A stretch of DNA of 63,996 nt, filler included, from an uncultured Methanosarcinales archaeon (GTDB lineage Archaea; Nanobdellota; Nanobdellia; Woesearchaeales; CAYXTQ01): NCBI GenBank assembly GCA_964608065.1. It is 6 parts of 6 records of this genome, joined end to end, with 100 filler letters (N's around TTAATTAATTAA, not from the genome) between each part and the next. Parts side by side here need not be neighbours in the genome. Positions count along the whole stretch, not along the records: positions 1 to 12,382 come from CAZSMA010000042.1; positions 12,483 to 24,808 come from CAZSMA010000043.1; positions 24,909 to 37,219 come from CAZSMA010000044.1; positions 37,320 to 49,489 come from CAZSMA010000045.1; positions 49,590 to 61,653 come from CAZSMA010000046.1; 1 more part is not named here. One strand, 5' to 3'. Of this stretch, positions 1 to 63,996 are shown in pieces; the first letter of the stretch is position 1, and each line of letters starts with the position of its first letter. Both the position numbers and the translations under genes were made by a program. The notes under the pieces were generated by a model that was not told the origin of the DNA, did no database searches, and saw only the letters and a list, made by a program, of their open reading frames with translations.

Positions 1-31
1 AAAATAAAAAATAAAAAAAAAAAATTATGGT

Positions 32-88
32 TTACAAACCTGCTTCCTTCTTTAGTACTTCAGCTTTATCTGTAATCTCCCAGATAAA
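32..88 (-). pseudogene. Relic second copy of the metK 3' end
   Basis: Minus strand reads [18 protein letters not shown], versus [18 protein letters not shown] at the end of metK (2257); many third-position differences. Confidence 0.85.
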
Positions 89-179
89 GTAGAGATAAGC
101 AGAAATTTCTCTCGTCGATTGATTATGAATTTTGAGTGTTTATATAGTTTTTGGAGTGAAAGTCCGACAGGGCAGAGTT

Positions 180-713
180 TTACTTGTTCAAAACTATATC
201 TCTTGTTGCATCTATTAGTTTTCTGCAGTCTTCTATCATTCCTTTTATCTTGTCTTTATTTGTGACAGAAATTTCTGTACCATAAGTATACTCTTCCCTC
301 ATTTCTATGATTTTCTTATCTTCTTCAGAATCAATATCTGCGTATTTCAACATGTTTATGAATCTATCTTCGATATCTATTTTTCCTTCCTCCTTGAGAT
401 ATTCCATGAGAGCAATAGTGCAAGATTGATTTCTGCTCTCGTAGCCGAATTTTGTAGCTATAGCTAACATACAATGATACATACTGTAGAAAACCATGCT
501 AATACTTACATCTTCAAAGTTACCCTTTAGAAGATAGATTATTGCATTTAGGTTGTGCTCTGCTTTATTAAGATGCTTCATTGCTTTTTTTGTATTAGGA
601 CTTGATTTTAGTAAACCTCTATGTTGGATTCTTAATCCTTGTTTCTTACAATCTTCAACTTCTTTTTTAGCCTTATTTAAACACCACTTTATCATATTAG
701 AAGCCTGTGACAT
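180..713 (-). CDS. HEPN domain protein (toxin-like partner of the upstream nucleotidyltransferase)
   Basis: HLNKAEHNL...FYSMYH...GYESRNQ...MREEYTYG pattern; overlaps the end of the MNT gene. Confidence 0.8.
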   Translation of the reverse strand: MSQASNMIKWCLNKAKKEVEDCKKQGLRIQHRGLLKSSPNTKKAMKHLNKAEHNLNAIIYLLKGNFEDVSISMVFYSMYHCMLAIATKFGYESRNQSCTIALMEYLKEEGKIDIEDRFINMLKYADIDSEEDKKIIEMREEYTYGTEISVTNKDKIKGMIEDCRKLIDATRDIVLNK

Positions 714-1287
714 TTCTAATCACCTCAACATAATCTTGATGCCCATACAAAATAATGCCTGTCTTAATAATATCTACGAATTCTTCTCCTTTCTGTTGCA
801 AATTTTTTTGTAAATCCACTTTAGTAAGTTCTATTGAGTGAATGGGTCTAGGAAGTATCTGCTGCCTTTTGTCGATTACTTCTTTTACTTGTTTATACTC
901 TCCTTTCTTTATAACTACCATTATATCTATATCTTTAGCTTCCTTAGCATTCCTTATTATGGAACCAAAAAGTATTACAGTTCTGCCAGCCTTGAACAAC
1001 TCTTTAAATTCTTCTTTCCATCGTTTATAACTGCTGGCTTCATCAGCCAAAAGAAATGCAATAGTGCTTCTGGTATAATCATCTTCTAGGTTAGGTTTGT
1101 AAATAATTGATTTACCTATAGTTTTCGCAACTAATAAATTTTCTTCCTTTAACCTTTTAAGCATCTTTTGTGTTCCAACATGACTTATTTTTAATAGTTT
1201 ACTAAGAGAATTAGCATTATATAAAGTAGTATAATCTTTAAATATAATCAACAATGCTTCTCGTTCTTTTTGAGTCAAAGATACCAT
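697..1287 (-). CDS. wHTH-fused minimal nucleotidyltransferase (MNT antitoxin-like)
   Basis: N-terminal HTH; ILFGS...DIDIMV nucleotidyltransferase motif. Confidence 0.85.
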   Translation of the reverse strand: MVSLTQKEREALLIIFKDYTTLYNANSLSKLLKISHVGTQKMLKRLKEENLLVAKTIGKSIIYKPNLEDDYTRSTIAFLLADEASSYKRWKEEFKELFKAGRTVILFGSIIRNAKEAKDIDIMVVIKKGEYKQVKEVIDKRQQILPRPIHSIELTKVDLQKNLQQKGEEFVDIIKTGIILYGHQDYVEVIRNVTGF

Positions 1288-1327
1288 AGTAACCTCGAGT
1301 TACTATATAGTAACTTAGAGTTACTAT
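1286..1327. promoter_or_regulatory. Two tandem 21-bp palindromes; probable autoregulatory operator of the MNT-HEPN operon
   Basis: ATAGTAACCTCGAGTTACTAT followed by ATAGTAACTTAGAGTTACTAT, between the TATA box (1325-1332, minus strand) and the start codon. Confidence 0.75.
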
Positions 1328-1386
1328 ATAAATGTTTCGTTTATTTTCTTAAAGAAGCTTCAAATTCATCAATATCTTTTCTCTCT

Positions 1387-1881
1387 CTATTTCTTCGGTA
1401 GATGTTTTAAAATTTCATTTGTTACTTCCATCATATTTTTACCAGAGGTATCAATCTCAATCCCTACTTTTAATCTAGATACCAATTTATAAACGTCTTC
1501 TATTGCTTTTTTTGTCATTGGTTTCTTTCTTGTTTTATTTCGTACAAGACAATCTTTAAGCAATGCTTTAAGCGAGAAAATATAATGTTTAAATGGAAGA
1601 TTTCTCTCAAGATGTTGGAGTTGTCCTTTCCTATAAAAACAACCATCAAATATAACAATTTTATTACTTTTCAATTTTTCTATAGCTTTAGAAATAATTA
1701 ACTTATTAGCTTTTACAAAGTTTTCTGTAGGGATGCCATCCCGAACAATAATATCCAGTTTATTCTTTCTCATTATTTCATCAAAAGAAAAATGGTAACT
1801 ATTAAGAACTTCTGCTAATTTTCTTGCAATTGTTGATTTTCCAATACCTGCTGGACCCCTAATTATAATGAAATAGCTCAT
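1387..1881 (-). CDS. P-loop kinase (AAA_33/nucleotide kinase-like)
   Basis: IIIRGPAGIGKST Walker A, IVIFDG; start taken at MSYF. Confidence 0.8.
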   Translation of the reverse strand: MSYFIIIRGPAGIGKSTIARKLAEVLNSYHFSFDEIMRKNKLDIIVRDGIPTENFVKANKLIISKAIEKLKSNKIVIFDGCFYRKGQLQHLERNLPFKHYIFSLKALLKDCLVRNKTRKKPMTKKAIEDVYKLVSRLKVGIEIDTSGKNMMEVTNEILKHLPKK

Positions 1882-2024
1882 TAATAAGTTAAAAGATTTG
1901 TTAATTATATAAGTTTTCCTAAAAAATAAAAAAAAGTGTAGAATCAACTTATTAATAAGAAAAAGAAAAACAATTTTTCTTTTTAAATATTTTAGATGAA
2001 CAATGTGGTAACAATTTCACCAAA

Positions 2025-2096
2025 TGTCAAAAACTGTCCATCATAGATGGTGGCATGTTATTACATGCACAATGATATTGAATGGTTTTTGAGCAT
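2025..2096 (-). repeat. Partial copy of dispersed ~150-bp element (family A)
   Basis: TGTCAAAAAC..CCATCATAGATGG..GGTTTTTGAGCA, similar to the 24443-24595 copy. Confidence 0.6.
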
Positions 2097-2256
2097 GTTC
2101 GGAAATATACCTCCTTACAATAAGGTATGGTGGATTTCATCCACTGGTTAGAAACCAGTAGTATATTTCCGACATATCCAAGAGAAATATCGTCTACAAA
2201 CGCTACTTAACAAAAAAAAAAAAAATAAAAAAAACGGATTTACGCCGACAATGGAC

Positions 2257-3452
2257 TTAAAGTCCAGCTTCCTTTTTCAGCACTTCTGCCTTGTCAACTT
2301 TTTCCCATGTGAAGTCAGGGTCATCTCTTCCAAAATGTCCATAGGATGCTGTTTTTCTGTAAATAGGTCTTCTAAGTTTTAAGTGATCAATAATCTGCTT
2401 TGGCTTTAATGGAAAGTTTTTTCTTACAAGCTCAGAGATTTTTTCTTCTGGAATCTTGTTTGTTCCAAAACAATCCACATTTATTGAAGTTGGCTCTGCA
2501 ACTCCAATGCAATAAGACAATTGTACTTCGCATTTTTCTGCTAATTCTGCTGCTACAATATTCTTTGCTACATACCTTGCTGCATATGCACCAGAACGAT
2601 CTACTTTGCTTGGATCTTTTCCAGAAAATGCCCCACCACCATGTCTTCCAACACCACCATAGGTATCAACAATTATTTTTCTTCCTGTAACTCCTGTGTC
2701 TCCTTCAGGCCCTCCAATAACAAAAGCACCTGTTGCATTAATATGAATCTTTGTGTCTTCATCAATCCATTCTTTGCAAACTGGCTTGATTACATGTTCT
2801 AATATTTTTTCTCGCAGCTCTTCCTCTGATATATCTTTTTTATGCTGCTGAGCAATAACCACTGCTGTAACTTTTTTAGGTTTGTCATCTTCATACTGAA
2901 CACTAACTTGGCTTTTTCCATCAGGACCAAGATGAGGGATTATCCCTTCTTTTCTGACATATGCTAATCTTTGGGTAAGTTTATGAGCTAAGGTTATTGG
3001 TAATGGCATCAATTCCTTTGTTTCATTACATGCATAGCCATACATCATTCCTTGATCTCCTGCTCCTTGCTCTTTATCTTCTCCTTTTCCTTCTGTAACT
3101 CCTTGACTTATATCAGGAGATTGCTCATGGATTGCAACCCATACACCGCAATCTTCACAATCAATACCGAATCTTGGATTTGTATATCCAATATCCCTAA
3201 GAGTTTCTCTTACAACTTTCTGAACATCAACATAACCATTTGTTGTCACTTCTCCTGCTACATGAACGCTTCCTGTTGTAGTTAAACACTCAACAGCAAC
3301 CCTTGAATAAGGATCCTGCTTGAATAATTCATCCAATATAGCGTCGCTTATTTGGTCACACACTCAAGATACCCAATAGAAAAAAACTATTGAGTTTTAT
3401 CTGGATGACCTTCTGTAACGCTTTCAGATGTTACATATGTTATTTTTCCCAT
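2257..3452 (-). CDS. metK: S-adenosylmethionine synthetase, bacterial/eukaryotic type; two exons (3452-3397 and 3364-2257), 387 aa after joining
   Basis: Exon 1 [18 protein letters not shown](K) with upstream GGAGG; exon 2 VCDQISD...GAGDQG...[16 protein letters not shown]. Confidence 0.95.
3365..3396 (-). other. Predicted 32-nt bulge-helix-bulge (BHB) intron in metK mRNA
   Basis: Central helix AGAU/AUCU, 3-nt bulges AAA and UGA, 9-bp inner stem; canonical cut sites rejoin CCA GAT AA|A GTG TGT. Confidence 0.85.
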
Positions 3453-3519
3453 ATTATATCCCTCCATTATTAGATTTTAAATAAATTTCAACATCTTTGT
3501 TTAAAAACCTTTCTGAAAG

Positions 3520-3541
3520 AAATATTCCTATAGGAATATTT
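3520..3541. promoter_or_regulatory. Perfect 22-bp palindrome between divergent metK and HTH-CBS genes; probable operator
   Basis: AAATATTCCTATAGGAATATTT. Confidence 0.65.
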
Positions 3542-3593
3542 TTGTTATTTATTTTAGTAAAGAATAAATATAAGTTGTATTTTTGTTGTAATT

Positions 3594-4139
3594 ATGCCAT
3601 ATGAAATAACTGAGATAAAGCTGATAAGAAAGAAAGTTGGTTTAACACAGAATGAACTAGCCAAACAATCAGGAGTAAGCCAGAGCTTAATAGCTAAGAT
3701 TGAATCTGGAAGATTAGATCCAACTTATTCTAAAGCAAGAAAAATAATGGAAACATTGAATTCATTGACTAAAAAGCAGGAGTTGAAAGCAATAGATATA
3801 ATGAATAAGAAAATTATTTTTATAGAATCAAGTGAAGATATAAATGAAGTGATAAAAAAGTTAAAAAAATATGAAATTTCGCAGTTTCCTGTGTTAGAAA
3901 ACAATAAATGTATTGGCTTAGTCTCAGAGTCTATTTTATTAGATGCAATAATAAATAAAAAAGGAAAGAAAGTTAGGGATATAATGGAAGAAGCTCCTCC
4001 TACTATATCTAAGGATGCTGGTGTTGATATAATCTCTAATCTGTTGAAATTCTATCCTATCATATTAGTAGCTTCAAGCGGTAAATACAAAGGGATAATC
4101 ACTAAATCAGATATGTTACTGAAGATTTATAAGAAATAA
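3594..4139 (+). CDS. XRE-HTH plus CBS-pair transcriptional regulator
   Basis: GLTQNELAKQSGVSQSLIAKIESG HTH; ISQFPV...GIITKSD CBS pair. Confidence 0.9.
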   Translation: MPYEITEIKLIRKKVGLTQNELAKQSGVSQSLIAKIESGRLDPTYSKARKIMETLNSLTKKQELKAIDIMNKKIIFIESSEDINEVIKKLKKYEISQFPVLENNKCIGLVSESILLDAIINKKGKKVRDIMEEAPPTISKDAGVDIISNLLKFYPIILVASSGKYKGIITKSDMLLKIYKK

Positions 4140-4142
4140 AAA

Positions 4143-4760
4143 TTACTCTATCTTCAAAATCTTAGTCAAAGTCTTAATCTCATTACCATCAGAATCTTCA
4201 AAAACAAACTTCAGACTTTGATCTAATTCAAAGTTGTATAAGTTCAAACCTGAAATATCAAAGAAGGTTTTAGTTTTGTGGTCTCCTGCACCTATTGCAG
4301 GGAATTCTAAGGTTGTCCTAGGGTTTCCGTTGTACTCTTCACTTGTCTTAGAGTTTGAATGATAGATCTTGACTTTCATCTGTAAATTAGAATCCAGGCC
4401 ATTATAGATAATAAAGCTTAAGGAGCTAATAACTGCTTTTTTATAAACTGCGCTTTCTTTTATAGTGTAGCTTATAGGAACTGCAATAGTTATATCAACA
4501 TTTCCGCTAAGGTCTTTTTTGGCAGTTGTTTCTGTTTTAGTTTCAGGCTCTGTTTTTATAACTTCTTCAACTTTTGTTTTTTCTTTTTCCTCAACTTCAG
4601 ATAAACCAATTACATCTCCTGTGATATTGTCTGTTTCGCCTCCTGAACATTGAGAATATTTATAAGAATAATAAATTGTAGTTGACATAAAAATAAGGAT
4701 TATAACCATAAATACTATCCTTTCAAGCTTCCTTGGTGTTAACTCAATTTCTATTGCCAT
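4143..4760 (-). CDS. Hypothetical single-pass membrane protein
   Basis: N-terminal TM helix, charged linker, beta-rich C-terminus. Confidence 0.6.
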   Translation of the reverse strand: MAIEIELTPRKLERIVFMVIILIFMSTTIYYSYKYSQCSGGETDNITGDVIGLSEVEEKEKTKVEEVIKTEPETKTETTAKKDLSGNVDITIAVPISYTIKESAVYKKAVISSLSFIIYNGLDSNLQMKVKIYHSNSKTSEEYNGNPRTTLEFPAIGAGDHKTKTFFDISGLNLYNFELDQSLKFVFEDSDGNEIKTLTKILKIE

Positions 4761-4851
4761 AATCCAATAAATTGATAATCTCATATTTAAGCTTTTTGGT
4801 AGGGGCTATAAAACAAAAAATTTAAATAACTCACACTATTAAATTTAATTA

Positions 4852-6012
4852 ATGGCATTTATAAAATTCAAGCTTGAGAAAGATAAGGAAGAAAGAGCTA
4901 TTAAAACCTTAAAATTAGGTGGAAAAGGGAAAACCGGAGAAACACCTAAAATAAAAGCAAAAAGAAAAGTAAAGACAAGTACTGGTAAAAAAGGTTTTAT
5001 ACTTGATTGGGAATCTGAACTTGGTTATTCTGCTAATCCTTTTGAGACTAAAATATTGGCTCCAATAAGCAGTTATATTGCAGGATATTCAAAAGAGAAG
5101 AATGGCATCAATCTTTTTGTAATAAACAATGAAAAATTTGGTATAATCACAGGAGAGTATGGTGTTGGCAAGACAACCTTGTTGAAATGGTTGCATGAGC
5201 AGTTGCAGAAATATAAGGAAAGGGTTATGGTCTATTATTTCAATGGTAAGGTTCTTTTTCAGGAATTTATTTTAGTAAAAAGTCTGGTAAATCCTCTTTT
5301 AAGCTTATATGAGAAAAAAATTAAAAAATTGAATAAAGATGTTAATATAGAGAGGAATCTCTCTTTGTTAAAGAAAAAGATTGGCAATAAAAAATTAGTT
5401 CTTTTGATAGATGATGTAGAATCTGTACCTTCCAGTGTATTGTTATTGCTGAAGAAGATGTATAGTGTGATGCCTTTGGAAATAATCATGGTCTGCAACA
5501 GCCATGCAGCTCAGAAGTTAAGGGAAATAGACTGGTTAAAAGACAGATTAAAAATGAAATTAAAAGGATTAGCTGTTCCAGAAGCAACAGTTATGATAAG
5601 AAAAAGAATTACTGCTTTTGGAGGAGAAGATATTTTTCCTTTTGATGACAGCTATGTACATAAAATTTGCAAGCAAGCCTCTTATAATCCTAAACAGATA
5701 CTGGATTTATGCCAGCATTATGCTATTGAGTTAGCTGTGAAACAGGTTAAAAGAAAAATCCAAAATAAAGCTGAAGTAGTTAAGGAAGAAGTAAAAGAAG
5801 AGAAAAGTGTTAAAGAAGAAGTTAAAGACGAAGAACAAAATTCTGAAGTTCCTGTCCTAAAAGAGATTCCTAAGAGAAAAGAATATCATATAAAGGTTAT
5901 AAATCAGGGTTCAGAAGCTATTTCTATGGATGACTTGAAGAAAGATGAGAAAGGAAATTATAATAAAAAAATTTCTAAAAAAAAAAAAAAAAAAAAAAAA
6001 CTTTTAAAGTAA
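4852..6012 (+). CDS. ExeA-like AAA ATPase
   Basis: NPF motif, ITGEYGVGKTT Walker A, LLIDD Walker B; 3' end uncertain because of a poly-A run. Confidence 0.75.
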   Translation: MAFIKFKLEKDKEERAIKTLKLGGKGKTGETPKIKAKRKVKTSTGKKGFILDWESELGYSANPFETKILAPISSYIAGYSKEKNGINLFVINNEKFGIITGEYGVGKTTLLKWLHEQLQKYKERVMVYYFNGKVLFQEFILVKSLVNPLLSLYEKKIKKLNKDVNIERNLSLLKKKIGNKKLVLLIDDVESVPSSVLLLLKKMYSVMPLEIIMVCNSHAAQKLREIDWLKDRLKMKLKGLAVPEATVMIRKRITAFGGEDIFPFDDSYVHKICKQASYNPKQILDLCQHYAIELAVKQVKRKIQNKAEVVKEEVKEEKSVKEEVKDEEQNSEVPVLKEIPKRKEYHIKVINQGSEAISMDDLKKDEKGNYNKKISKKKKKKKKLLK

Positions 6013-6460
6013 CCTTTTTATTTTTTATTAAGTAACTTCTTCATTCTCTGTGAATGTAAAATCTTATTCAAAACTTTTAAAAATTGTTTACTGTGTTCTA
6101 ATGGTATGGTGATAGAATGTTCATGAACCCATTCGTTTTCAACTTTTTTTTTTTTTGTATTAATAGATATCTTCCAAACTCATTCTCTAAAATATCAAAC
6201 CATATTGTTCTGTTATTATAATCCAGTTTTTCAAAATCAAAATGTTGTATTCTATGGTTAGGATAATAAACTTTTGTAACACCAAATTTTTTCATATAAA
6301 TTTCATTCTCAAGAATTAATATTTGTAAATGTTTCTCAATAGCTTTTCTGGAGAACTTTGTTCCACGAACTATCTGCGTCATAGTTAAACCCTTAGGATT
6401 ATTTCTAAGAAATTCAATAATTTTGTTGTGTAGTATTTTTTCTTTTTTTGCTGGATACAT
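6004..6460 (-). CDS. wHTH DNA-binding protein with apparent homopolymer frameshift near 6150
   Basis: GLTMTQIVRGTKFSRKAIEKHL HTH; reading continues in another frame as VENEWVHEHSITIP...LL*. Confidence 0.65.
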
Positions 6461-6669
6461 TTTATACTTACTATTAAGAACCGAAACATTTATATATTTA
6501 TTGTTCTTTATATTGGTTACCAACCATAGTTACAATAAAATAGTCATGAAATATTTTTTTTAAAAAAAAAAAAAAAAAAAGTGGCCGAGAAAGGCCAAGT
6601 TAGCATCTCACCCGGATAATAGATGAAATACAATAGAAGTATATAAAATTTTTGATAAAGGTGATGGAA

Positions 6670-7686
6670 ATGAAAAAAGAAACAAAAGCAAATGCTATTA
6701 AGTCAAATTATAAAATTTTGATCAACAATATTGGCAAAATACTAGAAAAAGGACGAAAACAAGTGGTTATAGCTGTAAATAATATTCTCGTTAACACTTA
6801 TTGGGAAATAGGGAGACAGATTGTTGAATTTGAGCAGAAAGGGAAAGAAAAAGTGGAGTATGGTAGTAAACTATTTGAAAGAATAGCTAAGGACCTAAAA
6901 GACAGATATGGGAAGGGATTTAGCAGGAGTAATATTATCTACATGAGGTTATTATATCTGAAATATCCAAAAAGTCAGACACTGTCTGACCAATTGGGTT
7001 GGAGCCATTATATTGAGCTCGTTAGCATAGATGATGACCTAGAAAGATCCTTTTATGAGAAGCAGTGCATAAAGGAAAATTGGTCAGTTAGGGAATTAAG
7101 AAGACAAATCAACTCTGCTTTATTCTACAGAATAGCTTTAAGTAAGGATAAAAAAGGTGTCTTGGAGTTATCCAAAAAAGGTCAAATTATAGAAAAAGCA
7201 AAAGACTTGATAAAAGAGCCGTATATTCTAGAGTTTCTCAACATTCCCCAGCATTATAGCTATTCTGAAAAAGAATTAGAACAAAAGATAATAGATAACT
7301 TACAAATGTTTCTTCTGGAATTAGGAAAAGGATTTACTTTTGTAGCAAGACAATTTAGAATAAGCTTCGGTAATAAAAATTTTTATGTTGATTTAGTATT
7401 TTATCACATGATATTGAAATGTTTTGTACTTATTGATCTAAAAATAGGTGAAGTTAATCATCATGATATTGGCCAGATGAATCTTTACTTAAATTATTTC
7501 AAAGCAGAAGAAAATTCAGATGAAGATAATAAACCTATTGGTTTGATATTATCTGCAAAGAAAAATAACATCCAAGTAAAATATGCTCTTGGTGGAATAT
7601 CTAACAAATTGTTTGTTTCCAAATATAAATTATATCTTCCTGATAAAAAACAACTAGAAGAAAAGATAAGGAGGTTACTTGAATAA
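6670..7686 (+). CDS. DUF1016/YhcG-family PD-(D/E)XK nuclease-domain protein
   Basis: YWEIGRQI, YGKGFS, WSHY, FLLELGKGF, VDLVFYH, IDLK, GQMNLY. Confidence 0.92.
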   Translation: MKKETKANAIKSNYKILINNIGKILEKGRKQVVIAVNNILVNTYWEIGRQIVEFEQKGKEKVEYGSKLFERIAKDLKDRYGKGFSRSNIIYMRLLYLKYPKSQTLSDQLGWSHYIELVSIDDDLERSFYEKQCIKENWSVRELRRQINSALFYRIALSKDKKGVLELSKKGQIIEKAKDLIKEPYILEFLNIPQHYSYSEKELEQKIIDNLQMFLLELGKGFTFVARQFRISFGNKNFYVDLVFYHMILKCFVLIDLKIGEVNHHDIGQMNLYLNYFKAEENSDEDNKPIGLILSAKKNNIQVKYALGGISNKLFVSKYKLYLPDKKQLEEKIRRLLE

Positions 7687-7703
7687 GTATATTTTATGTT
7701 AGA

Positions 7704-7916
7704 ATGCAAATAACCTTTCAAAACATAGGATGGAAAAGCAAGGTCACACAGAAAAGATCTACTTTAAGTATTTCTATCAACAAGTTAGTTGCAGTTGGAT
7801 GTTCTTTAGAGAAAGGTCAGACATTATATTCTTATTTAGCAGAAGACGAGCAGAAACGACCCATAATGATTACCTACTTAGACAGCAAAAAGAAAGGACA
7901 TATAGTGATTTTGTAG
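7704..7916 (+). CDS. Small hypothetical protein, AbrB-like
   Basis: SKVTQKRSTLSISINK...LEKGQ pattern. Confidence 0.5.
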   Translation: MQITFQNIGWKSKVTQKRSTLSISINKLVAVGCSLEKGQTLYSYLAEDEQKRPIMITYLDSKKKGHIVIL

Positions 7917-8009
7917 GTTGAGGGAATGTTTTTACACCCACAAAAACATATGTTATAGTTATTTAAGTAAGTTGTTTTACCAAATAGCAGTTTAAAAGAG
8001 GGTGATAGT

Positions 8010-8468
8010 ATGAGATTAGGTGAAGCATTAAGTAAACTAAAGAAAGAGAAAAGTAGATTAGCACGATTGATTTTGTTGAGAAAAGAAAACATCTATGTAG
8101 AAGAAGGTAAAAAAACAAAATTTAATCCAAAGAAATTATCTGAAGAAATAGATAAGAGAATCGAAGATATTAGAAAGCTAAAGATTAAGATACAAAAAAC
8201 TAATTTAAATACGACAGTTAATGGAGATAATGTAATCTTAGCTGAAGCTATAGTTAAAGTTAATGATTTACGAAGCAATCTAGCTCATTTAAGTAGTTTG
8301 TTTGAGAAAAAAGAGCGTTATTTATTTAGAGATAAGGATGAAAAGGAAATGGTAACTCAACTTGATGAACTTGAAATAGAGGATAAAATAGAAAAATTAG
8401 AGATTGAAAAAGTTCAGCTTGATAATAAAATACAGATGACTAATTGGACAACTAAATTAGTTGATTAA
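8010..8468 (+). CDS. DIP1984-family coiled-coil protein
   Basis: MRLGEAL...IQKTNLNT...LAEAI...LDNKIQMTNWTT; GGTGA SD. Confidence 0.85.
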   Translation: MRLGEALSKLKKEKSRLARLILLRKENIYVEEGKKTKFNPKKLSEEIDKRIEDIRKLKIKIQKTNLNTTVNGDNVILAEAIVKVNDLRSNLAHLSSLFEKKERYLFRDKDEKEMVTQLDELEIEDKIEKLEIEKVQLDNKIQMTNWTTKLVD

Positions 8469-8492
8469 GCTTATCTATCCTTGATAGGTAAG

Positions 8493-8699
8493 ATTGCTGA
8501 CAGTTTTGTAGGTAAGCGCAGGCGTGTAGTGGTTTGTCTTATACAAATCTTATGATTTGGATGGGGTAAATGCTGCACACCACCAAGATGGATAATGATG
8601 GGATGTGATGCCTTAAAGATAAAAGATTAAAGATCATTGCTTAAGGATTAAAGCTTAAAGCTCATATGCCTGTGTTTTTCTTTCTTAGCTGTTGGCAAT
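8493..8699 (+). ncRNA. Putative structured ncRNA with an internal heptamer array, downstream of the DIP1984-like gene
   Basis: 13-bp and 14-bp nested long-range stems rich in G-U pairs; seven in-register 7-mers at 8614-8662. Confidence 0.6.
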
Positions 8700-8834
8700 T
8701 TATTATCTATTGGTTGAATTTCAAATGGTGGAATCAAAAATAAAAATGGACACACATCCATAGACCAGCTCTATTTGAGCACACTAATCAAGGGCAAGGC
8801 AGTCTTCGGTTAGTAGGTCTGGAGTGTGTCCAGA

Positions 8835-9035
8835 ATGAGGAAGAAATTACTAGAGTGCAGTATACATGGCCTAACATTATTTAGGTGTAAGAGAAGATGT
8901 TGGAAAAGAGGAGGCAAAAAAGAGAAATCTTATTCTGATGAATATATAGAGGAATGTTTTAAATGTATGAGTGAAGGAATACATAAAAAAGGTGTTGAAC
9001 CTATGCAAAAAAAGAAGAGACATGTTAAAATATAA
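8835..9035 (+). CDS. Small Zn-finger-like hypothetical protein
   Basis: CSIHG...CFKC motif. Confidence 0.5.
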   Translation: MRKKLLECSIHGLTLFRCKRRCWKRGGKKEKSYSDEYIEECFKCMSEGIHKKGVEPMQKKKRHVKI

Positions 9036-9062
9036 TAAGAGAGATAGAGAGAGAAAAAAAAA

Positions 9063-9824
9063 TTACTTCAAACCCCTCAACCTCCTAAAATCATAGACCT
9101 TGTCTGCTACAATATAAACATTAAAATTGTCTAAGTTTTGCTGTAAGAATGGGCTTAGTGTTTTTTCCATCAAAAATCCTTCGGATTTTTGGGGTTCCGA
9201 AAATCTTTGATTTTCGAGAACTTTTGTTATGTCTGTTCCTTCTGTTACTAAATTAAAAGAAGGCTGTACAATTAATGTTTTTCTTTTGAACTTTCCTTTT
9301 AGAAAGCATTTGTATTTTTCGATTCTAGGGCTGTCTTTTAGAGTTATGGCAGGGTGTTCGTGGCCAATAATTATTATTTTACTCTTTTTTATTAATTTTT
9401 CAATGTCTTTGTTTAGTTTATCACCATGAATTACTAGAATATCTTTCAAAATAACATAATCCTTGACTTCAACATTTCTTTTCTTAGCTATTGGACCTAA
9501 AATATTGTCATGGTTGCCTTTTATCAAAATTACTTTTCCGTATTTTGCTAAGAAATCCAATAATTTTAGAGTGTGCCTCCATTCCTGCTCAGAAATTCTG
9601 CCAAACTCATGCTTTATGTCTCCATTGATGATTATGTTATTTACTTTTACTTGTTCTAATATTTTTTCTAGTCTTTTAATGATTTCAGTAAACTGGAACC
9701 TTGGAATTAAAATACCTTGTTTATTCAAGGATTCTTCAAAGCCAATATGTATATCACATATTATCAGGGTTTTATCTATCAACAATCCTAAATCTATGAT
9801 TTTGATGTTGTTGTGAATGTTCAT
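9063..9824 (-). CDS. Metallophosphoesterase (Lhr-associated MPE-like) with an 18-aa in-frame insertion
   Basis: DIHIG, NGDIKH, GNHD, HG, GHEHP motifs; directly downstream of lhr. Confidence 0.9.
   Translation of the reverse strand: MNIHNNIKIIDLGLLIDKTLIICDIHIGFEESLNKQGILIPRFQFTEIIKRLEKILEQVKVNNIIINGDIKHEFGRISEQEWRHTLKLLDFLAKYGKVILIKGNHDNILGPIAKKRNVEVKDYVILKDILVIHGDKLNKDIEKLIKKSKIIIIGHEHPAITLKDSPRIEKYKCFLKGKFKRKTLIVQPSFNLVTEGTDITKVLENQRFSEPQKSEGFLMEKTLSPFLQQNLDNFNVYIVADKVYDFRRLRGLK
9168..9221. repeat. Twin-hairpin element (family B) inserted in frame in the CDS
   Basis: CAAAAATCC-TTC-GGATTTTTG plus GTTCCGAAAATC-TTT-GATTTTCGAGAAC. Confidence 0.75.
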
Positions 9825-12382
9825 TTTTTCTTTCCAATCTTAGCTAATATATTATTGTGCATCTTTCTTATGAACTCTATTTTATCTTCTATCTTCATTA
9901 TGTCAACATAACCTTGTGTTATTAGGTTAAATGCAAATGGGGATGGTAAAGGTGTAGTTATTTTTTTTATTCTTATTTCTTTTTTTTCAATTTTTTCCAT
10001 TATTTTAATTGCATTATCTATATCCATCAGATCTTCAAGAACCTCTCTTCTTGCTTCTTTTAATATTACAAAATCAGGATCAATCCTTTTGACAGCACTC
10101 ATCAATATCATAGAAGAAACCTGCTGTCTTCCAACTCTTTTTCTTCTTCCTTTATAGTTTCTTAAAATCATTAAACTTCTTGTAGCACAATGCCTGAATC
10201 TTCTTTTCAAAACTTCTGTTTTTTCTATTGCCCTTTCACATACTGCTCTTAATTCTTTTGATTTTAGCAAATTCAATGCATTTAATGGATTTATTTTTTT
10301 TGGAGAGGTTATATAAAAACCATTATCATTTATTCCGATCTCAACATTAATATGCTGAGTTCTAGCTATCGCAAAAGCTAAAGCTCTTGACAAACAATCA
10401 TTGACTCTTCTTCCAAATAATATATGGAATAAATAATAAGTCTGCTTTCCATCATTATAGATTTCTACAACTATTTTTTTGTCAGAAGGAATCTGTGAAA
10501 AATTGAATTGTTCGTAGAAATATTCATACAATGCTTCTGCTCCGTTTTTGTCGATGTATAAATATTTATTAAGAAAATCTATGATTTCTTCTTTACTTTT
10601 TCTTTTTGTGAATAAATCATCCATATATCTTCTGAATCTGCCTATGTTCATACCTAAATCAAAGCTTAGTGGCAGCATTTCTGAATACCATGATGGAACA
10701 GTTGGTGGTCTATTTGCAGAAGCATTAACCTGAGCAACCATTCCTCTGCTGAACTTGAACTGATAAACCTGTCCTCCTAAGACAAAAATGTCACCAGGTC
10801 TAAGTCTTTCTAAGAAAGCTTCATCAATTGTTCCGACAGTTTGCTCTCCAACTTTAACTCTTACAGAGGTTTCATCTGGAATAGTTCCTATATTTGTCAT
10901 GTAGATAACTCTACCCATTCTTCCTTTTCTTCCTATCATTCCATTGTCTTTATCATGCCATATCTTAGCATAAATATGCCTGTCTTCCAAGCTTACATAT
11001 TTTCCTGAGAGATAATCAATTACATCCATAAAATCCTTTCTTGTTAGGTCTTTGTAGCAATAGCTTTGTTTTACTAATTTGAAAAGATCATCAATATGTA
11101 TGTTTTCTTCCAAAGCAATACCATCTATTTGTTGTGATAAAACATCTAAGCAGTTAGTTGGAATATGTATTTTGTCTATTTTTCTTTCTATTGCAGATTT
11201 TAACAAGCAGGCACATTCAACTAAGTCATCTCTTCCTAAAACAATAAGCCTTCCTTTAGTTGTGTCATGCAATTTGTGGCCTGATCTTCCAGTTCTTTGC
11301 AATGCTCTTGCTACAGATTTAGGGCTGCTTAATAAGATGACTAAATCAATATAACCAATGTCAATTCCTAATTCTAAACTTGTTGAACATACAACAACTT
11401 TTAGTTTTCCTTCTCTTAATCTGTTTTCAATATTTAATCTGTGTTTTTTAGATAAAGAACCATGGTGAGCACCGATGTTCTCTGTGTAGTTTTTTGGAAA
11501 CTTTTCCTTTAAGTGATGTACAACCCTTTCAGTTGCAGCCCTTGTATTAGTGAATATCAGAGTTGTCTTATGGTCTTGTATTAATTTATCAAGTAAAATA
11601 TACATGCTATTATGCATGTTTTCATGTGTTGTGTTAATTAGATCAGGCAATGGACTTAATACTTTCAGATCCAGTTCTTTAATAAACTGGACATCAACAA
11701 TTTTACAGTTTCTTATTTTATCGTTTTCATAACCTACTAGGTATTTTGCAATTTCTTCTAATGGAGCGACTGTTGCGCTTAATCCAACTCTTGTCAGATG
11801 AGGACTTAGTCTTGATAATCTTTCCATACTTAGATTTAAGTGAACTCCACGTTTGTTTTCAGCTAAAGCATGGACTTCATCTATAATGCACCATTCAACA
11901 TTTCTTAATAATTCTTTAAATTTTATAGAAGACAATACAATAGCTAATGATTCTGGAGTTGTTATTAAGATATGTGGAGGTTTTTTAAGCATTTTTTGCT
12001 TTTCAGAAGGAGTTGTATCTCCTGTTCTTACTGCTACCCTTATGTTTAGTTTTTTACCTGCTATATCTTCCATTTCTTTTAGAGGTTCTTTTAGGTTTTT
12101 TTCAATATCATTGTTCAATGCTTTTAATGGAGATATGTATATGCAGTATACTTTATCCTCTAGAATTCCTTTTTCACTTGAATCAATTAATTCGTTTAAT
12201 ATAGATAAAAAGCCTGTTAATGTTTTTGTTGCTCCTGTTGGAGCTGAAACAAGGATGTTAGACCTTGAATGAATTTCCATGACACCGTATAATTGCGGTA
12301 AAGAAAAAGTCTTAAATCTACTAAAAAACCATTTCTTTACTAATGGATTCAGTATATGTTTAACCTGTTCTTCATTGTAAGG
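9821..12382 (-). CDS. lhr: Lhr-family ATP-dependent helicase, 5' end cut by contig edge
   Basis: SPLKALNND, TTPESL, DEVH, SAT, HHGSLS, STSLELGIDIG, QRTGRSGH; frame open to the contig end. Confidence 0.93.
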   Translation of the reverse strand, partial: PYNEEQVKHILNPLVKKWFFSRFKTFSLPQLYGVMEIHSRSNILVSAPTGATKTLTGFLSILNELIDSSEKGILEDKVYCIYISPLKALNNDIEKNLKEPLKEMEDIAGKKLNIRVAVRTGDTTPSEKQKMLKKPPHILITTPESLAIVLSSIKFKELLRNVEWCIIDEVHALAENKRGVHLNLSMERLSRLSPHLTRVGLSATVAPLEEIAKYLVGYENDKIRNCKIVDVQFIKELDLKVLSPLPDLINTTHENMHNSMYILLDKLIQDHKTTLIFTNTRAATERVVHHLKEKFPKNYTENIGAHHGSLSKKHRLNIENRLREGKLKVVVCSTSLELGIDIGYIDLVILLSSPKSVARALQRTGRSGHKLHDTTKGRLIVLGRDDLVECACLLKSAIERKIDKIHIPTNCLDVLSQQIDGIALEENIHIDDLFKLVKQSYCYKDLTRKDFMDVIDYLSGKYVSLEDRHIYAKIWHDKDNGMIGRKGRMGRVIYMTNIGTIPDETSVRVKVGEQTVGTIDEAFLERLRPGDIFVLGGQVYQFKFSRGMVAQVNASANRPPTVPSWYSEMLPLSFDLGMNIGRFRRYMDDLFTKRKSKEEIIDFLNKYLYIDKNGAEALYEYFYEQFNFSQIPSDKKIVVEIYNDGKQTYYLFHILFGRRVNDCLSRALAFAIARTQHINVEIGINDNGFYITSPKKINPLNALNLLKSKELRAVCERAIEKTEVLKRRFRHCATRSLMILRNYKGRRKRVGRQQVSSMILMSAVKRIDPDFVILKEARREVLEDLMDIDNAIKIMEKIEKKEIRIKKITTPLPSPFAFNLITQGYVDIMKIEDKIEFIRKMHNNILAKIGKKK

Positions 12383-12482
12383 NNNNNNNNNNNNNNNNNN
12401 NNNNNNNNNNNNNNNNNNNNNNNNNNTTAATTAATTAANNNNNNNNNNNNNNNNNNNNNNNNNNNNNNNNNNNNNNNNNNNN
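12383..12482. other. Artificial contig linker
   Basis: N44-TTAATTAATTAA-N44, identical at five sites. Confidence 0.98.
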
Positions 12483-13474
12483 GGAAGATCCATTGAAACA
12501 TGGATTTTATCAATATCAATCTCAGCTCCAAAACCACCAGATTCACACAATTCAGAGCTAGCACACATTATACCACCAGCACCCATATCTTTAAATCCTA
12601 ATTTTATTCCTTTCTTCCTTGCTTCTTTGAAAACCGCTTCTGTTGACCTGATTAACATATTTTTTAAAAAAGGATCTGGAACTTGCACAGCACCTTTATT
12701 ATATTCCTCTTCTTGTTCATCTAAAACTAAACTAGCAAAAGCAGCTCCTCCAAACCCTGAGTTATCAGTTGCTTTTCCAACAATAACAATATCATAGCCT
12801 TCTGCATCCTCAGGAGCAGCCGAATGAATTATATCATCTTCTTTAATTAATCCTAAACAAGCAACATTTACTAAACAATTATCATCAAAACTATTATTAA
12901 AATAAACATCTCCTGCAATATTAGGAACTCCTAAAGGATTAGAATAACCTGCAATACCATCAACAACAGCATTTGCAACATATTTAACATAATTTTTATT
13001 TTTTCCATTTGGATCTCCAAATCTTAAAGGATCTGCTGTTGATATTACTCTTGCTCCCATACATAAAACATCTCTGACTATCCCTCCAATTCCAGTTGCA
13101 GCACCTTCATAAGGAACAACCTGAGATGGATGATTATGGCTTTCATGGGCTATAACAATTCCATACTGCTCTCCATCTACTTTTGCAAATTTTATAATTC
13201 CAGCATCTTCTTTTGGGCCTTGTATCACAGTTGGGCCTTCAGTCGGAAGTAATTTTAGGATTTCCCTGCTTGATTTATAGCTGCAGTGCTCACTCCATTC
13301 AATATTGAACATATGAATTTCAGTTAGGGTTGGATCTCTTCCAATTAATTTAACAATTTCTTTGCACTCTGAAACATTTAAAGCAAGATAATTCTTCTTA
13401 ATAAACTTCTGAATCTCAGCATCAGACATATTAGAAATAAGTACTGTTTCTATATCTACTTTATTTTCCCCCAT
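12483..13474 (-). CDS. purL: Phosphoribosylformylglycinamidine synthase subunit PurL, 3' truncated
   Basis: WSEHCSYKSS, ESHNHPS, GAATGIGGIVRD, VQVPDPF, DMGAGG. Confidence 0.95.
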
Positions 13475-13515
13475 AATCTTGATTAGGAAATAATCTGTTT
13501 AAATAGTTTGCGGTT

Positions 13516-14670
13516 TTAAATCAAATCACCAACAACATAAATAGAACCAGTAACTAAGATTAAATCTTTTTTCTTAGAAATCAACTTAGCATGTTTTAAA
13601 GCCTTCTTATTATCTTCAATTATTAAAAAATATTTATCAACTTCTTTTGCTAATATCCTTGGATCTAAAGCCCTGTAACTATTAGGTTTTGTTAATATCA
13701 CCTTATAAGCCAAAGGAACCAGCTGATTTAACATTGACTTGTAGTCTTTATCTTCCAGAGCTCCGAAGATCAATATTAATTTCCTATATCTTAAAGTTTT
13801 TATATAATCAATCAAAACCTTAACTGCACTAGGATTATGCGCGCAATCAAACAAAATATTATTTTTAAATTCAATCCTTCCACGCCAATTTATTTTTTTT
13901 AATGATTTTTTTATTATTGATGCTTTAATATATGTTATTTTTAATTGATTCAATAGATTAATTGTCTCTACTGCAGTATTTGCATTCTGAATCTGAAATT
14001 TTCCTTTAAGGTTAATTTTATAATTATAGTTTTTTGGGAAATAAACTTCAGAATTTTTAGATTTTGCAACATTTTTGATTACATCTAGAGCCTTACCTCT
14101 CGCTATAGTTATAACAGGAATTTTATTCTTAATAATTCCGCTTTTTTCATATGCAATTTTCTCAACTGTATTGCCTAAAAAAGCAACATGATCTAAACTA
14201 ATGCTTGTTATGACTGAAACCAATGGTTTGACAACATTTGTCGCATCTAACCTACCGCCCATTCCAACCTCTAAAATTAAAAAATCAGGATTTTTATCCT
14301 TAAAAAACAAAAAAGCCATTGCAGTTATAAACTCAAAATAAGTTTCATTTTTAGAATATTTCTTAACCTTATTGAAATATTTGATAAACTCTTTCTTTGA
14401 AATATTTTTATCATTAACTTTAAACCTTTCTTTAATATCTTTCAAATGAGGGCTTGTGTACATCCCAACCTTATAACCAGCTCCCTGTAATATAGAACTT
14501 AACATTGCACAAACACTCCCTTTTCCATTAGTTCCTGCAACATGTATTACTTTCAAACCCTTTTCAGGATTGCCTAATTTCTTCAGTATAGCTCTAATCC
14601 TGCTTAAACTAAAATGCGTCCCAAACATTTCTAATTTATTCAGATAATCAATAATCTGGTTATAGTTCAT
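13516..14670 (-). CDS. folC: Folylpolyglutamate/dihydrofolate synthase
   Basis: HVAGTNGKGS, YTSPHL, EVGMGGRLDATN, DCAHN, TGSIY. Confidence 0.95.
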   Translation of the reverse strand: MNYNQIIDYLNKLEMFGTHFSLSRIRAILKKLGNPEKGLKVIHVAGTNGKGSVCAMLSSILQGAGYKVGMYTSPHLKDIKERFKVNDKNISKKEFIKYFNKVKKYSKNETYFEFITAMAFLFFKDKNPDFLILEVGMGGRLDATNVVKPLVSVITSISLDHVAFLGNTVEKIAYEKSGIIKNKIPVITIARGKALDVIKNVAKSKNSEVYFPKNYNYKINLKGKFQIQNANTAVETINLLNQLKITYIKASIIKKSLKKINWRGRIEFKNNILFDCAHNPSAVKVLIDYIKTLRYRKLILIFGALEDKDYKSMLNQLVPLAYKVILTKPNSYRALDPRILAKEVDKYFLIIEDNKKALKHAKLISKKKDLILVTGSIYVVGDLI

Positions 14671-14708
14671 AAGAATAATAAGTTTAAATTGATTTAAATA
14701 ATTATTGA

Positions 14709-16118
14709 TTAATGCCTAAAAACCCTAAACCCAGTAAAAACCATTGACATATTGTGCTCATTAACAGCATCAATAACTTCCTGGTCCCTTATTGAACCAC
14801 CAGGTTGTATAACTCCAATAACTCCTGCTTGTGCTGCAACATCAATCCCATCTCTAAACGGAAAAAATGCATCAGAAGCCATTACACTTCCATGAGAATT
14901 TTTGCCAGCTTTAAAGCTNNNNNNNNNNNNNNNNNNNNNNNNNNNNNNNNNNNNNNNNNNNNNNNNNNNNNNNNNNNNNNNNNNNNNNNNNNNNNNNNNN
15001 NNNNNNNNNNNNNNNNNNTTTTTCATAGAATAATTATGAACTTCTTTGCTAATAGGGCCTGTCTCCAATATCCTCAGATTTTTCTTTTCTTTTAATAATT
15101 TTAAAGCATCTTTATCAAAACTTGGAGCTATAACACATTCTGCAAACAAAGGTCTTATATGCTTAGCAGTTTCTAAATTACATTTTCTGTTTAATGCAAT
15201 AATGCTTCCATAAGCTGCAGTTGTATCTGCTTCATGTGCTACTTTAAATGCATCTTCTAATTTTGATTTAGAAGCTACTCCACAAGGATTAGTATGTTTC
15301 ACTATTGAAGCAGTTGGTTCATCAAATTCCTTGATTAACTGGAAAGCAGCATCAATATCCATTATATTATTAAAAGAAAGCTCTTTTCCATGCAGCTGTT
15401 TGGAATTTGTAACACAAGTTTCAGTTATTCTTCCGCATGAATAAAAAGCTGCTTTTTGGAAATGATTTTCTCCATAGCGTAAGTCCCTTATCTTCTTCAG
15501 TGGGATATTAAATAACTCAGGAAACAAACATTCCTCATAATTATCAAGAGTATACATATGGAAAAATGAATCATATCTTGTAGTATTTTCAAAGACTTTT
15601 GAAGCTAATAAAATTCTTTTTTTAAAAGATAAATCTCCTTTATTTAGTTCTCTTAAAATCATATTATAATCACGAGGATCAATTACAGGAATAACATCTT
15701 TGAAGTTTTTTGCGGCTGCCCTTATCATTGTAGGGCCTCCAATATCAATGTTTTTGATAACATCATTAAGTTTTACATCAAGTTTCTGAACAGTTTCTTC
15801 TAATGGATAAAGATTAACAACAACTAAATCAATCAAATCTATATTTAGTTTTTTCAGCTGCTGCATATGTTTTTTATTAGATCTTACAGCTAATATTCCA
15901 GCATGTATCTTTGGATGTAAAGTTTTAACTCTATTATCTAAAATCTCTGGAAAACCAGTATAATCTTCTACTTTTATAACAGGAATATTATTCTTCTTCA
16001 ACAAAGCTGCAGTCCCTCCTGTTGATAATATTTCAATACCTAATTTATGCAAACCTTTAGCAAACTCTACAATTCCTTCTTTATTATATACTGAGATTAA
16101 TGCTTTCTTTATTTTCAT
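14709..16118 (-). CDS. purH: Bifunctional AICAR formyltransferase/IMP cyclohydrolase (contains a scaffold gap)
   Basis: [40 protein letters not shown]. Confidence 0.95.
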
Positions 16119-16726
16119 TTTACATGCACCACCCTTCCTTTAACCTTTAATTTACCTTGTGCAAATTTTTTTATTCCTTCAATAATACATTCACTCTCTA
16201 ATTTTTGAACTTTATTTTTTAAAGTATCTGCAGTATCTTTCTCTAAAATTGGAATTGCTTTTTGAGCAATAATAGGACCTGTATCCTGGCCTTCATCAAC
16301 AAAGTGCAATGTGCATCCTGTAACTTTACAGCCATGCTTCAAAATTTCTTCATGAACATTAAGATCCATACCTCCTGCAAAAGCTGGCAGTAAACTTGGA
16401 TGTATATTCATTATTTTATTCTTGTATTTGTCAACAAACCATTTGCTTAGATATCTCATATAGCCAATAAGTAATATTAACTCTACTTTGTCCTCATCCA
16501 AAACTTTAGCTAATTCCTTATCAAATTCCTCTCTTGATTTACCTTTAGAATCGATAAATACTGCTTTTATATTGTGTTTTTTAGCTCTTTCCAGACAATA
16601 AGCATCCTTTTTATTAGATATAAGAACAGAAATCTTAGCACTTAGTTTCTTAGCCTTTATTGCGCCTATAACTCCCTGTAAGTCAGACGCTTTTGTTGAA
16701 GCTAAAACTCCAATATTTATCAACAT
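16115..16726 (-). CDS. purN: Phosphoribosylglycinamide formyltransferase
   Basis: NIHPSLLP, GCTLHFV, DTGPII. Confidence 0.93.
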   Translation of the reverse strand: MLINIGVLASTKASDLQGVIGAIKAKKLSAKISVLISNKKDAYCLERAKKHNIKAVFIDSKGKSREEFDKELAKVLDEDKVELILLIGYMRYLSKWFVDKYKNKIMNIHPSLLPAFAGGMDLNVHEEILKHGCKVTGCTLHFVDEGQDTGPIIAQKAIPILEKDTADTLKNKVQKLESECIIEGIKKFAQGKLKVKGRVVHVK

Positions 16727-16755
16727 ACCACCCGAGATAGGAGAAATAAACACTC

Positions 16756-17604
16756 TTATTTATAAATTTTTGGGTAATTATTTACAGCTATCAACATATT
16801 CTCCAGCAAACTAGCAATAGTCATAGGACCTACACCACCTGGAACTGGACTAATATAAGAAGCAACCTTTTTAACTTCTTTAAAATCAACATCTCCAATA
16901 ACTTTATCGTTTTTCTTGTTGATTCCAACATCAATTACTACAGCACCCTTCTTAACCATGTTCTTTTTAATCAAATTAGGAACACCTGTTGCTGAAATTA
17001 AAATATCTGCTTTAGAAGTATATTGCTTTAAATCTTTAGTAAACTCATGACATACAGTTACAGTTGCACCTTTATTTAACAACATCATTGCTAATGGTTT
17101 TCCAACAACAGCACTATGTCCAACTATAACAACACCTTTTCCTTTAACATCAATTTTATAATTATCCAATAAACTAACAATACCTTTAGGAGTAGCAGGA
17201 AGTAATCTTTCATTATTTATTATAATATCTCCTAAACTTACAGAATTCAATCCATCCACATCCTTTAAAGGATTTATTGCCTGCAAAACAAGTTGTTTAT
17301 CCATATGTTTAGGCAATGGCAACTGAACCATTATTCCATTTATCTTATCGTTTTTATTCAAACTCATTATTGCTTCAATAATCTCTGTATCCAAAGCATT
17401 CTCCTTGAATTTATACAACTCAAAACCAATACCACATTCATGGCATGCTTTCTTCTTCATATTAACATACATAACAGAAGCAGAGTTATCTCCAACTAAA
17501 ATAGCTGCTAAGCCTGGTTTAAGTTTAAGTTTTTTAACTTTAGCTTTAACTTCTTTCCTGATTTTATCAGCTAATTTCTTTCCATCTAATATTTTAGCTG
17601 TCAT
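16756..17604 (-). CDS. folD: Methylenetetrahydrofolate dehydrogenase/cyclohydrolase
   Basis: VQLPLP, KDVDG, PATPKG, DVGIN, PVPGGVGPMT. Confidence 0.96.
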   Translation of the reverse strand: MTAKILDGKKLADKIRKEVKAKVKKLKLKPGLAAILVGDNSASVMYVNMKKKACHECGIGFELYKFKENALDTEIIEAIMSLNKNDKINGIMVQLPLPKHMDKQLVLQAINPLKDVDGLNSVSLGDIIINNERLLPATPKGIVSLLDNYKIDVKGKGVVIVGHSAVVGKPLAMMLLNKGATVTVCHEFTKDLKQYTSKADILISATGVPNLIKKNMVKKGAVVIDVGINKKNDKVIGDVDFKEVKKVASYISPVPGGVGPMTIASLLENMLIAVNNYPKIYK

Positions 17605-17711
17605 ATAAAATATTAATAATTAGTAATTAATAAAACTATCGAAAACATTTTTTATTTTCAAGCTTTGAAAATAACAATCTTTATATACACTTTATCTATC
17701 AATATCTTAAA

Positions 17712-19286
17712 ATGTTTTGGGAATTCCAAAAAGCTGCTAAAGAAATCTATGAAAAAGCTAAAAGAGAAAATAGACTTATTTATAATGCTTCTGATGAAGA
17801 GTTAAGAAAACTGGCAGTTAAAGAGCCAATCATTAAGGCAACTAACTATGGAAGTATAGTTGCAGAATCAGAACCTATGTCAAGGGCAGCTATGTTCACT
17901 ACAAATAATATTGACACAGAATTTGGAAAAGAAGAATTAAAACTATTAGAGCAAGCAAAACAATATTCAACAAAAGAAGAATTAGTTGCAATTGACTGTC
18001 AGGTTGGAGATGGAAAAGAAAATATAACTGCCAGATTGATTGTTCCAAAAAGATTTGCTCATGTTGCTTATGCTGGAAGAAAACTATTCAAACCAACAAC
18101 AACTGAAAATCCTACTTATCAGGTTATAATGTTCTTTGATGAATCTTTTGAAAAAAATAAAAAGAAAGCATTGCCTGAAAAAGATATCGCAATAAGGATT
18201 GCATTCAGCAAAAAAGGTGAAATGGTAAAAATAGTCAGAAACTCTAATTATTTTGGAGAATGGAAAAAAGGTGTTTTTGCAGGAGAAGACTGGAGAGTAA
18301 AACAAAATAAAGATGCTATATTTTTACATGCAGGCTGCAGACAGGATTGTCTTGAAAGCTCTCATGGAGATTATATAACTCAAAATTCATTATTTGTTGC
18401 ATTAAGCGCTAATGGAAAAACTTCTACAACCTGTAAAATATTAGCAAGAAAAGGAGAAGAAAAATCCTGGTTAGTACAGGATGATGGAGGAACATTAAGA
18501 AAAGATGGATCTTTCAATGGATTTGAAGCTGGCGGATTGTTTGTTAAGACAGACGGAATAAACCCAAAAACACAGTTAGAAGCATATTATGGTTGTTTAA
18601 AATCATCTACATTCCTTGAAAATGTATGGCTAGAGAAAAATGGTGAAATTGATTTCTATAATATAGAAACCACATCCAATGGAAGAGCTATAATTGAAAG
18701 AGAGCATTTTACACATGCAAGCAAAGATATTAATGTTGATAAAGTCCATAATATCTTCATTATTACAAGAGGTCCAATAATTCCTGCTATCTCAAAACTT
18801 ACACAAGAACAAGCAACTGCTTTTATGGTTTTAGGCCAGTCAATGGAATCTTCAGCTGGAGATCCAACACAAACTGGAAAGATAAAGAATGTTTTCTTTT
18901 ATGATCCATTTATAGCTGGAAACAAAGAAGAGCATGCAAACTTATTTTATGATATATTAAAGAAAAACCCTCAGATAAATTGCTACTTGCTTAATACTGG
19001 TGGAATAGGAGAAGCTAATGAATACCATGAAATCAGCTTACAAGAAACAATGGGAATCCTTGATTCTATATTGAGATGTGGTCTTAATGATTGGCTCCTT
19101 TCAAAAGAAACAGGATTACTAGTCCCAAAATCAATAAGAATGGTTGATTCTATTTTACTACATCCTGAAAAACTATATCCCAAAGCAGTTTTTGAAAAAC
19201 TACAAAAAGGATTAGATAAACAAAGAAGTGAAATTCTTAAAAAATATCCTGGATTGAATAAAAAAATAAAAGAAGTGTTTAAATAA
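17712..19286 (+). CDS. pckA: Phosphoenolpyruvate carboxykinase (ATP)-like protein
   Basis: YFGEWKKG, LHAG, LSANGKTS, VQDD, FEAGG, LENV, NGRA, YLLNTG. Confidence 0.8.
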   Translation: MFWEFQKAAKEIYEKAKRENRLIYNASDEELRKLAVKEPIIKATNYGSIVAESEPMSRAAMFTTNNIDTEFGKEELKLLEQAKQYSTKEELVAIDCQVGDGKENITARLIVPKRFAHVAYAGRKLFKPTTTENPTYQVIMFFDESFEKNKKKALPEKDIAIRIAFSKKGEMVKIVRNSNYFGEWKKGVFAGEDWRVKQNKDAIFLHAGCRQDCLESSHGDYITQNSLFVALSANGKTSTTCKILARKGEEKSWLVQDDGGTLRKDGSFNGFEAGGLFVKTDGINPKTQLEAYYGCLKSSTFLENVWLEKNGEIDFYNIETTSNGRAIIEREHFTHASKDINVDKVHNIFIITRGPIIPAISKLTQEQATAFMVLGQSMESSAGDPTQTGKIKNVFFYDPFIAGNKEEHANLFYDILKKNPQINCYLLNTGGIGEANEYHEISLQETMGILDSILRCGLNDWLLSKETGLLVPKSIRMVDSILLHPEKLYPKAVFEKLQKGLDKQRSEILKKYPGLNKKIKEVFK

Positions 19287-19288
19287 GT

Positions 19289-20563
19289 TTATTTGAGTAC
19301 TTCCAACCCTTCATACAATGGAAACTTATTACATAATTCCAGAATATCGTTCTTAACTTTCTCAATAACTTTCTTATTTTCATAATTATCAATTATAGTT
19401 GCTATACCTTTAGCTATTACTTTCATCTCACTTTCCTTAAATCCTCTTGTTGTTACAGCTGGTGTTCCTATCCTTATCCCAGAAGGATTAAATGGAGATG
19501 AAGGTTCATATGGAATAGTATTTTTATTTGTGAATATTCCTGCTTCTTCCAAAGCATTCTGCACTTCTTTTCCTTTACCTGTTAACTTCTTTGGTGTTAA
19601 ATCAATAACCATCAGATGATTGTCAGTACCATCTGTAACTAACTTCACACCTAATGACATTAATTCTTCTGACAAAGATTTGGCATTCTTTACAACCTGT
19701 CCAATATACTTCTTATAATCTGGCTGCAACGCTTCTTTAAATGCAACAGCTTTTGCTGCCTGCATATGATCATGAGGTCCTCCCTGCAATCCTGGGAACA
19801 CAGCTCTGTCTATATCTTTTGCAAATTTCTCTTTGCATAAAATTATTGCTCCTCTTGGTCCTCTTAATGTTTTATGAGTGGTTGTTGTCACAACATCAGC
19901 ATAAGGAACAGGACTTTGATGATAACCTGTGATGCATAATCCTGCAATATGTGCAACATCTGCCATATGTACTGCTCCTACATCTTTTGCTATCTCTCCA
20001 AATTCTTTAAAATCTATCTTCCTAGGATATGCTGTTAATCCTGAGATTATCATCTTAGGCTTTTCTTTTTCAGCTATCTTCCTTATCTTATCGTAATCTA
20101 ACAAATGTGTTTTTTCATCAACATTATAAGGAATACAATTATAATTCTTTCCGGAAAAATTTATAGCTAATCCATGAGTCAGATGACCTCCTGCATTCAG
20201 ATCAAGTCCCATAAACTTATCATCAATATTCAATAATGCAAAGAAAACAGCTTGGTTTGCGGGGCTTCCAGATAATGGCTGTACATTGACATGCTCTGCT
20301 TTGAACAATTTCTTTGCTCTTTCTATAGCTAAATCTTCAACATTATCAGCAAACTCATTGCCTCCATAATATCTTTTATGAGGATAACCTTCAGAATATT
20401 TATTCATAAAAATACTGCCTAAAGCCTGCATCACAGCCTTGCTTACAAAATTCTCAGATGGAATTAGCTCAACACCATTTCTAACTCTCACTATTTCATT
20501 CTTTATCTGCTTTAGAATCTCTGGATCTTTTTTATTGATATCATCCATCATCATAACTACCAC
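19289..20563 (-). CDS. glyA: Serine hydroxymethyltransferase, bacterial type
   Basis: [38 protein letters not shown]. Confidence 0.97.
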
Positions 20564-20648
20564 CAGAATAATTGAAGATAAGAAATAGTTTAAATATGTT
20601 GTGGTTTTAGTAAATTATTTAAACCAAATATAAGATACATCTATTCTC

Positions 20649-20993
20649 ATGTACAATCCAACAATAATCAATGAAAAAGATGCTGAAAAAACAATGAATG
20701 AAATAGGAGTAGGTGGTGGAATTCCATATATGCTTCCAAAAACAAAATTCAGGTTAATCAAATTACATAATGTAAGGAATGCTATTGCTAATATTCTAAA
20801 GCAGGAAATCCTTTCTTTAGGTGGAGACGCAGCAGTAAACAAAGGAACAGTCAACTGCACTGTTGAGAAAACAGATGTTTTGTTGATGGGAACTATAAAA
20901 CAGCTTAAAGAATTAATAAAAAAAATGAAGATTCAAGTTAGTGAATCAAAAGATATTGCTGTTGAAATAGAAAACATTATAAATAAGATATAA
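20649..20993 (+). CDS. Stand-alone protein resembling the N-terminal extension of some dihydropteroate synthases
   Basis: ANILKQEILSLGGDAAV...DVLLMGT; no TIM-barrel catalytic domain follows. Confidence 0.65.
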   Translation: MYNPTIINEKDAEKTMNEIGVGGGIPYMLPKTKFRLIKLHNVRNAIANILKQEILSLGGDAAVNKGTVNCTVEKTDVLLMGTIKQLKELIKKMKIQVSESKDIAVEIENIINKI

Positions 20994-21008
20994 TTAAAAT
21001 CATTCTTA

Positions 21009-21644
21009 ATGGCATGGTCAATAAAAACAAAAACAGATGTCCTTATAGGGTTATTTGTTGCAGCTTTGATTGCAGCTAATCTATTAGGAGGCAAAATAGC
21101 CCATGTCTGGATTGATTTTTCAGTTGGAATCTTTGCTTATCCTGTAACATTCTTAATAACAGATGTTATAGAAGAAGTCCATGGAAAAAGAAAAGCTCAA
21201 AACTTAGTATATGCTGGATTTATATCCTTAATGTTTGTTCTAGGACTTACATTTTTAGCAATAAAATTACCAAGTGCAACTAGAGATTTTTTTCCAGTTG
21301 AATATACAAAGGTGTTTGGCATTAGCCTAAGGATTATGATTGCAAGCGCTGTTGCATTCCTTTTATCCCAGACTCACGATGTTTGGGCTTTTAATTTTTG
21401 GAAAGAAAAAACAAAAGGAAGGTTCTTGTGGTTAAGGAATAATTTAAGTACTATAGTCAGCCAGCTTATAGACAGCACAATATTCATGTTCATAGCATTC
21501 TATGGAATGACTCCAAAACATAATATTGCTTATATGTTTGTTTTAATTATACCTTATTGGCTTCTAAAAGTAGTTGTAGCATTATTTGACACACCATTGA
21601 TTTATTTGGGTGTTTGGTGGTTAAAGAAAGGAGAAAAAGGTTAA
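21009..21644 (+). CDS. VUT/YhhQ-family (queuosine precursor) transporter
   Basis: YPVTFLITDVIEEVHG, SQTHDV, LWLRNNLST..SQLIDS, DTP. Confidence 0.9.
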   Translation: MAWSIKTKTDVLIGLFVAALIAANLLGGKIAHVWIDFSVGIFAYPVTFLITDVIEEVHGKRKAQNLVYAGFISLMFVLGLTFLAIKLPSATRDFFPVEYTKVFGISLRIMIASAVAFLLSQTHDVWAFNFWKEKTKGRFLWLRNNLSTIVSQLIDSTIFMFIAFYGMTPKHNIAYMFVLIIPYWLLKVVVALFDTPLIYLGVWWLKKGEKG

Positions 21645-21720
21645 GTAGAAAATTTTAACTACTATAAAGTATTGATAATGATAAGGTTTATATACTTCTC
21701 TGAAACCGCAATTTACCAAT

Positions 21721-22869
21721 ATGAATGTAATTAAAGCTATCGATGAATTGTGTGATTCAAAAGGAGACTATAATGATGTTCCTTTTGAACACTTGGATTT
21801 CCCAAACAAAGAGATTATTGCAACTAGGATTATAGCAGAAATTCAAAGTAAATTTAATCAGAAACTTAGTCACACTAGTGCAGAGCCTTATATTGCTGAA
21901 GATATATATTCTAAATTAAAGCAAAGAATAAATCAAATTGATTCGTCTTTTAACAAATATTTTGGAAGTCCTGATTTAAAAAAAAAAAAAGGTGTTGAGG
22001 CAATAGTCAAGTATGCTTTAAGTATGGCTCAGCCAGTTGGAATATTATTTCTTAAAGAGGGTAAGGCAAGGGATATACTGATTGAACATCCTCCTTTAAA
22101 GTTAATGGAACATTTAAGATATAAAACAATAAATGAACTATTTGATAATGAGGATATTTATGAAATGTATTGTGTTTTGAGAACAAGTGAGAAAAAAGAG
22201 TGGTTCAATAAATTTTTGGAGTTAATGCAATATGTAGGAGTCAATGATTTTGAACAAAGAGATATAAATATTAAGATATTGAATCCAGATAAATATCCAA
22301 GTTTAATTCCAATTTTACAGAAAAAACAACCATTATGGGATGAGAGAGTTATGGGTTGTGTATTTGGGATTCCTTTTTCTAAACTAGATGGTTGCCCTGT
22401 TCCAACGATAAGAACATTAACTAGGGCATATCATTATTTTACAGAATTAAGTTATCATTCAAAATTTATTGACATTGTTTCTGAAGCAAGTTTTGGAGAT
22501 AGATTAAAGACTGTATTGAATGGGCAATATCAAAAACATAATTTCTTTGAACCTCATGCGTTACTAGAAAATCTGTATTGGTCAAAGACTTGTGAGTTCT
22601 TATTCAAAGATCAAAATAATATTTCAGAGCTAGACTTTTGGATGGATGGATTAGATGTTGGTGGTTTTTTAAAATCAAAAGGTGATATGCAAATTATAAT
22701 TAGTTTTAATATATTAGATTCAATTACTAATACTTCAAAAAGAAAGGAATTTCCGGGAAATACAAGAATGTTGGCAGGAGTTATTAAAAGAAAAGTATTT
22801 GATCAATACTTTGGTGACACTGAAATAAAATTATTGGAAAATATGGATAGAGGTTATATAGAGTTATAA
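21721..22869 (+). CDS. Hypothetical protein
   Basis: 382-aa ORF with upstream TATA-like box; no recognised motif. Confidence 0.6.
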   Translation: MNVIKAIDELCDSKGDYNDVPFEHLDFPNKEIIATRIIAEIQSKFNQKLSHTSAEPYIAEDIYSKLKQRINQIDSSFNKYFGSPDLKKKKGVEAIVKYALSMAQPVGILFLKEGKARDILIEHPPLKLMEHLRYKTINELFDNEDIYEMYCVLRTSEKKEWFNKFLELMQYVGVNDFEQRDINIKILNPDKYPSLIPILQKKQPLWDERVMGCVFGIPFSKLDGCPVPTIRTLTRAYHYFTELSYHSKFIDIVSEASFGDRLKTVLNGQYQKHNFFEPHALLENLYWSKTCEFLFKDQNNISELDFWMDGLDVGGFLKSKGDMQIIISFNILDSITNTSKRKEFPGNTRMLAGVIKRKVFDQYFGDTEIKLLENMDRGYIEL

Positions 22870-23403
22870 ATTACTTTCTGAAATAATCAAATCAACAGGA
22901 ACGTCTGTTTCTTCTGATTCAATTTCATCAACAACTTGAAAACCAAACGCTAAACCTATCTTTAAAGCTTTAGTTTTCTTTAAGAATTTATCATAATAAC
23001 CTTCACCATAACCTATTCTGTTGCCATTTTTGTCAAAAACAACACCAGGGACTATAACAATATCAATTTCATTTACATCAACTTCTTTGACATTCTTAGG
23101 CTCTAACACATTATAATAACCTGGCTCTAGTTCAGAGAAATCATTCAACTCACTTGGAACAAGGTCTTTATTCTTAAAATCTGTGACAGGAACTATAATT
23201 TTCTTCTTTTTCAATGACTTCTTTATTATATCGTGTGTATAAACTTCATTGTCTTTAGAAACATAGAACATGATTGTTTTTGCTTTCTTAAAATTTTTTA
23301 ATGACTTTAATTTTCTTATGATTTTTTTAGATTTTTTTAATAATTCTTTCTTATCTAACAAATTCCTTTTTTCAAGAATTTCTTTCCTTAATTTATCTTT
23401 CAT
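22864..23403 (-). CDS. 5-formyltetrahydrofolate cyclo-ligase
   Basis: VPGVVFD..GNRIGYGEGYYD, DVPVD. Confidence 0.93.
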   Translation of the reverse strand: MKDKLRKEILEKRNLLDKKELLKKSKKIIRKLKSLKNFKKAKTIMFYVSKDNEVYTHDIIKKSLKKKKIIVPVTDFKNKDLVPSELNDFSELEPGYYNVLEPKNVKEVDVNEIDIVIVPGVVFDKNGNRIGYGEGYYDKFLKKTKALKIGLAFGFQVVDEIESEETDVPVDLIISESNL

Positions 23404-24062
23404 CGTTTTCCGAATATAGCAGTTCCAATCCTTAAAAAAGTTGCTCCTTCTTCTATTGCTATATGGTAATCATTTGTCATTCCCATTGACAATTCATTTA
23501 AACCATATTTCTTAGCTAAATTTTTTAAAGTTCTAAAATAAGGTCTTGCTAATTCTTGATTTCCTTCAGGAGCAATTGTCATCAGTCCTATTAAATTCAG
23601 ATTCCTTAAATTCTTTACATTATCTATTAAATCTTTTAATTTCTCTTCTTTAACTCCAAATTTATTTTTATCTCCAGAAGTATTGACTTCAATAAATATA
23701 TCTATAATTTTATTGTATTCAATGCAGTAATGGCTTAATTTCCTTGCTAATTTTTTACTATCAACAGAATGGATCACATCAAATAAATGCACAGCTACTT
23801 TTGCTTTATTGCTCTGCAAATGTCCAACAAAATGTTTTCTTGCTTTCTTCAGGTTCTTTATCTGTGGAAATTTCTCAACAGCTTCCGGGATATAACTTTC
23901 ACCAATATCTGCCAATCCAAGATTTATAGCCTCACTAACAGTATGGTGTGGAACTTGTTTTGTAACTCCAACTAAATTGATCTTAAAAGGGTTTCTTTCT
24001 TTTATCTTTGCTGTTTTAACTATATCTAGTTTTACTGCATCTATTTTTTGTTTTAGTTTCAT
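23400..24062 (-). CDS. yggS: PLP-binding homeostasis protein (YggS/PLPBP)
   Basis: GVTK, HFVGHLQSNK, GLMT, LSMGMT.D, EGAT..RIGTAIFG. Confidence 0.93.
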   Translation of the reverse strand: MKLKQKIDAVKLDIVKTAKIKERNPFKINLVGVTKQVPHHTVSEAINLGLADIGESYIPEAVEKFPQIKNLKKARKHFVGHLQSNKAKVAVHLFDVIHSVDSKKLARKLSHYCIEYNKIIDIFIEVNTSGDKNKFGVKEEKLKDLIDNVKNLRNLNLIGLMTIAPEGNQELARPYFRTLKNLAKKYGLNELSMGMTNDYHIAIEEGATFLRIGTAIFGKR

Positions 24063-24156
24063 TAATAAATATTATAAGAAAGGTTTGTTTTTAAATTTTG
24101 TGATTAATTGGTTAAGTCAAGTACTGTAACTTAACCTAAAAACCATAACATTTATA

Positions 24157-24181
24157 TATTACATTGTATTCCTATGTAATA
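24157..24181. promoter_or_regulatory. Inverted repeat between TATA box and start of the RHH gene; probable operator
   Basis: TATTACAT-N9-ATGTAATA. Confidence 0.5.
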
Positions 24182-24183
24182 CC

Positions 24184-24447
24184 ATGGAAGTTGTGACTGT
24201 AAAATTCAATGAAGATGTTCTTAAGAGAATAGATAAAAGTATAACTAAAAACAACTTTAATTCAAGAACAGAGTTCATAAGAGAAGCTGTAAGGGATAAA
24301 TTATCTGAACTCAGCAGAGAAGATTTAATAAAAGAATTTATGAAATTTAGGGGCAAAGCTAAGAAGAAAACTACTTATGAAGAAAATAGGGAAACAAGGG
24401 ATAAAGTTTTATTTGAGATGGCTAAAGAAAAAGGGTGGGAAATGTAA
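24184..24447 (+). CDS. Ribbon-helix-helix (CopG-like) protein, antitoxin-like
   Basis: VVTVKF...SRTEFIREAVR. Confidence 0.85.
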   Translation: MEVVTVKFNEDVLKRIDKSITKNNFNSRTEFIREAVRDKLSELSREDLIKEFMKFRGKAKKKTTYEENRETRDKVLFEMAKEKGWEM

Positions 24448-24595
24448 AAACCACCCATCACAGATAGGTGACATGATTTTACAAGCGGTAAATAATATAA
24501 GTGGTTTTTGATGCTTGAAATTCCACGAAACATAGCATATGGTTTTTGAGCACAACTCATTCCATTCATTTATAATGAGTGGAATTTCATTGTTT
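24443..24595 (-). repeat. Dispersed ~150-bp structured element (family A)
   Basis: Reverse complement aligns along its length with 44207-44355. Confidence 0.85.
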
Positions 24596-24606
24596 AAATA
24601 AGTTGT

Positions 24607-24808
24607 TCAGGTTTTTTTTACTTCAACAATATCTCTTAATTTTTGAATGTGTTTATCTTGAGATACAAGAATAGCCTTATTATTCCTCGCTACAATTGCA
24701 TGTAAAACATCTCCTGTTGGTAAATTTCTTTCAATTCCAATTTTCTTTGCTTCTTTATAATCTTCTTCATTAGCATCTACTCTCTTCAAAATTTTGGAAA
24801 TAAATAAA
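24607..24808 (-). CDS. PIN-domain (VapC-like) protein, C-terminal fragment
   Basis: GDVLHAIVA...LVSQDKH; 5' end cut by contig edge; probable poly-A slip at the 3' end. Confidence 0.8.
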
Positions 24809-24908
24809 NNNNNNNNNNNNNNNNNNNNNNNNNNNNNNNNNNNNNNNNNNNNTTAATTAATTAANNNNNNNNNNNNNNNNNNNNNNNNNNNNNNNNNNNN
24901 NNNNNNNN

Positions 24909-25243
24909 CCACCAACAACAATAACCAAAACAGGTAATATAAACATATGATACTTAACATGAACTCCAATCAAACCAAAATAATAACTTAAAAGACCATT
25001 AACTCCTAAGCCTAATGCAGTTCCTATCACAAACCTTTCTAAGAAATCTAATTTATCATGCCAGTATAACATAATCACAAACCCAGGAATAACAAACAAC
25101 CAGAATAAACTAAACACAAACTTAAAAACTGTTAAAAAACCTTCTTTATAAAATACAATCTTAAATAATATTACAAATACAATAAACAACCCTAAAAGTA
25201 CTTTACCTTCTTTTTTCAGTTTACTCAAATGTTTGCTCAACAA
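24909..25243 (-). CDS. Small integral membrane protein, 3' truncated
   Basis: Four hydrophobic segments; FVIPGF...LERF motif. Confidence 0.65.
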
Positions 25244-26906
25244 TACAATCCCCTCCTGGATTATTATTCCTCAATACAACAACTAAATCATTAGCATAAA
25301 CAGCATCTATAAAATCATTCTCCATTAACTTATTAGCAATCAAGGCATTATACTGAGCTAAAGCAGGGTAATAACTGCTTGCTTTATCAAATATATAATA
25401 ATCAAACTCACAGATATCTCTTTGCCTTGTTATATACTCATCTGTTTCATGTGTTGCAAAACCAAACTTAAAAAAAGACTTCCTGTAAGGAGATCCTATT
25501 CCGCCAGTATCACCAGGTCTCTCAGTTAAATAAAACCTCTTTATAGTCTTATTCTGTAAAGAAGCAATTAAATCATCAGTTATAGCAAGAAAATGAGCTC
25601 TTTCAACATTCCTAAGCTGTGCATCCTGTTCATAAGTATCTCCATAAAAAAAATACACTTTAGAATCTAAAGCAGTATTTTCACTTATCCAGACCATAGC
25701 ATCCCAATGATACTTATTCATTATTCCAGGAGATGTAAATGTATCTCTGACAGGAATTATATTTGACAACTGCCCTAAAAACCCTCCAAATATAAGCAAA
25801 AACACAACACCTAAAACTATAGAATACTCTTTCCTCCATTTTTTTACTAAAAACTTAAGAACATAATAAACACCAAGTCCAAAAAATACAGACAAATAAA
25901 TTCCCCACAAAGCTCTTGTCCTTAAAGCATGCCTTTCAAACCCAAAATAGTTTCCATAGCTTATAACTAAAACAAAAAAACCAACAAGAAGAGCAACATT
26001 CTTTTTCTTCCTCAAAAGAAAAACCCCAACTATCAATCCAATTCCCAAAATTACCCACAACCATTTAAAAAAAGAAAGATAAACAAAAGGATCATTTCCA
26101 TAAGATGTTATGCTGAATAAATTCAGATAATAACTAACTCCCTGGTTAGCAACCCATGTTGATTTCCATATTATAAAATAATAAAAACATAGAATAAAAA
26201 ATAAAACACCAGCAAAAATAACTTTCTTCACACTACTGACATCAATCTTCTTAATCCTGATAAAATCTACAACAAGATACAGTCCAATAAACAAAACTCC
26301 AAATATAAATTCAGATGGATGTGATAAAAAACTAGCACTCATAAACAATCCAAGAAGGACATAGCTTGCCTTTAACTTAAAACGAAGCATTGCCCAAAAT
26401 ATACATATCAAAAAAAAATGTCCAAAAAAAGCAGGCCAATGCCCCCATGTTATCAAAATAAAATTATTTCTTGCAAAAACCAAAAAAGAAAAAGGTATAG
26501 CCAGCAAAGCAATATTCTTGCTGAACTTCCTTATCATAAGATACATGATAAAAGCAGATATAATCGGCATTAAAAAAACAAGAAAATAAATCGTGTCATA
26601 AGTCTCTAATCCTGAATTATAAGAAAGCAATACTGCAAGATGATGAGATAATGAAGAATAAAATCCAATTACAGGAGCAAAAGTTGATCCTTTAACAGCA
26701 TAAAAAGCCTCATTCCTATAATTTCCCATATTCTTTATGCTCTCAGCCCTTACTTGATGTTGAAATCCATCAGAAGCCAAATAACCATAGGGAAAATCAT
26801 GCTCTATTTTGTGATCCCATAAAGTACCTACACTTACATACATTAACAAACCAAATATAAGTATAAGATATAATATTTCAATATGCTTAAATTTAATTTT
26901 TAGCAC
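25221..26906 (-). CDS. Multi-pass membrane protein, GT-C fold glycosyltransferase-like
   Basis: About 11 TM helices, loop D..QH after TM1, soluble C-terminal domain (AMVWISENT). Confidence 0.6.
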   Translation of the reverse strand: MLKIKFKHIEILYLILIFGLLMYVSVGTLWDHKIEHDFPYGYLASDGFQHQVRAESIKNMGNYRNEAFYAVKGSTFAPVIGFYSSLSHHLAVLLSYNSGLETYDTIYFLVFLMPIISAFIMYLMIRKFSKNIALLAIPFSFLVFARNNFILITWGHWPAFFGHFFLICIFWAMLRFKLKASYVLLGLFMSASFLSHPSEFIFGVLFIGLYLVVDFIRIKKIDVSSVKKVIFAGVLFFILCFYYFIIWKSTWVANQGVSYYLNLFSITSYGNDPFVYLSFFKWLWVILGIGLIVGVFLLRKKKNVALLVGFFVLVISYGNYFGFERHALRTRALWGIYLSVFFGLGVYYVLKFLVKKWRKEYSIVLGVVFLLIFGGFLGQLSNIIPVRDTFTSPGIMNKYHWDAMVWISENTALDSKVYFFYGDTYEQDAQLRNVERAHFLAITDDLIASLQNKTIKRFYLTERPGDTGGIGSPYRKSFFKFGFATHETDEYITRQRDICEFDYYIFDKASSYYPALAQYNALIANKLMENDFIDAVYANDLVVVLRNNNPGGDCIVEQTFE

Positions 26907-28302
26907 CCTTCCTTTTCAAACACATATCAACAACAGCCAAAAATCCCTGGAATTCCTGCTTCAACTGCGTCATATTCCTTATCTTAAGCAGTCTTCTCAA
27001 TATTATCTTAGGTCTTAGATAAAACTTCTTATGTGCTATTCCGTAATATTCCTGCAATTTTTCAGGACTTATTGTAGGAAGCCTCATAACAACATCAGAC
27101 ATATTGTATTTGTTCCAGTCTTTAGTAAGTATATAACCCTGCTTGTCAGCCCATTCAAACATCTCAGTCCCAGGATACACTGTTGTTATATTATACTGCA
27201 CTTCATCAGGATCCAATTCCTCAGCAAACTTCATTGTTTTTTTTATAGTCTCTTCTGTCTCTCCAGGATTGCCAAACATAAAACTACATCTTGTTTCAAT
27301 CCCAATCTTCCTTGCATCTTTCACAACTTTTTTAACCTGATCCAGAGAAATCCTTTTTTTTATTGTTTCCAATATCTTTTCATCAGCACTCTCAACTCCA
27401 AATAATATAAGATGACATCCTGCTCTCTTCATATCCTTCAGTAATTCTTCATTGATATGATCCACTCTTGTGAAACAGCTCCATGTTATATCAACATTTT
27501 CCTTTACAATTATATCACAGAATTCTTTGACAACATTTTTGAACAGAGTAAAAGTATCATCATAAAAACTTATCTCCTTTATATTATAATCCTTCTGCAA
27601 TAATTTTATCTCATTTATAATATTTCTAGCACTTCTAGGCCTTACAATCCCTCTGAATGTCCTATGGCAAAAAGTGCATCTTCCAGGACAACCCCTAGTT
27701 GCAAATATAGACATTGCTGGCAGTCTTTTATAGTTTCCTAAAGCTGGAAAATATTTTTTCATAGGCAATAGATGATAAGCAGGAGCAGGAATATCATCCA
27801 GATTCTTTATCAAAGGCCTTATTTCATTATGAATAATTTTTCCATCTTTCTTATAAACCAATCCCAAAATATCTTTAGGATCATCACCATTTACCAACTC
27901 TTTAACAGTTTCTTCTCCTTCATCTACAGCTACAAAATCAACATTTTTATCAGAAATAACTTCATCAGGCATTACACTTGGATGAACTCCTCCTAAAACA
28001 ACCTTAGTATCAGGCCATAACTTTTTTACTATCTCAGCAATCTTTAAGGCATTATTAATCAAACTTGTAGTTGCAGTCATTCCTACAAACTTAGGCTTTT
28101 CATACTCTTTTAATTTATCTTCAACAACATCTAAAGATATTTTTTCAGCAGTACAGTCTAATATCATGACTTTCTTTCCATCTTTCTCAAGAACTGCAGC
28201 TATATAAGCAAGACCTAAACTAGGCAGACAACTACCAACCTTATTCCATAAATTACTCTTATTCTCAATAATCCAAGGAGGATCTATTAATAAAACATCC
28301 AT
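26893..28302 (-). CDS. B12-binding radical SAM enzyme (class B methyltransferase-like)
   Basis: SLGLAYIAA, GGVHPS, RGCPGRCTFC, GVES, GNPGET. Confidence 0.93.
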   Translation of the reverse strand: MDVLLIDPPWIIENKSNLWNKVGSCLPSLGLAYIAAVLEKDGKKVMILDCTAEKISLDVVEDKLKEYEKPKFVGMTATTSLINNALKIAEIVKKLWPDTKVVLGGVHPSVMPDEVISDKNVDFVAVDEGEETVKELVNGDDPKDILGLVYKKDGKIIHNEIRPLIKNLDDIPAPAYHLLPMKKYFPALGNYKRLPAMSIFATRGCPGRCTFCHRTFRGIVRPRSARNIINEIKLLQKDYNIKEISFYDDTFTLFKNVVKEFCDIIVKENVDITWSCFTRVDHINEELLKDMKRAGCHLILFGVESADEKILETIKKRISLDQVKKVVKDARKIGIETRCSFMFGNPGETEETIKKTMKFAEELDPDEVQYNITTVYPGTEMFEWADKQGYILTKDWNKYNMSDVVMRLPTISPEKLQEYYGIAHKKFYLRPKIILRRLLKIRNMTQLKQEFQGFLAVVDMCLKRKGAKN

Positions 28303-28339
28303 AACATCTAACCCCCAAATTCAATTTTCTCTCTCTGAA

Positions 28340-29026
28340 TCAATTTCTGAACTTATACTTCAACAATGTCCAGACAGCCTCTACACCATCCTTCCAGTTA
28401 ATCTTCTTACCTTCTTCTATTGATCTTGGATGATAATTAATAGGTATTTCAAGTATTTTAATCTTCCTTTTTGCCAGTTTTGCTGTAACTTCAGGACAAA
28501 ACTCAAATCTTTTACACTCTAAATTCAGGCTTTTTAATAAATCTGTCTTAAAAACCTTATAACATGTTGCTTCATCTGTTATATGTAAGTTAGGATACAA
28601 GACATTAGCTATTAAATTCAGTCCTAATCCACCAATATAAAAACCAATACTTGAATACTCTTCTTTCTGTTTCTGCAACCTCCTAGAGCCATAGACAACA
28701 TCTGCTTTACCATCTATAATAGGCTTAACTAATTTAGGATAATCATTTGGATCATACTCTAAATCAGCATCCTGTATTATTGTAATATCACCTGTTGCAA
28801 ACTTCAAACCAGTCCTTATAGCAGCTCCTTTTCCCTGGTTTTTTTTGTGAAATATAATTTTATACTTCTTTCTCACACTATCCAGAAAATCCCTTGTGCC
28901 ATCCTTGCTGCCATCATCCACCAATATAATCTCTTTGTCAATACCTTTAACAGCCTCTACTTTTTTCAATAGTTTCGGCAGTAATACTCTTTCGTTATAA
29001 ACAGGTATAATAACAGATAATTTCAT
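28340..29026 (-). CDS. GT2 glycosyltransferase (dolichol-phosphate sugar synthase-like)
   Basis: IIPVYNE, VDDGSKDGT, NQGKGAA, QDADLEYDP. Confidence 0.92.
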   Translation of the reverse strand: MKLSVIIPVYNERVLLPKLLKKVEAVKGIDKEIILVDDGSKDGTRDFLDSVRKKYKIIFHKKNQGKGAAIRTGLKFATGDITIIQDADLEYDPNDYPKLVKPIIDGKADVVYGSRRLQKQKEEYSSIGFYIGGLGLNLIANVLYPNLHITDEATCYKVFKTDLLKSLNLECKRFEFCPEVTAKLAKRKIKILEIPINYHPRSIEEGKKINWKDGVEAVWTLLKYKFRN

Positions 29027-29114
29027 CCTTAATCTTCTCATTTTGACTTTTCATATTTAAACAACAAAATTCCCCTCTATGATTTGTGATTTAATTACAA
29101 CTATAATAAGTTAT

Positions 29115-29283
29115 TGGAATTTTGTGTGTTCAAAAACCACTGTTGTAAGTGGAATTTTGAGTCATGAAAAACAAAGTTTTTCAGGATGCCGGAAATCTTT
29201 GATTTCCCAGCATATCAAAAACCACTTTTATTACTTACTTCTTATAAAATTATGTTATCTGTTTGTAGGGATGGTTTTTGACA
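29115..29283 (+). repeat. Family A element carrying a nested family B twin hairpin (29163-29213)
   Basis: TGGAAT..TCAAAAACCAC..GTGGAATTT[insert]TCAAAAACCACTT..GGTTTTTGACA. Confidence 0.8.
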
Positions 29284-29358
29284 TATTGTTATTTATTAAA
29301 ACTAGAAAGTTTTATAAAGAACTATAGGTTTATGTATAAAATTATTTTGGGGTTTTAA

Positions 29359-30303
29359 ATGAACATTTTAGTCACAGGTGGTGCTGGCTTTATAGGAAGC
29401 CATGTATGTGAAGCTCTTTTAGATAAATATCACACTGTAATATGTATTGATGATTTTAATGATTACTACAGCCCTAAATTTAAAGAAAACAACATAAAAA
29501 AAATCAAAGATAACGATAATTTCAAACTATACAAACAAGACATAAGAAACTTTGAAGCATTAAAAAAAATCTTCAAAGAAAACAACATAGACAAGATAAT
29601 TCATTTAGCAGCAAGAGCAGGTGTCAGAGCTTCTCTAAAAGACCCTTTATTATATGAAGAAGTTAATGTAAAAGCAACTTTAAACTTATTGGAATTAGCA
29701 AAAGAATTCAATATCAAGACATTTATCTTTGGCTCAAGCTCAAGCATATACGGATTGACAAAAAAAATACCATTCTCAGAAACAGACAACACTCAACCTA
29801 TAAGCCCATATGGTATAACAAAAAAAATAGGAGAGCAATTATGCTATGTTTACAATCATCTATACAATATCAACATCACATGCTTAAGATTCTTCAGTGT
29901 CTATGGCCCTAGAGGCAGACCTGATATGGCAATGTACAAGTTCACTAAATTAATAAAGGAAGATAAAGAAATAGAAATGTATGGGGATGGAACAACAAAA
30001 AGAGATTATACTTATGTAGCAGACATTGTTGCAGGAATCATAGCAGCATTAGAAAAAAACATAAGCTTCGAAATAATCAACCTTGGAAACAACCAGACTG
30101 TAGAACTAAAATATTTCATCTCTTTGATAGAGAAAGAATTAAACAAAAAAGCAAAAATAAAAAACCTTCCAGAACAAAAAGGAGATGTTCCATTAACTTA
30201 CGCTGATATAGAAAAAGCAAAATCATTATTAAATTATGAACCAAAAGTTAAAATAGAAGAAGGTGTTAAGAGCTTTATTGGGTGGTTTAATGAGCAAAAC
30301 TGA
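29359..30303 (+). CDS. NAD-dependent nucleotide-sugar epimerase (UDP-glucuronate 4-epimerase-like)
   Basis: TGGAGFIGSH, HLAARAGVR, SSSSIYG, YGITK, YGPRGRPDMA. Confidence 0.92.
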   Translation: MNILVTGGAGFIGSHVCEALLDKYHTVICIDDFNDYYSPKFKENNIKKIKDNDNFKLYKQDIRNFEALKKIFKENNIDKIIHLAARAGVRASLKDPLLYEEVNVKATLNLLELAKEFNIKTFIFGSSSSIYGLTKKIPFSETDNTQPISPYGITKKIGEQLCYVYNHLYNINITCLRFFSVYGPRGRPDMAMYKFTKLIKEDKEIEMYGDGTTKRDYTYVADIVAGIIAALEKNISFEIINLGNNQTVELKYFISLIEKELNKKAKIKNLPEQKGDVPLTYADIEKAKSLLNYEPKVKIEEGVKSFIGWFNEQN

Positions 30304-31153
30304 TGTAACTGTAATATTGCCTGTGTATAATGAAGAAAAAACTATAGCCCATGTAATCAATGAAATAAAGCAAGTAATGGATTCTACTAAGCTTAATTAT
30401 AAGATCATTGCAGTAAACGACTGCTCAAAAGATAAAACTGCTGAAATACTTAACCAGATAAAAGATATAAAAGTGATTCATCACTCTTACAACAGAGGAT
30501 ATGGCTCTTCATTAAAAACAGCTATTAAGAATTCTGAATCAGAGATTATCATAATGACAGATTCTGATGGAACATACCCTATAGATGAGATCCCAAAATT
30601 ATTGAAATATGCAGATGAATATGATATGGTGACAGGAGCAAGGCTTAAGTCAAAAATGCCTTTGATAAGGATGCCTGCAAAATTTATTTTGTCAAAATTA
30701 GCTAATTTCCTTACAGAAATCAGGATTCCAGATATTAACTGTGGCTTAAGAGTTATTAAGAAAAGCAATGTTGAACAATTCTTCAACATACTGCCTCAGA
30801 GATTCTCTTTCACAATAACTCACTTATTAGCATGTTTAACTAATGATTATAATGTAAAGTTTGTTCCTATCAACTATAGAAAAAGAAAAACAAAATCAAC
30901 AATCCACCCAATAAAAGATTTTATAAGATTCAACACAATCATAATAAGAGTAATAACTTATTTCAAGCCATTCAAATTTTTCTTTCTTATCAGTGCATTT
31001 TTAGTTTTTCTTGCTTTTTTAGTATTTCTATACAGTCTTATTGCTTTACATAAAATAATGGACATCACAGTTGTTGTCCTTGTCTTAGCTTCATTACAGG
31101 TATTTCTTTTTGGTATAATTGCAGATCTAATTGTAAAATCAAGATTAAAATGA
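30290..31153 (+). CDS. GT2 glycosyltransferase with C-terminal TM helices
   Basis: LPVYNEE, VNDCSKD, NRGYG, DSDGTY. Confidence 0.9.
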   Translation: MSKTDVTVILPVYNEEKTIAHVINEIKQVMDSTKLNYKIIAVNDCSKDKTAEILNQIKDIKVIHHSYNRGYGSSLKTAIKNSESEIIIMTDSDGTYPIDEIPKLLKYADEYDMVTGARLKSKMPLIRMPAKFILSKLANFLTEIRIPDINCGLRVIKKSNVEQFFNILPQRFSFTITHLLACLTNDYNVKFVPINYRKRKTKSTIHPIKDFIRFNTIIIRVITYFKPFKFFFLISAFLVFLAFLVFLYSLIALHKIMDITVVVLVLASLQVFLFGIIADLIVKSRLK

Positions 31154-32043
31154 ATGCCTATATTGGTAAGTATGATTCAGTTAATGTTGCTTGTTCTAAA
31201 GGCAAAAATATAATAGAAAAAAGCTCTGGAGGGGGAGTTATAACCTCTATACTAATCAATACATTAAAAAATAAAAGTATAGATGCAGCTGTTGTAATAG
31301 GAATGAACAAGGAAAAGCCTTATCTGCATGAAGTCAAATTAGCAAAAAATAAAGATGATATCATACAGGCAGCAGGCTCAAAATATGTTTTAATAAACTT
31401 TCAGGATATAATAAAAAAAATTAATGAAAACAAAGACAAAAGATTAGCTGTAACAGCCTTACCTTGTCATGCAAAAGCAATAAGAAAACTACAGCAACAA
31501 GGAAAACTGAAAAATGTTAAACTTATACTTGGCCTATTCTGCGGCTATAACATGCCTTTTGATGCTACATTATTCCTGCTTGCTAACTTAGATATTAGAC
31601 TGGAAGATATTAAAGAATTAAAATATCGTGGTGGAAATTACCCTGGTGGTTTTTTAGTTAAATTAACGAATGGAAAACAGAAATTCCTGCCAAAACATTA
31701 TTATGATTTTCTTAACCTGATGTTTGTTCCAAAAGGATGTTTAGATTGCAAAGATTATACAAATGAATTAGCTGAGGTTTCAGTTGGTGACAGCTGGGGT
31801 CATGATAGCAGTTCTTTGATGATTATAAGAAACAATAAAATAAAATATCTTTTGGAAAATATTGAAATAAAACAGATTACAGACAAAGAGTTCATGAAAA
31901 TGCATATTCATAACATAAAACACAAAAAACAAGGAGATTCATTATCTTTAACACTAATAAGAAACTTTTTGAAAACATTCAAATCAATCTTACCAATACA
32001 ATTATTAGGGACTATAGCAAAAATAAGAAGAAAACTAAAATGA
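31150..32043 (+). CDS. FrhB/FdhB-family (F420 hydrogenase beta subunit-like) protein
   Basis: SSGGGVIT, AGSKY, LPCH, LGLFC, CLDCKD...EVSVGD. Confidence 0.85.
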   Translation: MNAYIGKYDSVNVACSKGKNIIEKSSGGGVITSILINTLKNKSIDAAVVIGMNKEKPYLHEVKLAKNKDDIIQAAGSKYVLINFQDIIKKINENKDKRLAVTALPCHAKAIRKLQQQGKLKNVKLILGLFCGYNMPFDATLFLLANLDIRLEDIKELKYRGGNYPGGFLVKLTNGKQKFLPKHYYDFLNLMFVPKGCLDCKDYTNELAEVSVGDSWGHDSSSLMIIRNNKIKYLLENIEIKQITDKEFMKMHIHNIKHKKQGDSLSLTLIRNFLKTFKSILPIQLLGTIAKIRRKLK

Positions 32044-32813
32044 AATTAAAAGGAGCTTTAAGAAGAGCAAAACTAGAACACAGTTATTACACCTCTAAAA
32101 ACTGGTCTTTTGAAGATACAGGAAAGTTCTGGGACACAGTTAAAGACTATGATGAAATTGATGATGAAACTTATGCTTACAAAAGAAGATTCTATGATTC
32201 TATTAAATTGTCGTCGATAAAACCCAACAGCAGAATACTGGATATTGACTGCAGAACAGCTAATGGTACTGTATTCTTCCACAGAAATGGCAGAGTAAAA
32301 GAATCTGTCTGTGTCACACCTTCAAAAAACTTTCTTGAAATTGCTAAATCAAGATTAAAAAAACATAATATTAAATCACAAACAATTTTATTGAAAAAAC
32401 TTCCATTACAGTTAAAATCAGAATCATTTGACGCAATTCTCTGCTTTGAAACAATCGAACACATCTCATCCAAAGACCATTTGCCATTTCTTAAAGAACT
32501 AAACAGATTATTGAAAAAAGATGGAGAAATGATTTTAACAATGCCTAACATCCTATGGGAACCAGTACACTGGCTTGTTGCTATATCAGGAATCCATCAT
32601 TCTGAAGGTCCACACAACTTCCTTCCAAGAAACAAAGTAATAAGTTTACTAAAAAAAGCAGGCTTTACAATAAAAAAAGAAAAAACCACTGTTCTAATCC
32701 CAAATGGACCCAGAATCCTAACCAAATTCGGTGAATTATTAGAATCCCTATCAGGAGAAACACTTAGAAAACCATTTGCTTTAAGAAGAATATTTATTTG
32801 TGGAAAACCTTAG
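32040..32813 (+). CDS. Class I SAM-dependent methyltransferase
   Basis: ILDIDCRTANG motif I variant, FDAILCFETIEH, RLLKKDG. Confidence 0.8.
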   Translation: MKLKGALRRAKLEHSYYTSKNWSFEDTGKFWDTVKDYDEIDDETYAYKRRFYDSIKLSSIKPNSRILDIDCRTANGTVFFHRNGRVKESVCVTPSKNFLEIAKSRLKKHNIKSQTILLKKLPLQLKSESFDAILCFETIEHISSKDHLPFLKELNRLLKKDGEMILTMPNILWEPVHWLVAISGIHHSEGPHNFLPRNKVISLLKKAGFTIKKEKTTVLIPNGPRILTKFGELLESLSGETLRKPFALRRIFICGKP

Positions 32814-35091
32814 ATTTCTTATTCTTAACCCCATTCCAAACAAAGAAAACAATAATCAAAATCAAAGTAATTAAAGAAATTGTCAGACCTTTTCTGAATG
32901 ACTTAGGAGTGTACTCAAACCTCAACTCACCAGTATAACCTTCCAGATAAACTGCAGAATTCATCCCATTAGCCCTATATATTGGCAACTTATCATTATT
33001 TATCTCAGGCTCCCAACCTTCAAACATATGGAACTTCTCAGCTAAAACCATCCAACCTTCCTCCCCTTTCAGCTCCATATACCTTTTGTTTGGAGAATAA
33101 TATGTAATATCAATCTTCTTAACATTTTCATAATCTCCCCAAAACAATTTTAATAAATTATCAACATCTTCTTGTGTTATTGAATTTTGTCCAGCTACAA
33201 CATTAGGCAATAATATCCCTCCATTATCAACATACTGCTTCAAAACAAACCCAGAGTTCTCATCAACAGAACCTTGAGTCAAAAATACAGCATCAAACTT
33301 AGATAAATCAATATCATCAACTTTGCTATAAACCATCACTATAACATTATTAGAAGGATCAAAATCATCATCCATCATCAAACTATAAGTTGTTTGGTCA
33401 ACAGCACCTTTATCTCCTATAACTAAAATACTGTTCTCAGCTAAATAAGCCCTTGGTAAATAAAGCTCATTATAATAAAGATAAGGCCCATCTACACCAT
33501 GATCAACTGGCTCATGCTCATAACAATTATCACATTCTTCAAACTTCTTAACAAATGTCAAAAATGGCTTATCAATCTCTTCATCAGAATAAATATATTT
33601 AGTATTTAACATTCCACTAAATTTAGCAGGAAGACTATGAGCTATCCCTAAAAACACATACAGCTCAGGATACCATAAACTAGTCCCTCCATACAATATC
33701 TCCTGGTCAAGATGCACAGCATAAGGCCCTGCATGGCCTGAGTGCCTGTTAGTCTTGATATTATTAATCCTGAATATATCATCATCTTTACTGATATACT
33801 GCATTAAATGATTATCTTCTACCATATTTTTAAAATTAAACTTATAATCATCACTCATATCTGCTAACGTAAGTGTAAACACAAAAGAATCTACAAATAC
33901 AAGACCAAGTACTAAAAGATAAACACCCGTCTTTATTTTTTTACCATATTTCTTCAGTTTACTAAGCAACACAGATAACCCTATGCCTGCCAAAGGAGCA
34001 GCTGCCAATACAAATACATATCCAACACGTTCTACATGATGTAATTTGGAAAATCCAGGTATAAATTTCCACATTAAATAAAATACAGGTGAACCTGTTC
34101 CAACAAGTAAAGCAAGCACAGCTAAAATAATTAATCCTAATACGTGTTTTTTTCTCCATTTAAAAAATGAAAATAATACTAATATAAACCCCCCTATACC
34201 TATTTCAGTAGAATACTGATGAAAACCCCTTCCATCAGGTACTATCAAAAAATATTTAACAAAATCTTTAAGATTTTTAATATCAATTTTATTTCCAACA
34301 CTGTCTTCAAAAGAAAAATCACCTTGCTTAGAGGAAACTTCACCATATTCAGTTAAAGAAAAAATCCTTACAGCAGCCAGCCCTAAAAAAACAACACCAA
34401 CTATCGCTCCAACAAAAACCATCTTCAATATTCTCTTTTTAATATTCCTTCCTATCAAATAAGTGAAAAATATACTCATCACAACTAAGCTCATAAACAT
34501 AAACCAGTTCAGACCATTAGAATGAAACTGCAGAACAAAAACCATTCCTGCTATTATAGACCATTTAATCCATTTCTTGTCATGCAAGGCCTTCCAGAAA
34601 CACAAATATACCAAAGGAGCTAACGCAACAACACCAGATCTAAACAAATAACTGGTAAAAACATGGATCTGGGCTATACTGAACATATATATCAAAGCAG
34701 AAACAAAAGCAATCTTAGGTTTATACTTAAAATTAATCATCAACATATACATAAATAAACCACCCAAAAACATATTTAGCAATAAAGATAGATTTAAGGC
34801 CAGTACTGTAGGCATAATTAAACTCAATATTGTTGTATAAAAGAAAACTAGATAATTAGGATGAGCAAAAAGCACACTTCCTCCCTGATAATTTGGAAGC
34901 CATAATGGAAACTCATTATACTCTACAATAGATTTCTTTGCAACATACATTGCATCATAACTTCCTGAATCCAGTTCACCTAACCAAAACCTTTCAGAAT
35001 TAAACCAACCATTAAAAAATATAACTAAAAGTAGCAAAAGTATTGAAATAAAAATAATATGCTGTTTATTCTTTTTCAAAAAATTATTCAT
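32794..35091 (-). CDS. YfhO-like multi-pass membrane protein (GT-C)
   Basis: FPLWLP..QGG, ALIYMFS, LPRAY, IYRANG, FEYTP. Confidence 0.8.
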   Translation of the reverse strand: MNNFLKKNKQHIIFISILLLLLVIFFNGWFNSERFWLGELDSGSYDAMYVAKKSIVEYNEFPLWLPNYQGGSVLFAHPNYLVFFYTTILSLIMPTVLALNLSLLLNMFLGGLFMYMLMINFKYKPKIAFVSALIYMFSIAQIHVFTSYLFRSGVVALAPLVYLCFWKALHDKKWIKWSIIAGMVFVLQFHSNGLNWFMFMSLVVMSIFFTYLIGRNIKKRILKMVFVGAIVGVVFLGLAAVRIFSLTEYGEVSSKQGDFSFEDSVGNKIDIKNLKDFVKYFLIVPDGRGFHQYSTEIGIGGFILVLFSFFKWRKKHVLGLIILAVLALLVGTGSPVFYLMWKFIPGFSKLHHVERVGYVFVLAAAPLAGIGLSVLLSKLKKYGKKIKTGVYLLVLGLVFVDSFVFTLTLADMSDDYKFNFKNMVEDNHLMQYISKDDDIFRINNIKTNRHSGHAGPYAVHLDQEILYGGTSLWYPELYVFLGIAHSLPAKFSGMLNTKYIYSDEEIDKPFLTFVKKFEECDNCYEHEPVDHGVDGPYLYYNELYLPRAYLAENSILVIGDKGAVDQTTYSLMMDDDFDPSNNVIVMVYSKVDDIDLSKFDAVFLTQGSVDENSGFVLKQYVDNGGILLPNVVAGQNSITQEDVDNLLKLFWGDYENVKKIDITYYSPNKRYMELKGEEGWMVLAEKFHMFEGWEPEINNDKLPIYRANGMNSAVYLEGYTGELRFEYTPKSFRKGLTISLITLILIIVFFVWNGVKNKKSKVFHK

Positions 35092-35470
35092 TGTGATGCT
35101 TGACTAACCCCACTAAATTAAAAGTAACAAATTTCAATAAAAACAATGATGAAACAATAATTACTGAACTTATAATTGTTGGAAAACTCATAATATCAAC
35201 AGCCAGCCACATCAAAGCAACATTAGCAATGTTAAAAACAATAACTGTGGAAAGATATTTAAAAAATTTTCCATGTATCATATGCCACAACACATAAGCA
35301 AAATACTTCATAATAATCAACACAACAACAACTATAGTTGAGCCTATCAAAGCTGTAAATTTAAGAGCGTCTATAAACATCCACATAAATGTTACATTCA
35401 ATAAAGTCCATATTACCCCTATAATTGAATATTTTGTAAAGTTCTTTGCATGCTTTCTTATGATATTCAT
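35084..35470 (-). CDS. GtrA-like membrane protein
   Basis: FTKYSIIG; four TM helices with an internal repeat. Confidence 0.7.
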   Translation of the reverse strand: MNIIRKHAKNFTKYSIIGVIWTLLNVTFMWMFIDALKFTALIGSTIVVVVLIIMKYFAYVLWHMIHGKFFKYLSTVIVFNIANVALMWLAVDIMSFPTIISSVIIVSSLFLLKFVTFNLVGLVKHHNE

Positions 35471-35590
35471 TGTTTCTTTCTCTTCCTATANNNNNNNNNN
35501 NNNNNNNNNNNNNNNNNNNNNNNNNNNNNNNNNNNNNNNNNNNNNNNNNNNNNNNNNNNNNNNNNNNNNNNNNNNNNNNNNNNNNNNNNN

Positions 35591-37185
35591 CCCCATGCAC
35601 GTTTTAATTCAGGTGTATCTGGATAACAAACATCACAATCATCATATTTCTCCATAAGCTCAAGACCAGAAACATTTAATTCATTCATGGCAGTTATATA
35701 TTTTACATTCAACACACCCCAAAATCTCGCAGGGTCTCTATTTGCCACACCAAGATATACATTGAAATAAGGGGGGAACCACACAGTGTCATAAGCATAT
35801 ATATGCTCTAATCCTAAATGAGTATTATAAAAATCCTGGCCCCAGTCTATACCTCTTGTTTCCCAGGTTTGAATCCTAAAAATCCCTTCTTCTTTACTCA
35901 AATTTTGTAAAATATAATTATGCTCTATAGCATTATAAATATCTTCTTTCATATAGCTAGCAGGATTATAATTAAAAATCCACAAATTCAAGATGATTAA
36001 ACCAACCAACCCCCCAAATATTATTTTTTTATATTTCTTATACCTATTAAATAAAATTGAAGCGCCATACCCAGCCAAAGCAGCTCCTGCAAAAACATAT
36101 ATGCACAATGCCCTTGGCAGATACCTAAAACTGTCAAAAGGAGGAACATACTTCCACAATAAATAATATATTGGAGAACCTGTTGCTATTAAAATAGACA
36201 ATAAACCCGTTCCTATAAAAAATAAAACAAATTTGTTTTTCCACTTTTTAAAAATAGCAATCAAACTCAATAAAAAAGCAACTATGCCTATATGGAAGCC
36301 ATAGCTTCCATATCTTTGTACTTTAGGCATTCCTTCATAAATAGGCTCTATAAGATAATTGAACATCTGGCCCGGCTTTATTGCCCTGCTTGCAGACTCC
36401 TCATAGGACAAACTGCCTCTGCTTGTCATTGGAAGATAACTTTTAACAGGAACTATTCTTTCTGCTGTAAGCCCGAGCAATACTAGGGAAAATATAACTC
36501 CGATTAGAACAGCCTTAGTTAATCGTTTTTTAAAATTTTCCCCTGTTAATTGGACAATAAAGAATAAAACTATTGTTAAAGCAGTAAATAAAAAAACTTT
36601 CAAACCAGTTCCATTATGAACCTGTATAGCTAATACAATCCCAGTTATTATAGAATATTTAATCCAATCTTTACTTCTAAAAGCTTTGATCAAAAACAAC
36701 AACACAAGAGGAATAAAAACATAAGCAGTTAATGTTGACAAAGCAGTTTCAGCTGTTTTTCTTATTACATAACCGTTCAGCATATAAACCAAAGCAGAAA
36801 TAAAAGCCACATTTCTGTCCTTTAACAAATAATTCATTAAAAAATACATAAACAATCCTGCAAGAAACACACTTAATATATGGTTAAAGTTTATTGCAAA
36901 AACAACAGGAAATATAATACCAAGAAAATTAATAATACCTGAACTAGATATAGGCTTCATCAGGTAAGGAGTTCCGCTAAAGTAGTATGGATTCCATAAA
37001 GGCGCTAGATCATGGTATTTTAAGACAGATTCTCTATAAATTGTTAATCCAGGAAAATAAGCCGTAGTATCATCTTTTGATGGCAAAACACTCAAGCTTA
37101 ACCTGTCGTGCATAAATAAAATACTGATAATTAAAATAGCGACAATATATACTATATGTTTCTTTGCTCCACCCCAATCGACCAT
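35591..37185 (-). CDS. YfhO-like multi-pass membrane protein, paralogue of 32794-35091; 3' end falls in a gap
   Basis: PLWNPYYFSG, ALVYMLNG, FRYLPR, LNVKYI. Confidence 0.8.
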
Positions 37186-37440
37186 AACCTCATATAAAAA
37201 ATTAAGTTATTTAAATGTTNNNNNNNNNNNNNNNNNNNNNNNNNNNNNNNNNNNNNNNNNNNNTTAATTAATTAANNNNNNNNNNNNNNNNNNNNNNNNN
37301 NNNNNNNNNNNNNNNNNNNATTAGAATAAATACACCTCTTTTCATTGTATAAATACATAGAACATTCTAGTTTATAAATTTTACTATTAATAAAATAAGT
37401 TTCCGAAATATTTAAATAAAATCATTATATAATCCTAACT

Positions 37441-38037
37441 ATGGAATTCAAATACAACAAAAATATAACATTAAACAAAGAATTAAACGCATTAGACAAA
37501 TTTGTATTAGATTTCACAAATATATTAAACAAACTAAAAATAAAATATGTTTTAATATCAGGTTATGTTTCAATATTGTTCGGAAGAAGCAGAAGTTCTG
37601 AAGATATTGACATTTTTATTGAAAAAATCAATTATGAAAAATTCAAAGAATTATGGAGTAAATTATACAGGAAATTCGAATGTATAACCACAGAAGATAC
37701 AAAAGAAGCTTATAAGGATTATTTAGATGATAATTTAGCAATAAGATTCTCTTATAAAGATAAATATATACCTAATATGGAAATTAAATTTCCTAAATTA
37801 GAAGTTGAAAGATGGTGTTTAGATAATAGTAAAAAAGTAATTCTAAACAAAAAAATATTATTTGTTTCACCAATAGAATTACAAATACCTTTTAAACTAT
37901 TTTTAGGCAGCGAAAAAGATGTAGAGGATGCAAAACATCTTTACAAAATATTTAAAGACAAACTTGACTTGAAATTATTGAATGGGTTTAACCGAAAGCT
38001 TAAAGTAGTTGATGTGTTTAATAAGTATATCAAATGA
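37441..38037 (+). CDS. Nucleotidyltransferase-like protein
   Basis: YVLISGY...GRSRSSEDID...K...GSEKDVED. Confidence 0.7.
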   Translation: MEFKYNKNITLNKELNALDKFVLDFTNILNKLKIKYVLISGYVSILFGRSRSSEDIDIFIEKINYEKFKELWSKLYRKFECITTEDTKEAYKDYLDDNLAIRFSYKDKYIPNMEIKFPKLEVERWCLDNSKKVILNKKILFVSPIELQIPFKLFLGSEKDVEDAKHLYKIFKDKLDLKLLNGFNRKLKVVDVFNKYIK

Positions 38038-38186
38038 AACTTCCAAAGATTGATTTAAAAGAACTAGAAAACATAAAAAAACAAAACTTCAAAGAGCGTC
38101 TTAAATTTATTGATGAATATACCAAATGGTTAAAAAAAACACCCAATAAAGAATGGAGTTCTCAACAAAAAGACATAGTTGGCTAA
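38034..38186 (+). CDS. Small 50-aa protein coupled to the nucleotidyltransferase (not in ORF track)
   Basis: ATGA overlap; MKLPKIDLKELENIKKQNFKERLKFIDEYTKWLKKTPNKEWSSQQKDIVG. Confidence 0.6.
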   Translation: MKLPKIDLKELENIKKQNFKERLKFIDEYTKWLKKTPNKEWSSQQKDIVG

Positions 38187-38241
38187 TTTCTTTTTAAAAA
38201 ACCAAAATTTTATATATACAATAAATTTCAATATCCACAGT

Positions 38242-41172
38242 ATGAAAAAAAAAGAGGTATGGTTACTATTAATTGGAATAATATTTCTTATTTCTCTTAG
38301 TGTTTTTGTTGATGCTCCTGGTTGTATCATTTGTGGAGTTGATTATGCTTGTGGTGTAGATGATAGTGTTTGTCCTGAAACTTATGGAGCTACTTGTTGT
38401 CCTAATTTTCCAGATCCTAATTGTGATATAAGTTGTGGAAGATGTGGTACTTATGATTGTACTGGAACAGAAGCAGCAGAAAGATGTGGTGTAAATGGAC
38501 AGATTGGTGGGATTGTAAAAGCATTTGATTGTTGTTTAGTTAACGATGATAACAGATTCTATTGCGCCCAAGACTCACAATGGTATTCATGCGAAAGTCC
38601 AGCAGGTTCATGGACTTGGGTTGATGGCGGAAACTTAATAGGAGGACAGATAAGAGATTCATATTGCTGCGATCCAAGTAAAGCTGGAACTGCAAAATGG
38701 TCATATTGTGGAGATAATAATGTAAACTCTGTATGTGGGGAAGAATGTGATGACGGCAATACTAATAATGGAGACGGTTGTTCATCTACTTGTCAATTTG
38801 AAGATGAATGTACTTCAGGTGTTTGTTGTGATACAAGCAGCCAGCCATACACATACAGACCTACAACTTACTTATGCGGTGCAGCATGGACATGTACTGA
38901 TACAACAAATACAGATAATAAATATAGTATTGGTTATGGTTATGAAACTCAAGGTTATTGTGATGGTGCTAATAGTTGTGATAGGTCTGGAATCACATAC
39001 AGAGAACCTGATGGTTTACAAAACACCTGTGAATGTGAAGCAACAGGAACTCAAGGAACTTGTGATAATGCTGAAACAGATTGCTGGGATACTTCACAAG
39101 CAGAATGCTGCGGTGACGATTCAACTGCAATAGACACTTGGTGTGCAGGAGGATATACTGCATGTTATGAAACTATTTTTAGAACTAATGGAGATTATAA
39201 CAGTTATCTTTGTTCTTGCGGTGGTGGAGATTGGGCAGTTGGAGGAGAAGTCTCTCCAACAACCTGCTGCGGTGATGATTTAGGAGAATATTATAAAACA
39301 AATGCAGGAGTAGATGCTTGTTGTGACAACACAAATGATTGTGTTGATTCTGGAGGAACTTGCAGAAGTGGTAACGAAGGAACAGCTTACAACAACTGTA
39401 ATGACAATATAGATAACAGCTGCGATGGAGAAAAAGACTGGGACACTTTAGGTTTAAGAGGTACTGAACATGGAGACATTAATTGTCCAGTTGGAATCAG
39501 CTCAACAACTCTTTCAGATTATGATATTCTTGATAATGATAAAATTGACATAACATGTACTTTATCTACTGTAGTTGCTGGTGGATTAAACAGCATATTT
39601 GCTTATTTAGATAATAATCAAAACGGAATTTATGACACAGGAGATTATGACTTTGGATGGGTTGACGGCACAGATGGTTGGAGTACTGATTGGAGTGAAG
39701 TTTATTTCAAACAAAGAGTCATAACAGGCACAGGAACAAAACACATCTACTGCGGTGTTTATTCTTCTCCAACAGAACCTTTTGATAGATCCTACCAAAC
39801 AGGAATTGATGCAAAAGCACCAGACTTAACTGTTATTTCTGATCCATGTACTGGTCTTAATAGAGGGCAATGTAATAATGCTCCAGAATGTAAATATATT
39901 GATGAATGTAGAGCAACAGCTCCAGAATACTCTGGAGGCCCAACTAGATGTATAAAAGATGAAATAACTGTAACTTATGTTTGCAATGTTGCTATCTGCG
40001 GTGAAGCTTGTGACGGCTCTACTGGCTGTTCTGATACAGACTGTGACCCATTAGATGCATGTTATACAGGAACTTATAGAGATTACACTGATATCCCAAA
40101 CAGCTGCCAAGCAGACTGCTCTTGCACAACAAATACATGCACAACTTTTACCCCAATAATAACAGATATTGATGGAGACACTTATGATACAGAATGTGAT
40201 AATGATTGTGATGACAATAACCCTGACATAAACCCAGGAGCAACTGAAATCTGTGATAGCATAGATAATAACTGCGATGGTAATATAGATGAAGGTTTTA
40301 CAGATGAAGAATGTGAATATATATGTGAAACTAATAGTTACACATGGACTAACAATGGTGGAATCTTAAACTGCTGCGGTAATGATGCAAACGAAGACGA
40401 CCCTTATGAACTTACTGAAACAACATGTGATGATGGAAATGATAATGATTGTGATGGTTTTATAGATAATTTAGATGATAATTGCCCTTGTACTCCAGGA
40501 GAAACTAAATTATGTGAAAAACAAGAAGGTGTTTGTGTAGGTTCAGAACAAACATGTACAGGAGAAGGAGCATGGCCTGGCTGTGATTACAGCTCAATAC
40601 CAGATTATGAAGCTGCTGAAACACTTTGTGATGAAAAAGATAATGATTGTGATGGAACTATAGATGAAAACTGTGAACCTGATACTGATGCTGCTTATTG
40701 TGAAGTAGGTTCTGTAGGAATTCAGGGAAACTGTGCCAGCACAGGAAACACATGGTGCTGGGATCCATATTACACAGCAGCAGAAGGAGAATGCTGCGGT
40801 GATGATAAAGATATAAATGATAAATGGGTTAATACAATAAATAACTCCTGCTGCGAAGATTCATCAGGAAACTATATTTTCCAGACAGATGCAGACTATA
40901 GCAGCTGCTTCTGTAATGAAATGGGTATAAAATATGAAGGATCTGACAAAGGAGCATGTGAAACAACAAATGAATTTTTCTGCTGGAGCGCTTCAATCCA
41001 ACCAAGAAAATATGGAAGGTGCTGCGGAGATGATAAAAATGAAGTCTGGAACTACAGTTCAAGTTATAATATAGATAATGTTTTAGTCAAGGAAACCTGC
41101 TACAGTGCTTTATGGAAAAAAAGAAGTGAATTAGATTTAATATATTATGATTTATCAGCTGATCTAACATGA
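38242..41172 (+). CDS. Large secreted Cys/Asp-rich repeat surface protein
   Basis: Signal peptide MKKKEVWLLL; CCGDD repeats; EECDDGN...GDGCSSTC; several E.CD..DN.CDG.ID metal-binding-type repeats. Confidence 0.8.
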   Translation: MKKKEVWLLLIGIIFLISLSVFVDAPGCIICGVDYACGVDDSVCPETYGATCCPNFPDPNCDISCGRCGTYDCTGTEAAERCGVNGQIGGIVKAFDCCLVNDDNRFYCAQDSQWYSCESPAGSWTWVDGGNLIGGQIRDSYCCDPSKAGTAKWSYCGDNNVNSVCGEECDDGNTNNGDGCSSTCQFEDECTSGVCCDTSSQPYTYRPTTYLCGAAWTCTDTTNTDNKYSIGYGYETQGYCDGANSCDRSGITYREPDGLQNTCECEATGTQGTCDNAETDCWDTSQAECCGDDSTAIDTWCAGGYTACYETIFRTNGDYNSYLCSCGGGDWAVGGEVSPTTCCGDDLGEYYKTNAGVDACCDNTNDCVDSGGTCRSGNEGTAYNNCNDNIDNSCDGEKDWDTLGLRGTEHGDINCPVGISSTTLSDYDILDNDKIDITCTLSTVVAGGLNSIFAYLDNNQNGIYDTGDYDFGWVDGTDGWSTDWSEVYFKQRVITGTGTKHIYCGVYSSPTEPFDRSYQTGIDAKAPDLTVISDPCTGLNRGQCNNAPECKYIDECRATAPEYSGGPTRCIKDEITVTYVCNVAICGEACDGSTGCSDTDCDPLDACYTGTYRDYTDIPNSCQADCSCTTNTCTTFTPIITDIDGDTYDTECDNDCDDNNPDINPGATEICDSIDNNCDGNIDEGFTDEECEYICETNSYTWTNNGGILNCCGNDANEDDPYELTETTCDDGNDNDCDGFIDNLDDNCPCTPGETKLCEKQEGVCVGSEQTCTGEGAWPGCDYSSIPDYEAAETLCDEKDNDCDGTIDENCEPDTDAAYCEVGSVGIQGNCASTGNTWCWDPYYTAAEGECCGDDKDINDKWVNTINNSCCEDSSGNYIFQTDADYSSCFCNEMGIKYEGSDKGACETTNEFFCWSASIQPRKYGRCCGDDKNEVWNYSSSYNIDNVLVKETCYSALWKKRSELDLIYYDLSADLT

Positions 41173-42305
41173 AAAAAGGAGTAATCCAATCAGAAATGTT
41201 AAGGTACATATTAATTGCAGTAGTCACATTCATAATACTCACATTCTCAATATTAGTAATCAAAGGCTGCAGTGATAGAAGAAGAGAAGCAGACCTTATT
41301 GGATTCAAAAGCGATATAAGCAGCAGCATAGAAGTAATTGCAACAAGGGCTGGCTCTATAGACAGGGAAAACTACATATTACCTGATAATGTAGATTCAA
41401 TCTGTTTTTTAGATATAAATAAAAAAACTGAAATATTAGAGACACCTTTAGTTGATAACTATCTATTCATAAAAAACAGTCTTGAGGATCAAGTAGAAGA
41501 TAATGTGTTTTTGCTCTCAAATGATTTATTAGTAGACACATTCAGCGAGGAAGATCTTTGTTTTGAAAACTATCCATATTACCTATGTGTTGAAACCCCT
41601 CATTCAATTCTTGATATCATGCTTGAAGGCCTTGGAAAATGCGCTACAATACACACTAATTACACTAAGTTTATTTCAGATAACAAAAGAGACATGGATA
41701 AATACGATTTGCTTGTAGATGGAGGATTTTTAGTAAAGGATTCTGAAGACCATGAAAACTATAGAGATACATTACAGGTAATACCTTTGGCTTTTGTCAA
41801 CAATAAGACAGCATACAAACAATACCCTTATCTGGCATATTATGGAAACCTTGATGACAGCAAAATAGAAACTATTATGGACAGAAAAAGCATAGACACT
41901 GTAGTCATATTCAGGAATAACCCTTACAATGAATATAATATTGATGCAAGCCACTTGGTTATTGATGAAACCTTAGATAATTACCTAAGCTATTGGACAA
42001 TAATCTATGATGTGACTGTGGTAGCATATGACAACTCTAATGGAGCTTTGATATCATCCTTATTTGCATCTTTCACAAACACTCCAATAATCTTTATTAA
42101 CAGTTCTAATCTTGACCAATACAAGGATTTACTTGATGAAAAAACTATTAATGTAATAGATGAAGATGACATAGATCAGAATGTTATAGATTACTTACAA
42201 AATTCAACAAATGATATAACTGTCAGATATTTTGAATCCAATGATCTGAGATTAATGAATCAGAACAGAATTCTAAGATTAAAATCAAACATAATTATAC
42301 CTTAA
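41169..42305 (+). CDS. Hypothetical protein with pilin-like class III signal peptide
   Basis: MKKG|VIQSE followed by a hydrophobic helix. Confidence 0.6.
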   Translation: MKKGVIQSEMLRYILIAVVTFIILTFSILVIKGCSDRRREADLIGFKSDISSSIEVIATRAGSIDRENYILPDNVDSICFLDINKKTEILETPLVDNYLFIKNSLEDQVEDNVFLLSNDLLVDTFSEEDLCFENYPYYLCVETPHSILDIMLEGLGKCATIHTNYTKFISDNKRDMDKYDLLVDGGFLVKDSEDHENYRDTLQVIPLAFVNNKTAYKQYPYLAYYGNLDDSKIETIMDRKSIDTVVIFRNNPYNEYNIDASHLVIDETLDNYLSYWTIIYDVTVVAYDNSNGALISSLFASFTNTPIIFINSSNLDQYKDLLDEKTINVIDEDDIDQNVIDYLQNSTNDITVRYFESNDLRLMNQNRILRLKSNIIIP

Positions 42306-42829
42306 GGTATTTTACGTAATTGTCTTATGAGATAGTTCTCTTCAGAAGAATAATCCAACACTTCTTTCTTTTGGCCTAAAGAAATAGTTTCTTTTGGAGT
42401 TTCTGTTATAAAACCTCCAACATTCTGTGTCTGCTCTTTTAGTTTTAGTTCTGCTGTAGACATATCCTCTTCTGACACTTGTTGAGGAACCCATTCTAAC
42501 TTTAATCCATCATTCTCTGTTCTTGGAATAATACTTATAACAAAATGAGCGAATTTCTGTCCTGCTGCTATTCCGTTCTGCACAATAATATTAGTTCCCT
42601 GTATCTTTAAAGTTTCAAAAAGTATTGAGCTTAACTTATTTGTAATATTAAATAAAGGCCCTAGTTCAAAATCTGGAATCTGCTCAATAATTGGATAATG
42701 TTTCTTAGGAACAACCCATACATGGCCTAATGAACTAGGTTTTTCAGGCAGCATAACATATACTAATTCATCTTCATATAGCTTGTTCACTTTGTTATTG
42801 ATAAATTCACATATCTTGCAGTCCATCAT
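42302..42829 (-). CDS. HIT-family protein with degenerate histidine triad
   Basis: CKIC, GHVWVVPKKH, QNGIAAGQKFAHFVISI. Confidence 0.85.
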   Translation of the reverse strand: MMDCKICEFINNKVNKLYEDELVYVMLPEKPSSLGHVWVVPKKHYPIIEQIPDFELGPLFNITNKLSSILFETLKIQGTNIIVQNGIAAGQKFAHFVISIIPRTENDGLKLEWVPQQVSEEDMSTAELKLKEQTQNVGGFITETPKETISLGQKKEVLDYSSEENYLIRQLRKIP

Positions 42830-42858
42830 TTGTTAAAATTCACCTCCTACTTTAGTAG

Positions 42859-42975
42859 GTACCGAAAATGCGTAACATTTTCCAGTACGTAAATTTTTAT
42901 CCAAAGAAATGCGTAGCATTTCTTGGACACCGGAAATCTCTGATTTCCCAGTGCATTGAAAATCTTGGATTTTCA
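42859..42975. repeat. Cluster of four family B hairpins
   Basis: GAAAATG/CATTTTC, AGAAATGC/GCATTTCT, GGAAATC/GATTTCC, TGAAAATC/GATTTTCA. Confidence 0.8.
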
Positions 42976-43695
42976 TTTTTCTATACCTAAAACCTTGGCA
43001 ATATCATCTAAGTCAACTTCTTCTTTTTCCATCTTAGTTTCTTTTTTTTTTTTTTGTTCTTTCTCCTTGGGTTTTTCCTTTATTGGTTTCTCTTTCTTTT
43101 CTTCTTCAAACTCTGCTTCCATCACTCTGGTTTTTATTTTCTCCTTATTGTTTTCTTCCTTTTTGTTGTTTTCATTGTTATTGCCTAATACTTCCTTAAT
43201 CTTTTTCACTAATCTTTTCTGCACTGTCTCTATATCTTTTTTATCTACTTTATTCTCAGGAATGTCTAATCCGACATTGTCATCATCATACCTTGGGATA
43301 ATATGTATCATAAAGTGCTGTGCTTTTTGTCCTGCTGCAACACCATTAGCAACAAAAACAGTAGTTCCCTGGCATTGCAAAGCTCTTAACACAGAATGAC
43401 TTAATGCTTTTGTAACCATAAACAAATGATCTACAATCTCCTCTGGGATCTGAGGCAGTATTGTATAGTGTTCTTTCGGTAAAAGAAGTAAATGCCCCGT
43501 ACTGGCAGGGTTAATATCCATTATAGCTAATGCCTTGTCATCTTCATATATTTTTTTAGAAGAAGTTTTTCCTTCCACAATATGGCAGAATATACATTGC
43601 TTTTTCTGGAACTCTTTCAACTCCTCTGGTGACATATTCTCTAGCTTCTTTTGCAGTTCCTGTGCCTGCTCTGGAGTTATATTACCAAGTTCCAT
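42973..43695 (-). CDS. HIT-family protein
   Basis: CIFC, DINPASTGH, NGVAAGQKAQHFMIHIIPR. Confidence 0.88.
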   Translation of the reverse strand: MELGNITPEQAQELQKKLENMSPEELKEFQKKQCIFCHIVEGKTSSKKIYEDDKALAIMDINPASTGHLLLLPKEHYTILPQIPEEIVDHLFMVTKALSHSVLRALQCQGTTVFVANGVAAGQKAQHFMIHIIPRYDDDNVGLDIPENKVDKKDIETVQKRLVKKIKEVLGNNNENNKKEENNKEKIKTRVMEAEFEEEKKEKPIKEKPKEKEQKKKKETKMEKEEVDLDDIAKVLGIEK

Positions 43696-43730
43696 AATCT
43701 GATAGAAAGATTGGGTTTATTTAAAGTTAT

Positions 43731-43900
43731 CGAAAACACTTGAAAATCTCGAATAGGATTTTCAGTGTCCCGGAAATTTAGTTTAAATTTCCCAGGACTT
43801 TGTTTTCGGAAACTTTAAGCTTGAAAATAGAATATATTTTCATTGGTTTGAAAACTTAGTTTTCAAATCCACGCAAATCCTTGATTTGCTTTGTTTAAAG
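43731..43900. repeat. Cluster of family B hairpins
   Basis: TGAAAATC/GATTTTCA, GGAAATTTA/TAAATTTCC, TTTGAAAAC/GTTTTCAAA, GCAAATC/GATTTGC. Confidence 0.75.
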
Positions 43901-43948
43901 CTTACTAAAACAACAAACTTTAAATAGTAATTATATTTAATTTATAGT

Positions 43949-44215
43949 ATGAAAAAAGAGGTTGAAGTATATTTAGAGATAGAAAAAAGCAGGATTAAAA
44001 GAGAAAAAGCTAAAATCGTTCTGAACAAATCTCTATTCCTATATGTTGCATTTCTTATTGTAGGTGTTTTTGGTTTTGTTAATAATTATATTGACCCAAC
44101 ACAGCTTAATATGCTTATAATTGTAGGTATCTTTGTATTATTTATAGGAACATTCCCATATGTTTTGACAACAACAAGAGAAGAGAAAAAAATAAATGAA
44201 ATGTTAAAACAATGA
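43949..44215 (+). CDS. Small two-TM hypothetical protein
   Basis: 88-aa ORF with two hydrophobic helices. Confidence 0.65.
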   Translation: MKKEVEVYLEIEKSRIKREKAKIVLNKSLFLYVAFLIVGVFGFVNNYIDPTQLNMLIIVGIFVLFIGTFPYVLTTTREEKKINEMLKQ

Positions 44216-44355
44216 AATTCTACCATTCTTTAGAATGGTGGAATGAATTGTGCTCAAAAACCACTAAAATGGTGGAATTTCAAGTGTCAAAAACCACTTG
44301 TTTTTTGTAGCACAAAAGGATTATACCACCAATCACAGATTGGTGGTTTTTGACA
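44207..44355 (+). repeat. Dispersed ~150-bp structured element (family A)
   Basis: AAACAATGAAATTC...GTGCTCAAAAACCA...GTGGAATTTCAAG..TCAAAAACCACTT...GGTGGTTTTTGACA. Confidence 0.85.
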
Positions 44356-44357
44356 AA

Positions 44358-44792
44358 ATGAGAAAAAAGGCTATAGCTCCATTAGTATCAACAATTGTTT
44401 TAATACTTTTTGCAGCAGGATTAGGTATTATAGTGATGAACTGGGGCTCTACAGCAACCTATGCAATAAAAACAATACAAGAATGTGAAAAATCAAGCTT
44501 AAACATTATAGAAATCAATGAAAAAAAAAGTGCCTGCTTTGAAGGTAATAAATTTTATTTCACTGCAGAAAACAATGGAGAAGCAACTATAGATTCCTTA
44601 AAGATCAGTTTTATTGGAGATGATGTTTACCAGGTAAATTTATATGAAAAATATTTTGTAGGAAACATAAAAAAAAATAATGTTGAATATGAAGATATTG
44701 GGCCAATTCTAAAAGTAAAAATAGCTCCTTTAGTTGGTGGAGAAATATGCGCAAAACAAAGCACAAGCATAGAAAACATACAAGCGTGCTGA
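44358..44792 (+). CDS. Archaeal type IV pilin-like protein
   Basis: MRKKA|IAPLVSTIVLI class III signal peptide. Confidence 0.8.
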   Translation: MRKKAIAPLVSTIVLILFAAGLGIIVMNWGSTATYAIKTIQECEKSSLNIIEINEKKSACFEGNKFYFTAENNGEATIDSLKISFIGDDVYQVNLYEKYFVGNIKKNNVEYEDIGPILKVKIAPLVGGEICAKQSTSIENIQAC

Positions 44793-45049
44793 AAGGAAAA
44801 AGCAAAATAAAGAAAATTGCTTTTGTTTTCACAGCTTTGCTTCCAATAGTATTAAGTGTTGCATGGATAGTATTGCTTGGTATGCCAGCTAAAAATGTTG
44901 GACTAGCTTTATCTCCTGCAAGAAGCACACCATTAGTTGTTGGTTTAGTTATATTCATAGTTGGCTATGTTGCTTTTTTATTTATGATGTTTTCTGAGGA
45001 TATAAAAGACTTCTATAAACATTTAATAAAGCATAAAACCCACCATTAA
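44786..45049 (+). CDS. Small two-TM hypothetical protein
   Basis: Two hydrophobic helices; GTG start overlapping the pilin end (start uncertain). Confidence 0.5.
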   Translation: MLKGKSKIKKIAFVFTALLPIVLSVAWIVLLGMPAKNVGLALSPARSTPLVVGLVIFIVGYVAFLFMMFSEDIKDFYKHLIKHKTHH

Positions 45050-45065
45050 TTCATAAAATTTATAT

Positions 45066-45398
45066 TTATTTTATTTTTTTAAAATGTTCATAAGCTTTGC
45101 TTAATTCTTGAATGAAATCTTCATGTAAGCTATTAGAATTCACGACTAACTCAGCAGGGCTTGTAACATACTCTGATGTTTTTAGTAGTAAATTACTTAA
45201 TACAATAAAATCATCTCCTTGGTAATTTGATAGCTCTGCTGCCAATTTGCTGTTTAGACATATGATAAATGTAATTAGCTTGAATTTATCAAACTTTACC
45301 AACATATCTTCAAGATCTGGTTCTTGCACTTGGGATTTAAATCTATGTAATATACCCATATAGTCATCAACAATTAATTCATGGACTTTAGGTATCAT
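45066..45398 (-). CDS. Hypothetical protein
   Basis: ORF with TATA-like box about 25 nt upstream; start uncertain. Confidence 0.4.
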   Translation of the reverse strand: MIPKVHELIVDDYMGILHRFKSQVQEPDLEDMLVKFDKFKLITFIICLNSKLAAELSNYQGDDFIVLSNLLLKTSEYVTSPAELVVNSNSLHEDFIQELSKAYEHFKKIK

Positions 45399-45505
45399 AG
45401 ATAATGAGATTGTTATACCCGTTATAAATATATATTTTTTTCTTTTCATTGAATTCACTAAAATTAACAAAATTTATAAACCAAATAAAAAACACTAGTT
45501 CTTAA

Positions 45506-45694
45506 GCCACGGTGGCACAACCTGGTACTGCGCAAGCCTGGAAAATTAATAAGGCAAGTAAAGACAGCTTGTTTCCTCACGGATATCCCAGTTCAAAACA
45601 ACTGGTTACGCTCGGTTGACACGCAAGGTGGAACGTAAAGTTCCACGTGCTCACTAATCGTTCGCAACCGTTGATGAAAGTCTGGGCCGTGGCG
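45506..45694 (+). tRNA. tRNA-Ser(GGA) with two introns (45544-45565 at 37/38; 45598-45680 at 59/60)
   Basis: Acceptor GCCACGG/CCGTGGC, anticodon stem CAAGC/GCTTG, long variable arm, T stem CCCAG/CTGGG. Confidence 0.9.
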
Positions 45695-45716
45695 TTTTAA
45701 CTTAGAGGCAATATAG

Positions 45717-46133
45717 ATGAAAATACCAATAGAAATCTGTCACATCAACAAAGACATTAGAAAAAAATCTTTAGAGGAAAAAGGCATTAAAAGAGTAGAA
45801 GAAATCGGATTAAAACATTATAGTAAAAAAAAGTTCAAAGTCTATAAACTATACCTTAAAGAAGGTCAGGAGAAATTAATCTCAGACATCAATAAACAAA
45901 AAATAAATTTTAAAAAAAATATAATAAAACCCATAAAAGAAGTTGGAAGATTTGATCTGTTCTGCTATAAAACAAAAACAAACTGGTTCTTTGCTGAAGT
46001 AAAAAAAATCCCCAACGACAAACCACAATACCATGAGAACCAGATGCACTGGATTAGAAAGTATCACTCTATGCTTAAGGATCATTTAAGATTTATTTTT
46101 ATTGTTCCTAAACATTGGCATGTTAAAGAATAA
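45717..46133 (+). CDS. PD-(D/E)XK nuclease, VRR-NUC-like
   Basis: GRFDLF...FAEVKK...ENQMHW. Confidence 0.6.
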   Translation: MKIPIEICHINKDIRKKSLEEKGIKRVEEIGLKHYSKKKFKVYKLYLKEGQEKLISDINKQKINFKKNIIKPIKEVGRFDLFCYKTKTNWFFAEVKKIPNDKPQYHENQMHWIRKYHSMLKDHLRFIFIVPKHWHVKE

Positions 46134-46143
46134 TAAAACAAAT

Positions 46144-46357
46144 GCCCTGCTGGTGTAGTCCGGCGATTGGTTACAAACCTATCGGACAATTAATCATTTT
46201 GCCCTCTCGCGACTGGTTACGCTCGGTCGACACGCAAAGTGCAACATAAAGTTGCACGTGCTCGCTTGTCGCTCGCAATCAGTTGAAGAAAGGCAAAGAC
46301 CTGGGTTCAAAGAAGCGAAGAGGTCAATGCTTCGCATTGAAAGTCCCAGGCGGGGCA
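46144..46357 (+). tRNA. tRNA-Glu(CTC) with three introns (46164-46189 D loop; 46210-46290 at 37/38; 46312-46343 at 59/60)
   Basis: Acceptor GCCCTGC/GCGGGGC, anticodon stem TTGCC/GGCAA, T stem CTGGG/CCCAG; BHB-type motif at each junction. Confidence 0.9.
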
Positions 46358-46561
46358 TTTTTTATAACAAAAATTAAATACTAATATTCTATAAATAGTG
46401 ATTATTGCCAACGTCGCATAACCTGGTCGTGCAGCTGTCTCGAAAACAGNNNNNNNNNNNNNNNNNNNNNNNNNNNNNNNNNNNNNNNNNNNNNNNNNNN
46501 NNNNNNNNNNNNNNNNNNNNNNNNNNNNNNNNNNNNNNNNNNNNNNNNNATAGTGATTATT

Positions 46562-46645
46562 GCCAACGTCGCATAACCTGGTCGTGCAGCTGTCTCGAAA
46601 ACAGCTGTCCTTCGGGACATGCAGGTTCAAATCCTGCCGTTGGCG
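46562..46645 (+). tRNA. tRNA-Ser(CGA), no intron
   Basis: GCCAACG/CGTTGGC, GCTGT-CTCGAAA-ACAGC, variable arm GTCC-TTCG-GGAC, TTCAAAT. Confidence 0.95.
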
Positions 46646-46708
46646 TTACTATTCTAAAATACTTACAATAGCAAATATTTAAATAATATTATTCATTATC
46701 TATATAAA

Positions 46709-47110
46709 ATGGCAGAATACAAAGGGATAGTAGATGTTGTAAATATTATCGGAAACGCATTTGGTACAGAAAAGGGTTTTTCAGATATAACAATTGAAGG
46801 TCAGTTAAAAAAACGAAAGCCTGAATTCTTAGAAGATATTTTTTTTTGTGTTGATACTATTCATTTAATCACTCAAGATGTTCATATTTTAGTAGAAAGA
46901 CAGTTTGCCAAAGGAGACCACATGATATACAAAGAGATAGAAGAAAATAGAGATCCTAAAGGGATTCTAACAAAGTTTAGCTGGAAACGCAAAGATCTAC
47001 AAATAGAAGTAGAGGCAGAGTATGAACCATTAACAAATAACAATGAACTAGTAGGTAAAGCTTATCATAAAATAAACAAATACCTAAGAGAAAAAAAAAT
47101 ATTTCTTTAA
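46709..47110 (+). CDS. Hypothetical protein
   Basis: 133-aa ORF with upstream TATA box. Confidence 0.55.
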   Translation: MAEYKGIVDVVNIIGNAFGTEKGFSDITIEGQLKKRKPEFLEDIFFCVDTIHLITQDVHILVERQFAKGDHMIYKEIEENRDPKGILTKFSWKRKDLQIEVEAEYEPLTNNNELVGKAYHKINKYLREKKIFL

Positions 47111-47814
47111 TGCCTATACTTCTTTTTAATCAACTTGGAAATATATAAAAAAGGAGTATCAAACACAGCTACAACCCATTTCATAACATACGAAACTAAG
47201 AATATCTGTATTATAATAGACCATTCAAACACCTGTCCCCATCCAAACAATCCTCCAAAACCAATAAAAGCAATCCATGTAAATATAACATTATCCAATA
47301 ACTGTGAACTCATTGTTGACAAATTATTCCTGATCCATAAATGTTTTCCTTTAAACAATTTCTTCCAGAAATCAAAAGCCCACACATCATGCAACTGACT
47401 AATGATATAAGCAGTTAATGAAGCTATTGTAATCCTAGGCAACATTGAAAATATTGTCTGCAAAGCCTCATTAGAAAAATCAGAGGAATGAGGAACAAAC
47501 TTTAAACAAATCTGCATTATAATTGTAGCAGCAATCAAAGTAAAAAAACCAATCCACACAGCTTTTCTTGCATCTTTCTTTCCATGGTTCTCATTTAGGA
47601 TATCTGTTGCTAAAAAAGTAGTTCCATATACAACATTACCTAATGCAACAACTAATCCAAATATACTTATTGTTTTCATAACCTGGATATTAGCTAAAAT
47701 AATAGCAACAGCCATCCACGCATACAACCCATTTTTACCAAAAAACCTGTAAACTAGAATTATAGCTATAAAATGCACTATCATAAACAATATCCATAAC
47801 AGTTCATTTGTCAT
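47107..47814 (-). CDS. VUT/YhhQ-family queuosine precursor transporter
   Basis: ANIQVMK, TDILNENHG, SQLHDV, LWIRNNLST, DTPF; divergent from tgt. Confidence 0.9.
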   Translation of the reverse strand: MTNELLWILFMIVHFIAIILVYRFFGKNGLYAWMAVAIILANIQVMKTISIFGLVVALGNVVYGTTFLATDILNENHGKKDARKAVWIGFFTLIAATIIMQICLKFVPHSSDFSNEALQTIFSMLPRITIASLTAYIISQLHDVWAFDFWKKLFKGKHLWIRNNLSTMSSQLLDNVIFTWIAFIGFGGLFGWGQVFEWSIIIQIFLVSYVMKWVVAVFDTPFLYISKLIKKKYRH

Positions 47815-47855
47815 TTTAGTAGGATTTAAATATTAAATATATAAATTTACTGATT

Positions 47856-49046
47856 ATGAAATTTAAAATTATTAAAAAGTATAAGAAAGCAAGATTAGGA
47901 GAAATAACATTACCTTCTGGAAAGATTAAAACTCCAGCTTTCATCCCAGTTGCAACTAAAGCTTCAGTCAAAGCTTTATCTAAACATGACTTAGAAGAAT
48001 TAAATCCTCAGATATTAATGTGTAACACTTATCATTTAATGCTAAGACCTGGTGCAGATTTAATCAAAAAATTCAAAGGACTGCATAATTTCATGAACTG
48101 GAACAAACCAATTATAACTGATTCTGCAGGATTCCAGGCTTTTAGTTTAGGTTATGGCAAAGAACACTTTACAGGAAAAATCGGAAGTTATTTTGTCGGC
48201 GATAAAAAAAGAAAGAAAGAAAAAAAAAAAATAGAAAAATTCGCTTTGATTAATGATGATTTTGTTTCATTCAAATCAATATACGATGAAAAAATAAAAA
48301 AAATTGCACCTGAAGATTCAATTAAGATACAGGAAAAATTAGGGGCAGATATCATCATAGCGTTTGACGAATGCACTTCTCCTTTTTCCTCTTATGAATA
48401 CACTAAAAACAGTCTAGAGAGAACACATAAATGGGCTGAAAGATGTGTTAAGGTACATAAGACAAAGCAGGCTTTATTCGGAGTAATCCAGGGTGGGGAA
48501 TATAAGAACCTAAGGCAGAAAAGCGCTAAATTTATTTCTAATTTAGGTTTTGATGGATACTGTATTGGCGGAAGTCTGGGAAAAACAAAAAAAAAAATGC
48601 ATCAAATCATTGACTGGTGTATTGATTTATTGCCTGAAGATAAACCAAGGCATTTACTTGGAATAGGAACTGTTGAGGATATATTTAATGCAGTTGAACG
48701 CGGAGTTGATATGTTTGATTGTGTTGCGCCTACAAGATTAGCAAGAGCAGGTTATATTTATATCTCTTATAATTCTGGAGGTAATGTTAAGAATAAATTT
48801 AGATACAGGCTTTTAGGAGCTAAATTTGAGAAAGATAAAAAACCATTGGATCCTAACTGTGAATGTAAAGTTTGTAAGACTTATTCAAGGGCATATATAA
48901 GGCATTTATTCAAATCAAAGGAATATCTTGCTTATACTTTAGCAACATATCATAATCTTTATTTTATTATTAATATGATGGAAGATATAAGAAAAGCTAT
49001 AAAGAAAGGAGAGTTTTCTAAGTTGAGGAGAAAGTGGCTGAAATAA
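47856..49046 (+). CDS. tgt: Bacterial-type tRNA-guanine(34) transglycosylase
   Basis: TPAFIPVAT, NTYHL..RPG, TDSAGFQ, FDEC, IQGG, DMFDCVAPTR, CECKVC, HN. Confidence 0.93.
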   Translation: MKFKIIKKYKKARLGEITLPSGKIKTPAFIPVATKASVKALSKHDLEELNPQILMCNTYHLMLRPGADLIKKFKGLHNFMNWNKPIITDSAGFQAFSLGYGKEHFTGKIGSYFVGDKKRKKEKKKIEKFALINDDFVSFKSIYDEKIKKIAPEDSIKIQEKLGADIIIAFDECTSPFSSYEYTKNSLERTHKWAERCVKVHKTKQALFGVIQGGEYKNLRQKSAKFISNLGFDGYCIGGSLGKTKKKMHQIIDWCIDLLPEDKPRHLLGIGTVEDIFNAVERGVDMFDCVAPTRLARAGYIYISYNSGGNVKNKFRYRLLGAKFEKDKKPLDPNCECKVCKTYSRAYIRHLFKSKEYLAYTLATYHNLYFIINMMEDIRKAIKKGEFSKLRRKWLK

Positions 49047-49048
49047 AT

Positions 49049-49366
49049 TTAAGAGCATTTTATTTTTTTTTCAGAAGAATAGTCTTTACTACCATCAACA
49101 ACCCATTCAAAGCAATTATTCTTAATAGGTAAACCTGCACACCAGTATATTTTGCCGCAATCTACACAATTTCTTTGAAATCCAAAAAAACCTCCCCAAC
49201 TTTGGTATTTTACACCTAAACACGTGCATTCTTCTCTATGCAGTATCATCCCCATAGTTACAAGTCCACCATATGAATTACCGCACTGTTTTGGGAATAC
49301 TAAAATAACAATTAAAATGATTAAAATCAATAAAATAACCCAATTAATCCTTGTTTTTAGAGTCAT
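49049..49366 (-). CDS. Small membrane-anchored Cys-rich hypothetical protein
   Basis: N-terminal TM helix, PKQCG, CTCLG, CVDCG. Confidence 0.6.
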   Translation of the reverse strand: MTLKTRINWVILLILIILIVILVFPKQCGNSYGGLVTMGMILHREECTCLGVKYQSWGGFFGFQRNCVDCGKIYWCAGLPIKNNCFEWVVDGSKDYSSEKKIKCS

Positions 49367-49436
49367 ATTAAGTTTGGTGGGGAGTATATATTTAAACTTT
49401 TCTTAGACTTTAGATTAAATTAAAATAAAAATAATA

Positions 49437-49472
<36 letters not shown>

Positions 49473-49589
49473 AAAAAAAATAATATATTNNNNNNNNNNN
49501 NNNNNNNNNNNNNNNNNNNNNNNNNNNNNNNNNTTAATTAATTAANNNNNNNNNNNNNNNNNNNNNNNNNNNNNNNNNNNNNNNNNNNN

Positions 49590-49789
49590 ATGTATTTTAA
49601 ATCTGGTTCTTTATTATAAGGGTGAAAAAAAGCATGGTATTCTAAATTAAATGTAACTCCCCCTTCAGGTGTTCTGCTTCTGACATTATTAGTTACTTCT
49701 ATCTCAATTTTAGCCCTTGTTTTATTAGAAATCACTTGTTTTGCAAGATCATCAAGTAAATCATCTATATCTTGATATTCTTTTGCCAT
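49590..49789 (-). CDS. Hypothetical protein, 3' truncated
   Basis: ATG with upstream TATA box; runs off the contig end. Confidence 0.45.
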
Positions 49790-49853
49790 AATCCTACAAA
49801 ACGAATTACTATTATTTAAATCTTTCTATTATTTAGTTACTATAAAGTAACAC

Positions 49854-50234
49854 TTAAGAAATAAGCACAGCATTAACAGTCCCATCCTGTCCAGGCCTTG
49901 AAGTAACCTTTGCCTTACCTTTCTCTGTATCTATTACAGTACCTTTTGTAATAATATTTCTTCTTACATAGTGTCTGTTAGATGGGCTTTCTACTACACT
50001 TTTTATCTTAGCCTTAGAATAAGTCTTGCTCTTCTTATCAAGTAAATTAGCAAATTCAGCATAAAATAATCTGTGCTTTACATTTTTTCCTCTGGCTTTA
50101 ATATTCTTCAATTTATTTTTACCTATCTTAGTAAGAGAAGGAAGATTACCTTTTTCATACTGTCTTTTCTTTCTATAATGTTTATATCTTCCACCAGTGG
50201 AAGTTCTCTTAGATCTGTATTGTGTCAATACCAT
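49854..50234 (-). CDS. rps8e: 30S ribosomal protein S8e
   Basis: RSKRTSTGGR...RRNIITKG...VTSRPGQDGTVNAVL; true start at MVLTQY. Confidence 0.96.
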   Translation of the reverse strand: MVLTQYRSKRTSTGGRYKHYRKKRQYEKGNLPSLTKIGKNKLKNIKARGKNVKHRLFYAEFANLLDKKSKTYSKAKIKSVVESPSNRHYVRRNIITKGTVIDTEKGKAKVTSRPGQDGTVNAVLIS

Positions 50235-50349
50235 TTTCCAACTTAGAAATTTTAAAGTATTTAAAAATGCTTCGGTTTTAAATAAAATAAAATAGTAACC
50301 TTTATATATATGATTAAAATAATAAAGTTTTTTCGCGGGGTGTAATATT

Positions 50350-50577
50350 ATGGTTGAAACATCAAGACCTTTAGACGCATTAAACAGTGCAAGAGGCAAA
50401 AGAGTTATAGTAGAACTGAAGAATGGAAAACAACTTATGGGTATGTTAAAAGCATTTGATATACACATAAACGTTGTATTAGAACAAGCAGAAGAGCATG
50501 AGAACGGAGAATTAAAGAGAAAATTAGGAGTAGTATTTATAAGAGGAGACACAATAACTATCATATCACCTGAGTAA
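50350..50577 (+). CDS. Sm-like archaeal protein (Lsm/SmAP)
   Basis: RPLDAL, LKAFDIHINVVL, IRGDTI; upstream of rpl37e as in other archaea. Confidence 0.93.
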   Translation: MVETSRPLDALNSARGKRVIVELKNGKQLMGMLKAFDIHINVVLEQAEEHENGELKRKLGVVFIRGDTITIISPE

Positions 50578-50579
50578 AA

Positions 50580-50687
50580 ATGTCAAAAGGAAATCATTCA
50601 AATTTTTACAAAAATTTGATAAAAAGAAAGTCAAGTGCTACATTTGCTTCGCAAAGTAGCACGGAGTGATTAAGATGTCAAAAGGAA
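50580..50687 (+). mobile_element. 82-bp hairpin-rich insert flanked by a 13-bp direct repeat of the rpl37e start
   Basis: ATGTCAAAAGGAA at 50580 and 50675; closing stem AATCATTC/GAGTGATT. Confidence 0.6.
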
Positions 50688-50839
50688 CTCCTTCTATGGG
50701 TAAAAAGAGCGGTAAGAAGACACATATATACTGCAGAAGATGCGGAAAAAGAACTTATCACAAGAGACATAAGACTTGCAGCAGCTGCGGTTATGGAAAA
50801 TCCTCAAGACTAAGAAGCTACAATTGGCAAAAGAAATAA
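50675..50839 (+). CDS. rpl37e: 50S ribosomal protein L37e (not in ORF track)
   Basis: [24 protein letters not shown]...[20 protein letters not shown]. Confidence 0.96.
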
Positions 50840-50867
50840 AAACAAAAGAATAATTCTATATTATATA

Positions 50868-51636
50868 ATGGCTCCAAAAGTTTTAGTAGGATGTCCAACT
50901 GCAGATTTATATGATTTTTGTCTGGACGACTACAGCAAAGCTGTAAAGAATCTAACATATTCTAATTATGATATCATGTTAGTCGATAATTCCAAGGATG
51001 ATACTTACATAAATAAAATAAAAGACAAAGGATTGAACGCAATAAAATCAGAACATCATGAAAGCGCTGTTAAAAGAATTGTAACCTCTAGAAACCTATT
51101 AAGAAAATATTTTCTGGAAAATAATTATGATTATCTGTTAAGCCTCGAGCAGGATGTAATTCCGCCGAAAGAGGTTATACAGCAATTAATGAAACATAAT
51201 AAAAAGATTATCTCAGGAATATATTATATGCCAATAAAAGTTGCTGAAAACACAATTAAATTCAAACCAGTTTTATGGGATTTTCCGACTGAAGAACAAT
51301 GGCAAGAAACTTTAAAGGATCCAGAAATGAAAGAACAAATGAAAAAAAAAGGGGTCACAAGCAAAGAAGGTATGAGACATCAGTTTACTGCTGAAGAAGT
51401 AAAAAAAAATAAAATTATCAAAGTCAAGACATGCGGTGTTGGCTGTGTTTTGATTCACAGGGATGTCCTAGAAAAAGTCAAATTTAGATATAAACCAGGA
51501 GTCAAATGTTATGATGATGTTTTATTTTTGCATTGATGCAAGGAAAAACAATTTCAAAGTATATGCAGACACAAGCATTAAGTGCAAACATTTATTTTTA
51601 AAAAAACCATGGCATTGGAAAGACATAAAGTTTTAA
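50868..51636 (+). CDS. GT2-like glycosyltransferase with apparent poly-T frameshift near 51525
   Basis: VDNS, LEQDV, GVGCVLIHR; continues in another frame as FCIDARKNNFKVYADTSIKCKH. Confidence 0.8.
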
Positions 51637-51696
51637 TAATAAAAAATAAAAAGCTTTTTATAATCATCATTAGTTCATATATAAAATTCCCTTAAT

Positions 51697-52026
51697 GCGG
51701 GGGTGCCGGAGCGGCCAATTGAAAATCGAAGATTTTCAAAGCGTCAAAAAATCTACGATTTTTGGACCAAACGGGACAGGCTTAGGTAAGTAACAGGTCT
51801 GATGAGTCCAATTGGACTATGACTTGAAGATACCTGTTGGCTTAGACAAGAGCGTAGAGAATGTCTGCTACAAAAACTACGCTTTTGGAGCAGTGCCTAC
51901 GAGGGTTCGAATNNNNNNNNNNNNNNNNNNNNNNNNNNNNNNNNNNNNNNNNNNNNNNNNNNNNNNNNNNNNNNNNNNNNNNNNNNNNNNNNNNNNNNNN
52001 NNNNNNNNNNNNTCCCTTCCCCCGCA
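51697..52026 (+). tRNA. tRNA-Leu(TAG) with three visible introns (51719-51770 D loop; 51787-51831 at 37/38; 51846-51893 variable arm) and an assembly gap in the T loop
   Basis: Spliced form GCGGGGGTGCCGGAGCGGCCAAACGGGACAGGCTTAGGACCTGTTGGCTTAGTGCCTACGAGGGTTCGAATCCCTTCCCCCGCA folds as a type II tRNA. Confidence 0.88.
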
Positions 52027-52041
52027 TATTTCTTTCTAAGT

Positions 52042-52155
52042 TAAATTCGTGGCTTTAGCCTAAGAATTTAGTAGAAACACGAAAAAATACGAAGTATTTT
52101 TTGTGTCTCAGAAATCTTTGATTTCGGAGGGCTTTGCGTGGTGCTTGAGCATTAC
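52042..52155. repeat. Cluster of family B-like hairpins downstream of tRNA-Leu
   Basis: AAAAAATAC-GAA-GTATTTTTT and GAAATC-TTT-GATTTC. Confidence 0.65.
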
Positions 52156-52201
52156 ACCATCTATAGAAACATTTATAAATATAAGGATATTTTTATATCC
52201 T

Positions 52202-52801
52202 ATGAACCAAATATTAATACAAAAAATAGTTGAAATGGAAGATTCAGTAGTTCCTACTCTATTCAAGCCAGTGCAGTTTGGTATATTAAAGAAGCTTAAT
52301 AAAGGGACGGAGTTGAATGAAAATGAAAAAAGATATCTTAGAGGAAAAATGAAAGATAAATTAAATTTATTAGATGAGTTTATAGAAGGGAAAAAGGAAA
52401 TTAAAGTTAATTATATTACATTCTTAAGTAGCTTAAGCTCTTATTATATAACAGGTTTAGAAGCCGTAAAATATAATGGTTATGGATGGTATTTTGACAC
52501 TAAGGTTATTGAAGTCATAAACACAAAAATAGAGGGAAAATTGGTGATTGGAGATAAAACACTTAAGTCGATTAGGGTCAAATCTATTACTAACTCTGAT
52601 TATACAATAGATAAAAAAACAGGATTAAAATATGCAACAAATGAACAGATACTTAAAGATACAAAAATAACTAAAAATGGATATACAAAGTCAGTATGGA
52701 AACAACTGCTTTCAAGATATGGAAAATTATTTTTAAGATCTTATAGGAAATACAAAATTTTAAAACCAATACACATAGATTATTCAAAATATGGTGTATA
52801 A
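52202..52801 (+). CDS. Hypothetical protein, putative AbiEi-like antitoxin partner
   Basis: Abuts the AbiEii gene; YYITGLEA motif. Confidence 0.55.
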   Translation: MNQILIQKIVEMEDSVVPTLFKPVQFGILKKLNKGTELNENEKRYLRGKMKDKLNLLDEFIEGKKEIKVNYITFLSSLSSYYITGLEAVKYNGYGWYFDTKVIEVINTKIEGKLVIGDKTLKSIRVKSITNSDYTIDKKTGLKYATNEQILKDTKITKNGYTKSVWKQLLSRYGKLFLRSYRKYKILKPIHIDYSKYGV

Positions 52802-53494
52802 ATGACAAGAATAATACCTATTTTAGAAGAATTCCTTAAAGAAATGGAAAAAGATAATCCATATAAACTAGTTCTGAAAGGCGGAACTGCTTTATCTTTG
52901 TTTTATCTAAACCACCACAGGGAATCAGAAGACCTAGATTTTGATTCAGATAAATCAAATTTAGAAAAGTATAAAGAAATTGAAAAATATTTTATTAATA
53001 TTTTAAATAAATTAAAAGAAAAAAGGATTATTAAATATTTTAAAAAAAAGAAAAGTGGGTTAGCTGCCACAAATAGATACCATATGAAACTTGAACTAGA
53101 AACTTACAAAACTTTTCAAACAAAAATAGACGTAGATTTTGTTGAGTTGCCTAAGAAATTAGACCAAAAAGGTAATCTATATCTTTACACTAAAGAAAGA
53201 ATATTCATAACAAAAATAGTCACATTTATCAACAGAAAAGAGTTTAAAGACCTGTATGATATTTCTAAATTGTTATCTAAAATTGATGAAAAGTTTTTCA
53301 TTCGTAACCAAAATGTTATTAATTTGCTAGACAATATTATCAAAATAACTGAAAAAGAGGATATATTAAGATTATATAAATCAGCATTTAGAAATGTTGA
53401 TCTAAGATTCAAGGATCTTAAACAATCTCAGCTTGATAGTTTTATAACTAAGTTAATTAGAAATTTAAGAATCTTTAAGAGTAAGATTAGCTAA
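52802..53494 (+). CDS. AbiEii/AbiGii-family nucleotidyltransferase toxin
   Basis: LKGGTAL...HRESEDLDF...K...R...KDLYDI. Confidence 0.9.
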   Translation: MTRIIPILEEFLKEMEKDNPYKLVLKGGTALSLFYLNHHRESEDLDFDSDKSNLEKYKEIEKYFINILNKLKEKRIIKYFKKKKSGLAATNRYHMKLELETYKTFQTKIDVDFVELPKKLDQKGNLYLYTKERIFITKIVTFINRKEFKDLYDISKLLSKIDEKFFIRNQNVINLLDNIIKITEKEDILRLYKSAFRNVDLRFKDLKQSQLDSFITKLIRNLRIFKSKIS

Positions 53495-53582
53495 AAAAAA
53501 AAGAAAAATTATTAAAGGATATAGTCTTGTAATATTAACATTAGTGTTTTACAAGCAATAATTGGGAAACGCATACGATTAT

Positions 53583-53606
53583 AAGGGTTGTTCCCTTCTC
53601 CCGCAT
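53583..53606 (+). repeat. Degenerate copy of the tRNA-Leu 3' end (att-like)
   Basis: TCCCTTCTCCCGCAT versus TCCCTTCCCCCGCAT, preceded by AGGGTT. Confidence 0.7.
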
Positions 53607-53759
53607 CATTTTATCTACCATAATATAATTCATACTATTTAAAAGTAATAACATCCCAAAAAAGCCTGTTTTGCCAAAATTCAAAGGAATTAAGCTCGTC
53701 GATAAGTATACCCTAATGTTAATTTGCGAAAGATTTATAAATGATACATCTTACTAAAA

Positions 53760-54028
53760 TCCGTATATAGGGTTAATACTCTACAAAAAGAGTTCATGCT
53801 CTAAAAAAGAGGCAGCGAAAATCAAAGAGATTTCCTGGTCTTCTTTTTGCAAGCAAAAAGAGGTGATGACAACATATATGTTGTATAATCGCAAGATTTA
53901 AATATTAAGACAAAATTTTGTTTTTAAAAAAAAAAAAAGAGGGAGATACTATATCTCTCATATTTTGTTTTTGTGGAAAATTTCCACAAAAGTAAAGATA
54001 GCACAAAAACACGGAGGTGTTTAGATAA
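53760..54028 (+). promoter_or_regulatory. Long multi-hairpin 5' leader of the S-layer gene
   Basis: TTTATAAA near 53734; series of hairpins; GGAGGTG SD before the ATG. Confidence 0.55.
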
Positions 54029-56608
54029 ATGAAATTGAGAAAAGCAATCAAGAAAATAATTGCTTTAGGAGCAGGCGCGTCAATGGTTGGAGCAACCATG
54101 ATGGGTGCGTTAGCTGCAGCAGATCTGAGCATGTACCCAGATCCATTTGTTAAGGATGGGGTATTTAATGCATTGATAGTTGTAGGAGAAAGCGCAGCCA
54201 CACAAGACGTGCTCGGAGCAATAGACATTGCAACAAGTTTGCAATTTGCATCAAAGACAACAAGTAATGTAGGAACCGGAAGCGGAACAACAATCAGTAA
54301 ATCTGGAGATTCTGTAAAGATTGAGAAAAGCTCTAACAAGTTAGAATTTAACGAACAAGTTAGTTCTATACAAAACTCAGTGACCAAATCAGATATGGAT
54401 TCATTAGCAACAGGAACCATAACAAATGAATATGGCGACTTTGACTATGAACAGACAATATATATGCCGCAATCTGGACTAATGTTATATACAGTAGATC
54501 CAGATGATGAAAATAGTGTTGCAGATATCTACATGGTCTTAGCTAACAACAACAGAGGATACAGCTATAAAATAACATTTACACCAGCACTAAAATCTGA
54601 CCACAGCACAGCAAGTCCAGGAAACTTCCTAGAAGATGTCAGAAACAAAAAAATGACACTTATAGGAGAAGAATACACAATACTGACTGCAAACCACCCA
54701 GATAAAAACCAGACAACATTAACATTTATGGGAGGAGCAGTTACAGACATTCTGGAAGAAGGTACCTCAAAAACCTACACTGTAGATGGTGTTGACTATG
54801 ACGTAAGCTTGGATTATGTATCTAGCACAGAAGCTAAGTTTACAATTAATTCAGAAGTCAGCGACACATTAAGTGAAGGAGGAACCTACAAGCTAGAGGA
54901 CGGATCTGAACTAGGTGTAGTAGATATCATGGAAAACGAAGCTGGAGAAGCAGCAGGCGGAGACAGCGTTGAATTTAATCTTGGAGCAAACAAGATTAAA
55001 ATAGAAGATACTGCATGCGCTACTAACCAAGGTACAGCAGGAACTGTTACAATAGGTACAAACGACATGAGCGGTGTTAAAGGAGATATTGTTCTATCAT
55101 CAGATGGTGGAAAAACACATGGAAGTGATGTGTTTATATCATGGATAGAAGTCAACTACACACCAAGTCAGGACCTATACCTAAAAGCTGGAAATTCAGC
55201 AGGAGCTAAAGCAGACGAAGCTGAAGACCAAAGTGGTAACTTCTTTGCAGATGCATTTGACTTTGAATTCGAAGGACTGCAAGTCGGAACAACAGAAGAA
55301 ATTACATTAAAACCAAGCGGTTCTAACAACTACAAGCTGAAGTTCAATAACAAGAATGGCATTTCATACAATGCAGATGTATTCGGTAGAAATGCTGCAG
55401 GAGACTACAGACTAGGAAGATACACAGGATCTTCAATGAGAGACTTAATCAACAATGAGAGTGTAGGAATTACAGATGAAGAATATTTCATTGTAAGCAA
55501 AAACGAATACTCTCATATACTACAGTTTAAAGACGTAGCTCAGGGAACAAGCCTAACTGATGACACAGGTACAGTCAAGGTCAAAGATATTGGTTCAGGT
55601 AACATCATTGAAGTAACTTACTCAGGAACAAGCAGAGAAGGAACACTAAGTCTGGATGGAAATCAGTTCTTAATCAGAGCTGACGAAGATGCAAGCACTG
55701 CAAACATCACAGTAGATATGGATGGAGACGGAGCATTTGCAGCTACACTATGGAATCCAGAATTATGGACAGAGTATGGAATGAACATCACATTATACGA
55801 TAGCGACAATGTAGATGGTGCAGTAAACTCATCCATAAAATTCACAGCAGAAGAAGACGAAGACAACTCCAAAGACGTAGTTATGGTTAATTTTACTGAA
55901 AGTGGAGATAGTAAAATTGATTTAGAAGACTATACAGGAGTAGACATGTCTCAAAGTGGAGCTTACACAGGAACCATGCAGCAAGCAGAAGATGGAAGCT
56001 ACAAGTACAGATGGTACACCAATTATGGTATGTTCATAGAACTAGACCAAATTGGTTCAGGAAACACACAAAACGAACTAACTTTAGTGTACCCAGATGA
56101 GCAAGCATTCGGAGCTTTCTTCGTAAGTTCAGGTGCAACAACAACAACAACATCAAGTGGAACTGGAGCTGTTGAAACAACAACTGTCACAAAGATAGAT
56201 GTTGGAGCAGCAGTCTTAGACACAGATCCAGCAGTTTCAGGACATGAAACTGAGAAAAACTTAATTGTTGTTGGCGGACCAGCTATTAACAAAGCAGCTG
56301 CAGTATTAATGGGATTACCATTCCCAAGCTATGGTGCAGCATCAACAATTCCAGAGAATGCAGCTATCATTAAATTGGTAGAGCAGACTGATGGAACTGT
56401 TGCAGTAATTGTTGCTGGATGGACTGCAGATGACTCACAGAGAGCATCTAGAGTCTTAGCTGACTATACAACATATCAGACAGCAGGTACTTTAACTGGT
56501 ACAGAAGTACAAGTTGAAGGTACAAGCCTAACTGATATAACTGTAGGAGCACCAACACCAGTTGTTGAAGAAGAAGCTGTTGTCGAAGAAGAAGCAGCCG
56601 CTGGATAA
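54029..56608 (+). CDS. S-layer protein
   Basis: IKKIIALGAGASMVGATMMGALAAADL..YP, DVLGAIDIA, NLIVVGGPAIN, VAGWTADD; acidic with many N-x-S/T sites. Confidence 0.9.
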   Translation: MKLRKAIKKIIALGAGASMVGATMMGALAAADLSMYPDPFVKDGVFNALIVVGESAATQDVLGAIDIATSLQFASKTTSNVGTGSGTTISKSGDSVKIEKSSNKLEFNEQVSSIQNSVTKSDMDSLATGTITNEYGDFDYEQTIYMPQSGLMLYTVDPDDENSVADIYMVLANNNRGYSYKITFTPALKSDHSTASPGNFLEDVRNKKMTLIGEEYTILTANHPDKNQTTLTFMGGAVTDILEEGTSKTYTVDGVDYDVSLDYVSSTEAKFTINSEVSDTLSEGGTYKLEDGSELGVVDIMENEAGEAAGGDSVEFNLGANKIKIEDTACATNQGTAGTVTIGTNDMSGVKGDIVLSSDGGKTHGSDVFISWIEVNYTPSQDLYLKAGNSAGAKADEAEDQSGNFFADAFDFEFEGLQVGTTEEITLKPSGSNNYKLKFNNKNGISYNADVFGRNAAGDYRLGRYTGSSMRDLINNESVGITDEEYFIVSKNEYSHILQFKDVAQGTSLTDDTGTVKVKDIGSGNIIEVTYSGTSREGTLSLDGNQFLIRADEDASTANITVDMDGDGAFAATLWNPELWTEYGMNITLYDSDNVDGAVNSSIKFTAEEDEDNSKDVVMVNFTESGDSKIDLEDYTGVDMSQSGAYTGTMQQAEDGSYKYRWYTNYGMFIELDQIGSGNTQNELTLVYPDEQAFGAFFVSSGATTTTTSSGTGAVETTTVTKIDVGAAVLDTDPAVSGHETEKNLIVVGGPAINKAAAVLMGLPFPSYGAASTIPENAAIIKLVEQTDGTVAVIVAGWTADDSQRASRVLADYTTYQTAGTLTGTEVQVEGTSLTDITVGAPTPVVEEEAVVEEEAAAG

Positions 56609-56618
56609 GCAACCTAAA

Positions 56619-56648
56619 TTTTTTTCTTTTTTTTTTTTTTTTTTTTTT
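56619..56648 (+). terminator. Oligo-T terminator of the S-layer gene
   Basis: Long T tract right after the stop codon. Confidence 0.6.
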
Positions 56649-56659
56649 CGATTTTTATT

Positions 56660-57850
56660 TCAAACTAATTCTCCTAAAAACACATTATTATTAGAATTCT
56701 TTATCTTAACTTTAACATAACCTGTTTTAGTGCAGTTAGGCATTAAAATAACTCTGTCTTTAGCTACAGCTAATTTTTCATTTTTATTCCTTCCTACTGT
56801 TATTATCCTGGCTTTAATCACATCTCCTTTATTGAATGGAGGCATTAATTGTTTTGTCTTCTCTAAAGAACATTTTACTAGTAAATCTACACTATATTTC
56901 TCCTCTAAATCCTTTAATATCTTATAGAATTTATCCCAATAAATATGTTTTACAGGATTTCTTCCTTTTTTATTTATTAAAAAATTCTGTATCAATATCT
57001 GTACATTAATCTTCTTAGCAAACTTTACTAATTCTTCTATATCCTTTTCATTAACTTTATCCATTAATACAGGAGCTATTATTGTTTTTATACTTTTAGA
57101 AGCATATTCTGTTATTTCCAACACATGCTTTAAGTTATAATTCTTAGTGCCAGCAACTTTTTTACTTTGTTTGTCATCAAAAGCATTTATTGATATATTG
57201 ATTTGGTTAAGCCCAGCTTTAATCAACTCATCTAACAGCCCTTTAGTCAATAATGTTCCATTAGTTATTATTGTAATAACATTCACATTCTTTATATCCC
57301 TTAAATCTTTGACTAAACCAACAATATCTGAATATAATAATGGCTCACCCTGTGGATTAATATAAACATCAATCTTTTTGCCTTTATATGCAACAAGTTT
57401 TCTTACCCCTTCCACTAAATAATCCTTCTCCACAACATAATCCACCAACCTCTTGGAACTTAAACCTTCATCAACACTGCAGAAAATACAGTTAATATTG
57501 CATCCTGTGTTAGGCCTTAATTCAATTATATTAGAGCCTTTGTCAATTATCCCAAAATAAAGAGTTCCAATCAAAGGAATATCTGAATTTTTATGGATAT
57601 AAATTGTTTTCTTGTTGTTTAAAGAACTCTTTAATCCATCAAACCCCTTTTGAAGCAATAAATTAAACTTATTATCTACTTTTCTTTCTGAAACATTCAT
57701 GAAATTTATAGAGTTTTTCTCGACTACAAAGTCAGAGATTTTATTTAAATCCTCTTTGTCCAGGTAGAAATAATATGTTTTCAGGAAGTTGGCTCTAACT
57801 TTATCTTTTTCATCTTTAAATGTTAGGTCTTCAAATGTTAATCTTGTCAT
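56660..57850 (-). CDS. Archaeal radical SAM protein with C-terminal TRAM-like domain
   Basis: GCNINCIFCSVDEG, QGEPLLY, TNGTLL. Confidence 0.88.
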   Translation of the reverse strand: MTRLTFEDLTFKDEKDKVRANFLKTYYFYLDKEDLNKISDFVVEKNSINFMNVSERKVDNKFNLLLQKGFDGLKSSLNNKKTIYIHKNSDIPLIGTLYFGIIDKGSNIIELRPNTGCNINCIFCSVDEGLSSKRLVDYVVEKDYLVEGVRKLVAYKGKKIDVYINPQGEPLLYSDIVGLVKDLRDIKNVNVITIITNGTLLTKGLLDELIKAGLNQINISINAFDDKQSKKVAGTKNYNLKHVLEITEYASKSIKTIIAPVLMDKVNEKDIEELVKFAKKINVQILIQNFLINKKGRNPVKHIYWDKFYKILKDLEEKYSVDLLVKCSLEKTKQLMPPFNKGDVIKARIITVGRNKNEKLAVAKDRVILMPNCTKTGYVKVKIKNSNNNVFLGELV

Positions 57851-57851
57851 T

Positions 57852-59255
57852 TTATTGTTTACAATCATGTATTTCAACAACTTTCACTCTATCATTCCAA
57901 TTATCTGAAAAAGTTTTAACTAAACTGCAATCACTCTTTACATAATTGCTGAATTCATCCATATAAGCAGGACCGTATATTGCTGTAAGCTTTCCAAGAT
58001 TCTCTTTATAATTTATTATAAACTTTACTCCACTTTGCTTTAAGTCATTGATAACTTCATTTATGTCAGTAACACCTGCTCTGAACCTTAAATTATTAGA
58101 ATCAGCAAAATTCAATGCTATTCTTCTATTTGACAGCAAGGCAATAACCTGAACTATAGAGTCATCACCAAATATCTCTTCATTCTCATCAGAATTATCA
58201 GCAACATATTGTGAGATCTCTTCTGCATTATTAAAATCCTGATAATCATAGTTGATATAGTTCCTTACAGAGAATGCACTAAGCAAAACCACAACAACAA
58301 ACAACACAGAATACAATATCTTCTTACTAACATTTACCCTATCAATCAAATTAATCAATGAATAACCCCCTATAATAGCTAAAAATGGAAAAATAAACAT
58401 AAAATAATAACCGAACACTTTGTTTAAGGCTATAAAAAACAACAGATAAGCTCCTGAACTAAGAGCAGCAATCCCTATCTTCCTCTTGTTTTTATCTACG
58501 AAAAACAACAAAGCAGGCAAAAACAATAAAAAATTAATCCTAATCATCCTGTAAAATATATCAAAATTCCTTCCTTCAGCACTTTTAGGCTTCAAAAAGT
58601 GATATTTGAATACAGGAATAATGTATTTGCTTCCAAAAGCCAACAATAAAACCAAATTTACAAGTATAAATGTAACAGAAAAACCAGCTAAAAATTTAAG
58701 AAACATCTTTTTGTTTCTAAAAAAAAGGTAAACAAGGATAACTGCAAAAGGGATTAAAGACATAAAATTAGTTAGCCCTGCCAATCCTAATATAATACCG
58801 CTTATAAAAAATTTTTTCTGTAAAAAAAAGAAGTAAAAACCAATCACTAAAAACATTACAGCAAGATTAACACCCATATTATATGTGCTGAACCTTAAAC
58901 TGTCGTAGGAAAACATGAATAAAATAACTGATAAAAAAGAATAGACTGCATTGAATTTCTTCATCATCAAAAATATAAAGAAAGCGCTTATTATAGTAAA
59001 CAAAGTTGGCAATAATTTTAATAAAATAAAATTAAATCCAAATATCTTAAATACCAAAGCCAAAACAAAGAGCTGCAACGGCGGCCTTGAAAAAAAGAAA
59101 TCTTTGTAAGGCATATTACCTTCTGCCACTAATTTCCCCATATAAAAATAAGTATTCTCGTCGGAAAAACCATATTCTAAGTTAGCTGATTTAATACTCA
59201 GATAAACAAATATTATCAATAAAAATATAGCATAATAAATAACCTTTTTCTTCAT
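57852..59255 (-). CDS. ArnT/PMT-like GT-C membrane glycosyltransferase
   Basis: SDENTY..MG...MPYKDFF...PPL; many TM helices. Confidence 0.75.
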   Translation of the reverse strand: MKKKVIYYAIFLLIIFVYLSIKSANLEYGFSDENTYFYMGKLVAEGNMPYKDFFFSRPPLQLFVLALVFKIFGFNFILLKLLPTLFTIISAFFIFLMMKKFNAVYSFLSVILFMFSYDSLRFSTYNMGVNLAVMFLVIGFYFFFLQKKFFISGIILGLAGLTNFMSLIPFAVILVYLFFRNKKMFLKFLAGFSVTFILVNLVLLLAFGSKYIIPVFKYHFLKPKSAEGRNFDIFYRMIRINFLLFLPALLFFVDKNKRKIGIAALSSGAYLLFFIALNKVFGYYFMFIFPFLAIIGGYSLINLIDRVNVSKKILYSVLFVVVVLLSAFSVRNYINYDYQDFNNAEEISQYVADNSDENEEIFGDDSIVQVIALLSNRRIALNFADSNNLRFRAGVTDINEVINDLKQSGVKFIINYKENLGKLTAIYGPAYMDEFSNYVKSDCSLVKTFSDNWNDRVKVVEIHDCKQ

Positions 59256-60853
59256 TTTACCAATTCCTTGATCTCTTTATCATTTGGATTTATTTCCAGA
59301 TATTTATCAAAATAATACATTGCCTTCTCTTTATCATTTTTCTCAAAATAATATAATAACCCCAAGTTCCTGTAAGCATTAATATTATCTGGATCTATAC
59401 TCAATAAGTATTCTATCTCATTTATAATCATTTCTGTATTCTGTTTTGGATCTAAACCATAGTATGGGTTAATAGCAGTAAATTTTCTTATGTTTTTGTA
59501 TTCAGCAATATCTTCAACATAAACTGAAAAATATTCATCAAAAAAAACCAGTTTATAGTTATCATCTTTAAGCAATATTGGTCCAATATCTGCTGCTAAT
59601 TTGTTGTCAATTATAAAAAAAGATATATTGTATTTTTCAATCAAATCTTTAAGGTTTTCTCCATACCGTATATCATAATAATCATCAACTATCTCTTTGC
59701 CATAGACATCTATTCTTCCGTCTATAAAAACTTTATATTCCGGATATAATTTAAATATTATAGGACCTCCAAGCTCATAGCTGTTGTACATATTCCCTTC
59801 TATATTGTTATTCTTAACAAAATCAATAGCATTCTCTCCAAAATGTCTCCATGGAATTTCAGTATTAAAAGCATTGAGTTTTACAACAGAGAAAACAATC
59901 AATAATAATGCAAGTATAATAAAAAAATAATCTTTAGCTTTGCTCCTTTTTATCTTCAATCTGCTTAAGTATGGCTGTATTATAATAAGATTGACTAAAA
60001 TTGAACTAGCAACATATCTTTTTGATTTGAAAGCTAAAACAGTAAATAGTACAAACACAAGTAAATATGTTATCTTAATTTTCTTATTGCTCAAAATAAA
60101 AATCAAAACAATACATGCTGTAAAAATCAAATAAAACCAGAACCAGAAACTCTCTATTCCATATGGTTTCCACTCATTGACATCAGCTGAAAGCTTGAGT
60201 ATCTTTAAAGGAAGTAGGAATATCTTGTATGTATGTGGATTTATTAAAGAGGTTATAAAGCAGGCTATAATCAGATAAATAAACTTTAATTGCTTCTTAA
60301 CTATAAACAAATCTAATAAATATATTGAAACTATTGCAACACCAATAATAACACTTGAATGAAAATTAGCCCATATCAAAGTTAATAATGGCAATAAATA
60401 ATATTTCTTATATTTTAAAATTACAAATATTAAGACCAGGAACAACCAAAAAAATATATGCGGCCTTATATAAGCGTAAATACTCGTCGATAAAGCAGCA
60501 AAAACTGTTAATGCCAGAGAAACATATAAGTTTTTATTAAATAGTTTGAATAAAAGCAAAAATATTAGTGTTATAACAGCTGCTTTAAGGAATATCAGGG
60601 AATCAAATCCAAAATTCTTATAGAAAAAATAAAACATCATTGCAGGAACATACTCATGTACAGTCCATTCATTATCAGATGTATGTGAAAAAATATCATT
60701 ATTTGGAATCTCTTTATTCTGTGCTATATATTCCCCTGTCTTTATATGGAAAAAAACATCATAATTATTAGCTTTAAAGTTAAGGTTCAGCCCAAATATA
60801 AGTGCAAATACTAAGAAAATAATCAAAAAACTAATTAATCTGTTATTCCCCAT
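59252..60853 (-). CDS. Multi-pass membrane protein (GT-C-like) with C-terminal TPR
   Basis: DVFFHIKTG, RPH, WANFHS, FIDGR; AYRNLGLLY...YLEINP. Confidence 0.7.
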   Translation of the reverse strand: MGNNRLISFLIIFLVFALIFGLNLNFKANNYDVFFHIKTGEYIAQNKEIPNNDIFSHTSDNEWTVHEYVPAMMFYFFYKNFGFDSLIFLKAAVITLIFLLLFKLFNKNLYVSLALTVFAALSTSIYAYIRPHIFFWLFLVLIFVILKYKKYYLLPLLTLIWANFHSSVIIGVAIVSIYLLDLFIVKKQLKFIYLIIACFITSLINPHTYKIFLLPLKILKLSADVNEWKPYGIESFWFWFYLIFTACIVLIFILSNKKIKITYLLVFVLFTVLAFKSKRYVASSILVNLIIIQPYLSRLKIKRSKAKDYFFIILALLLIVFSVVKLNAFNTEIPWRHFGENAIDFVKNNNIEGNMYNSYELGGPIIFKLYPEYKVFIDGRIDVYGKEIVDDYYDIRYGENLKDLIEKYNISFFIIDNKLAADIGPILLKDDNYKLVFFDEYFSVYVEDIAEYKNIRKFTAINPYYGLDPKQNTEMIINEIEYLLSIDPDNINAYRNLGLLYYFEKNDKEKAMYYFDKYLEINPNDKEIKELVK

Positions 60854-60934
60854 ATCTACTCTAAAATACATATTGATTAATAAAGTTGTCGAAAATATAA
60901 ATATTTAAATATCCGTAGCTTATTTATACTTAGA

Positions 60935-61648
60935 GTGGGGGTTAAATTGGAAGAAAAAAATATTAGGGTTACTTATGAAACGCTTTTTGAGCTATTAAGA
61001 AGAGAGAAAAACAGGGAAGAACTTCAAAAACTAGATGATACTTTTTATCCTGATGTTATAGATTATCTTAAAGATAAGTTCGAATTAGTCAGTAAGCCTC
61101 AGCAAGACCTTTTCTCTGTAACAGAAAAAGATAGGACAATGAGGGAATTGCGCAATATACAGAAGATACTCAAAGAGTTATATGAAAGAAGAGAGAAAAA
61201 GATAATAAGCATGGCTATAAACAAAAGCAGGACAGACTCAGATATGCTTGACACTAATAATCTATTAAAAGAAGAGCAGGGTTTTTTTGATAACTTAATG
61301 AATGTTCTGGATATGTTCAGAGTAGGTGTTATAAACAATGTTTTAGACGGTAAACTGCCAGCTGTAAGTAAATGTGAATTTCCTGAGGAAAAAAAAGAAG
61401 AGATAGAACAATCTAAAGCAGAAGTTACAGAGGAAAAAGAAGAACCTCAAATTGAAGCTAAAGAAGAATTCAAGCCAGCTGAAACCTTTATTAATAAAAA
61501 AGTAAAGTTTTTGATTCAAACATCACAGTTTGTTGGCCCTGAACTGGAAGAATACGGCCCTTATTCTGCTGATGAAACAACTGAACTTCCACTTAAGGTA
61601 GCAGATGTGTTAATCAGCAAAGGAAACGCTGAAGAACTAAAAGAGTAG
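60935..61648 (+). CDS. DNA replication GINS subunit (Gins15/51-like)
   Basis: ELQKLDDTFY...RREKKI; C-terminal FVGPELEEYGPY...LISKGNAE. Confidence 0.8.
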   Translation: MGVKLEEKNIRVTYETLFELLRREKNREELQKLDDTFYPDVIDYLKDKFELVSKPQQDLFSVTEKDRTMRELRNIQKILKELYERREKKIISMAINKSRTDSDMLDTNNLLKEEQGFFDNLMNVLDMFRVGVINNVLDGKLPAVSKCEFPEEKKEEIEQSKAEVTEEKEEPQIEAKEEFKPAETFINKKVKFLIQTSQFVGPELEEYGPYSADETTELPLKVADVLISKGNAEELKE

Positions 61649-61753
61649 TCATANNNNNNNNNNNNNNNNNNNNNNNNNNNNNNNNNNNNNNNNNNNNTTA
61701 ATTAATTAANNNNNNNNNNNNNNNNNNNNNNNNNNNNNNNNNNNNNNNNNNNN

Positions 61754-62320
61754 TTAGATGAATTGAATTGGATTCATACTAAAAAGGTTGTTAAAATAGC
61801 TTTGGCTCTGGCAGAAAAAGAGGGAGCAAATAAAGAAATCGTAGAGATTGCAGCCTGGCTTCATGACATAGGAAAATCAGATAAAGATAGTACAGTTATA
61901 AATCATCATAATTTAGGTGTTAAAATTGCAGAAGATTTACTAAAGAAAAAGGGAACTAATCCAGAACTAATTAAAGAAATATGCCATATTATTGAAACCC
62001 ATATGGGACCGCCTACAGGTAAATTTTTGTTATCAGAATTAAAAAAAGCTGGAAGAAGATTTGATTTTCCCCGGCCAGATACAAAAGAATCAAAAATTAT
62101 TTATGATGCAGACATGATTGATTTATGCTCTCCCTTTGGTATTGCAAAAATTATTCATCTAAGAACAAAGTATGGGAAAGATTTTCTGGATTCTATTGAA
62201 AGTGCTAAAGATACAGCTTTTGCTGCTTACAATGATTTACAAACCAAAAGTGGAAAAGAATTAGGAGAAAGATATTTTAAAGTAAGTAAAGAATTTTTTG
62301 AAATAATTGAAGGAAAATAA
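61754..62320 (+). CDS. HD-domain phosphohydrolase, 5' truncated
   Basis: H...AAWLHDIGK...HH...IYDADMID. Confidence 0.88.
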   Translation, partial: LDELNWIHTKKVVKIALALAEKEGANKEIVEIAAWLHDIGKSDKDSTVINHHNLGVKIAEDLLKKKGTNPELIKEICHIIETHMGPPTGKFLLSELKKAGRRFDFPRPDTKESKIIYDADMIDLCSPFGIAKIIHLRTKYGKDFLDSIESAKDTAFAAYNDLQTKSGKELGERYFKVSKEFFEIIEGK

Positions 62321-62323
62321 AAA

Positions 62324-62785
62324 ATGAGAATAGTAAGTGCTTGTTTACTAGGAATAAAATGCAGATATGATGCCAAGAGTAATCCGGATAAGAAGGTTAT
62401 TAAACTTCTTAATAAAGAAGTTTTAATTCCAGTTTGTCCAGAACAATTAGGCGGATTAAAAACCCCAAGAAAAGGGAATGGTATTTTAGATGGGGATGGA
62501 AGGAGTGTAGTTTCAGGAAATGCACAAGTAATTGATCGTGGCAGGAAGGATGTGACAAAAAATTTCATTCGTGGCGCCAAAGAAACTCTTAAGATAGTTA
62601 AGTTATATAACATAAAAGAAGCTATACTTAAACAGGGAAGTCCATCTTGTGGCTGTGGGTTAGCTTTTCAATGGAAAAAAATTAATGGTAAGTGGAGTAA
62701 CCGTAGACGCAAAGGTAATGGTGTAACAACCACTTTATTGAAAAGAGAGGGTATTAAGATTTTGACAGAAGAGGAAATAAGATGA
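62324..62785 (+). CDS. DUF523 family protein (2-thiouracil desulfurase-like)
   Basis: VSACLLG..CRYD, VCPEQLGGL.TPR, SPSCG, GVT. Confidence 0.92.
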   Translation: MRIVSACLLGIKCRYDAKSNPDKKVIKLLNKEVLIPVCPEQLGGLKTPRKGNGILDGDGRSVVSGNAQVIDRGRKDVTKNFIRGAKETLKIVKLYNIKEAILKQGSPSCGCGLAFQWKKINGKWSNRRRKGNGVTTTLLKREGIKILTEEEIR

Positions 62786-63363
62786 CAACCTACAAGATAA
62801 GAAAAAACAGGAAGATGAGGGGCTCTAAGACACATGGCTGGGGAGCTATGAAAAAACACAGGGGAGCAGGCTCCCGCGGCGGCAGGGGAATGGCTGGAAC
62901 TGGAAAAAGAGGAGATGCAAAAAAGCCAAGCATCTGGAAGGATAAAAAATACTTTGGAAAGCATGGCTTCAAAAGGCCAAAGAAGATAACCATTGAAATA
63001 AAGGCAATAAACCTCAAAACAATTGAGCAAAAACTTGAATCACTGCTGTCAAAGAAAATGATTGAAAAAAAGAATGATTCTTATGTTGTTGATTTAAAGA
63101 AACTTGGCTTTAACAAGCTTCTAAGCACAGGCAAGATTACAAAAAAGTTTAGTATAAAATGCGAGTATGCGTCCAAGAAAGCTATTGACAAAATTAAAAA
63201 AGCTGGCGGCAGTATTATTTTGGAAGAGAAAAAACCTAAAAAAATTAAGGAGAAGCCAAAAGAAGAAAAACCAGTTGCTGAAACAGCAGAGAAAGTTGAG
63301 GAAAAACCTATTGCTCAAAAAGCAGAAAAAATTGAAACAAAAGAAAAAGAAGTTAAAAAATAA
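62782..63363 (+). CDS. rpl15: 50S ribosomal protein uL15 with Lys/Glu-rich tail
   Basis: RGSKTHGWG..KKHRGAGSRGGRGMAG, FGKHGF. Confidence 0.96.
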   Translation: MTTYKIRKNRKMRGSKTHGWGAMKKHRGAGSRGGRGMAGTGKRGDAKKPSIWKDKKYFGKHGFKRPKKITIEIKAINLKTIEQKLESLLSKKMIEKKNDSYVVDLKKLGFNKLLSTGKITKKFSIKCEYASKKAIDKIKKAGGSIILEEKKPKKIKEKPKEEKPVAETAEKVEEKPIAQKAEKIETKEKEVKK

Positions 63364-63374
63364 AAACCTTTAAA

Positions 63375-63996
63375 ATGTCAGTTATTGATAGCATTATAGA
63401 AAATCTGCCAGAGGTGTCTGGCCCAACACAAAAAAAGCTTTCTTTTAAAGAAAAGCTAAAGTGGACAGGCATTGTTCTTGTTTTATTCTTTATTCTTGGA
63501 ATGATACCTTTGTTTGGGCTTGGAATTAATGCACTGACACATTTTGAACATTTCTCAATAATTCTTGCTGCAAAATTTGGCTCTTTAATATCACTTGGTA
63601 TTGGGCCAATAGTTACTGCATCTATTATCCTGCAATTATTAAATGGTTCAGGCATTCTGAAGATGGACCTTACAACACATGAGGGCAAGAAAAGATTTCA
63701 GGGATTACAGAAATTGTTGTCTATTGTAATTATTTTTGTTGAAGCAGCTATTTTTGTTTTTATGGGGGGCCTGGCTCCTGCAATAGAATATGCTGGAACA
63801 ACTGTTTACCTGCAATTAGAATTAATTTTGGTATTCCAGCTGTTCCTTGGGGGAATGCTGATTTTGTTTATGGATGAGGTTGTAAGCAAGTGGGGCTTTG
63901 GCTCTGGAATATCCTTGTTTATAGCAGCTGGTGTCAGCCAGACCATATTTGTAAGGGCATTATCACCTTTGCCATCACCACTCCAGCCAGAACTTG
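63375..63996 (+). CDS. secY: Preprotein translocase SecY, runs off the window (not in ORF track)
   Basis: LPEV...FKEKLKWTG, LGIGPIVTASIILQLL, MDEVVSKWGFGSGISLFIAAG. Confidence 0.96.
   Translation, partial: MSVIDSIIENLPEVSGPTQKKLSFKEKLKWTGIVLVLFFILGMIPLFGLGINALTHFEHFSIILAAKFGSLISLGIGPIVTASIILQLLNGSGILKMDLTTHEGKKRFQGLQKLLSIVIIFVEAAIFVFMGGLAPAIEYAGTTVYLQLELILVFQLFLGGMLILFMDEVVSKWGFGSGISLFIAAGVSQTIFVRALSPLPSPLQPEL

Follow-up and report, generated by a model that had tools for sequence, protein, structure and literature searches.

The archaeal splicing endonuclease (EndA) cuts its bulge-helix-bulge (BHB) substrates after the second base of each bulge, a rule derived from the tRNA intron position 37/38, and there are archaeal rRNA introns that encode LAGLIDADG enzymes. 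In eukaryotes, the HAC1/XBP1 mRNA is spliced by protein enzymes in a frame-changing reaction, with ligation by RtcB in animals, as a regulated stress response. This system is described as IRE1/RtcB splicing (PMC13149111). The cbf5 pre-mRNA of Crenarchaeota contains a short BHB-type intron in its coding sequence, which is cut by the tRNA splicing endonuclease, with subsequent ligation of the exons (Watanabe 2002; Yoshinari 2006; Yokobori 2009, PMC2738675). In Haloferax volcanii, a BHB located in the mRNA of HVO_1309 is cut by EndA both in vivo and in vitro; this intron lies in the untranslated 5′ leader and is therefore of no consequence for any reading frame (Schwarz 2020, PMC7714728). As these accounts present it, the splicing of archaeal mRNA by protein enzymes rested for more than 20 years on these two examples, one in a coding sequence and one in a leader (PMC7714728, PMC10485636), and our literature search for further BHB introns in archaeal mRNA retrieved none beyond them. 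Among mobile elements, phage group I introns associated with free-standing homing endonucleases are described as a case of collaborative homing (PMC3984707, PMC6083498).

The DNA analyzed in this study (63,996 nucleotides, filler included; hereafter the window) originates from the genome of a groundwater archaeon. Its minus strand carries a metK gene that is broken directly after the GHPDK motif by 32 extra nucleotides, which contain an in-frame UAG (TAG in the DNA) and, having a length of 2 modulo 3, shift the reading frame, as the original prediction had stated. It is very probable that these 32 bases constitute a genuine archaeal BHB intron within the coding sequence of the only S-adenosylmethionine synthetase gene of this organism. 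A probable canonical BHB intron in the sole copy of a core metabolic gene is the novel aspect of this locus, whose features are summarized in Table 1.

Table 1. Features of the interrupted metK locus (positions are those of the window)
Feature	Position	Strand	Remarks
Shine-Dalgarno-like GGAGG	3461..3465	-	8 nt ahead of the metK start codon; read directly
metK exon 1	3397..3452	-	18 residues, then positions 1 and 2 of the Lys codon; agrees with the N-terminus in uninterrupted relatives such as G009
Predicted BHB intron, 32 nt	3365..3396	-	excision would give GHPDK-VCDQ without a stop; sole BHB-compatible solution found
metK exon 2	2257..3364	-	third base of the Lys codon, followed by VCDQISD... 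up to the stop; 368-aa open frame 3363-2257
Outer helix, 5′ strand (exon 1)	3403..3407	-	pairs with 3359-3363: C-G, C.U mismatch, U.G, A-U, C-G
Outer helix, 3′ strand (exon 2)	3359..3363	-	partner of 3403-3407
Central 4-bp helix, 5′ strand AGAU (exon 1 codons)	3399..3402	-	four Watson-Crick pairs with 3367-3370
Central 4-bp helix, 3′ strand AUCU (intron)	3367..3370	-	GUCU in G258 and G347, pairing kept (U.G)
5′ bulge AAA	3396..3398	-	predicted cut 3397/3396
3′ bulge UGA	3364..3366	-	predicted cut 3365/3364
Inner stem, 5′ strand	3387..3395	-	9 pairs with 3371-3379, one of them G.U
Inner stem, 3′ strand	3371..3379	-	partner of 3387-3395
Loop of seven U	3380..3386	-	8 nt in G258, 4 nt in G347; sequences differ

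The gene starts with an ATG codon at positions 3452-3450. Exon 1 comprises 19 codons, counting the completed Lys codon, which together with the 368 codons downstream of the insert gives 387 aa, i.e. the length of MetK in the closest uninterrupted relative, and no other lesion is present across the 387 codons, in agreement with the earlier statement that the rest of the gene is intact. The insert may be placed at 3395-3364 or, following the canonical cuts, at 3396-3365; since an A flanks the insert on either side, the product is identical for both placements. The predicted junction GHPDK-VCDQ, which bears out the proposed rejoining to P-D-K-V-C, matches all 29 uninterrupted loci of relatives and 74 of 80 metagenome loci, the remaining six of which end at a contig edge. 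A plain ORF call at this site yields a 368-aa, GTG-started fragment devoid of GHPDK, exactly the kind of misannotation that had been foreseen. In Pfam this fragment matches S-AdoMet_synt_N (profile positions 17-99 only), S-AdoMet_synt_M and S-AdoMet_synt_C, and lacks positions 1-16 of the N-domain, the part that holds GHPDK. The Shine-Dalgarno-like sequence ahead of exon 1, which has counterparts (GGAGG-type motifs) ahead of exon 1 in the related genomes G258 and G347, argues for a translation start at exon 1 and not at the GTG of the 368-aa ORF.

Inspection of the predicted pre-mRNA corroborated the proposed BHB architecture, including the 4-bp central helix, the two 3-nt bulges and the 9-bp inner stem. 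All elements of the hBHBh′ form are found: (i) two 3-nt bulges on opposite strands are separated by exactly 4 bp (AGAU/AUCU), with the same spacing in G258 and G347, (ii) a helix lies outside each bulge, the inner one of 9 bp and the outer one pairing at four of five positions, with a mismatch at the second, and (iii) the standard cuts are predicted to give a mature product of 387 open codons. In the register with a 3-nt 3′ bulge, the exon-exon pairing takes the form of this outer helix; the 6-bp GGUCAU/GUGACC pairing that had been put forward is an offset alternative. The central helix is made of codons of a conserved motif, and the constraints on protein and RNA therefore overlap.

The unconstrained minimum-energy fold has a free energy of -19.2 kcal/mol (z = -3.6), and none of 200 shuffled sequences reached a value as low. 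This fold retains the inner and outer stems, but its middle part is paired otherwise than in the BHB; the canonical metK BHB, at -9.6 to -14.8 kcal/mol, is thus not the predicted minimum-energy structure. When the insert was shuffled 200,000 times, 0.9% of the sequences formed any BHB at the frame-restoring register and six formed one as strong as the real motif. Throughout the genome, BHB matches with equally long stems occur 414 times in approximately 3.9e8 tested pairs of position and length.

Given this architecture, the following mechanism may be proposed. The pre-mRNA would fold so that the AGAU codons of exon 1 pair with AUCU at the 3′ end of the intron, leaving a 3-nt bulge in each strand; EndA would cut after the second base of each bulge, and RtcB would ligate the exons to ...GAU AA/A GUG..., which encodes GHPDK-VCDQ and hence the 387-aa enzyme, while the intron would be released, probably as a circle. 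We infer the cleavage, the ligation and the translation of the spliced mRNA from the sequence. Among the sequencing runs listed for this stretch there is no RNA run.

The proteins required are encoded by this organism, as the original prediction presupposed. The genome contains one EndA gene, a 188-aa ORF with both the N and C domains (PF01974 and PF02778) and of alpha4-like size, whose best solved relatives are 3iey_A and 1a79. The stretches FRVYD, H-x-(R/K)-WV and STRK match the 3iey_A alignment, with unchanged Tyr, His and Lys residues, which we take to be the catalytic triad. There is also one full-length RtcB, matching PF01139 over profile positions 1-426. Introns were predicted by aragorn in 11 of the 19 tRNA genes, although one of them (a 1370-nt call) is probably spurious. 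Since alpha4-type EndA is thought to be strict about its substrates (PMC5829648), the metK motif fits this enzyme, and two loop-type motifs described below, those of kae1 and nrdD, are less sure. The genome also appears to depend on the interrupted gene: the archaeal-type methionine adenosyltransferase (MAT; PF01941) gave no match in this 96.8%-complete genome, and the single match to bacterial-type metK is the interrupted gene itself.

There is a negligible chance that the 32 bases are absent from the DNA of the organism, having arisen as an assembly or sequencing artefact. The genome, a metagenome bin, is fragmented into 131 contigs, and several ±1 frameshifts in other genes, some of them likely indel errors, indicate that the assembly is not error-free or that some genes are decaying. 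Against an artefact, the insert is present in separately built contigs, in line with the original prediction: it is covered with no differences by contigs of the runs X1 (2900-3488), X2 (3331-3520) and X3 (3042-3417), i.e. three runs from two studies, X3 being from another study, although X1 may be the sample behind the genome assembly and would then not be independent support. A contig of X4, from a third study, extends 15 nt into the insert and covers one junction. Furthermore, a diverged copy occupies the same place in two other species-level genomes. No further copy of the insert was found elsewhere in the genome, so it is not a multi-copy repeat.

These two genomes were identified by a pattern search of 401 genomes of the order, which detected the intron in three of them (the host, G258 and G347) and gave no match with the reversed control. 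At the same codon boundary, metK of G258 contains a 33-nt intron and that of G347 a 29-nt intron, with intact exon ORFs, and the MetK proteins of the three carriers are 75-84% identical. In the aligned introns, all 51 helix cells pair, compared with 29-61% for partners offset by 1-3 columns, and the four outer-helix pairs are kept in all three genomes (12/12 cells). Helix changes affect three pairs on one side and one pair, in the inner stem, on both sides, whereas the loop varies in length and sequence. With only three homologous introns, this covariation has no weight in statistical terms, the observed score being reached in 343 of 500 shuffles. Each of the two relatives encodes one EndA, and no archaeal MAT or other MAT was found in either. 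A relative carrying the insert without a conserved BHB, together with a second intact MAT gene, had been named as the outcome that would speak against an intron; the opposite was observed, the BHB being kept through compensating changes.

The same comparison bears on the possibility that the insert simply inactivates metK, which would then be a recent pseudogene in an organism taking S-adenosylmethionine from a host or partner. Dependence on other organisms is common among DPANN archaea, metK matches are absent from 15 of 61 related genomes, which shows that some part of the order tolerates its loss, simple frameshifts occur elsewhere in the assembly, and splicing of the metK transcript is a step that we infer. 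We nevertheless consider a pseudogene very unlikely, because the same insert persists in three genomes despite the divergence of their MetK proteins, and no second lesion has accumulated. Both parts of the ORF are intact, with a Shine-Dalgarno sequence before exon 1, and all helix substitutions preserve pairing while the loop drifts, which is unlike a dead gene; in addition, three more conserved genes of this genome are broken in the same, exactly repairable manner.

The search of other broken genes for BHB motifs, which had been recommended, was performed as a homology screen against approximately 1.18 Mb of the relative G009, and it revealed frame-restoring inserts in rnhB, kae1 and probably nrdD. 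(i) The rnhB gene contains a 38-nt frame-restoring BHB insert within GIDEAGR-GP, and G001 and G011 have this site interrupted as well, by 106 nt and 28 nt, respectively. The central helices of this set are GGGG/CCCU, AGGG/CCCU and CGGC/GCCG, with two pairs changed on both sides. (ii) The kae1/tsaD gene, uninterrupted in 28 of 29 relatives, contains a 13-nt insert of the loop type, with the central helix CUGC/GCAG and all five outer pairs; its removal restores GIESTA-HTFGVGI, and only a single BHB solution exists. (iii) The nrdD gene probably also contains a frame-restoring BHB insert (20 nt), which is the weaker case: the strict BHB (C8:13296-13317; 22 nt) gives the wrong frame, and only a loop-type motif of 20 nt restores it. 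Screening G009 in the reverse direction (707 homologue pairs) gave no convincing case of an mRNA intron, the matches being N runs or low-complexity sequences.

Two other approaches were abandoned. A genome-wide BHB scan combined with an ORF-fusion test gave 45,600 loose matches and 3,431 fusing ORFs, and since shifted control junctions fused equally many (3,324-3,434), the test has no power. A 17-letter degenerate pattern run over the genome contigs gave at least 120 chance matches, none of them real among the matches listed.

The inserts of these genes are also relevant to the question of whether a real insert in a working metK could be dealt with in some other manner, i.e. by translational bypassing, as in gene 60 of phage T4, by another nuclease and ligase, or by two polypeptides that assemble. 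Bypass elements feature a stop codon after the break and a stable hairpin, and metK has a stop codon right after the break as well as a stable hairpin. However, the take-off codon AAA has no matching landing codon, as neither AAA nor AAG occurs at the 3′ end of the insert. With lengths varying over 28-106 nt, the G258 and G347 inserts and those of the rnhB set have in common only the BHB core and the register of the cut sites, and a 19-aa fragment with GHPDK would be unlikely to complement the remainder in trans. Self-splicing is opposed by the length of the intron, since 32 nt is too short for an element of this kind, and by the absence of a group I or group II ribozyme core in the Rfam search (gathering threshold), which detected no ribozyme family in the window and one tRNA only. 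We therefore assign a very slight probability to these modes of handling the gap.

As regards the origin of the metK intron, the gene immediately upstream of the intron-bearing metK in two of the three carriers, G258 and G347, encodes an HTH+LAGLIDADG protein. An endonuclease gene in or beside the intron, the mark of a mobile intron, is thus found in these two genomes and is absent from the metK locus of the window, where the neighbors are an HTH-CBS protein, a P-loop kinase-like protein, an MNT/HEPN pair and a 213-aa ORF of unknown family. No homolog of the G258/G347 endonuclease was detected in this genome at E ≤ 0.01; the genome does hold 15 LAGLIDADG_3 matches, and the split rnhB has an endonuclease gene upstream. 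In G023 and G007 the intron-less metK is accompanied by what is left of the endonuclease gene; G027, whose site is altered in sequence, has a full copy there. Within metK, the intron interrupts the motif that is most conserved, and it is patchily distributed over the metK tree.

With less certainty than for the intron itself, these observations suggest that the metK intron is the leftover of a mobile unit, composed of a free-standing LAGLIDADG gene and a mini-intron, that is still complete upstream of metK in G258 and G347. There is, in our estimation, an even chance that a broader version applies, according to which a composite selfish element, consisting of a free-standing gene for a putative LAGLIDADG homing endonuclease and a tiny BHB intron, spread among Woesearchaeota-like archaea by gene conversion and seeded metK, rnhB, kae1 and nrdD, the metK mini-intron being the half of it that survives. 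The intron would split the target site of the endonuclease itself, which lies in a highly conserved motif, and would do so at no cost, because the tRNA-splicing enzymes of the host remove it. If this is true, such lineages routinely splice mRNAs, and the link with endonuclease genes offers a testable route for the entry of tRNA-type introns into protein genes.

An additional idea, that carriers of the endonuclease without the intron escape by losing the Cys codon beside the site, was kept only as a lead. It fits all three non-Cys loci among the 29 relatives; of 12 metagenome Ala variants, 11 have no endonuclease match in a 600-nt flank, and the MetK of Escherichia coli presumably has Ala at this position, so that Ala may be the usual bacterial residue.

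The metK intron of three genomes, taken together with the inserts of rnhB, kae1 and probably nrdD, suggests that some DPANN archaea splice mRNA as a regular step in expressing their genes; the previously expressed view of a lineage-wide habit appears strengthened by the latter inserts. Gene callers report genes of this kind as truncated or as pseudogenes, which biases metabolic reconstructions (e.g. "no SAM synthesis") and the completeness estimates of small genomes.

Among the described systems, the cbf5 intron is similar in being a short BHB-type intron in a coding sequence, with a patchy distribution among relatives that reflects gains and losses (PMC2738675). The differences are that (i) the gene affected here is metK, encoding a bacterial-type metabolic enzyme, in a DPANN lineage which is Woesearchaeota-like, judging only by the taxa represented in the nearest EndA clusters, (ii) the metK motif is canonical, whereas that of cbf5 is described as relaxed, (iii) a single 188-aa EndA gene is present, in contrast to the (alpha-beta)2 form linked to cbf5 (PMC10485636), and (iv) several genes are affected in this one genome, their splicing being predicted. 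The metK intron would work like the cbf5 intron, but lies outside the set formed by cbf5 of Desulfurococcales/Sulfolobales and (alpha-beta)2 EndA. HVO_1309 shares a BHB within mRNA, cut by EndA in H. volcanii (PMC7714728) and predicted to be cut here; unlike that leader intron, the one in metK must be excised exactly for the protein to be made.

Collaborative homing is resembled by the HTH+LAGLIDADG gene beside the split metK of G258 and G347, the location in a conserved motif and the patchy tree. The element itself differs, being an enzyme-dependent BHB element of 29-33 nt and not a ribozyme; no endonuclease gene accompanies metK of the window, and the activity and target of the enzymes in the relatives are putative. 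IRE1/RtcB splicing likewise changes the reading frame of an mRNA by means of protein enzymes, with RtcB ligation in animals, but it employs another endonuclease and a different stem-loop motif, and serves a regulated stress response as opposed to the constitutive requirement for metK. Archaeal pre-tRNA and pre-rRNA BHB introns share the motif, the cut rule and the enzymes with the predicted metK intron, and the tRNA genes of the host are intron-rich; the metK intron differs from them in that its host RNA is a messenger and codons for a conserved protein motif make up its central helix.

The metK gene lies on contig C42 of the genome under study (G000, GCA_964608065.1), which corresponds to positions 1-12382 of the window. 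The first run of N letters occupies positions 12383-12426; from 12383 on the window consists of further contigs joined by such runs, and contiguity with metK is limited to 1-12382. Our reading of the minus strand agreed with the original prediction that the gene is split by a stop-containing insert of 32 nt. The three S-adenosylmethionine synthetase domains were matched in the 368-aa part (Pfam), the N domain from profile position 17 only. These Pfam families had matches in bacterial control genomes and none in four archaeal controls, while PF01941 (archaeal S-adenosylmethionine synthetase, MAT) showed the opposite pattern (archaeal yes, bacterial no); the description of metK as bacterial-type is therefore right. 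Elsewhere in the window, a HEPN-domain ORF (180-713) overlaps a nucleotidyltransferase ORF (697-1287) on the minus strand, which together (180-1287) look like an MNT/HEPN toxin-antitoxin pair, and a YhcG-type PDDEXK nuclease is encoded at 6652-7686 (plus strand).

Coordinates of the features of metK and of other interrupted or endonuclease-encoding loci of G000. Positions without a prefix are those of the window; C, contig of G000; L, locus extract.
Feature	Location	Strand	Description
metK start ATG	3452-3450	minus	GGAGG eight bases upstream
metK exon 1	19 codons from ATG 3452-3450	minus	read from sequence
metK insert	32 bases after exon 1	minus	in-frame TAG; read from sequence
metK exon 2	end at 2257	minus	VCDQISD..., 368-aa frame; read from sequence
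metK outer helix	3407-3403 with 3363-3359	minus	BHB scanner
metK central helix	3402-3399 with 3370-3367	minus	AGAU with AUCU; BHB scanner
metK bulges	3398-3396; 3366-3364	minus	AAA; UGA; BHB scanner
metK inner stem and loop		minus	9 bp; loop of seven U; BHB scanner
rnhB (RNase HII)	C2:21740-22428; L174 541-1232	plus	split inside GIDEAGR/GP
rnhB insert	C2:21775-21812; L174 576-613	plus	38 nt, stop-containing; BHB
kae1/tsaD	C65, L175; exon 2 1288-345	minus	split inside GIESTA/HTFGVGI
kae1/tsaD insert	C65:1301-1289 (in L175)	minus	13 nt; loop-type motif
nrdD (anaerobic ribonucleotide reductase) break	C8:13294-13320; L176 2795-2821	plus	before glycyl-radical region
Plain +-1 or small frameshifts	C5 ~25830; C8:20203-20213; C6:26167-26185; C1:12680-12695; C72; C62		versus G009 homologues
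LAGLIDADG_3 + winged-helix (wHTH) ORF	L177 390-1430 = C2 ~20703-21743	plus	346 aa; ends overlapping rnhB start codon
LAGLIDADG_3 ORF	C5:18761-19021	minus	214-aa frame; adjoins intron-containing tRNA-Glu, C5:18565-18671 (minus)
LAGLIDADG remnant	C41:12319-12507	minus	114 aa; just upstream of uninterrupted rtcB, C41:10827-12095 (minus)

Our own scanner placed the bulge-helix-bulge (BHB) motif exactly where it had been predicted. With both bulges cut 3' of their second base, positions 3396-3365 would be excised and the junction ...GAUAA + AGUG... created, encoding Lys-Val in a 387-aa product; no other choice of length and position at the break both restores the open frame and has a 4/4 central helix. 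The outer helix contains one mismatch. In the minimum free-energy fold the inner and outer stems are kept and the centre is paired differently from the canonical BHB, which is 4-10 kcal/mol costlier. Among 200,000 shuffled inserts, 0.9% formed any BHB in the right register, and six formed one equally strong.

The insert is truly present in the DNA, as it is unchanged in separately assembled contigs of three metagenome runs. The metK stretch was found in seven DNA runs, all from groundwater, and in no RNA run. Contigs of runs X1, X2 and X3 (aligned to 2900-3600) cross the insert with zero differences, that of X3 extending just 22 letters past the exon-1 junction; the contig of X4 stops 15 nt inside the insert. 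X1 may be the source sample of the genome, X2 is another sample of the same study, and X3 and X4 originate from other studies. An uninterrupted metK of another organism is also present in X1 and X2, where it is seen as a loose end at 3395.

Bacterial-type metK was detected in 46 of the 61 nearest genomes, and all 29 loci fetched from relatives, including the congener G001, are uninterrupted at GHPDK/x-C-D, as are 74 of 80 metagenome loci (the other six begin within the gene). Across the order, metK matches at E <= 1e-40 occur in 296 of 401 genomes; the order-wide tallies, and these only, take in eight genomes flagged as unpublished (G209, G315, G207, G121, G132, G205, G273 and G182). Inspection of the best 150 of 309 matches revealed two with suspiciously short open frames among the matches listed (G258 and G347), both of which carry extra sequence at that codon boundary (33 nt with three in-frame stops, and 29 nt, respectively). 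A two-arm pattern search, which is blind to metK introns of other sequence, returned G000, G258 and G347 (3 of 401 genomes; reversed control, 0). In G258 and G347 the Shine-Dalgarno sequence is kept and exon 1 is intact; each has one EndA (tRNA splicing endonuclease), and no archaeal MAT was found in either.

The alignment of metK from relatives, proposed in the original prediction, thus revealed both presence and absence of the insert, with the BHB kept in both other carriers. In the three-way alignment 17 pairs hold throughout (51/51 cells), and sliding the partner by 1 to 3 columns reduced this to 29-61%. All helix substitutions preserve pairing: where the inner stem closes, the pair reads G-C, G.U and A-U across the three genomes, and three pairs vary on a single side only (G.U to G-C, or U.G to U-A). 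Loop sequences are unrelated, with lengths of 7, 8 and 4 nt. With only three sequences the covariation score carries no statistical weight, being reached by 343 of 500 shuffles.

A second MAT gene, which according to the original prediction would speak against the intron, was looked for in G000 (1.40 Mb, 131 contigs, 96.8% complete), and neither an archaeal MAT (PF01941, profile search) nor a second metK was found in this assembly. The genome encodes one full-length RtcB (RNA ligase) and one EndA of 188 aa, with N and C domains. Alignment of the latter to 3iey_A (Nanoarchaeum alpha subunit) matched the stretches FRVYD, H-x-(R/K)-WV and STRK, whose Tyr, His and Lys we take to form the catalytic triad; among solved relatives, M. 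jannaschii 1a79 ranks next. In a protein atlas, the clusters closest to the EndA of G000 carry Woesearchaeota or Nanobdellota labels, and these may serve only as a lead to host taxonomy. Just 19 tRNA genes were predicted (aragorn), 11 of them with introns, one of which (a 1370-nt call) is probably spurious. The strict BHB scanner matched none of these predicted introns, and that of tRNA-Arg, checked by hand, has a mismatch in the central helix. Many tRNA genes of G000 are probably too disrupted for recognition.

Comparison of the ORFs of the related genome G009 (~1.18 Mb fetched) with G000 by tblastn, with HSPs chained across frames, identified three further breaks repairable by excision in BHB register, in rnhB, kae1 and, less convincingly, nrdD; these analogous inserts strengthen the view that such introns are a habit of the lineage. 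No convincing case emerged from the 707 pairs of the reverse screen, run on G009. The rnhB insert has a GGGG/CCCU central helix, a 13-bp inner stem and a 3' bulge of 3 nt, which the minimum-energy fold widens to 4 nt. At the same site the gene is also split by 106 nt in G001 (central helix AGGG/CCCU) and by 28 nt in G011, a member of another family (CGGC/GCCG), so two central pairs have changed on both sides; the remaining 27 rnhB loci fetched from relatives are uninterrupted. For kae1, the sole solution found has a central helix of 4 bp (CUGC/GCAG) and an outer helix paired at 5/5 positions, and its excision restores GIESTA/HTFGVGI; the gene is uninterrupted in 28 of 29 relatives, one locus being without a clear call.

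The nrdD frame is broken between positions 521 and 527 of Pfam NRDD. Removal of 13300-13319 (20 nt; central CCAT/ATGG, no inner stem) creates a C-P-L-C zinc motif (CxxC). A neighbouring strict BHB (22-nt removal) was ruled out since it yields the wrong frame, which makes this case weaker; the break may be a relaxed intron, an error or a pseudogene. In G258 and G347 nrdD is uninterrupted at this site. In G009, a single 821-aa frame (C1:42077-44518, minus strand) encodes NrdD and, fused at its C terminus, a glutaredoxin-like domain; the glutaredoxin-like gene of G000 (C8:13466-13741) is separate, with overlapping stop and start. Plain +-1 frameshifts also occur in G000, one at a run of 13 A, and represent either assembly errors or decaying genes.

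Maximum-likelihood analysis of 32 MetK proteins places the three intron carriers within one 8-row clade (support 91/83) without grouping them together. G347 is sister to the intron-less G009 (99/95) and G258 to the intron-less G050 (100/99), a topology that requires three changes or more. The metK of G000 clusters with its counterparts in G009 and G347, from other families, and the congener G001 lies outside the clade; metK itself would therefore have moved, and the tree suggests its exchange within the order.

In G258 and G347, an HTH+LAGLIDADG_3 ORF (294 and 272 aa, 68% identical) ends within or just before metK exon 1, with different flanks further out. No endonuclease ORF adjoins metK in the window, and no homologue was detected in G000 at E <= 0.01. 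Among intron-less metK loci, G027 has a full copy (site K/MSD), one metagenome locus a partial copy at its edge (K/IAD), and G023 and G007 remnants of 33-46 aa (K/VAD). The same arrangement as in G258 and G347 is found upstream of rnhB in G000; in G001 a LAGLIDADG ORF lies ~0.75 kb upstream of rnhB, and none was found beside that of G011. LAGLIDADG_3 matches number 15 in G000, 15 in G258, 18 in G347, and three each in G001 and G011; some of those in G000 lie within very long frames and could be inteins. This distribution would fit a homing cycle of invasion, endonuclease decay and intron loss, with the window at an "orphan intron" stage.

A BHB intron is the best-supported reading of the metK insert: it is very probably a real intron within coding sequence, which we infer to be removed by EndA and RtcB. 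Our literature search turned up no account of BHB introns in DPANN protein genes, nor one pairing such introns in protein genes with free-standing endonucleases. For phage group I introns, collaborative homing has been reported (PMC3984707, PMC6083498). PMC5829648 ties loop insertions to broad EndA specificity and notes L3-bearing alpha4 enzymes in DPANN. A single mRNA with a BHB (cbf5) had previously been found, to which HVO_1309 was added (PMC7714728), and the cbf5 intron has been both gained and lost (PMC2738675). The metK case adds to this small class of archaeal mRNA introns a new lineage, a sole-copy metabolic gene and companions in the same genome.

Follow-up and report, generated by a model that had tools for sequence, protein, structure and literature searches.

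What is the stretch of DNA that directly follows a DIP1984-like gene in a DPANN archaeon, and do the gene and this stretch belong together? A preliminary description of the locus had proposed a protein-ncRNA module, in which a DIP1984-like gene is followed by a structured RNA with 7-nt repeats. The host genome is 1.4 Mb in size, distributed over 131 contigs and 96.8% complete, and most of the sequencing runs containing the stretch are labeled as groundwater metagenomes. The window, meaning the whole stretch of DNA analyzed in this study (63,996 nt), holds one contig at positions 1-12382, and the remaining window is composed of other contigs.

The DIP1984-like gene and its downstream RNA

The gene at 8010-8468 on the + strand encodes a protein of 152 aa, which matches the Pfam family DUF6847 above its gathering score over residues 15-150 (61.8 bits, cut-off 27). 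The NCBIfam model NF038048 (DIP1984_fam) was narrowly missed with 67.7 bits against a cut-off of 70, which is consistent with a divergent DIP1984 subfamily. The sole PDB match by sequence is 3kdq from Corynebacterium diphtheriae, with an E value of 2e-6. AlphaFold (AF2, 17 relatives used) predicts four helices arranged in a bundle with a pLDDT of 86.1, and a Foldseek search of PDB with this predicted fold returned chains A and C of 3kdq at TM 0.86-0.91. Nothing beyond 3kdq was found in PDB at an E value of 0.001 or better, the next row having an E value of 1.5. Note that the 3kdq entry contains four chains, which need not reflect the solution state. Judged from these profile and structural matches, the gene product is a divergent DIP1984/DUF6847 protein of a DPANN subfamily. 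It shares with the DIP1984 family the length of about 150 aa, the single domain, the Pfam match and the fold, and differs from the canon in its sequence divergence and its RNA partner. The gene had previously been called DIP1984-like and coiled-coil; the DUF6847 match agrees with the former label, and the four-helix bundle replaces the latter.

The 240 nt located 3' of the stop codon fold on the + strand with -78.1 kcal/mol and a z score of -5.06, a value equaled by 0 of 200 shuffles, compared with a z score of -1.5 for the - strand. The whole structured RNA extends over about 230 nt (8470-8699, + strand) rather than the 200 nt estimated before, as supported by the fold z score, nhmmer and covariance model matches, and covariation. 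No ORF of at least 60 aa is present in 8469-8700, as had been stated. The RNA begins two bases past the stop codon with a hairpin, P1 (8470-8492), which is present in the single fold and whose nine pairs are kept in 21 aligned relatives according to RNAalifold, two of them being changed on both sides; single folds place a P1-like hairpin before the next stem in most of 64 related sequences. This next stem, P2, closes the RNA with 13 bp between 8493-8505 and 8687-8699. Inside it, P3 joins 8510-8521 to 8670-8682 (the ACCUGUGUUUUUC region). P1, P2 and the long-range pairing of P3 all correspond to pairings in the preliminary description. An inner segment assigned there to the second pairing, GTGTAG (8524-8529), instead forms a local hairpin with CTGCAC (8573-8578), as seen in both the fold and RNAalifold.

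This long hairpin of variable length, P4 (8524-8578), is supported by covariation. It is short or missing in RNA forms of about 160 nt, and gap counts indicate that about 20-30 of the 64 sequences lack it. In one locus (L007) the RNA has an insertion here. A variable linker follows and leads into a GAUG-rich segment with a conserved GAUGC at its end (8579-8612, recognized by column information), where four GATG words can be read from the sequence at 8587-8610, in line with the GATG repeats mentioned earlier. The array, composed of nine in-register heptamers with the consensus U-N-A-N-N-G-N, occupies 8606-8668 according to Tandem Repeats Finder (TRF) and period counts. The RNAalifold consensus of 21 long forms contains P1, P2, P3, P4 and an unpaired stretch with the GAUG-rich segment and the array. 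The constant core of the RNA is P1, P2, P3, the GAUGC word and the array, which about 23 bp of stem hold in a loop.

The covariance model R1 was built from P2 to P2 with 201 positions and 43 pairs; P1 was left out of it and draws its support from RNAalifold and single folds. R1 found 64 distinct full-length sequences with scores of 34-203 bits on the strand of the gene, and five antisense echoes of 20-26 bits. Compensatory changes on both sides were observed for all 43 modeled pairs among the 64 sequences. The paired cells amount to 92.2%, against 72.3% in shuffles, a percentage inflated by the fitting of the alignment to the structure; the stronger evidence comes from the many pair types and from slid controls, in which shifting the partners by 1-3 columns lowers the covariation score from 0.474 to 0.06-0.09. 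All 13 pairs of helix 1 (P2) and all ten of helix 2 (P3) are changed on both sides, with 95.4% and 89.6% of cells paired, respectively, and the same is true of the 19 pairs in helices 3 and 4 (P4). The + strand can be assigned because frequent G-U and U-G cells keep the helices paired, and both these cells and the fold z scores agree with the + strand RNA first proposed.

A metatranscriptome run contains a single low-depth contig of 161 nt, identical to 8470-8630 and starting at the first base of P1, which gives neither strand, ends nor level, nor proof of RNA origin, and is a weak hint that the RNA is expressed. A DNA run of the same study covers 8331-8548 and spans the stop codon. Three DNA runs cover parts of the stretch only, and the uncovered parts carry no meaning.

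Short direct repeats between inverted repeats can also be binding sites at the DNA level, and the bacterial homologues of the gene are plasmid-borne, as would suit iteron-like protein-binding repeats or an origin. We consider such an element highly improbable. The helices are kept by G-U pairs, which are valid on the + strand alone, and the - strand folds like shuffles. The distance between the R1 scores on the strand of the gene and those of the five antisense echoes points the same way, as does the contig from an RNA library over part of the element.

The heptamer array

TRF detected a repeat of period 7 with 6.9 copies at 8613-8660, matching the seven heptamers originally read at 8614-8662. 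The core units at 8613-8661 are UUAAAGA, which is also the consensus of the family, and the full run in the window reaches nine units. In the 64-kb window, 8606-8664 is the only place with eight TNANNNN units in a row, and 100 shuffles gave an expectation of 0. The same register is found throughout the family: the longest in-register U.A run of the 64 sequences has a mean of 7.05 units at period 7, compared with 1.75-2.5 at periods 5, 6, 8 and 9, and with 2.0 (maximum 5) in shuffles, which makes the 7-nt spacing a strict one. At least seven uninterrupted units are present in 33 of the 64 sequences and six in another 21, mostly those in which one early unit of 6 nt shifts the register once.

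Column information over the 64 sequences peaks in the array, above the stems. Within each heptamer (eight units), U1 and A3 are near-invariant and G6 is frequent (69%). The array is unpaired in the RNAalifold consensus fold, and a search by pairwise covariation for a hidden helix or pseudoknot involving it returned isolated pairs at background level only. Sites complementary to the array were also sought in the window's own genome, where one site with three mismatches was found and no target emerged. A same-sense look-alike of the array in this genome lies inside a Lys-rich coding frame. A word resembling the heptamers also overlaps the gene's ribosome-binding site, but it was discarded, being present in the window only and unconserved across loci.

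The RNA matches no family in Rfam 15, whether at the gathering or at a permissive threshold. Over the whole window, the gathering score retained only a tRNA at 46562, and the region 8300-9200 yielded two chance-level rows of 12 bits with E values up to 10. Scanning of 26 related loci, canonical-type loci included, gave tRNAs only and nothing relevant.

Linkage to the protein subfamily

DUF6847 proteins above the cut-off are encoded in 6 of 401 genomes of the host's order and in 5 of 201 genomes of a second sample. Among the five other genomes of the order with such a protein, four possess close relatives of the window protein, all with the RNA directly after the stop codon (4/4); the fifth has a canonical DUF6847 gene (locus L006) without the window-type RNA. 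A scan of species genomes revealed 13 archaeal loci with 59-83% identity, all of which (13/13) have the RNA at the stop codon in the orientation of the gene, and three bacterial loci, all without window-type RNA. Another order of the same class contributes two loci, both with the RNA. In total, the RNA follows the DPANN-subfamily gene in 19/19 genome loci.

A total of 69 loci were collected from metagenomes, 57 of which were usable, that is, included the C-terminal end of the gene and at least 200 nt downstream. Of these 57 loci, 56 have the RNA at the stop codon in the gene's orientation; the metagenome loci are not independent, since many come from a few sites. The sole miss is a match of 21 residues, and in one locus (L041) the match covers the 5' half of the RNA only. 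In the reverse direction, a search of 151 genomes of the order with R1 gave three with the RNA: the window's own genome, one more that likewise has the gene, and one (G032) with a weak short relative of 32.5 bits and no DIP1984 gene within 1.5 kb. A genome of the same genus has neither the DIP1984-like gene nor the RNA. When the 597-nt spacer was compared with 61 related genomes at the DNA level, only short AT-rich chance matches turned up. The co-occurrence in genome loci (13/13, 4/4 and 2/2) and in metagenome loci strongly supports that the gene and the RNA form the protein-ncRNA module first proposed.

A conserved element of another kind, about 190-250 nt long, lies directly after canonical DUF6847 genes on the same strand. 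Its blocks are GGUAG, GGGCGRAUG, ACC-N6-UGAC and GAGGGYGGGNACGGGG, and it is present in Oscillospiraceae, Erysipelotrichaceae, a cyanobacterial plasmid, a mycobacterial plasmid and the archaeal L006 locus, with more divergent versions in Acinetobacter and Enterococcus. In bacterial loci, an intrinsic terminator can be read from the sequence after this 3' element and not after the gene, and all four plasmid records inspected have a gene-free gap of 270-320 nt 3' of the DIP1984 gene. No consensus structure was obtained by MAFFT and RNAalifold from nine diverse bacterial-type sequences, and a long-range helix seen by eye was no better than shuffles in a crude test. The canonical element and the window RNA are alike in their position 3' of a DIP1984-family gene, their absence from Rfam and, by eye, their opening with GGUA(A)G...GGGCG. 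However, the window RNA lacks the G-rich 3' tail GAGGGYGGGNACGGGG and, beyond this opening, the blocks of the canonical element, and R1 gave no match in canonical or bacterial DIP1984 loci from the 87 sources searched. The strict heptamer array is found only in the window RNA, whereas the canonical element has irregularly spaced GUUA-like words.

The two classes of element correspond to two levels of protein similarity. Proteins of the window subfamily score 150-180 bits among themselves and 20-45 bits to canonical members, and the L006 protein reaches 86-133 bits against bacterial members but no more than 33-44 bits against the DPANN subfamily. The RNA class tracks the protein subfamily and not the host, because L006 belongs to the same host order yet carries the bacterial-type element. 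Such tracking is expected of a direct protein-RNA partnership. These results show a genuine RNA that is structured, strand-specific and periodic, and that is linked to the DPANN protein subfamily.

The DIP1984/DUF6847 family as a whole was represented by 200 proteins (clusters at 50% identity, E values up to 0.001), nearly all of about 150 aa, with intermediate proteins at 33-44% identity. Homologues are found on 371 plasmid records and are frequent on small plasmids. Some of them are named 'septicolysin' in the records. Canonical DUF6847 proteins are acidic to neutral with pI values of 5.3-6.8, a charge that is not obviously nucleic-acid-binding and that counts against binding.

A promoter-like block is located upstream of the gene at 7934-7971 on the + strand, consisting of CACCCACAAAAACATA.GT.ATAG and then a TATA-like TATTTAAG. 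In many of 58 loci, as judged by eye rather than counted, a block of this type recurs 25-50 nt ahead of the start codon, and the block probably acts as a promoter. The stretch from the stop codon to P2 is free of T-runs of at least five in 58 of 64 loci, which suggests co-transcription of the gene and the RNA. An oligo-T run of the kind expected for an archaeal terminator follows P2 in 30 of the 64 sequences against a background of 21%, only a modest enrichment, which counts against the preferred reading given below. The same absence of T-runs before P2 is compatible with a cis-acting 3' untranslated element, by which the mRNA would be stabilized, terminated, processed or subjected to coupled termination and folding, with the array bound by a general host factor. 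The conserved placement of the RNA right after the stop, with P1 two bases past it, and the termination of bacterial relatives after the 3' element rather than the gene fit such a role as well. A simple stabilizer, however, has no need of a strictly periodic, sequence-conserved single strand of 60 nt, nor would a host-factor site be expected to differ in class between protein subfamilies of a single host order. We therefore regard a purely cis-acting element as unlikely, though it deserves to be kept in mind.

A small beta-rich ORF of 70 aa with no known family, recognized by its upstream conservation, is encoded on the same strand at 7704-7916. Of the 38 loci whose sequence extends 450 nt or more upstream of the gene, 28 have this ORF. 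Its family comprises 131 clusters, whose source names as shown are DPANN archaea or 'hypothetical protein'. AF2 predicts three strands with a pLDDT of 76. The ORF was tried as AbrB-like and rejected, as neither a Pfam match among 44 members nor a PDB fold match was found. In some genomes it occurs without the module.

The RNA could also be an independent small RNA, serving as a sponge or guide for a partner encoded elsewhere, such as the small ORF, and simply co-inherited with the DIP1984-like gene. The small ORF belongs to a conserved family named in DPANN archaea only and is present in all five RNA-bearing genomes of the order sample, and the array-bearing RNA of G032 is an orphan without a DIP1984 gene. 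Against this, ten of the 38 loci have no small ORF in reach, two genomes (G266 and G325) have the small ORF without the RNA nearby, and the RNA is linked far more closely to the DIP1984-like gene (56/57), so that an independent small RNA appears improbable. As observations on their own, the orphan RNA and the small upstream ORF, a second candidate partner, both count against the preferred reading as well.

Among the other neighbors, a helix-turn-helix protein is encoded in 16 loci and a Bro-N protein in 11, and the window has a YhcG/DUF1016 nuclease that PADLOC lists as the defence candidate PDC-S02. The accessory nature of the locus is supported by the occurrence of DUF6847 above the cut-off in 6/401 genomes, the 371 plasmid records, and the Bro-N and candidate-nuclease neighbors. 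No relatives of the DPANN subfamily were found in viral contigs, an absence that is neutral on defence.

Putative RNA-templated assembly and its relation to known systems

The best explanation of these data, to which we give about an even chance, is a module with DIP1984-like proteins loaded on the RNA heptamer array. The gene and the RNA would probably be co-transcribed from the promoter-like block at 7934-7971, and the rod of P1, P2 and P3 would hold out a single-stranded loop of 8-9 heptamers. Several copies of the four-helix-bundle protein may then bind the array, with one protomer or dimer on each heptamer and with recognition resting mainly on U1 and A3 (and G6). The outcome would be a defined, RNA-templated protein assembly, most likely used to fix the protein in a stoichiometric complex, either for sequestration and autoregulation or as an active particle. 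Its setting would be an accessory, horizontally moving module, for example one for addiction or defence. Binding of the repeat units by an oligomeric protein is plausible, since the array is unpaired, strictly periodic and the best conserved part of the RNA. A function as a defence or scaffold RNP is possible.

The preliminary description had offered a type III toxin-antitoxin-like reading. In type III toxin-antitoxin systems (ToxIN, CptIN and TenpIN), the repeats are tens of nt long and able to fold, and the repeat array is located upstream of the toxin gene with a terminator in between. The window locus resembles them in that a protein gene adjoins a non-coding RNA with repeats, in an accessory and mobile setting. 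However, its units are 7 nt long and no longer repeat was reported, its RNA comes after the stop codon in every locus, and its protein is an all-helical bundle in place of a ToxN/AbiQ endoribonuclease. PADLOC assigned no family to this protein, and Pfam returned DUF6847 only. The type III reading thus fails for this locus on unit length, gene order and toxin type.

A toxin-antitoxin-like logic in the wider sense is possible, in which the free protein would be harmful, the array would soak up its copies, and loss of the module or decay of the RNA under stress or infection would release it. The patchy distribution (6/401 and 5/201 genomes over the cut-off), the common occurrence of homologues on small plasmids (371 records) and the constant adjacency of RNA and gene are in keeping with this logic, and an RNA with multiple sites could titrate many protein copies. 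On the other hand, the unit length, the downstream RNA and the absence of a match to ToxN/AbiQ-like models do not conform to it. No nuclease motif was recognized in the protein, and Foldseek gave no enzyme-like relative, so we assign this explanation a low probability.

Loading of DIP1984-like proteins on the array, the preferred reading, has its nearest counterparts in oligomers that count along an RNA strand. TRAP, with the trp leader, is an oligomer that reads regularly spaced triplets on single-stranded RNA. HutP, on the hut terminator RNA, and TRAP alike work with short conserved words at fixed spacing on an unpaired strand, features that the window array also has. The HutP hexamer reads XAG motifs placed 7 nt apart (U3, U10 and U17; PMC2425495). 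In contrast to the 3+3 sites of HutP, the window RNA offers 8-9 units. Both HutP and TRAP act at a terminator in a 5' leader, whereas the window array lies in a closed loop after the gene, and binding here is putative. The window protein is not homologous to either of them, since no Pfam match was found and Foldseek returned 3kdq only.

Two further systems share one property each with the module. The sponge RNAs CsrB and RsmZ carry GGA sites in hairpin loops that are not strictly periodic, and they resemble the window RNA in presenting many equivalent protein sites on one RNA. They differ in the hairpin-loop location and the aperiodic arrangement of these sites, and the window protein is not a CsrA homologue according to Pfam. 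Rop (Rom) of ColE1 is a four-helix-bundle RNA binder that binds kissing hairpins. The likeness to the DIP1984-like protein is a four-helix bundle able to bind RNA, whereas the target of Rop is a pair of kissing hairpins and its family was not matched by the window protein in Pfam.

In the open-access literature searched, no paper was found for 'DUF6847'. The term 'DIP1984' led to one relevant paper, where it is a plasmid annotation label only. 'Septicolysin' is met in genome annotations, and no paper of this literature pairs the name with 'RNA motif'. To our knowledge, very few structured RNAs have been described for DPANN archaea beyond the universal ones, and the window RNA would be one of them; a literature search gave no paper on DPANN among its 15 best matches. 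The window RNA looks like part of an undescribed RNA-protein machine and a distinct periodic DPANN class.

DIP1984/DUF6847 proteins are widespread and have had a crystal structure since 2009, with no function assigned. A dedicated structured RNA for each subfamily would turn this orphan structure into a testable ribonucleoprotein, and the two invariant letters of each unit predict a binding code, a stoichiometry and mutants. More tentatively, and with clearly less than an even chance, the array may be a molecular ruler that nucleates 8-9 protein copies, or four dimers, on the RNA loop, with the resulting particle rather than the free protein as the functional unit. The module would then represent the DPANN form of a DIP1984 RNP that plasmids have spread across prokaryotes and in which two RNA classes co-evolved with two protein subfamilies. 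If true, the ruler would represent a new kind of RNA-templated protein particle, for example for addiction or defence.

Putative RNA elements beside the module and at other loci

Past the module (the DIP1984-like gene and its structured RNA), the plus strand carries at 8748-8831 another conserved and structured element, roughly 85 nt long, identified from nhmmer matches and predicted pairs with compensatory changes. Four further loci (L043, L049, L044 and L014) were matched by nhmmer, and in the set of five sequences compensatory changes were found in 8 of the 31 predicted pairs. The loop GGCAAGGCAGU is invariant, and the element has no match in Rfam. It adjoins, on the 5' side, a short ORF rich in Cys (8826/8835-9035; about 66-69 aa), and may serve as a leader of this small zinc-finger-like gene.

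A short relative of the module RNA was detected in genome G032 of the host's order (L111:1501-1643) with 32.5 bits to R1, the covariance model of the module RNA. It consists of a closing stem, a single hairpin and an incomplete heptamer array, and no DIP1984-like gene was found within 1.5 kb. Possible readings of this RNA are an orphan, a remnant and a copy that acts in trans.

Canonical DIP1984 genes are followed by a different conserved element. In the bacterial loci L034 and L036 it includes a hairpin with tRNA T-arm-like sequence (GGAGUUCGAAUCUCC, GGGUUCGAAUCCC), about 90-115 nt 3' of the DIP1984 stop codon; the mycobacterial plasmid version reads GGGGUUCGACUCCC.

Promoter-like block and flanking genes

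The block at 7934-7971 is conserved: CACCCACAAAAACATA.GT.ATAG and, after it, the TATA-like TATTTAAG recur in many loci 25-50 nt 5' of the DIP1984-like start codon. Since the conservation reaches past the TATA-like word, the block may contain an operator site.

On the other flank, a minus-strand pair at 9063-12280, encoding a metallophosphoesterase (253 aa) and then a long putative helicase (819 aa), points toward the module and looks like ordinary housekeeping surroundings.

The ORF at 7704-7916 encodes a small beta-rich protein from a family of 131 clusters, named in DPANN archaea only, for which neither Pfam nor a fold comparison with the PDB gave a match. This family adjoins the module frequently, not obligatorily. 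Just upstream are a YhcG/DUF1016 PD-(D/E)XK nuclease (6652-7686), which matches PADLOC candidate PDC-S02 with 460 bits, and an AAA-type ATPase (4852-6012). Together with the Bro-N proteins at other loci, these two genes suggest that the module resides in variable surroundings rich in mobile elements.

Follow-up and report, generated by a model that had tools for sequence, protein, structure and literature searches.

Family B, a probable superfamily of tiny mobile hairpin repeats, modular and non-autonomous, in the Woesearchaeales (DPANN archaea)

Hairpins in genes, a tRNA and spacers of the window

The window, i.e., the whole 63,996-nt stretch analyzed here, derives from a 1.4-Mb MAG of the Woesearchaeota type with 31% GC (G000). 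It is a concatenate of six contigs (C42-C46 and C124), so that the hairpin sites described below do not form one locus. All seven places at which the original prediction had located hairpins hold the described GAAA(A)T-stem elements (family B), and the four that it had quoted with a C opposite CA read exactly as written: ATGC at 29186-29213, GTAC at 42860-42889, CAC at 42928-42953 and GTCC at 43767-43798. As it had also stated, no transposase family was detected among the 60 window ORFs scanned. Below, fold scores are z values of the RNA fold against dinucleotide shuffles, and G001 is the same-genus sister species, compared over 675 kb (58 of its 180 contigs).

A 54-nt, two-hairpin in-frame insert (9167..9220, minus strand; GTTC-TC-GAAAATC/GATTTTC-G-GAAC, then CAAAAATCC/GGATTTTTG) lies within the gene for an Lhr-associated metallophosphoesterase (MPE; 9063-9824, minus strand; Pfam Metallophos), which adjoins an Lhr helicase gene. 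It adds 18 residues, with a border shiftable by 1 nt, and folds at z -4.9 (9160-9230, minus strand). The insert is missing from all eight aligned homologs and from 77 of the 78 genome_contigs relatives, and corresponds to a clean 54-nt gap in G001; in the L100 genome, an insert of 60 nt, also of two hairpins but different, occupies the same MPE codon. Elsewhere in the genome, a 111-nt in-frame insert is found in the tail of ribosomal protein L15. Neither insert contains a stop codon and both have lengths divisible by three, as would be expected of translated sequence.

The tRNA-Leu(UAG) gene (51697..52026, plus strand; ARAGORN on in-silico spliced versions) has four interruptions: a D-loop insert (51717-51768), the canonical intron (51787-51831), a variable-arm insert (51838-51900) and one at the T-loop position, hidden by the N run 51913-52012. 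The hairpins that had been described as a tRNA intron do lie within this gene, but as part of the D-loop insert, the canonical intron being separate. This 52-nt insert (51717..51768, plus strand; border shiftable within a repeated CCAA) comprises TTGAAAATC-GAA-GATTTTCAA, then GTC-A-AAAAATC-TAC-GATTTTT-G-GAC; in isolation the tRNA piece folds weakly (z -1.9), and no BHB motif could be drawn at the insert borders. ARAGORN called tRNA-Leu(tag) for 60 of 60 spliced versions and for 0 of 60 with the D-loop insert kept, with the same outcome for the G001 ortholog; no second tRNA-Leu(UAG) was found in the genome. The D-loop position of G001 holds only 15 nt (GGCC..GGCC). The hairpins thus enlarged a D-loop intron that already existed (the sister species has 15 nt, this genome 52 nt) and did not create it; the proposal that such hairpins seed or expand BHB introns finds support for expansion in this one case and none for seeding.

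Among the intergenic copies, two hairpins at 29165..29213 (plus strand; TGAAAAAC/GTTTTTCA, then ATGC-C-GGAAATC/GATTTCC-CA-GCAT; z -3.3 at 29125-29230) lie directly 3' of a family-A-type hairpin (about 29130-29162). A 12-nt direct repeat, TCAAAAACCACT, brackets that hairpin and the pair (29130-29141 and 29215-29226); the relation to family A is adjacency rather than shown nesting. Paralogous copies occur on C50, C47 and C11, and no orthologous site was found in the fetched part of G001. A divergent promoter region (43731..43900) harbors a cluster of at least five hairpins, including GTCC-C-GGAAATTTA/TAAATTTCC-CA-GGAC, TGAAAATA.., TGAAAAC.. and GCAAATC/GATTTGC. Synteny with G001 is broken here, and the module at 43820-43903 is 84-88% identical to other G001 loci, while the flanking genes show 71-77%. 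Just 3' of the tRNA are two hairpins (52077..52130, plus strand; ACAC-G-AAAAAATAC/GTATTTTTT-GTGT, then CTCAGAAATC/GATTTCGGAG), with an 86-90% match to C18 and C47 of G001. They lie at the left end of a segment of 1.8 kb that contains AbiEii and is lacking in G001. At its right edge is an imperfect member of a separate subfamily (53808..53865, plus strand; AAAAGAGGCAGC-GAAAATC..GATTTCC-TGGTCTTCTTTT), the palindrome of which folds weakly (z -1.1 at 53795-53870); it is 89% identical over 64 nt to C3:12617-12680 and also matches C49, the copy on C49 being absent from the orthologous G001 site.

Structure, frequency and phyletic spread

The unit of family B is a 26-30-nt hairpin with a G/C-closed, A-tract-first upper stem, GAAA(A)TN..NA(T)TTTC, which therefore has the same sequence whichever strand is read. 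Most loops have 3 nt, and the lower stem comprises 3-5 bp of free, co-varying sequence; a bulge or 1x2 internal loop separates it from the upper stem and gives the unit its polarity. Units occur singly, in head-to-tail or inverted arrays (spacing 24-29 nt) or within composite cassettes; around single modules no conserved flanking word and no target duplication were seen.

Genome-wide, we found 169 GAAA-stem hairpins with stems of at least 6 bp, 110 with at least 7 bp and 62 with at least 7 bp and a 3-nt loop, against 40.9, 11.4 and 3.2 (maxima 52, 17 and 7) in 20 dinucleotide shuffles in 1-kb blocks. The excess that the original prediction required is hence real, with 110 perfect hairpins versus 11.4. 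The exact form GAAAATC-N3-GATTTTC occurs 26 times, while its backwards-read control occurs 0 times here and in 150 of 151 genomes overall. The co-variation of the lower stems described in the original prediction was likewise recovered: when 3' flanks were permuted among 137 hairpins, pairing behind the 1x2 internal loop stood far above the control (lower stems of at least 3 bp at offset (1,2), 22 versus 3.8; at offset (2,1), 19 versus 3.0; of at least 4 bp at any offset, 43 versus 11.6 +/- 3.5). Eight copies collected through the motif GG[TC]GCCGAAAA alone keep perfect pairing in seven cases, with four dinucleotides at the variable stem positions of those seven (CC/GG, TC/GA, TT/AA and GC/GC). 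The cassettes described below were located by a word lying over 30 nt from their first hairpin, which shows similar compensatory pairing. This evidence for co-variation is non-circular, and such compensatory changes, seen in copies that had been picked by non-stem sequence, agree with the original description of a non-autonomous element selected for structure. Multi-module copies are 72-97% identical to each other, and the CCAAC..AGCAT module has constant 40-nt borders in eight copies.

A covariance model (R1; 27 sequences, 22 of them from G001) matched G000 98 times at E<=1 and 50 times at E<=0.01, only 150 candidates having been scored, which places at least 50 copies in this genome. Among 150 sampled genomes of the order, 83 have matches at E<=0.001, with bursts in a few lineages (39 in G001, 27 in G000, 21 in G139 and 19 in G102). 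In a phylum-wide sample 56 of 150 genomes were positive, and besides G000, 54 of the other 55 belong to the same order. The family-B hairpins are true copies of a tiny, modular, mobile DNA repeat common in one DPANN order, which lands between genes, in frame within genes and inside an existing tRNA intron. These landing places illustrate how the compact genomes of such ultra-small archaea, and their tRNA introns, are remodeled. No description of these hairpins was found in the literature searched.

Start-codon cassettes and the turnover of copies

The cluster at 42859-42975 is part of a cassette inserted in the ATGA stop/start overlap of two HIT genes (42826..42976, minus strand; one of eight in the genome), a feature new to this analysis, with two ATGA flanks and its own GGAGG hairpin. 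On the minus strand it reads ATGA, an TGAAAATC hairpin, the CAC-C/CA hairpin, a 12-bp GAAATGC hairpin, the GTAC-C/CA hairpin, CCTAC..GTAGG with GGAGGTGA, then AATTTTAACAA and ATGA. The gene at 42973-43695 ends with the left TGA, and that at 42302-42829 begins with the right ATG; fold scores at 42855-42980 are -5.7 and -6.2 for the two strands. In G001 the HIT genes overlap in a single ATGA and the ~140-nt array is missing. We found eight such cassettes in G000 and six in the G001 part. All 14 have a fixed orientation and exact ATGA sites, and every one has a GGAG-loop hairpin 5 nt before the ATG; empty sites show one ATGA in seven of seven clean cases (3/3 and 4/4). The cassettes thus constitute a subfamily always lying in one orientation between two ATGA, with its own GGAGG-bearing hairpin before the downstream ATG; because the word used to pick them contains ATG, independent evidence comes only from the left ATGA, the A that follows ATG and the empty sites. 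A DDE-type enzyme that duplicates a 4-bp target, or else selection, could equally account for the two ATGA copies. At 44215..44358 (plus strand) family-A-type elements, CAAAAACCAC..GTGGTTTTTG, lie between two ATGA; the same junction in G001 holds a 206-nt family-B cassette instead.

Presence/absence differences were found both between the two species of the genus and among metagenome contigs. Of 33 G000 arrays with collinear flanks in G001, 21 have a G001 interval at least 25 nt shorter. Aligned candidates show a net insert of 29-203 nt in 17 of 18 cases, eight with flanks at least 76% identical, and additional clean gaps were seen besides; G001 DNA identity is only 71-77% in neighboring genes, so that many junctions are fuzzy, whereas modules are 83-93% identical between the species. 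Contigs from public groundwater runs include alleles that lack two hairpins at C21:15596/15604-15687, and all five listed small indels of C21, an 18-kb contig, fall at hairpin arrays (four inside, one 15 nt before). Copies have thus been gained and lost between close relatives, and the surviving ones sit where they are least harmful, i.e., at gene junctions, in frame within tolerant stretches of protein and in a tRNA intron that was already there. Both species have kept one array, C16:6220, at the same place and with better conservation than its flanks, which suggests host use of at least some copies.

Mobility, rival explanations and known systems

Family B is very probably a mobile selfish repeat, and we consider it reasonably likely that it forms a superfamily of very small, modular, non-autonomous mobile elements. 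Copying of its modules would take place on DNA, with single-stranded hairpins as the most likely form, and would follow an IS200/IS605-PATE-like or REP-like mechanism that inserts them 3' of a short target word. A structure-specific enzyme is a candidate for handling the hairpins in trans; that a hairpin-specific enzyme moves them is a tentative proposal, somewhat short of an even chance. The tRNA copy would then be removed with its intron by the splicing endonuclease, and the CDS copies would be translated. The single-copy Y1 (IS200) gene of the genome has GC-rich terminal hairpins unrelated to family B (by eye, with a TTAC-like word near the left one), and the hairpins of the five Y1 genes examined in other genomes (G001, G102, G143, G073 and G067) are likewise GC-rich and unrelated. 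Across the order, the presence of Y1 is weakly associated with that of the hairpins (28/56 versus 36/95), and three of the eight genomes with at least five exact hairpins (G008, G017 and G132) have no Y1 match. No TnpB was found, the RT gene and the four DDE genes of the genome have no family hairpins beside them, and the hairpins could not be tied to any transposase. The expected HUH/TnpA-REP or RT gene flanked by copies was therefore not recovered, and the label REP-like holds only as an analogy.

With no partner enzyme found, spread might instead be transposase-free, with host replication and repair copying and shuffling the modules: A/T-run arms and replication stalled at hairpins would lead to template switching, microhomology-mediated copying and gene conversion between arrays. 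The mosaic C73 array (a C21:5744-like plus a C21:18428-like module), junctions in A-runs or short homology with a module arm (e.g., ATGAA versus TGAAAATC), the concentration of indel polymorphisms in arrays and the variable insert lengths (29 to 203 nt) all fit. However, this leaves unexplained the constant 40-nt borders of the eight CCAAC..AGCAT copies, the fixed orientation and exact ATGA sites of the 14 cassettes and the conserved 1x2 loop polarity, and we regard it as unlikely. Slightly less likely again is that the hairpins are host-used RNA elements kept for transcript roles (intercistronic, Shine-Dalgarno-like GGAGG display before start codons, mRNA-end protection or processing marks), mobility being secondary. 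One module has three copies with GGAGG in the loop that end exactly at the ATG of three genes (the ribosomal-protein gene L23, an L15-family ribosomal-protein gene and one unannotated). The GGAG-loop hairpin of every cassette and the array conserved in both species point the same way, as does the placement of 62 of 65 intergenic arrays at tandem or divergent junctions, with three convergent against about 9 expected by length or about 11 by junction count. Such roles are difficult to reconcile with mixed polarity relative to transcription (at tandem junctions 16 copies run opposite to it and 7 along with it; within ORFs the numbers are 9 and 5), inverted neighbors within arrays, copies in protein-coding sequence and a tRNA D-loop, where they would be senseless, and the 21 of 33 comparable sites that are shorter in the sister species.

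It is very improbable that these are RNA-level mobile BHB introns, spread by reverse splicing and reverse transcription and spliced out wherever they landed. The D-loop pair must go for the tRNA to fold, the genome has one RT gene, and with only 18 recognizable tRNA genes, 10 of them intron-bearing, unusual introns are probably common. Yet the D-loop intron is older than the hairpins, no BHB could be drawn at the insert borders, both CDS inserts fit translation, no other hairpin lies within 260 nt of the 29 T-arm motif sites, and family hairpins are lacking near the RT gene. That the hairpins are chance palindromes, as an AT-rich genome may produce, has a negligible probability: GC is 31%, the largest class is that of A7/T7 hairpins (241 of 1599) and at least one listed hairpin, C16:4855 inside a CDS, looks accidental, but the ten- to twenty-fold excess over dinucleotide shuffles, the backwards-read control, the co-varying lower stems and the identity of multi-module copies led us to reject this explanation.

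The preferred reading, a mobile DNA repeat, has several partial counterparts. REP/BIME/REPIN elements are bacterial and mobilized by RAYT (Y1 HUH). They share with family B imperfect 20-40-nt palindromes with bulge-given polarity, mostly intergenic location, direct and inverted clusters, tens to hundreds of copies, and the lack of terminal inverted repeats and of target duplication by single modules. Unlike the GC-rich REPs, family B has AT-rich stems, no conserved 5' tetranucleotide seen, no flanked Y1 gene and an archaeal host, and also enters genes in frame and a tRNA intron. PATEs, transposase-free derivatives of IS200/IS605, likewise lack inverted terminal repeats, have subterminal hairpins and insert in a specific orientation beside a short word; the last hairpin of the ATGA cassettes, 9 nt before the terminal ATGA, resembles the hairpin-to-cleavage-site spacing of the IS608 right end. 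They differ in that the resident IS200 has other hairpins, no TnpB was found and family-B modules per element vary freely. MITEs, such as the Correia elements of Neisseria and those of Sulfolobus, are also short, non-autonomous repeats that can carry expression signals, and the 4-nt ATGA flanks of the cassettes resemble a target duplication; family B lacks terminal inverted repeats, the analysis found no parent IS whose ends match, and the family-B units (26-54 nt) are much smaller.

Rickettsia palindromic elements (RPE), reportedly "selfish DNA in protein-coding genes", are said to be translated in frame within otherwise conserved proteins and to occur in RNA genes, as we find for family B; the MPE, L15-tail and L100 inserts are the counterparts. 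RPEs are bacterial and 100-150 nt long, whereas family-B inserts span 54-111 nt, are built of 26-30-nt modules and belong to a mostly intergenic family. We know of no start-codon cassette in organelle hairpin repeats. These (mitochondrial double-hairpin elements and the palindromic repeats of Volvox organelle DNA, PMC2670323) are similarly AT-rich short hairpins without a transposase, which have spread, singly or as doublets, to the spacers, introns and occasionally genes of a small, compact genome. Their hosts are organelles, and they show no sequence relationship to family B. Finally, the transposing tRNA introns of Thermoproteales reportedly place related sequences at non-canonical tRNA intron positions, in tRNA genes rich in introns. 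There the intron itself is said to move and to stay within tRNA genes, whereas in family B a mostly intergenic module has been added to a pre-existing tRNA intron.

Structure, excess and distribution of the family-B hairpins

The hairpins of family B, small modules with a GAAA(A)T-type stem, were found at every place where the original prediction had put them, and its four examples with a C opposite CA proved exact. Against shuffled sequences, the folding z-scores were −4.9 at 9160-9230(-), −5.7 and −6.2 at 42855-42980, and −3.3 at 29125-29230; z was −1.1 at the imperfect element near 53815 and −1.9 for the isolated tRNA piece. Genome-wide, GAAAATC/GATTTTC accounts for 33 of the 1599 hairpin stems of 7 bp, second only to A7/T7. 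Hairpins with a GAAA stem number 169 for stems of at least 6 bp, 110 for stems of at least 7 bp and 62 for stems of at least 7 bp with a 3-nt loop, against 40.9, 11.4 and 3.2 expected from 20 dinucleotide shuffles; the possibility that copy frequency equals that of shuffled sequence thus fails on the 110 perfect-stem copies. The exact form GAAAATC-N3-GATTTTC occurs 26 times in this genome, 30 times in its same-genus sister species (G001) and 16 times in G102; of 151 genomes of the order, 64 have it one or more times (62 of 149 without G121 and G132, both flagged unpublished). The A-run arm leads on either strand, which makes the backwards-read word a fair control with the same composition; this control was found in only one of the 151.

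Within arrays of neighbouring units, the units are spaced 24-29 nt apart; 66 of the 98 arrays have a single unit and 32 have 2–4 (two in 25, three in six and four in one). A lower stem of at least 3 bp behind a 1×2 offset was seen 22 and 19 times in the two polarities, versus 3.8 and 3.0 when the 3′ flanks were permuted among 137 hairpins. The loops of the 54 hairpins with this offset are C opposite CA in 18, the rest being of the T/TA, C/AA, T/TT, C/CG and A/TC types; common to them is one additional base on the 3′ side, which confers a polarity on an otherwise symmetric hairpin. By subfamily, the lower stems read CAC/GTG, ATGC/GCAT, GTCC/GGAC, GTAC/GTAC, ATAC/GTAT, TGC/GCA and AACC/GGTT. Eight copies found through GG[TC]GCCGAAAA, i.e., not chosen by pairing, have the stem dinucleotides CC/GG (three), TC/GA (two), TT/AA and GC/GC, with one copy degenerate, and the first hairpin of the cassettes described below, found via a distant word, shows the same compensatory stem changes. 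Together with the permutation excess of the lower stems, these independently picked copies bear out the predicted co-variation. The pair counts of alignment A5 (97.1% paired, double changes in 9 of 12 pairs) agree, but they are partly circular in that its members were chosen by pairing.

A covariance model of the hairpin (R1; 30 positions, 12 pairs) was built from 27 sequences, of which 22 are from the sister species, three from the window and two from other loci of the genome. The genome-wide count proposed in the original prediction, run with this model, gave at least 98 matches at E ≤ 1 and at least 50 at E ≤ 0.01; these are lower bounds because only 150 candidates were scored. Across the order, 83 of 150 genomes have matches at E ≤ 0.001 (81 of 148 without G121 and G132), the highest counts being 39 in the sister species, 27 in the genome under study, 21 in G139, 19 in G102 and 12 each in G016 and G020. 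The sister species is the one same-genus relative; the other relatives sampled come from different families within the order. A phylum-wide sample gave matches in 56 of 150 genomes, including G212 with 29 and G247 with 17; besides the genome under study, 54 of the 55 are of the same order, the exception being G198, with the out-of-order share of the 150 not given.

Among 138 hairpins, 95 are intergenic and another 12 touch the ends of ORFs; the remaining 31 fall within crude ORFs (crude coding covers 84% of the genome), many of them in the first 60 codons of over-extended frames. The 98 arrays lie at tandem (46), divergent (16) and convergent (three) junctions, the other 33 lying at contig edges or within ORFs; 14% of the spacer length and 17% of the junctions are convergent. 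These counts indicate that the arrays favour the upstream side of genes and are not terminator-like. Hairpin polarity is opposite to the gene direction in 25 cases and the same in 12, a weak bias among copies that are not independent. A search of the whole window against Rfam matched only a tRNA-Ser; the arrays at 42700-44000 gave three matches of 13.7-21.4 bits versus gathering scores of 50-120, and at a permissive threshold no match came near a gathering score.

Gain and loss of copies and the ATGA cassettes

We compared the genome with 675 kb of the sister species (58 of its 180 contigs). There, 33 arrays have both flanks collinear, and in 21 of these the interval in the sister species is at least 25 nt shorter. 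Single-gap alignments gave a net insert of 29-203 nt for 17 of 18 candidates, with flanks at least 76% identical in eight. At the array C72:4255, the length difference is negative in the alignment with the sister species, and the array C16:6220 is kept in place in both genomes and better conserved than its flanks. Here, at C16:6207-6250, a stop codon is directly followed by a hairpin whose outer stem is long (AAAATGGG..CCCCATTTT) and which differs from the orthologous site only in its loop, making it a candidate domesticated copy. On the same contig, the listed hairpin C16:4855 seems to be an accidental palindrome inside a gene. The modules are 83-93% identical to other loci of the sister species, versus 71-77% for the neighbouring genes.

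Contigs from four public runs on groundwater, produced by three studies, were compared with the 18-kb contig C21; they align at 85% likeness and could come from related strains or species. Two alleles were seen at C21:15596/15604-15687, with 28 or 20 letters in place of this stretch; in the 28-letter one, the downstream part is retained and two hairpins are missing. Each of the five small indels listed on C21 is at a hairpin array: four fall within the arrays, and the remaining one precedes the hairpin at 18428 by 15 nt. The expectation of presence and absence of copies is thus borne out, by the shorter intervals between species and by metagenome contigs with alleles lacking two hairpins. A metagenome scan for closer strains, queried with the 662-aa protein of C21 and taking flanks of 10 kb, yielded 80 loci; the best protein identity was 66%, and no strain-level empty sites were obtained. 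The elements at 29165-29213 and 43731-43900 have no collinear flanks in the fetched part of the sister genome. Nothing consistent emerged from a search for target duplications and junction words at single-module inserts.

The cluster at 42859-42975, between two HIT genes, is one of eight copies in the genome of a composite bounded by ATGA on either side. In gene sense, this cassette begins with ATGA-AAAT and a TGAAAATN..NATTTTCA hairpin, continues with zero to several more family-B hairpins, and ends with an A-first hairpin with GGAG in its loop, followed by AACAA-ATGA. The fetched part of the sister genome has six cassettes, all at other loci. The cassette-terminal 15-mer occurs eight times in the genome, six times in the sister species and once or twice in nine of 149 other genomes, while its backwards control is absent (0). 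All 14 cassettes stand in one orientation after ATGA, and each of the seven clean empty sites, three filled in this genome (on C45 in the window, at C60:4903 and at C16:3037) and four filled in the sister species, has a single ATGA; at the C45 site, the two HIT genes of the sister species overlap in ATGA. As the cassettes were picked by an ATG-containing word, three features count as independent evidence: the ATGA on the left, the A that follows ATG in all 14 cassettes, and the empty sites. The cassette of the sister species at C13:1874 has no interpretable counterpart here, and that at C18:4312 corresponds to window 44215-44358, where elements of family A, another hairpin element, likewise lie between two ATGA. 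With a cassette in place, the upstream gene still stops at the left TGA, and the downstream gene still begins at the right ATG, now behind the GGAGG of the cassette.

A second module, CCAAC-GAAG-GTTGG joined to TGC-C-GAAAANN..NNTTTTC-RA-GCA, has eight copies with constant borders. Three copies with a GGAGG loop end exactly at an ATG, before the ribosomal-protein gene L23, an L15-family ribosomal-protein gene and an unannotated gene on C30; in the sister species, there is no spacer at the L15 junction, and only an A- or T-run precedes the start at the other two.

Family A (GTCAAAAACCAC .. GTGGTTTTTGAGCAT), seen at 29130-29162, 44215-44358, C20:8531-8600 and C21:15510-15596, regularly adjoins family-B hairpins at its GAGCAT end, and one ATGA junction holds family A in this genome and a family-B cassette in the sister species. 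Both families look to be components of a single modular system.

Inserts in protein and tRNA genes

The gene for a metallophosphoesterase (9063-9824(-)), which adjoins that for an Lhr helicase, bears a two-hairpin insert at 9167..9220 adding 18 residues that are absent in all eight aligned homologues. The sister species has a clean 54-nt gap there, the empty site reading AAAAGAAAATC, and 77 of the 78 relatives with aligned flanks (from 80 loci) lack the insert. The exception, L100, has another 60-nt pair of family hairpins at the same codon, which suggests that hairpins inserted there twice, the site being tolerant or preferred. The sister orthologue also has an AT-rich extra of its own (about 60-90 nt at ~2236-2330 of L013, on contig C103 of that genome), which is not hairpin-like and lies elsewhere than the insert studied here. 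A HEPN and nucleotidyltransferase gene pair, resembling a toxin–antitoxin module, lies at 180-1287, at the start of contig C42.

Outside the window, on C24, the C-terminal tail of ribosomal protein L15 contains a 111-nt in-frame, stop-free insert relative to the sister species. The assembly has two L15 genes, at window 62782-63363 (C124), where SecY directly follows, and at C24:14868-15458, with differing lysine/glutamate-rich tails; this doubling may reflect a strain or contaminant contig, or a true duplication.

The tRNA-Leu(UAG) gene at 51697-52026 is missed by both ARAGORN and Rfam. We removed in silico the 52-nt D-loop insert (51717-51768), the 45-nt canonical intron, the interior of the 63-nt variable-arm region and the T-loop gap, whereupon ARAGORN recognised tRNA-Leu(tag) in 60 of 60 variants of the variable-arm trimming, and in none of 60 with the D-loop insert kept. 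The sister orthologue behaves in the same way; its D-loop intron is 15 nt long, and it has a 33-34-nt T-loop intron exactly at the N run of this genome. No second tRNA-Leu(UAG) was found in the genome. The interruption has to be removed for a cloverleaf to form, as is characteristic of an archaeal BHB intron, and by this necessity the D-loop insert would be spliced out. At its borders, no BHB (3-4-3 or relaxed) could be drawn by hand, and isolated D-arm folds pair otherwise. Since the sister species already has a 15-nt D-loop intron, the two hairpins joined an existing intron. Thus, of the suggestion that the modules may seed or expand BHB introns, expansion is supported by one case (15 nt in the sister species to 52 nt), and seeding is not. 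No hairpins lie within 260 nt of 29 T-arm motif sites, a motif that the window's own tRNA escapes owing to its N run.

The canonical (37/38) intron of this tRNA (51787-51831; ~936-979 of the fetched region L026) is near-identical in the two species, unlike the other inserts; with its C-box-like CTGATGA, it may encode a small guide RNA. Downstream, the tRNA and an S-layer gene are separated by a 1.8-kb segment (52030-53855) that has an ORF without annotation (52103-52801) followed by the gene for an AbiEii nucleotidyltransferase toxin (52802-53494). This segment is absent in the sister species, where the tRNA and the S-layer gene are ~170 nt apart, and both its edges carry hairpin elements.

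ARAGORN with intron search recognised 18 tRNA genes in the genome, 10 of them with introns; many more are probably hidden by non-canonical introns or unassembled. The assembly comprises 1,401,893 bases in 131 contigs, with 31.1% GC and a completeness of 96.8%. The window, which is not one locus, joins contigs C42, C43, C44, C45, C46 and C124 with N spacers, and four further 100-N gaps lie within contigs (14919-15018, 35491-35590, 46450-46549 and 51913-52012). The third ends 11 nt before a tRNA-Ser(CGA) at 46561, and the fourth is in the T-loop of the tRNA-Leu, where the sister species carries its intron. Breaks in the assembly seem to fall at tRNA genes or close to them, possibly owing to repeats in introns or leaders.

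Candidate mobilisers and likeness to known repeats

The original prediction held that the window has no transposase, and the scan of its 60 ORFs agrees. The genome as a whole has one Y1 (IS200) gene, one reverse transcriptase (RT) gene and four DDE_Tnp_1 genes; neither TnpB nor rve was found in it. It had also proposed a search for an IS200-like or RT gene flanked by copies, and none was found in the genome. The Y1 gene (C2:28184-28543) is flanked by unrelated GC-rich hairpins, and the RT gene (C86) and the DDE_Tnp_1 genes (C128, C80, C22 and C90) have no adjoining family hairpins, one generic hairpin being seen on C80. The idea of a RAYT was rejected, as the Y1 genes of this genome, the sister species, G102, G143, G073 and G067 all have GC-rich IS200-type hairpins; that of the sister species alone has a family array, ~200 nt downstream, which we judged incidental. 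An all-against-all blastp of 1259 ORFs revealed no multi-copy transposase, and the resident IS, used as a BLAST query, finds only itself. Y1 is present in 56 of 151 genomes, and the exact hairpin occurs in 28 of these versus 36 of the 95 without Y1, related genomes not being independent; five of the eight genomes with at least five exact hairpins have Y1. The sole IS200-type element of the genome (C2:27780-28750; ~1100-2070 of the fetched region L014), with a 193-aa Y1 frame, lies beside a putative tRNA gene with an insert.

The modules could be moved by an enzyme that is specific for hairpins and acts on single-stranded DNA. We favour this mechanism because the bulge confers a polarity, inverted ends are missing, single modules show no duplications and the ATGA sites are orientation-specific. 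The last of these features is open to other readings, as a 4-bp target duplication or selection fits the ATGA sites equally well as insertion at a fixed word. A serious rival is that the replication machinery moves the modules through template switching. Taken jointly, the reading of the modules as a DPANN mobile system, either transposase-independent or dependent on a new enzyme, that both forms a portable start cassette and builds tRNA introns strikes us as rather unlikely. If it holds, one subfamily would recognise the ATGA overlap, split it and supply its own ribosome-binding hairpin, and would be a mobile element adapted to the operon junctions of ultra-compact genomes; the modules that build non-canonical tRNA introns would offer a testable route for intron growth and perhaps origin.

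Few known genomes are as small or as gene-dense as those of Woesearchaeales; the repeat is still present in more than half of those sampled, with dozens of copies in some lineages. It parts overlapping genes, placing a new ribosome-binding hairpin before the downstream one, adds peptide segments to conserved proteins, a ribosomal protein among them, and enlarges tRNA introns. Such enlargement helps to account for the mere 18 tRNA genes that standard tools recognise in a genome that is 97% complete. Assemblies probably also break at sites of these kinds. The repeat offers a concrete system for two questions, namely the growth of non-canonical archaeal tRNA introns and the movement of tiny structured repeats without an obvious transposase. 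In annotation, family-B hairpins should not be taken for riboswitches, terminators or small RNA genes.

In the portion of the literature available to us, no description of such repeats in DPANN archaea was found; new here are the ATGA cassette and the order-wide census. The predicted likeness to REP elements is one of analogy: family B, like REP/REPIN–RAYT systems, consists of short palindromes in many copies, mostly extragenic and clustered, but it lacks a single-copy Y1 (RAYT) flanked by the repeats and a GTAG-like tetranucleotide at the 5′ foot, inspection of 54 oriented hairpins showing no shared word. PATEs are defined by orientation-specific insertion on the 3′ side of a fixed short word, without terminal inverted repeats; their end hairpins are those of a resident TnpA-bearing IS, which is not so for family B. 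Of MITE traits, terminal inverted repeats are absent from the ends of the eight cassettes and the eight CCAAC..AGCAT modules, the doubled ATGA at cassettes may be a target-site duplication, none being seen at single-module inserts, and no parent IS with related ends was found, as the DDE_Tnp_1, RT and Y1 genes lack family hairpins and no transposase is multi-copy. Rickettsia palindromic elements (RPE) are a 100-150-nt sequence family in Rickettsia, from which family B differs in size and host; it shares with them in-frame, stop-free insertion, as in the metallophosphoesterase (54 nt), the L15 tail (111 nt) and L100 (60 nt). Family B works like REP/BIME, PATE, MITE, RPE and organelle hairpin repeats, yet lacks features that define each of them.

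Follow-up and report, generated by a model that had tools for sequence, protein, structure and literature searches.

Two neighbouring tRNA genes on the + strand of the window, by which we mean the whole 63,996-nucleotide stretch of DNA analysed here, raise the question of how two related introns, of 83 and 81 nt, came to interrupt different tRNAs at different positions. We favour the reading that both belong to a dispersed family of structured repeats, ~75 nt long, that reside within tRNA transcription units in DPANN archaea of the Woesearchaeota type (probability about 0.6). The element is probably mobile and tolerated as a bulge-helix-bulge (BHB) intron.

The two introns and their host genes

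The tRNA-Ser(GGA) gene (45506..45694, +) carries two introns, and ARAGORN calls it as tRNA-Ser(gga) once the one in its T-loop is removed in silico. That intron, of 83 nt, lies at 59/60 (45598..45680, +). The tRNA-Glu(CUC) gene (46144..46357, +) carries three and is called as tRNA-Glu(ctc) when all are removed in silico; the one of 81 nt lies at the canonical position 37/38 (46210..46290, +). Both were delimited with a covariance model of the family together with the BHB motif. The initial annotation regarded them as homologous, and the comparison bears this out: they are 90.4% identical over 52 nt in blastn within their own genome (E 5.6e-12), show 86% mean column identity over an alignment of 103 columns with flanks, and match the family model with 91.6 bits (45600-45674, Ser) and 98.8 bits (46211-46285, Glu). 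The compensatory hairpin change described there is also present in the alignment, with arms reading GTGGAAC/GTTCCAC in one intron and GTGCAAC/GTTGCAC in the other. The two introns have one common core and ends specific to each site that build the BHB motif, with central helix 4/4 and outer helix 4/4 in Ser, and central 3/4, outer 4/4 and an inner helix of 8 bp in Glu. The proposal of different positions (T-loop 59/60 and 37/38) with site-adapted flanks thus holds. An Rfam search of 44000-48000 (E up to 1) returned tRNA matches only.

The remaining introns of these genes differ in their relation to the family. The 22-nt intron at 37/38 of tRNA-Ser(GGA) (45544..45565, +; ARAGORN i(39,22)) lies outside it and has a weak BHB (central helix 2/4, outer 4/4); a register shift of one base yields an identical mature tRNA. 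In tRNA-Glu(CUC), the D-loop intron of ~24 nt (46165..46188, +) was placed by the best BHB register that keeps a tRNA-Glu of normal length, and its boundaries are uncertain by a few bases. Its stem holds the 10-mer GATTGGTTAC, common to the Tyr and Val T-loop family copies, and it may be an internally deleted relic of the family. The 32-nt intron at 59/60 (46312..46343, +), from our scan for T-loop introns, has a BHB with central helix 4/4 and outer 4/4 and is no clear family member; a DNA contig of public run X3, with short flanks, omits exactly these 32 bases, which hints weakly at insertion polymorphism. Between the two genes lies a 138-aa ORF taken from the ORF list (45717..46133, +), which adjoins tRNA-Ser also in the congeneric genome G001 (76% nucleotide identity). 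It has no Pfam match at E up to 5, and it may contain a nuclease-like motif. We treat this ORF as context for the introns and draw no link between them.

Could one of the two copies be an assembly artefact of a repeat? The window joins short metagenome contigs, and elsewhere assemblies do break at repeats of this family, several copies of which lie at the ends of contigs. However, contigs from public runs of different studies cross each intron with both flanks and without a single mismatch (X2 record 9 covers 45565-45851, X1 record 5 covers 45921-46360), and misassembly is accordingly unlikely; one of these runs may, however, come from the very sample that gave the window's assembly. The copies also differ from each other in sequence and in their site-specific ends, and we consider an artefact extremely unlikely.

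A three-hairpin element in nine tRNA genes

A search of the same 1.4-Mb genome (G000) found ten full copies of the family (81.6-98.8 bits), together with one divergent and one partial copy; there are more in related genomes. The ten full copies occupy nine tRNA genes at three positions, the D-loop, 37/38 and 59/60: Ser(GGA), Glu(CUC), Pro(UGG), Gly(UCC), a class-II Ser, Tyr(GUA), Asn(GUU), Ser(UGA) and Val(CAC), which has two of them. Their cores are 71-93% identical, and core sub-types cut across intron positions. In one case in G000, on contig C23, the element is bracketed by direct repeats of a tRNA segment. The flanks of the divergent copy, on contig C16, are not repeated elsewhere. As a separate observation, the downstream flank of that copy is a promoter-like repeat of its own.

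All ten copies have BHB-compatible junctions (central helix at least 3/4, outer at least 2/4, inner at least 3 bp), judged by a strict or relaxed form of the motif, in which a helix of 4 bp at the exon-intron boundary is flanked by two bulges of 3 nt; the boundaries of D-loop copies are uncertain by ~2 nt. A scan for the BHB alone yields many false candidates. In silico removal of the T-loop introns gave an ARAGORN tRNA call in six of seven hosts, and the seventh, Val, has two further introns. Some host isotype calls were corrected by eye, and a hand reading of the class-II tRNA-Ser, on contig C2, gave no resolved anticodon arm. In the hosts that ARAGORN calls, removal of the family introns restores the tRNA cloverleaf in silico, as expected of BHB tRNA introns. 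The genome has one splicing endonuclease gene, a 190-aa frame on C16 (PF01974, E 6.3e-27). A few site-specific bases at each end of the element would pair with the neighbouring D-, anticodon- or T-loop exon and form the BHB motif; the single endonuclease would then excise the element and the tRNA halves would be religated, leaving a functional host tRNA.

Disrupted tRNA genes and loop-bearing alpha4-type endonucleases have been described in DPANN archaea, in excerpts from Kaneta et al. 2018 (PMC5829648). Similar to the Woesearchaeota- and Pacearchaeota-type genomes in those excerpts, heavy tRNA gene disruption here goes with a tRNA set that is incomplete by standard tools: in a genome of 96.8% completeness, ARAGORN reports ~18 tRNAs, and 17 pass the cut-off of the Rfam model. 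Unlike here, the same excerpts mention neither a family of introns with shared sequence nor a dispersed element, and a full-text literature search found no published description of the element.

The element is ~75 nt long and has three hairpins. Hairpin 1 combines a variable, covarying stem with the invariant loop GUUACGCU and is followed by an invariant linker, GA(C/U)ACGCAA; the stem of hairpin 2 covaries freely, and a small third hairpin lies in a 3' half rich in CGCUCGCAA. The 3' tail is able to pair with the 5' end, closing a rod. In an alignment of 27 intron copies from 12 genomes, the three-hairpin model is 95.2% paired, and its pairs 1-18 (AU 15, GC 12) and 68-77 (GC 18, AU 9) are unbroken in all 27 copies. 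Under the rod model 91.3% of cells pair, compared to 27-37% with slid partners. Among 80 named public loci, the flanks of hairpin 1, which were left unconstrained, pair 5/5 in 71 and 4/5 in 7. Covariation thus supports the hairpins, in keeping with the earlier description of the introns as structured. The element is quasi-palindromic, and the family model scores its opposite strand at 20-30 bits.

Occupancy, distribution and genomic contexts

The congener G001 differs from G000 at five sites. Its syntenic tRNA-Ser(GGA) has an intact T-loop without a family copy, and neither the D-loop nor the T-loop of its syntenic Val(CAC) is interrupted, both G000 copies being absent there. Conversely, a family copy occupies the T-loop of Glu(UUC) in G001 and not in G000, and Asn(GUU) in G001 has a 39-nt, internally deleted version. 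The Gly D-loop site is occupied in both by different sub-types, with cores that are 80% identical, whereas the G001 Gly D-loop core is 93% identical to the G000 Val D-loop core (clade support 98/91). As read from the two genomes, these differences show that, over the time that separates species of one genus, copies appear and disappear, undergo internal deletion and are exchanged between sites. In a tree of the cores (75 columns), 17 of 24 inner branches are left open, so the direction of gain and loss and the donor sites cannot be read from it.

The initial annotation spoke of an intron actively spreading in a DPANN lineage. Occupancy does vary between congeners (at Ser(GGA), Val(CAC), Glu(UUC) and Asn(GUU)) and the named carrier records are titled DPANN, which agrees with that view, but only as far as lineage and variability go. 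Transposed BHB tRNA introns are known from Thermoproteales (Fujishima et al. 2010, as summarised in part of a review, PMC4090602). As there, G000 has similar introns in nine different tRNAs at three positions, and occupancy differs between close relatives. Unlike the Thermoproteales case, ours concerns a DPANN-type lineage with a single ~190-aa endonuclease gene and an intron built on one sequence-defined three-hairpin module. We also find this module outside introns, where stretches of tRNA sequence are duplicated on both sides of it, and under record titles that name another DPANN phylum.

The family model has matches in 16 of 151 genomes of the order. Of 401 genomes of the order, 83 contain a 24-nt motif from the conserved heart of the element (up to one mismatch), with 1-19 copies per genome; the reversed motif, used as a control, gave one match. 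Public records titled Woesearchaeota and Nanohaloarchaea also hold the motif, with at least 115 stretches in named genomes. In IMG/VR we found two matches in viral contigs, both without hairpin-1 complementarity and inside apparent coding sequence, and by our own estimate chance would give about as many for 18 fixed bases; we do not count them as the element.

By context, the 80 named loci comprise 22 T-loop introns, 21 copies flanked by direct repeats, 12 inside a larger RNA and 25 others. The direct repeats measure 13-78 nt, and the second repeat lies 34-106 nt away from the motif in a scan that reached ~160 nt and would miss larger inserted elements. In all eight loci with an ARAGORN-resolved tRNA, one limit of the repeat falls within 4 nt of a tRNA end and the other in the D- or T-loop. 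Copies other than introns lie directly after tRNA 3' ends as trailers, in leaders with duplicated tRNA fragments, and beside protein genes, in either orientation. Wherever we saw the module, its 5' end lies directly at a site of tRNA processing, either a 5' splice site or the first nucleotide behind the discriminator. The module also opens a conserved multi-hairpin RNA of ~250 nt that adjoins ordinary genes. This larger RNA is neither SRP RNA nor RNase P RNA, both of which map elsewhere in G000, G073, G076 and G111, and Rfam gave no match for it in four loci (L039-L041, L045) beyond one ordinary tRNA elsewhere in L041.

Origin of the introns

From copies that follow tRNA 3' ends or lie between duplicated tRNA segments we infer insertion or recombination at the DNA level that is able to seed introns. 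It is tempting to go further and propose, tentatively, that new tRNA introns of archaea start from the module. A short non-coding element would insert at tRNA loops or ends; insertion would duplicate the segment from the loop to the gene end, giving a tRNA fragment, the module and a full gene in a row; and loss of one repeat would leave a spliceable D- or T-loop intron. Repeat-flanked copies, trailers, full introns at three positions and deleted mini-introns are all visible with one element. A comparable arrangement is the 1.8-kb insert, encoding a recombinase, at tRNA-Thr(GGU) of Caldiarchaeum subterraneum, which excerpts from Sugahara et al. 2012 (PMC3293823) put forward as a mobile-element route to intron gain. 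There too, according to those excerpts, a tRNA 5' fragment, an insert and a full tRNA gene stand in a row; unlike that insert, the sequence between our repeats is at most ~106 nt, non-coding, and the same module as in the introns. The 21 of 80 named loci in which direct repeats of a tRNA segment bracket the insert likewise recall tRNA-targeting integrative elements, but no integrase or cargo gene lies within the 34-106 nt spacings covered by our scan.

Selection for function offers a different account. The module could be a small RNA or RNA domain, such as a protein-binding module, that rides on tRNA transcripts with copy number as dosage, and that is released by the splicing endonuclease from introns, by RNase Z after tRNA 3' ends and by RNase P before 5' ends. 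A functional domain would also fit the loop of hairpin 1 and its linker, near-invariant in records titled as different phyla (Woesearchaeota and Nanohaloarchaea) while the stems covary, the constant placement of the 5' end at a processing site and the position of the module at the start of the ~250-nt RNA. Haloarchaea provide a precedent for structured RNA in a tRNA intron, a box C/D sRNA that the tRNA-Trp intron encodes and that splicing sets free. Unlike it, the element is multi-copy, occupies several positions with variable occupancy, and has no conserved C or D box (C, RUGAUGA; D, CUGA) in the invariant columns of the 27-copy alignment. The Ser copy alone has a TGATGA, at its 3' end. A functional RNA is also hard to square with a motif found in only 83 of 401 genomes at copy numbers of 1-19, with gain or loss between congeners, with tolerated internally deleted relics and with the lack of an Rfam family. 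Moreover, the conserved loops have no antisense target in G000, where the complements of four conserved stretches matched only within the copies themselves or at scattered sites with one mismatch. We therefore find this account doubtful.

Could the introns instead be ancient and vertically inherited, alike within a genome through gene conversion and different between species through precise loss, with no transposition at all? Part of the site occupancy may indeed be old, given that several GTDB families share sites: Glu(CUC) 37/38 is occupied in four genomes (G000, G075, G098, G119), the Gly(UCC) D-loop in three (G000, G001, G100), the Val(CAC) D-loop in two and the Gln(CUG) T-loop in two. Old occupancy followed by losses and repeated gain would both produce such sharing. 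The crossing of positions by core sub-types within G000 is also compatible with this account. Yet the element also stands outside tRNA exons, as trailers, as leaders with duplicated fragments and beside protein genes in either orientation; this, the spread in copy number among genomes and the five site differences between congeners make purely vertical descent unlikely in our view.

Within the mobile reading, a special case would name the enzyme: a domesticated IS200-type Y1 transposase would move the element, a hairpin doublet of the REPIN kind, in the form of single-stranded DNA. Bacterial REP/REPIN sequences with RAYT transposases are short, multi-copy, hairpin-forming non-coding repeats of lineage-variable copy number that lie between genes and flank a single-copy Y1 gene. 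Our element resembles them as a short, multi-copy, hairpin-forming non-coding repeat of variable copy number, but its copies sit within tRNA genes, not between genes. Its quasi-palindromic sequence and its conserved loop on a variable stem are as in hairpins that are read single-stranded. G000 has one Y1_Tnp gene ~240 nt from the copy-bearing tRNA-Gly, but that gene has no flanking family copies and a different hairpin upstream. Y1_Tnp occurs in 9 of 12 genomes chosen for high copy number, and in 34 of 83 motif-positive compared to 93 of 318 motif-negative genomes (odds ratio 1.7, p 0.047, uncorrected for relatedness), a weak association that leaves 49 of the 83 without a match. IS200-type insertion is not known to make a target duplication, which is at odds with the repeat-flanked copies, and we consider this mechanism very unlikely. 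Other candidate enzymes fared no better: RVT_1 shows no positive association (15 of 83 motif-positive, 82 of 318 motif-negative genomes), with one such gene in G000, adjoining an HTH gene, and a TnpB-type Zn-ribbon domain has no match in G000.

The abstract of a 2026 preprint on Asgard tRNA introns leaves the route of their arrival open. The dispersed element favoured here offers a handle on how archaeal tRNA introns are acquired and lost: it is recognisable by sequence and traceable through many genomes in four states (intron, trailer, repeat-flanked insert and decayed mini-intron), and presence/absence differences within one genus allow gain and loss to be counted on a species tree. Family copies are also defined substrates for endonuclease assays. 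If the module does seed introns, BHB-intron gain would for the first time have a route that can be traced.

The suggestion in the initial annotation that the intron of metK may have been gained from this element is not supported: the family model finds no copy on the metK contig. By sequence, the metK intron is real but unrelated to the family, a clean BHB intron of 32 nt. Archaeal-type MetK (PF01941) is absent, and the metK that carries this intron is of the bacterial type.

The two introns and their neighbourhood

The T-loop intron of tRNA-Ser(GGA) (window 45598-45680) and the anticodon-loop intron of tRNA-Glu(CUC) (46210-46290) are homologous, with 86% column identity over 103 columns including flanks and, in a blastn search within the genome, 90.4% identity over 52 nt (E 5.6e-12). 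The boundaries assigned to them in the initial annotation proved exact, and the compensated change it described, GTGGAAC/GTTCCAC versus GTGCAAC/GTTGCAC, is present in our alignment of the two. Once 45598-45680 is removed, ARAGORN calls tRNA-Ser(gga) and places a further intron, of 22 nt, at 37/38; tRNA-Glu(ctc) is obtained after removal of a D-loop insert, 46210-46290 and 46312-46343. Both introns show the usual bulge-helix-bulge (BHB) geometry: the Ser intron separates positions 59 and 60 (central helix 4/4, outer 4/4), and the Glu intron sits at 37/38 (central 3/4, outer 4/4, inner helix 8 bp).

The source genome (G000) is a metagenome-assembled genome of 1.40 Mb in 131 contigs, with 31% G+C and 96.8% completeness. 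Public groundwater metagenome runs contain contigs that cover each intron together with both its flanks and show no mismatch, which speaks against misassembly of either copy, though one of these runs may be the source sample. One DNA contig from public run X3 joins 46311 to 46344 and lacks precisely the 32-nt intron in the tRNA-Glu T-loop; though its flanks are only 25-29 bases, it gives a hint that a related population has an allele without this intron. In the same tRNA, the short D-loop intron has a 10-mer and a stem in common with copies of the intron family and, judged from its sequence, may be another relic of it.

The window is made of contigs C42-C46 and C124, with N runs around a 12-base spacer at 12383-12482, 24809-24908, 37220-37319, 49490-49589 and 61654-61753, and gene adjacency across these five joins is not real. 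Both introns are on C45 (C45 coordinate = window coordinate - 37319), which carries tRNA-Ser(GGA), a 138-aa ORF, tRNA-Glu(CUC), a tRNA-Ser(CGA) without introns and, more distantly, a gene for an archaeosine-type tRNA-guanine transglycosylase. The ORF (45717-46133), situated between two intron-rich tRNA genes, matched no Pfam family; it may have a nuclease-like motif, and it also adjoins tRNA-Ser(GGA) in G001, the other genome of the genus, at 76% DNA identity. The 43 bases before a 100-N gap (46407-46449) repeat the first tRNA-Ser(CGA) bases beyond it (46562-46604), and the gap probably represents two contig ends that overlap unmerged rather than lost sequence.

A structured intron family

Searching for the sequence across the genome by motif scan and blastn yielded ten complete copies plus a partial one. 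The covariance model derived from those ten recovers them at 81.6-98.8 bits, retrieves the partial copy on C23 and brings in a further, divergent copy in an intergenic stretch of C16 (52.8 bits). The T-loop (59/60) hosts are Ser(GGA), Pro(UGG), a class-II Ser, Tyr(GUA), Asn(GUU), Ser(UGA) and Val(CAC); Gly(UCC) and Val(CAC) have the element in the D-loop and Glu(CUC) at 37/38. As first proposed, the splice motif is rebuilt by site-specific flanks: a few bases at each intron end vary with the site and fit the local exon (UGAA pairs with a UUCA T-loop, CGAA with UUCG), and the junctions of all ten copies are BHB-compatible. Splicing endonuclease is encoded once in the genome, by a 190-aa frame at L029:1216-1785, whose neighbour on the opposite strand is an RNase Z-like metallo-beta-lactamase gene (L029:517-1146).

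Because standard tools detect so few tRNAs here (about 18 with ARAGORN, 17 above the Rfam cut-off), most tRNA genes of this genome must carry unusual introns that break them up. Scanning for T-loop introns gave 45 raw matches, 12 of them judged credible by eye; together with Pro this makes 13 introns at 59/60, seven of them belonging to the family and one being an internally deleted 31-nt relic. Besides its T-loop family intron, tRNA-Pro(UGG) has a seeming 28-nt AT-rich intron between acceptor-stem positions 3 and 4 (L001:194-221), and the short D-loop intron of tRNA-Gln(CUG) (L006:159-180) contains ATGATGA, which is box C-like.

Two structure models were scored on 27 intron copies from 12 genomes. 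The rod model pairs 91.3% of cells, compared to 27-37% with partners slid, and both sides change in 13 pairs; the three-hairpin model pairs 95.2%, and its pairs 1-18 (AU 15, GC 12) and 68-77 (GC 18, AU 9) stay intact in every copy. The 5' strand of hairpin 1 therefore has two potential partners, the nearby one and the 3' tail, and in the model it is the rod form that supplies the BHB inner helix. We also listed 80 named public loci using a pattern that leaves the hairpin 1 stem unconstrained; the stem pairs 5/5 in 71 of the 80 and 4/5 in 7. Two listed loci with bacterial titles, in which at most 2 stem positions pair, are chance matches. Hardly any variation is seen in the loop GUUACGCU or in the linker GA(C/U)ACGCAA. 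No family in Rfam matched the element, and full-text literature searches found no description of it.

Distribution and copies outside introns

The covariance model matches 16 of 151 genomes of the order, including the source genome and one unpublished genome. A 24-nt motif with at most one mismatch occurs in 83 of 401 genomes, three of them unpublished, and in 62 of 258 genera, at 1-19 copies each (11 in the source genome; 1 match for the reversed-motif control), and a one-genome-per-species scan found at least 115 stretches. Record titles among the 80 listed matches are mostly Woesearchaeota or Nanoarchaeota; several are Nanohaloarchaea, among them that of a complete genome, and the 'Methanosarcinales' label on some is doubtful.

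By context, the 80 listed loci comprise 22 T-loop introns, 21 cases with direct repeats of 13-78 nt around the module, 12 in which the module opens a ~250-nt multi-hairpin RNA, and 25 others, 37/38 introns among them. What all contexts have in common is the 5' half alone (hairpin 1, linker, hairpin 2); the rod-closing 3' half accompanies the intron form. In the eight repeat-flanked loci with an ARAGORN-resolved tRNA, one edge of the repeat lies within 4 nt of a tRNA end and the other in the D-loop (positions 15-21) or T-loop (about 56-58), the same loops that bear the introns. Repeat-flanked loci read full tRNA, module, 3' fragment or 5' fragment, module, full tRNA, likewise with the module on the opposite strand. 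The repeat-flanked case in the source genome (L006:240-335; C23:16540-16634) is a partial module in reverse orientation between an intact tRNA-Gln(CUG) and a duplicated tRNA-Gln 3' fragment, whose acceptor end matches Gln genes holding a family intron in other genomes. A sister variant of the module lies 2-4 nt 3' of tRNA ends in the genome G010 and is itself a T-loop intron in the genome G141.

The ~250-nt conserved RNA begins with the hairpin-1/linker/hairpin-2 module (L039:1440-1700; also L040, L041, L045, L073, L076, L085, L090, L091 and L099). It had no Rfam match and is neither SRP RNA nor RNase P RNA. In four loci it adjoins ordinary genes, upstream of GTPase, ribosomal protein and kinase-like genes, and it is multi-copy in one named Woesearchaeota record, frequently at contig ends.

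Turnover, mechanism and the metK insert

G001 (91% complete) was the only other genome of the genus compared, and occupancy is not invariant between the two. Its syntenic tRNA-Ser(GGA) has an intact T-loop, and its tRNA-Val(CAC), also syntenic, has both D-loop and T-loop intact. Glu(UUC) carries a T-loop copy in G001 and none in the source genome, and Asn(GUU) of G001 has an internally deleted 39-nt version. The Gly(UCC) D-loop is occupied in both genomes, with cores merely 80% identical; the G001 core is 93% identical to the Val D-loop core of the source genome (clade support 98/91). Within the source genome, the Glu 37/38 core is nearest to the class-II Ser T-loop and Gly D-loop cores, at 91% identity, and is 88% and 80% identical to the Glu 37/38 cores of G075 and G098, respectively. 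Position labels on the core tree require 7 changes, versus 7.7 with shuffled labels, and the tree cannot order events because 17 of its 24 inner branches are unresolved. Several GTDB families are occupied at some of the same tRNA/position pairs; old occupancy with losses and repeated gain are both possible.

Invariance of the loops across lineages keeps alive the reading that the element is a functional RNA. For a housekeeping RNA, however, the distribution is patchy, copy number is variable and copies are decayed, which favours a selfish or accessory element. The splicing endonuclease would remove the element from pre-tRNA and release a product that is probably circular, as archaeal introns are known to be. 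New copies would arise through insertion or recombination at the DNA level. A tRNA-fragment/insert arrangement was proposed by Sugahara et al. (PMC3293823) as a route to intron gain, and the repeat-flanked module is a miniature likeness of it. Among candidate mobilising enzymes, reverse transcriptase is not enriched (15/83 motif-positive versus 82/318 motif-negative genomes) and Y1 transposase is weakly enriched (34/83 versus 93/318). The only IS200-type Y1 transposase gene of the source genome (L184:1501-1860), about 240 nt from the tRNA-Gly with a D-loop copy, has no family copies flanking it, and IMG/VR viral contigs gave only two matches, both chance-like.

The observation behind the initial annotation is thus confirmed and its interpretation partly supported: a structured family at several tRNA positions, with turnover between congeners, holds up, and active spread is one possible reading of it. 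The suggestion that metK gained its intron from this family is not supported. The bacterial-type metK (minus strand) has a 32-nt insert at 3365-3396, after the first 19 codons, whose removal restores the reading frame; it scores highest of the BHB candidates at this place (central 4/4, outer 3/4, inner 9 bp), forms a clean motif and is read as a protein-gene BHB intron. A search with the family model showed that it has nothing in common with the family. Elsewhere in the genome, a ~35-nt motif, a GC-rich box followed by a TATA-like box, is repeated in five copies upstream of genes (C16:15566-15582; others on C1, C5, C6 and C116) and is probably a common promoter or regulator site.
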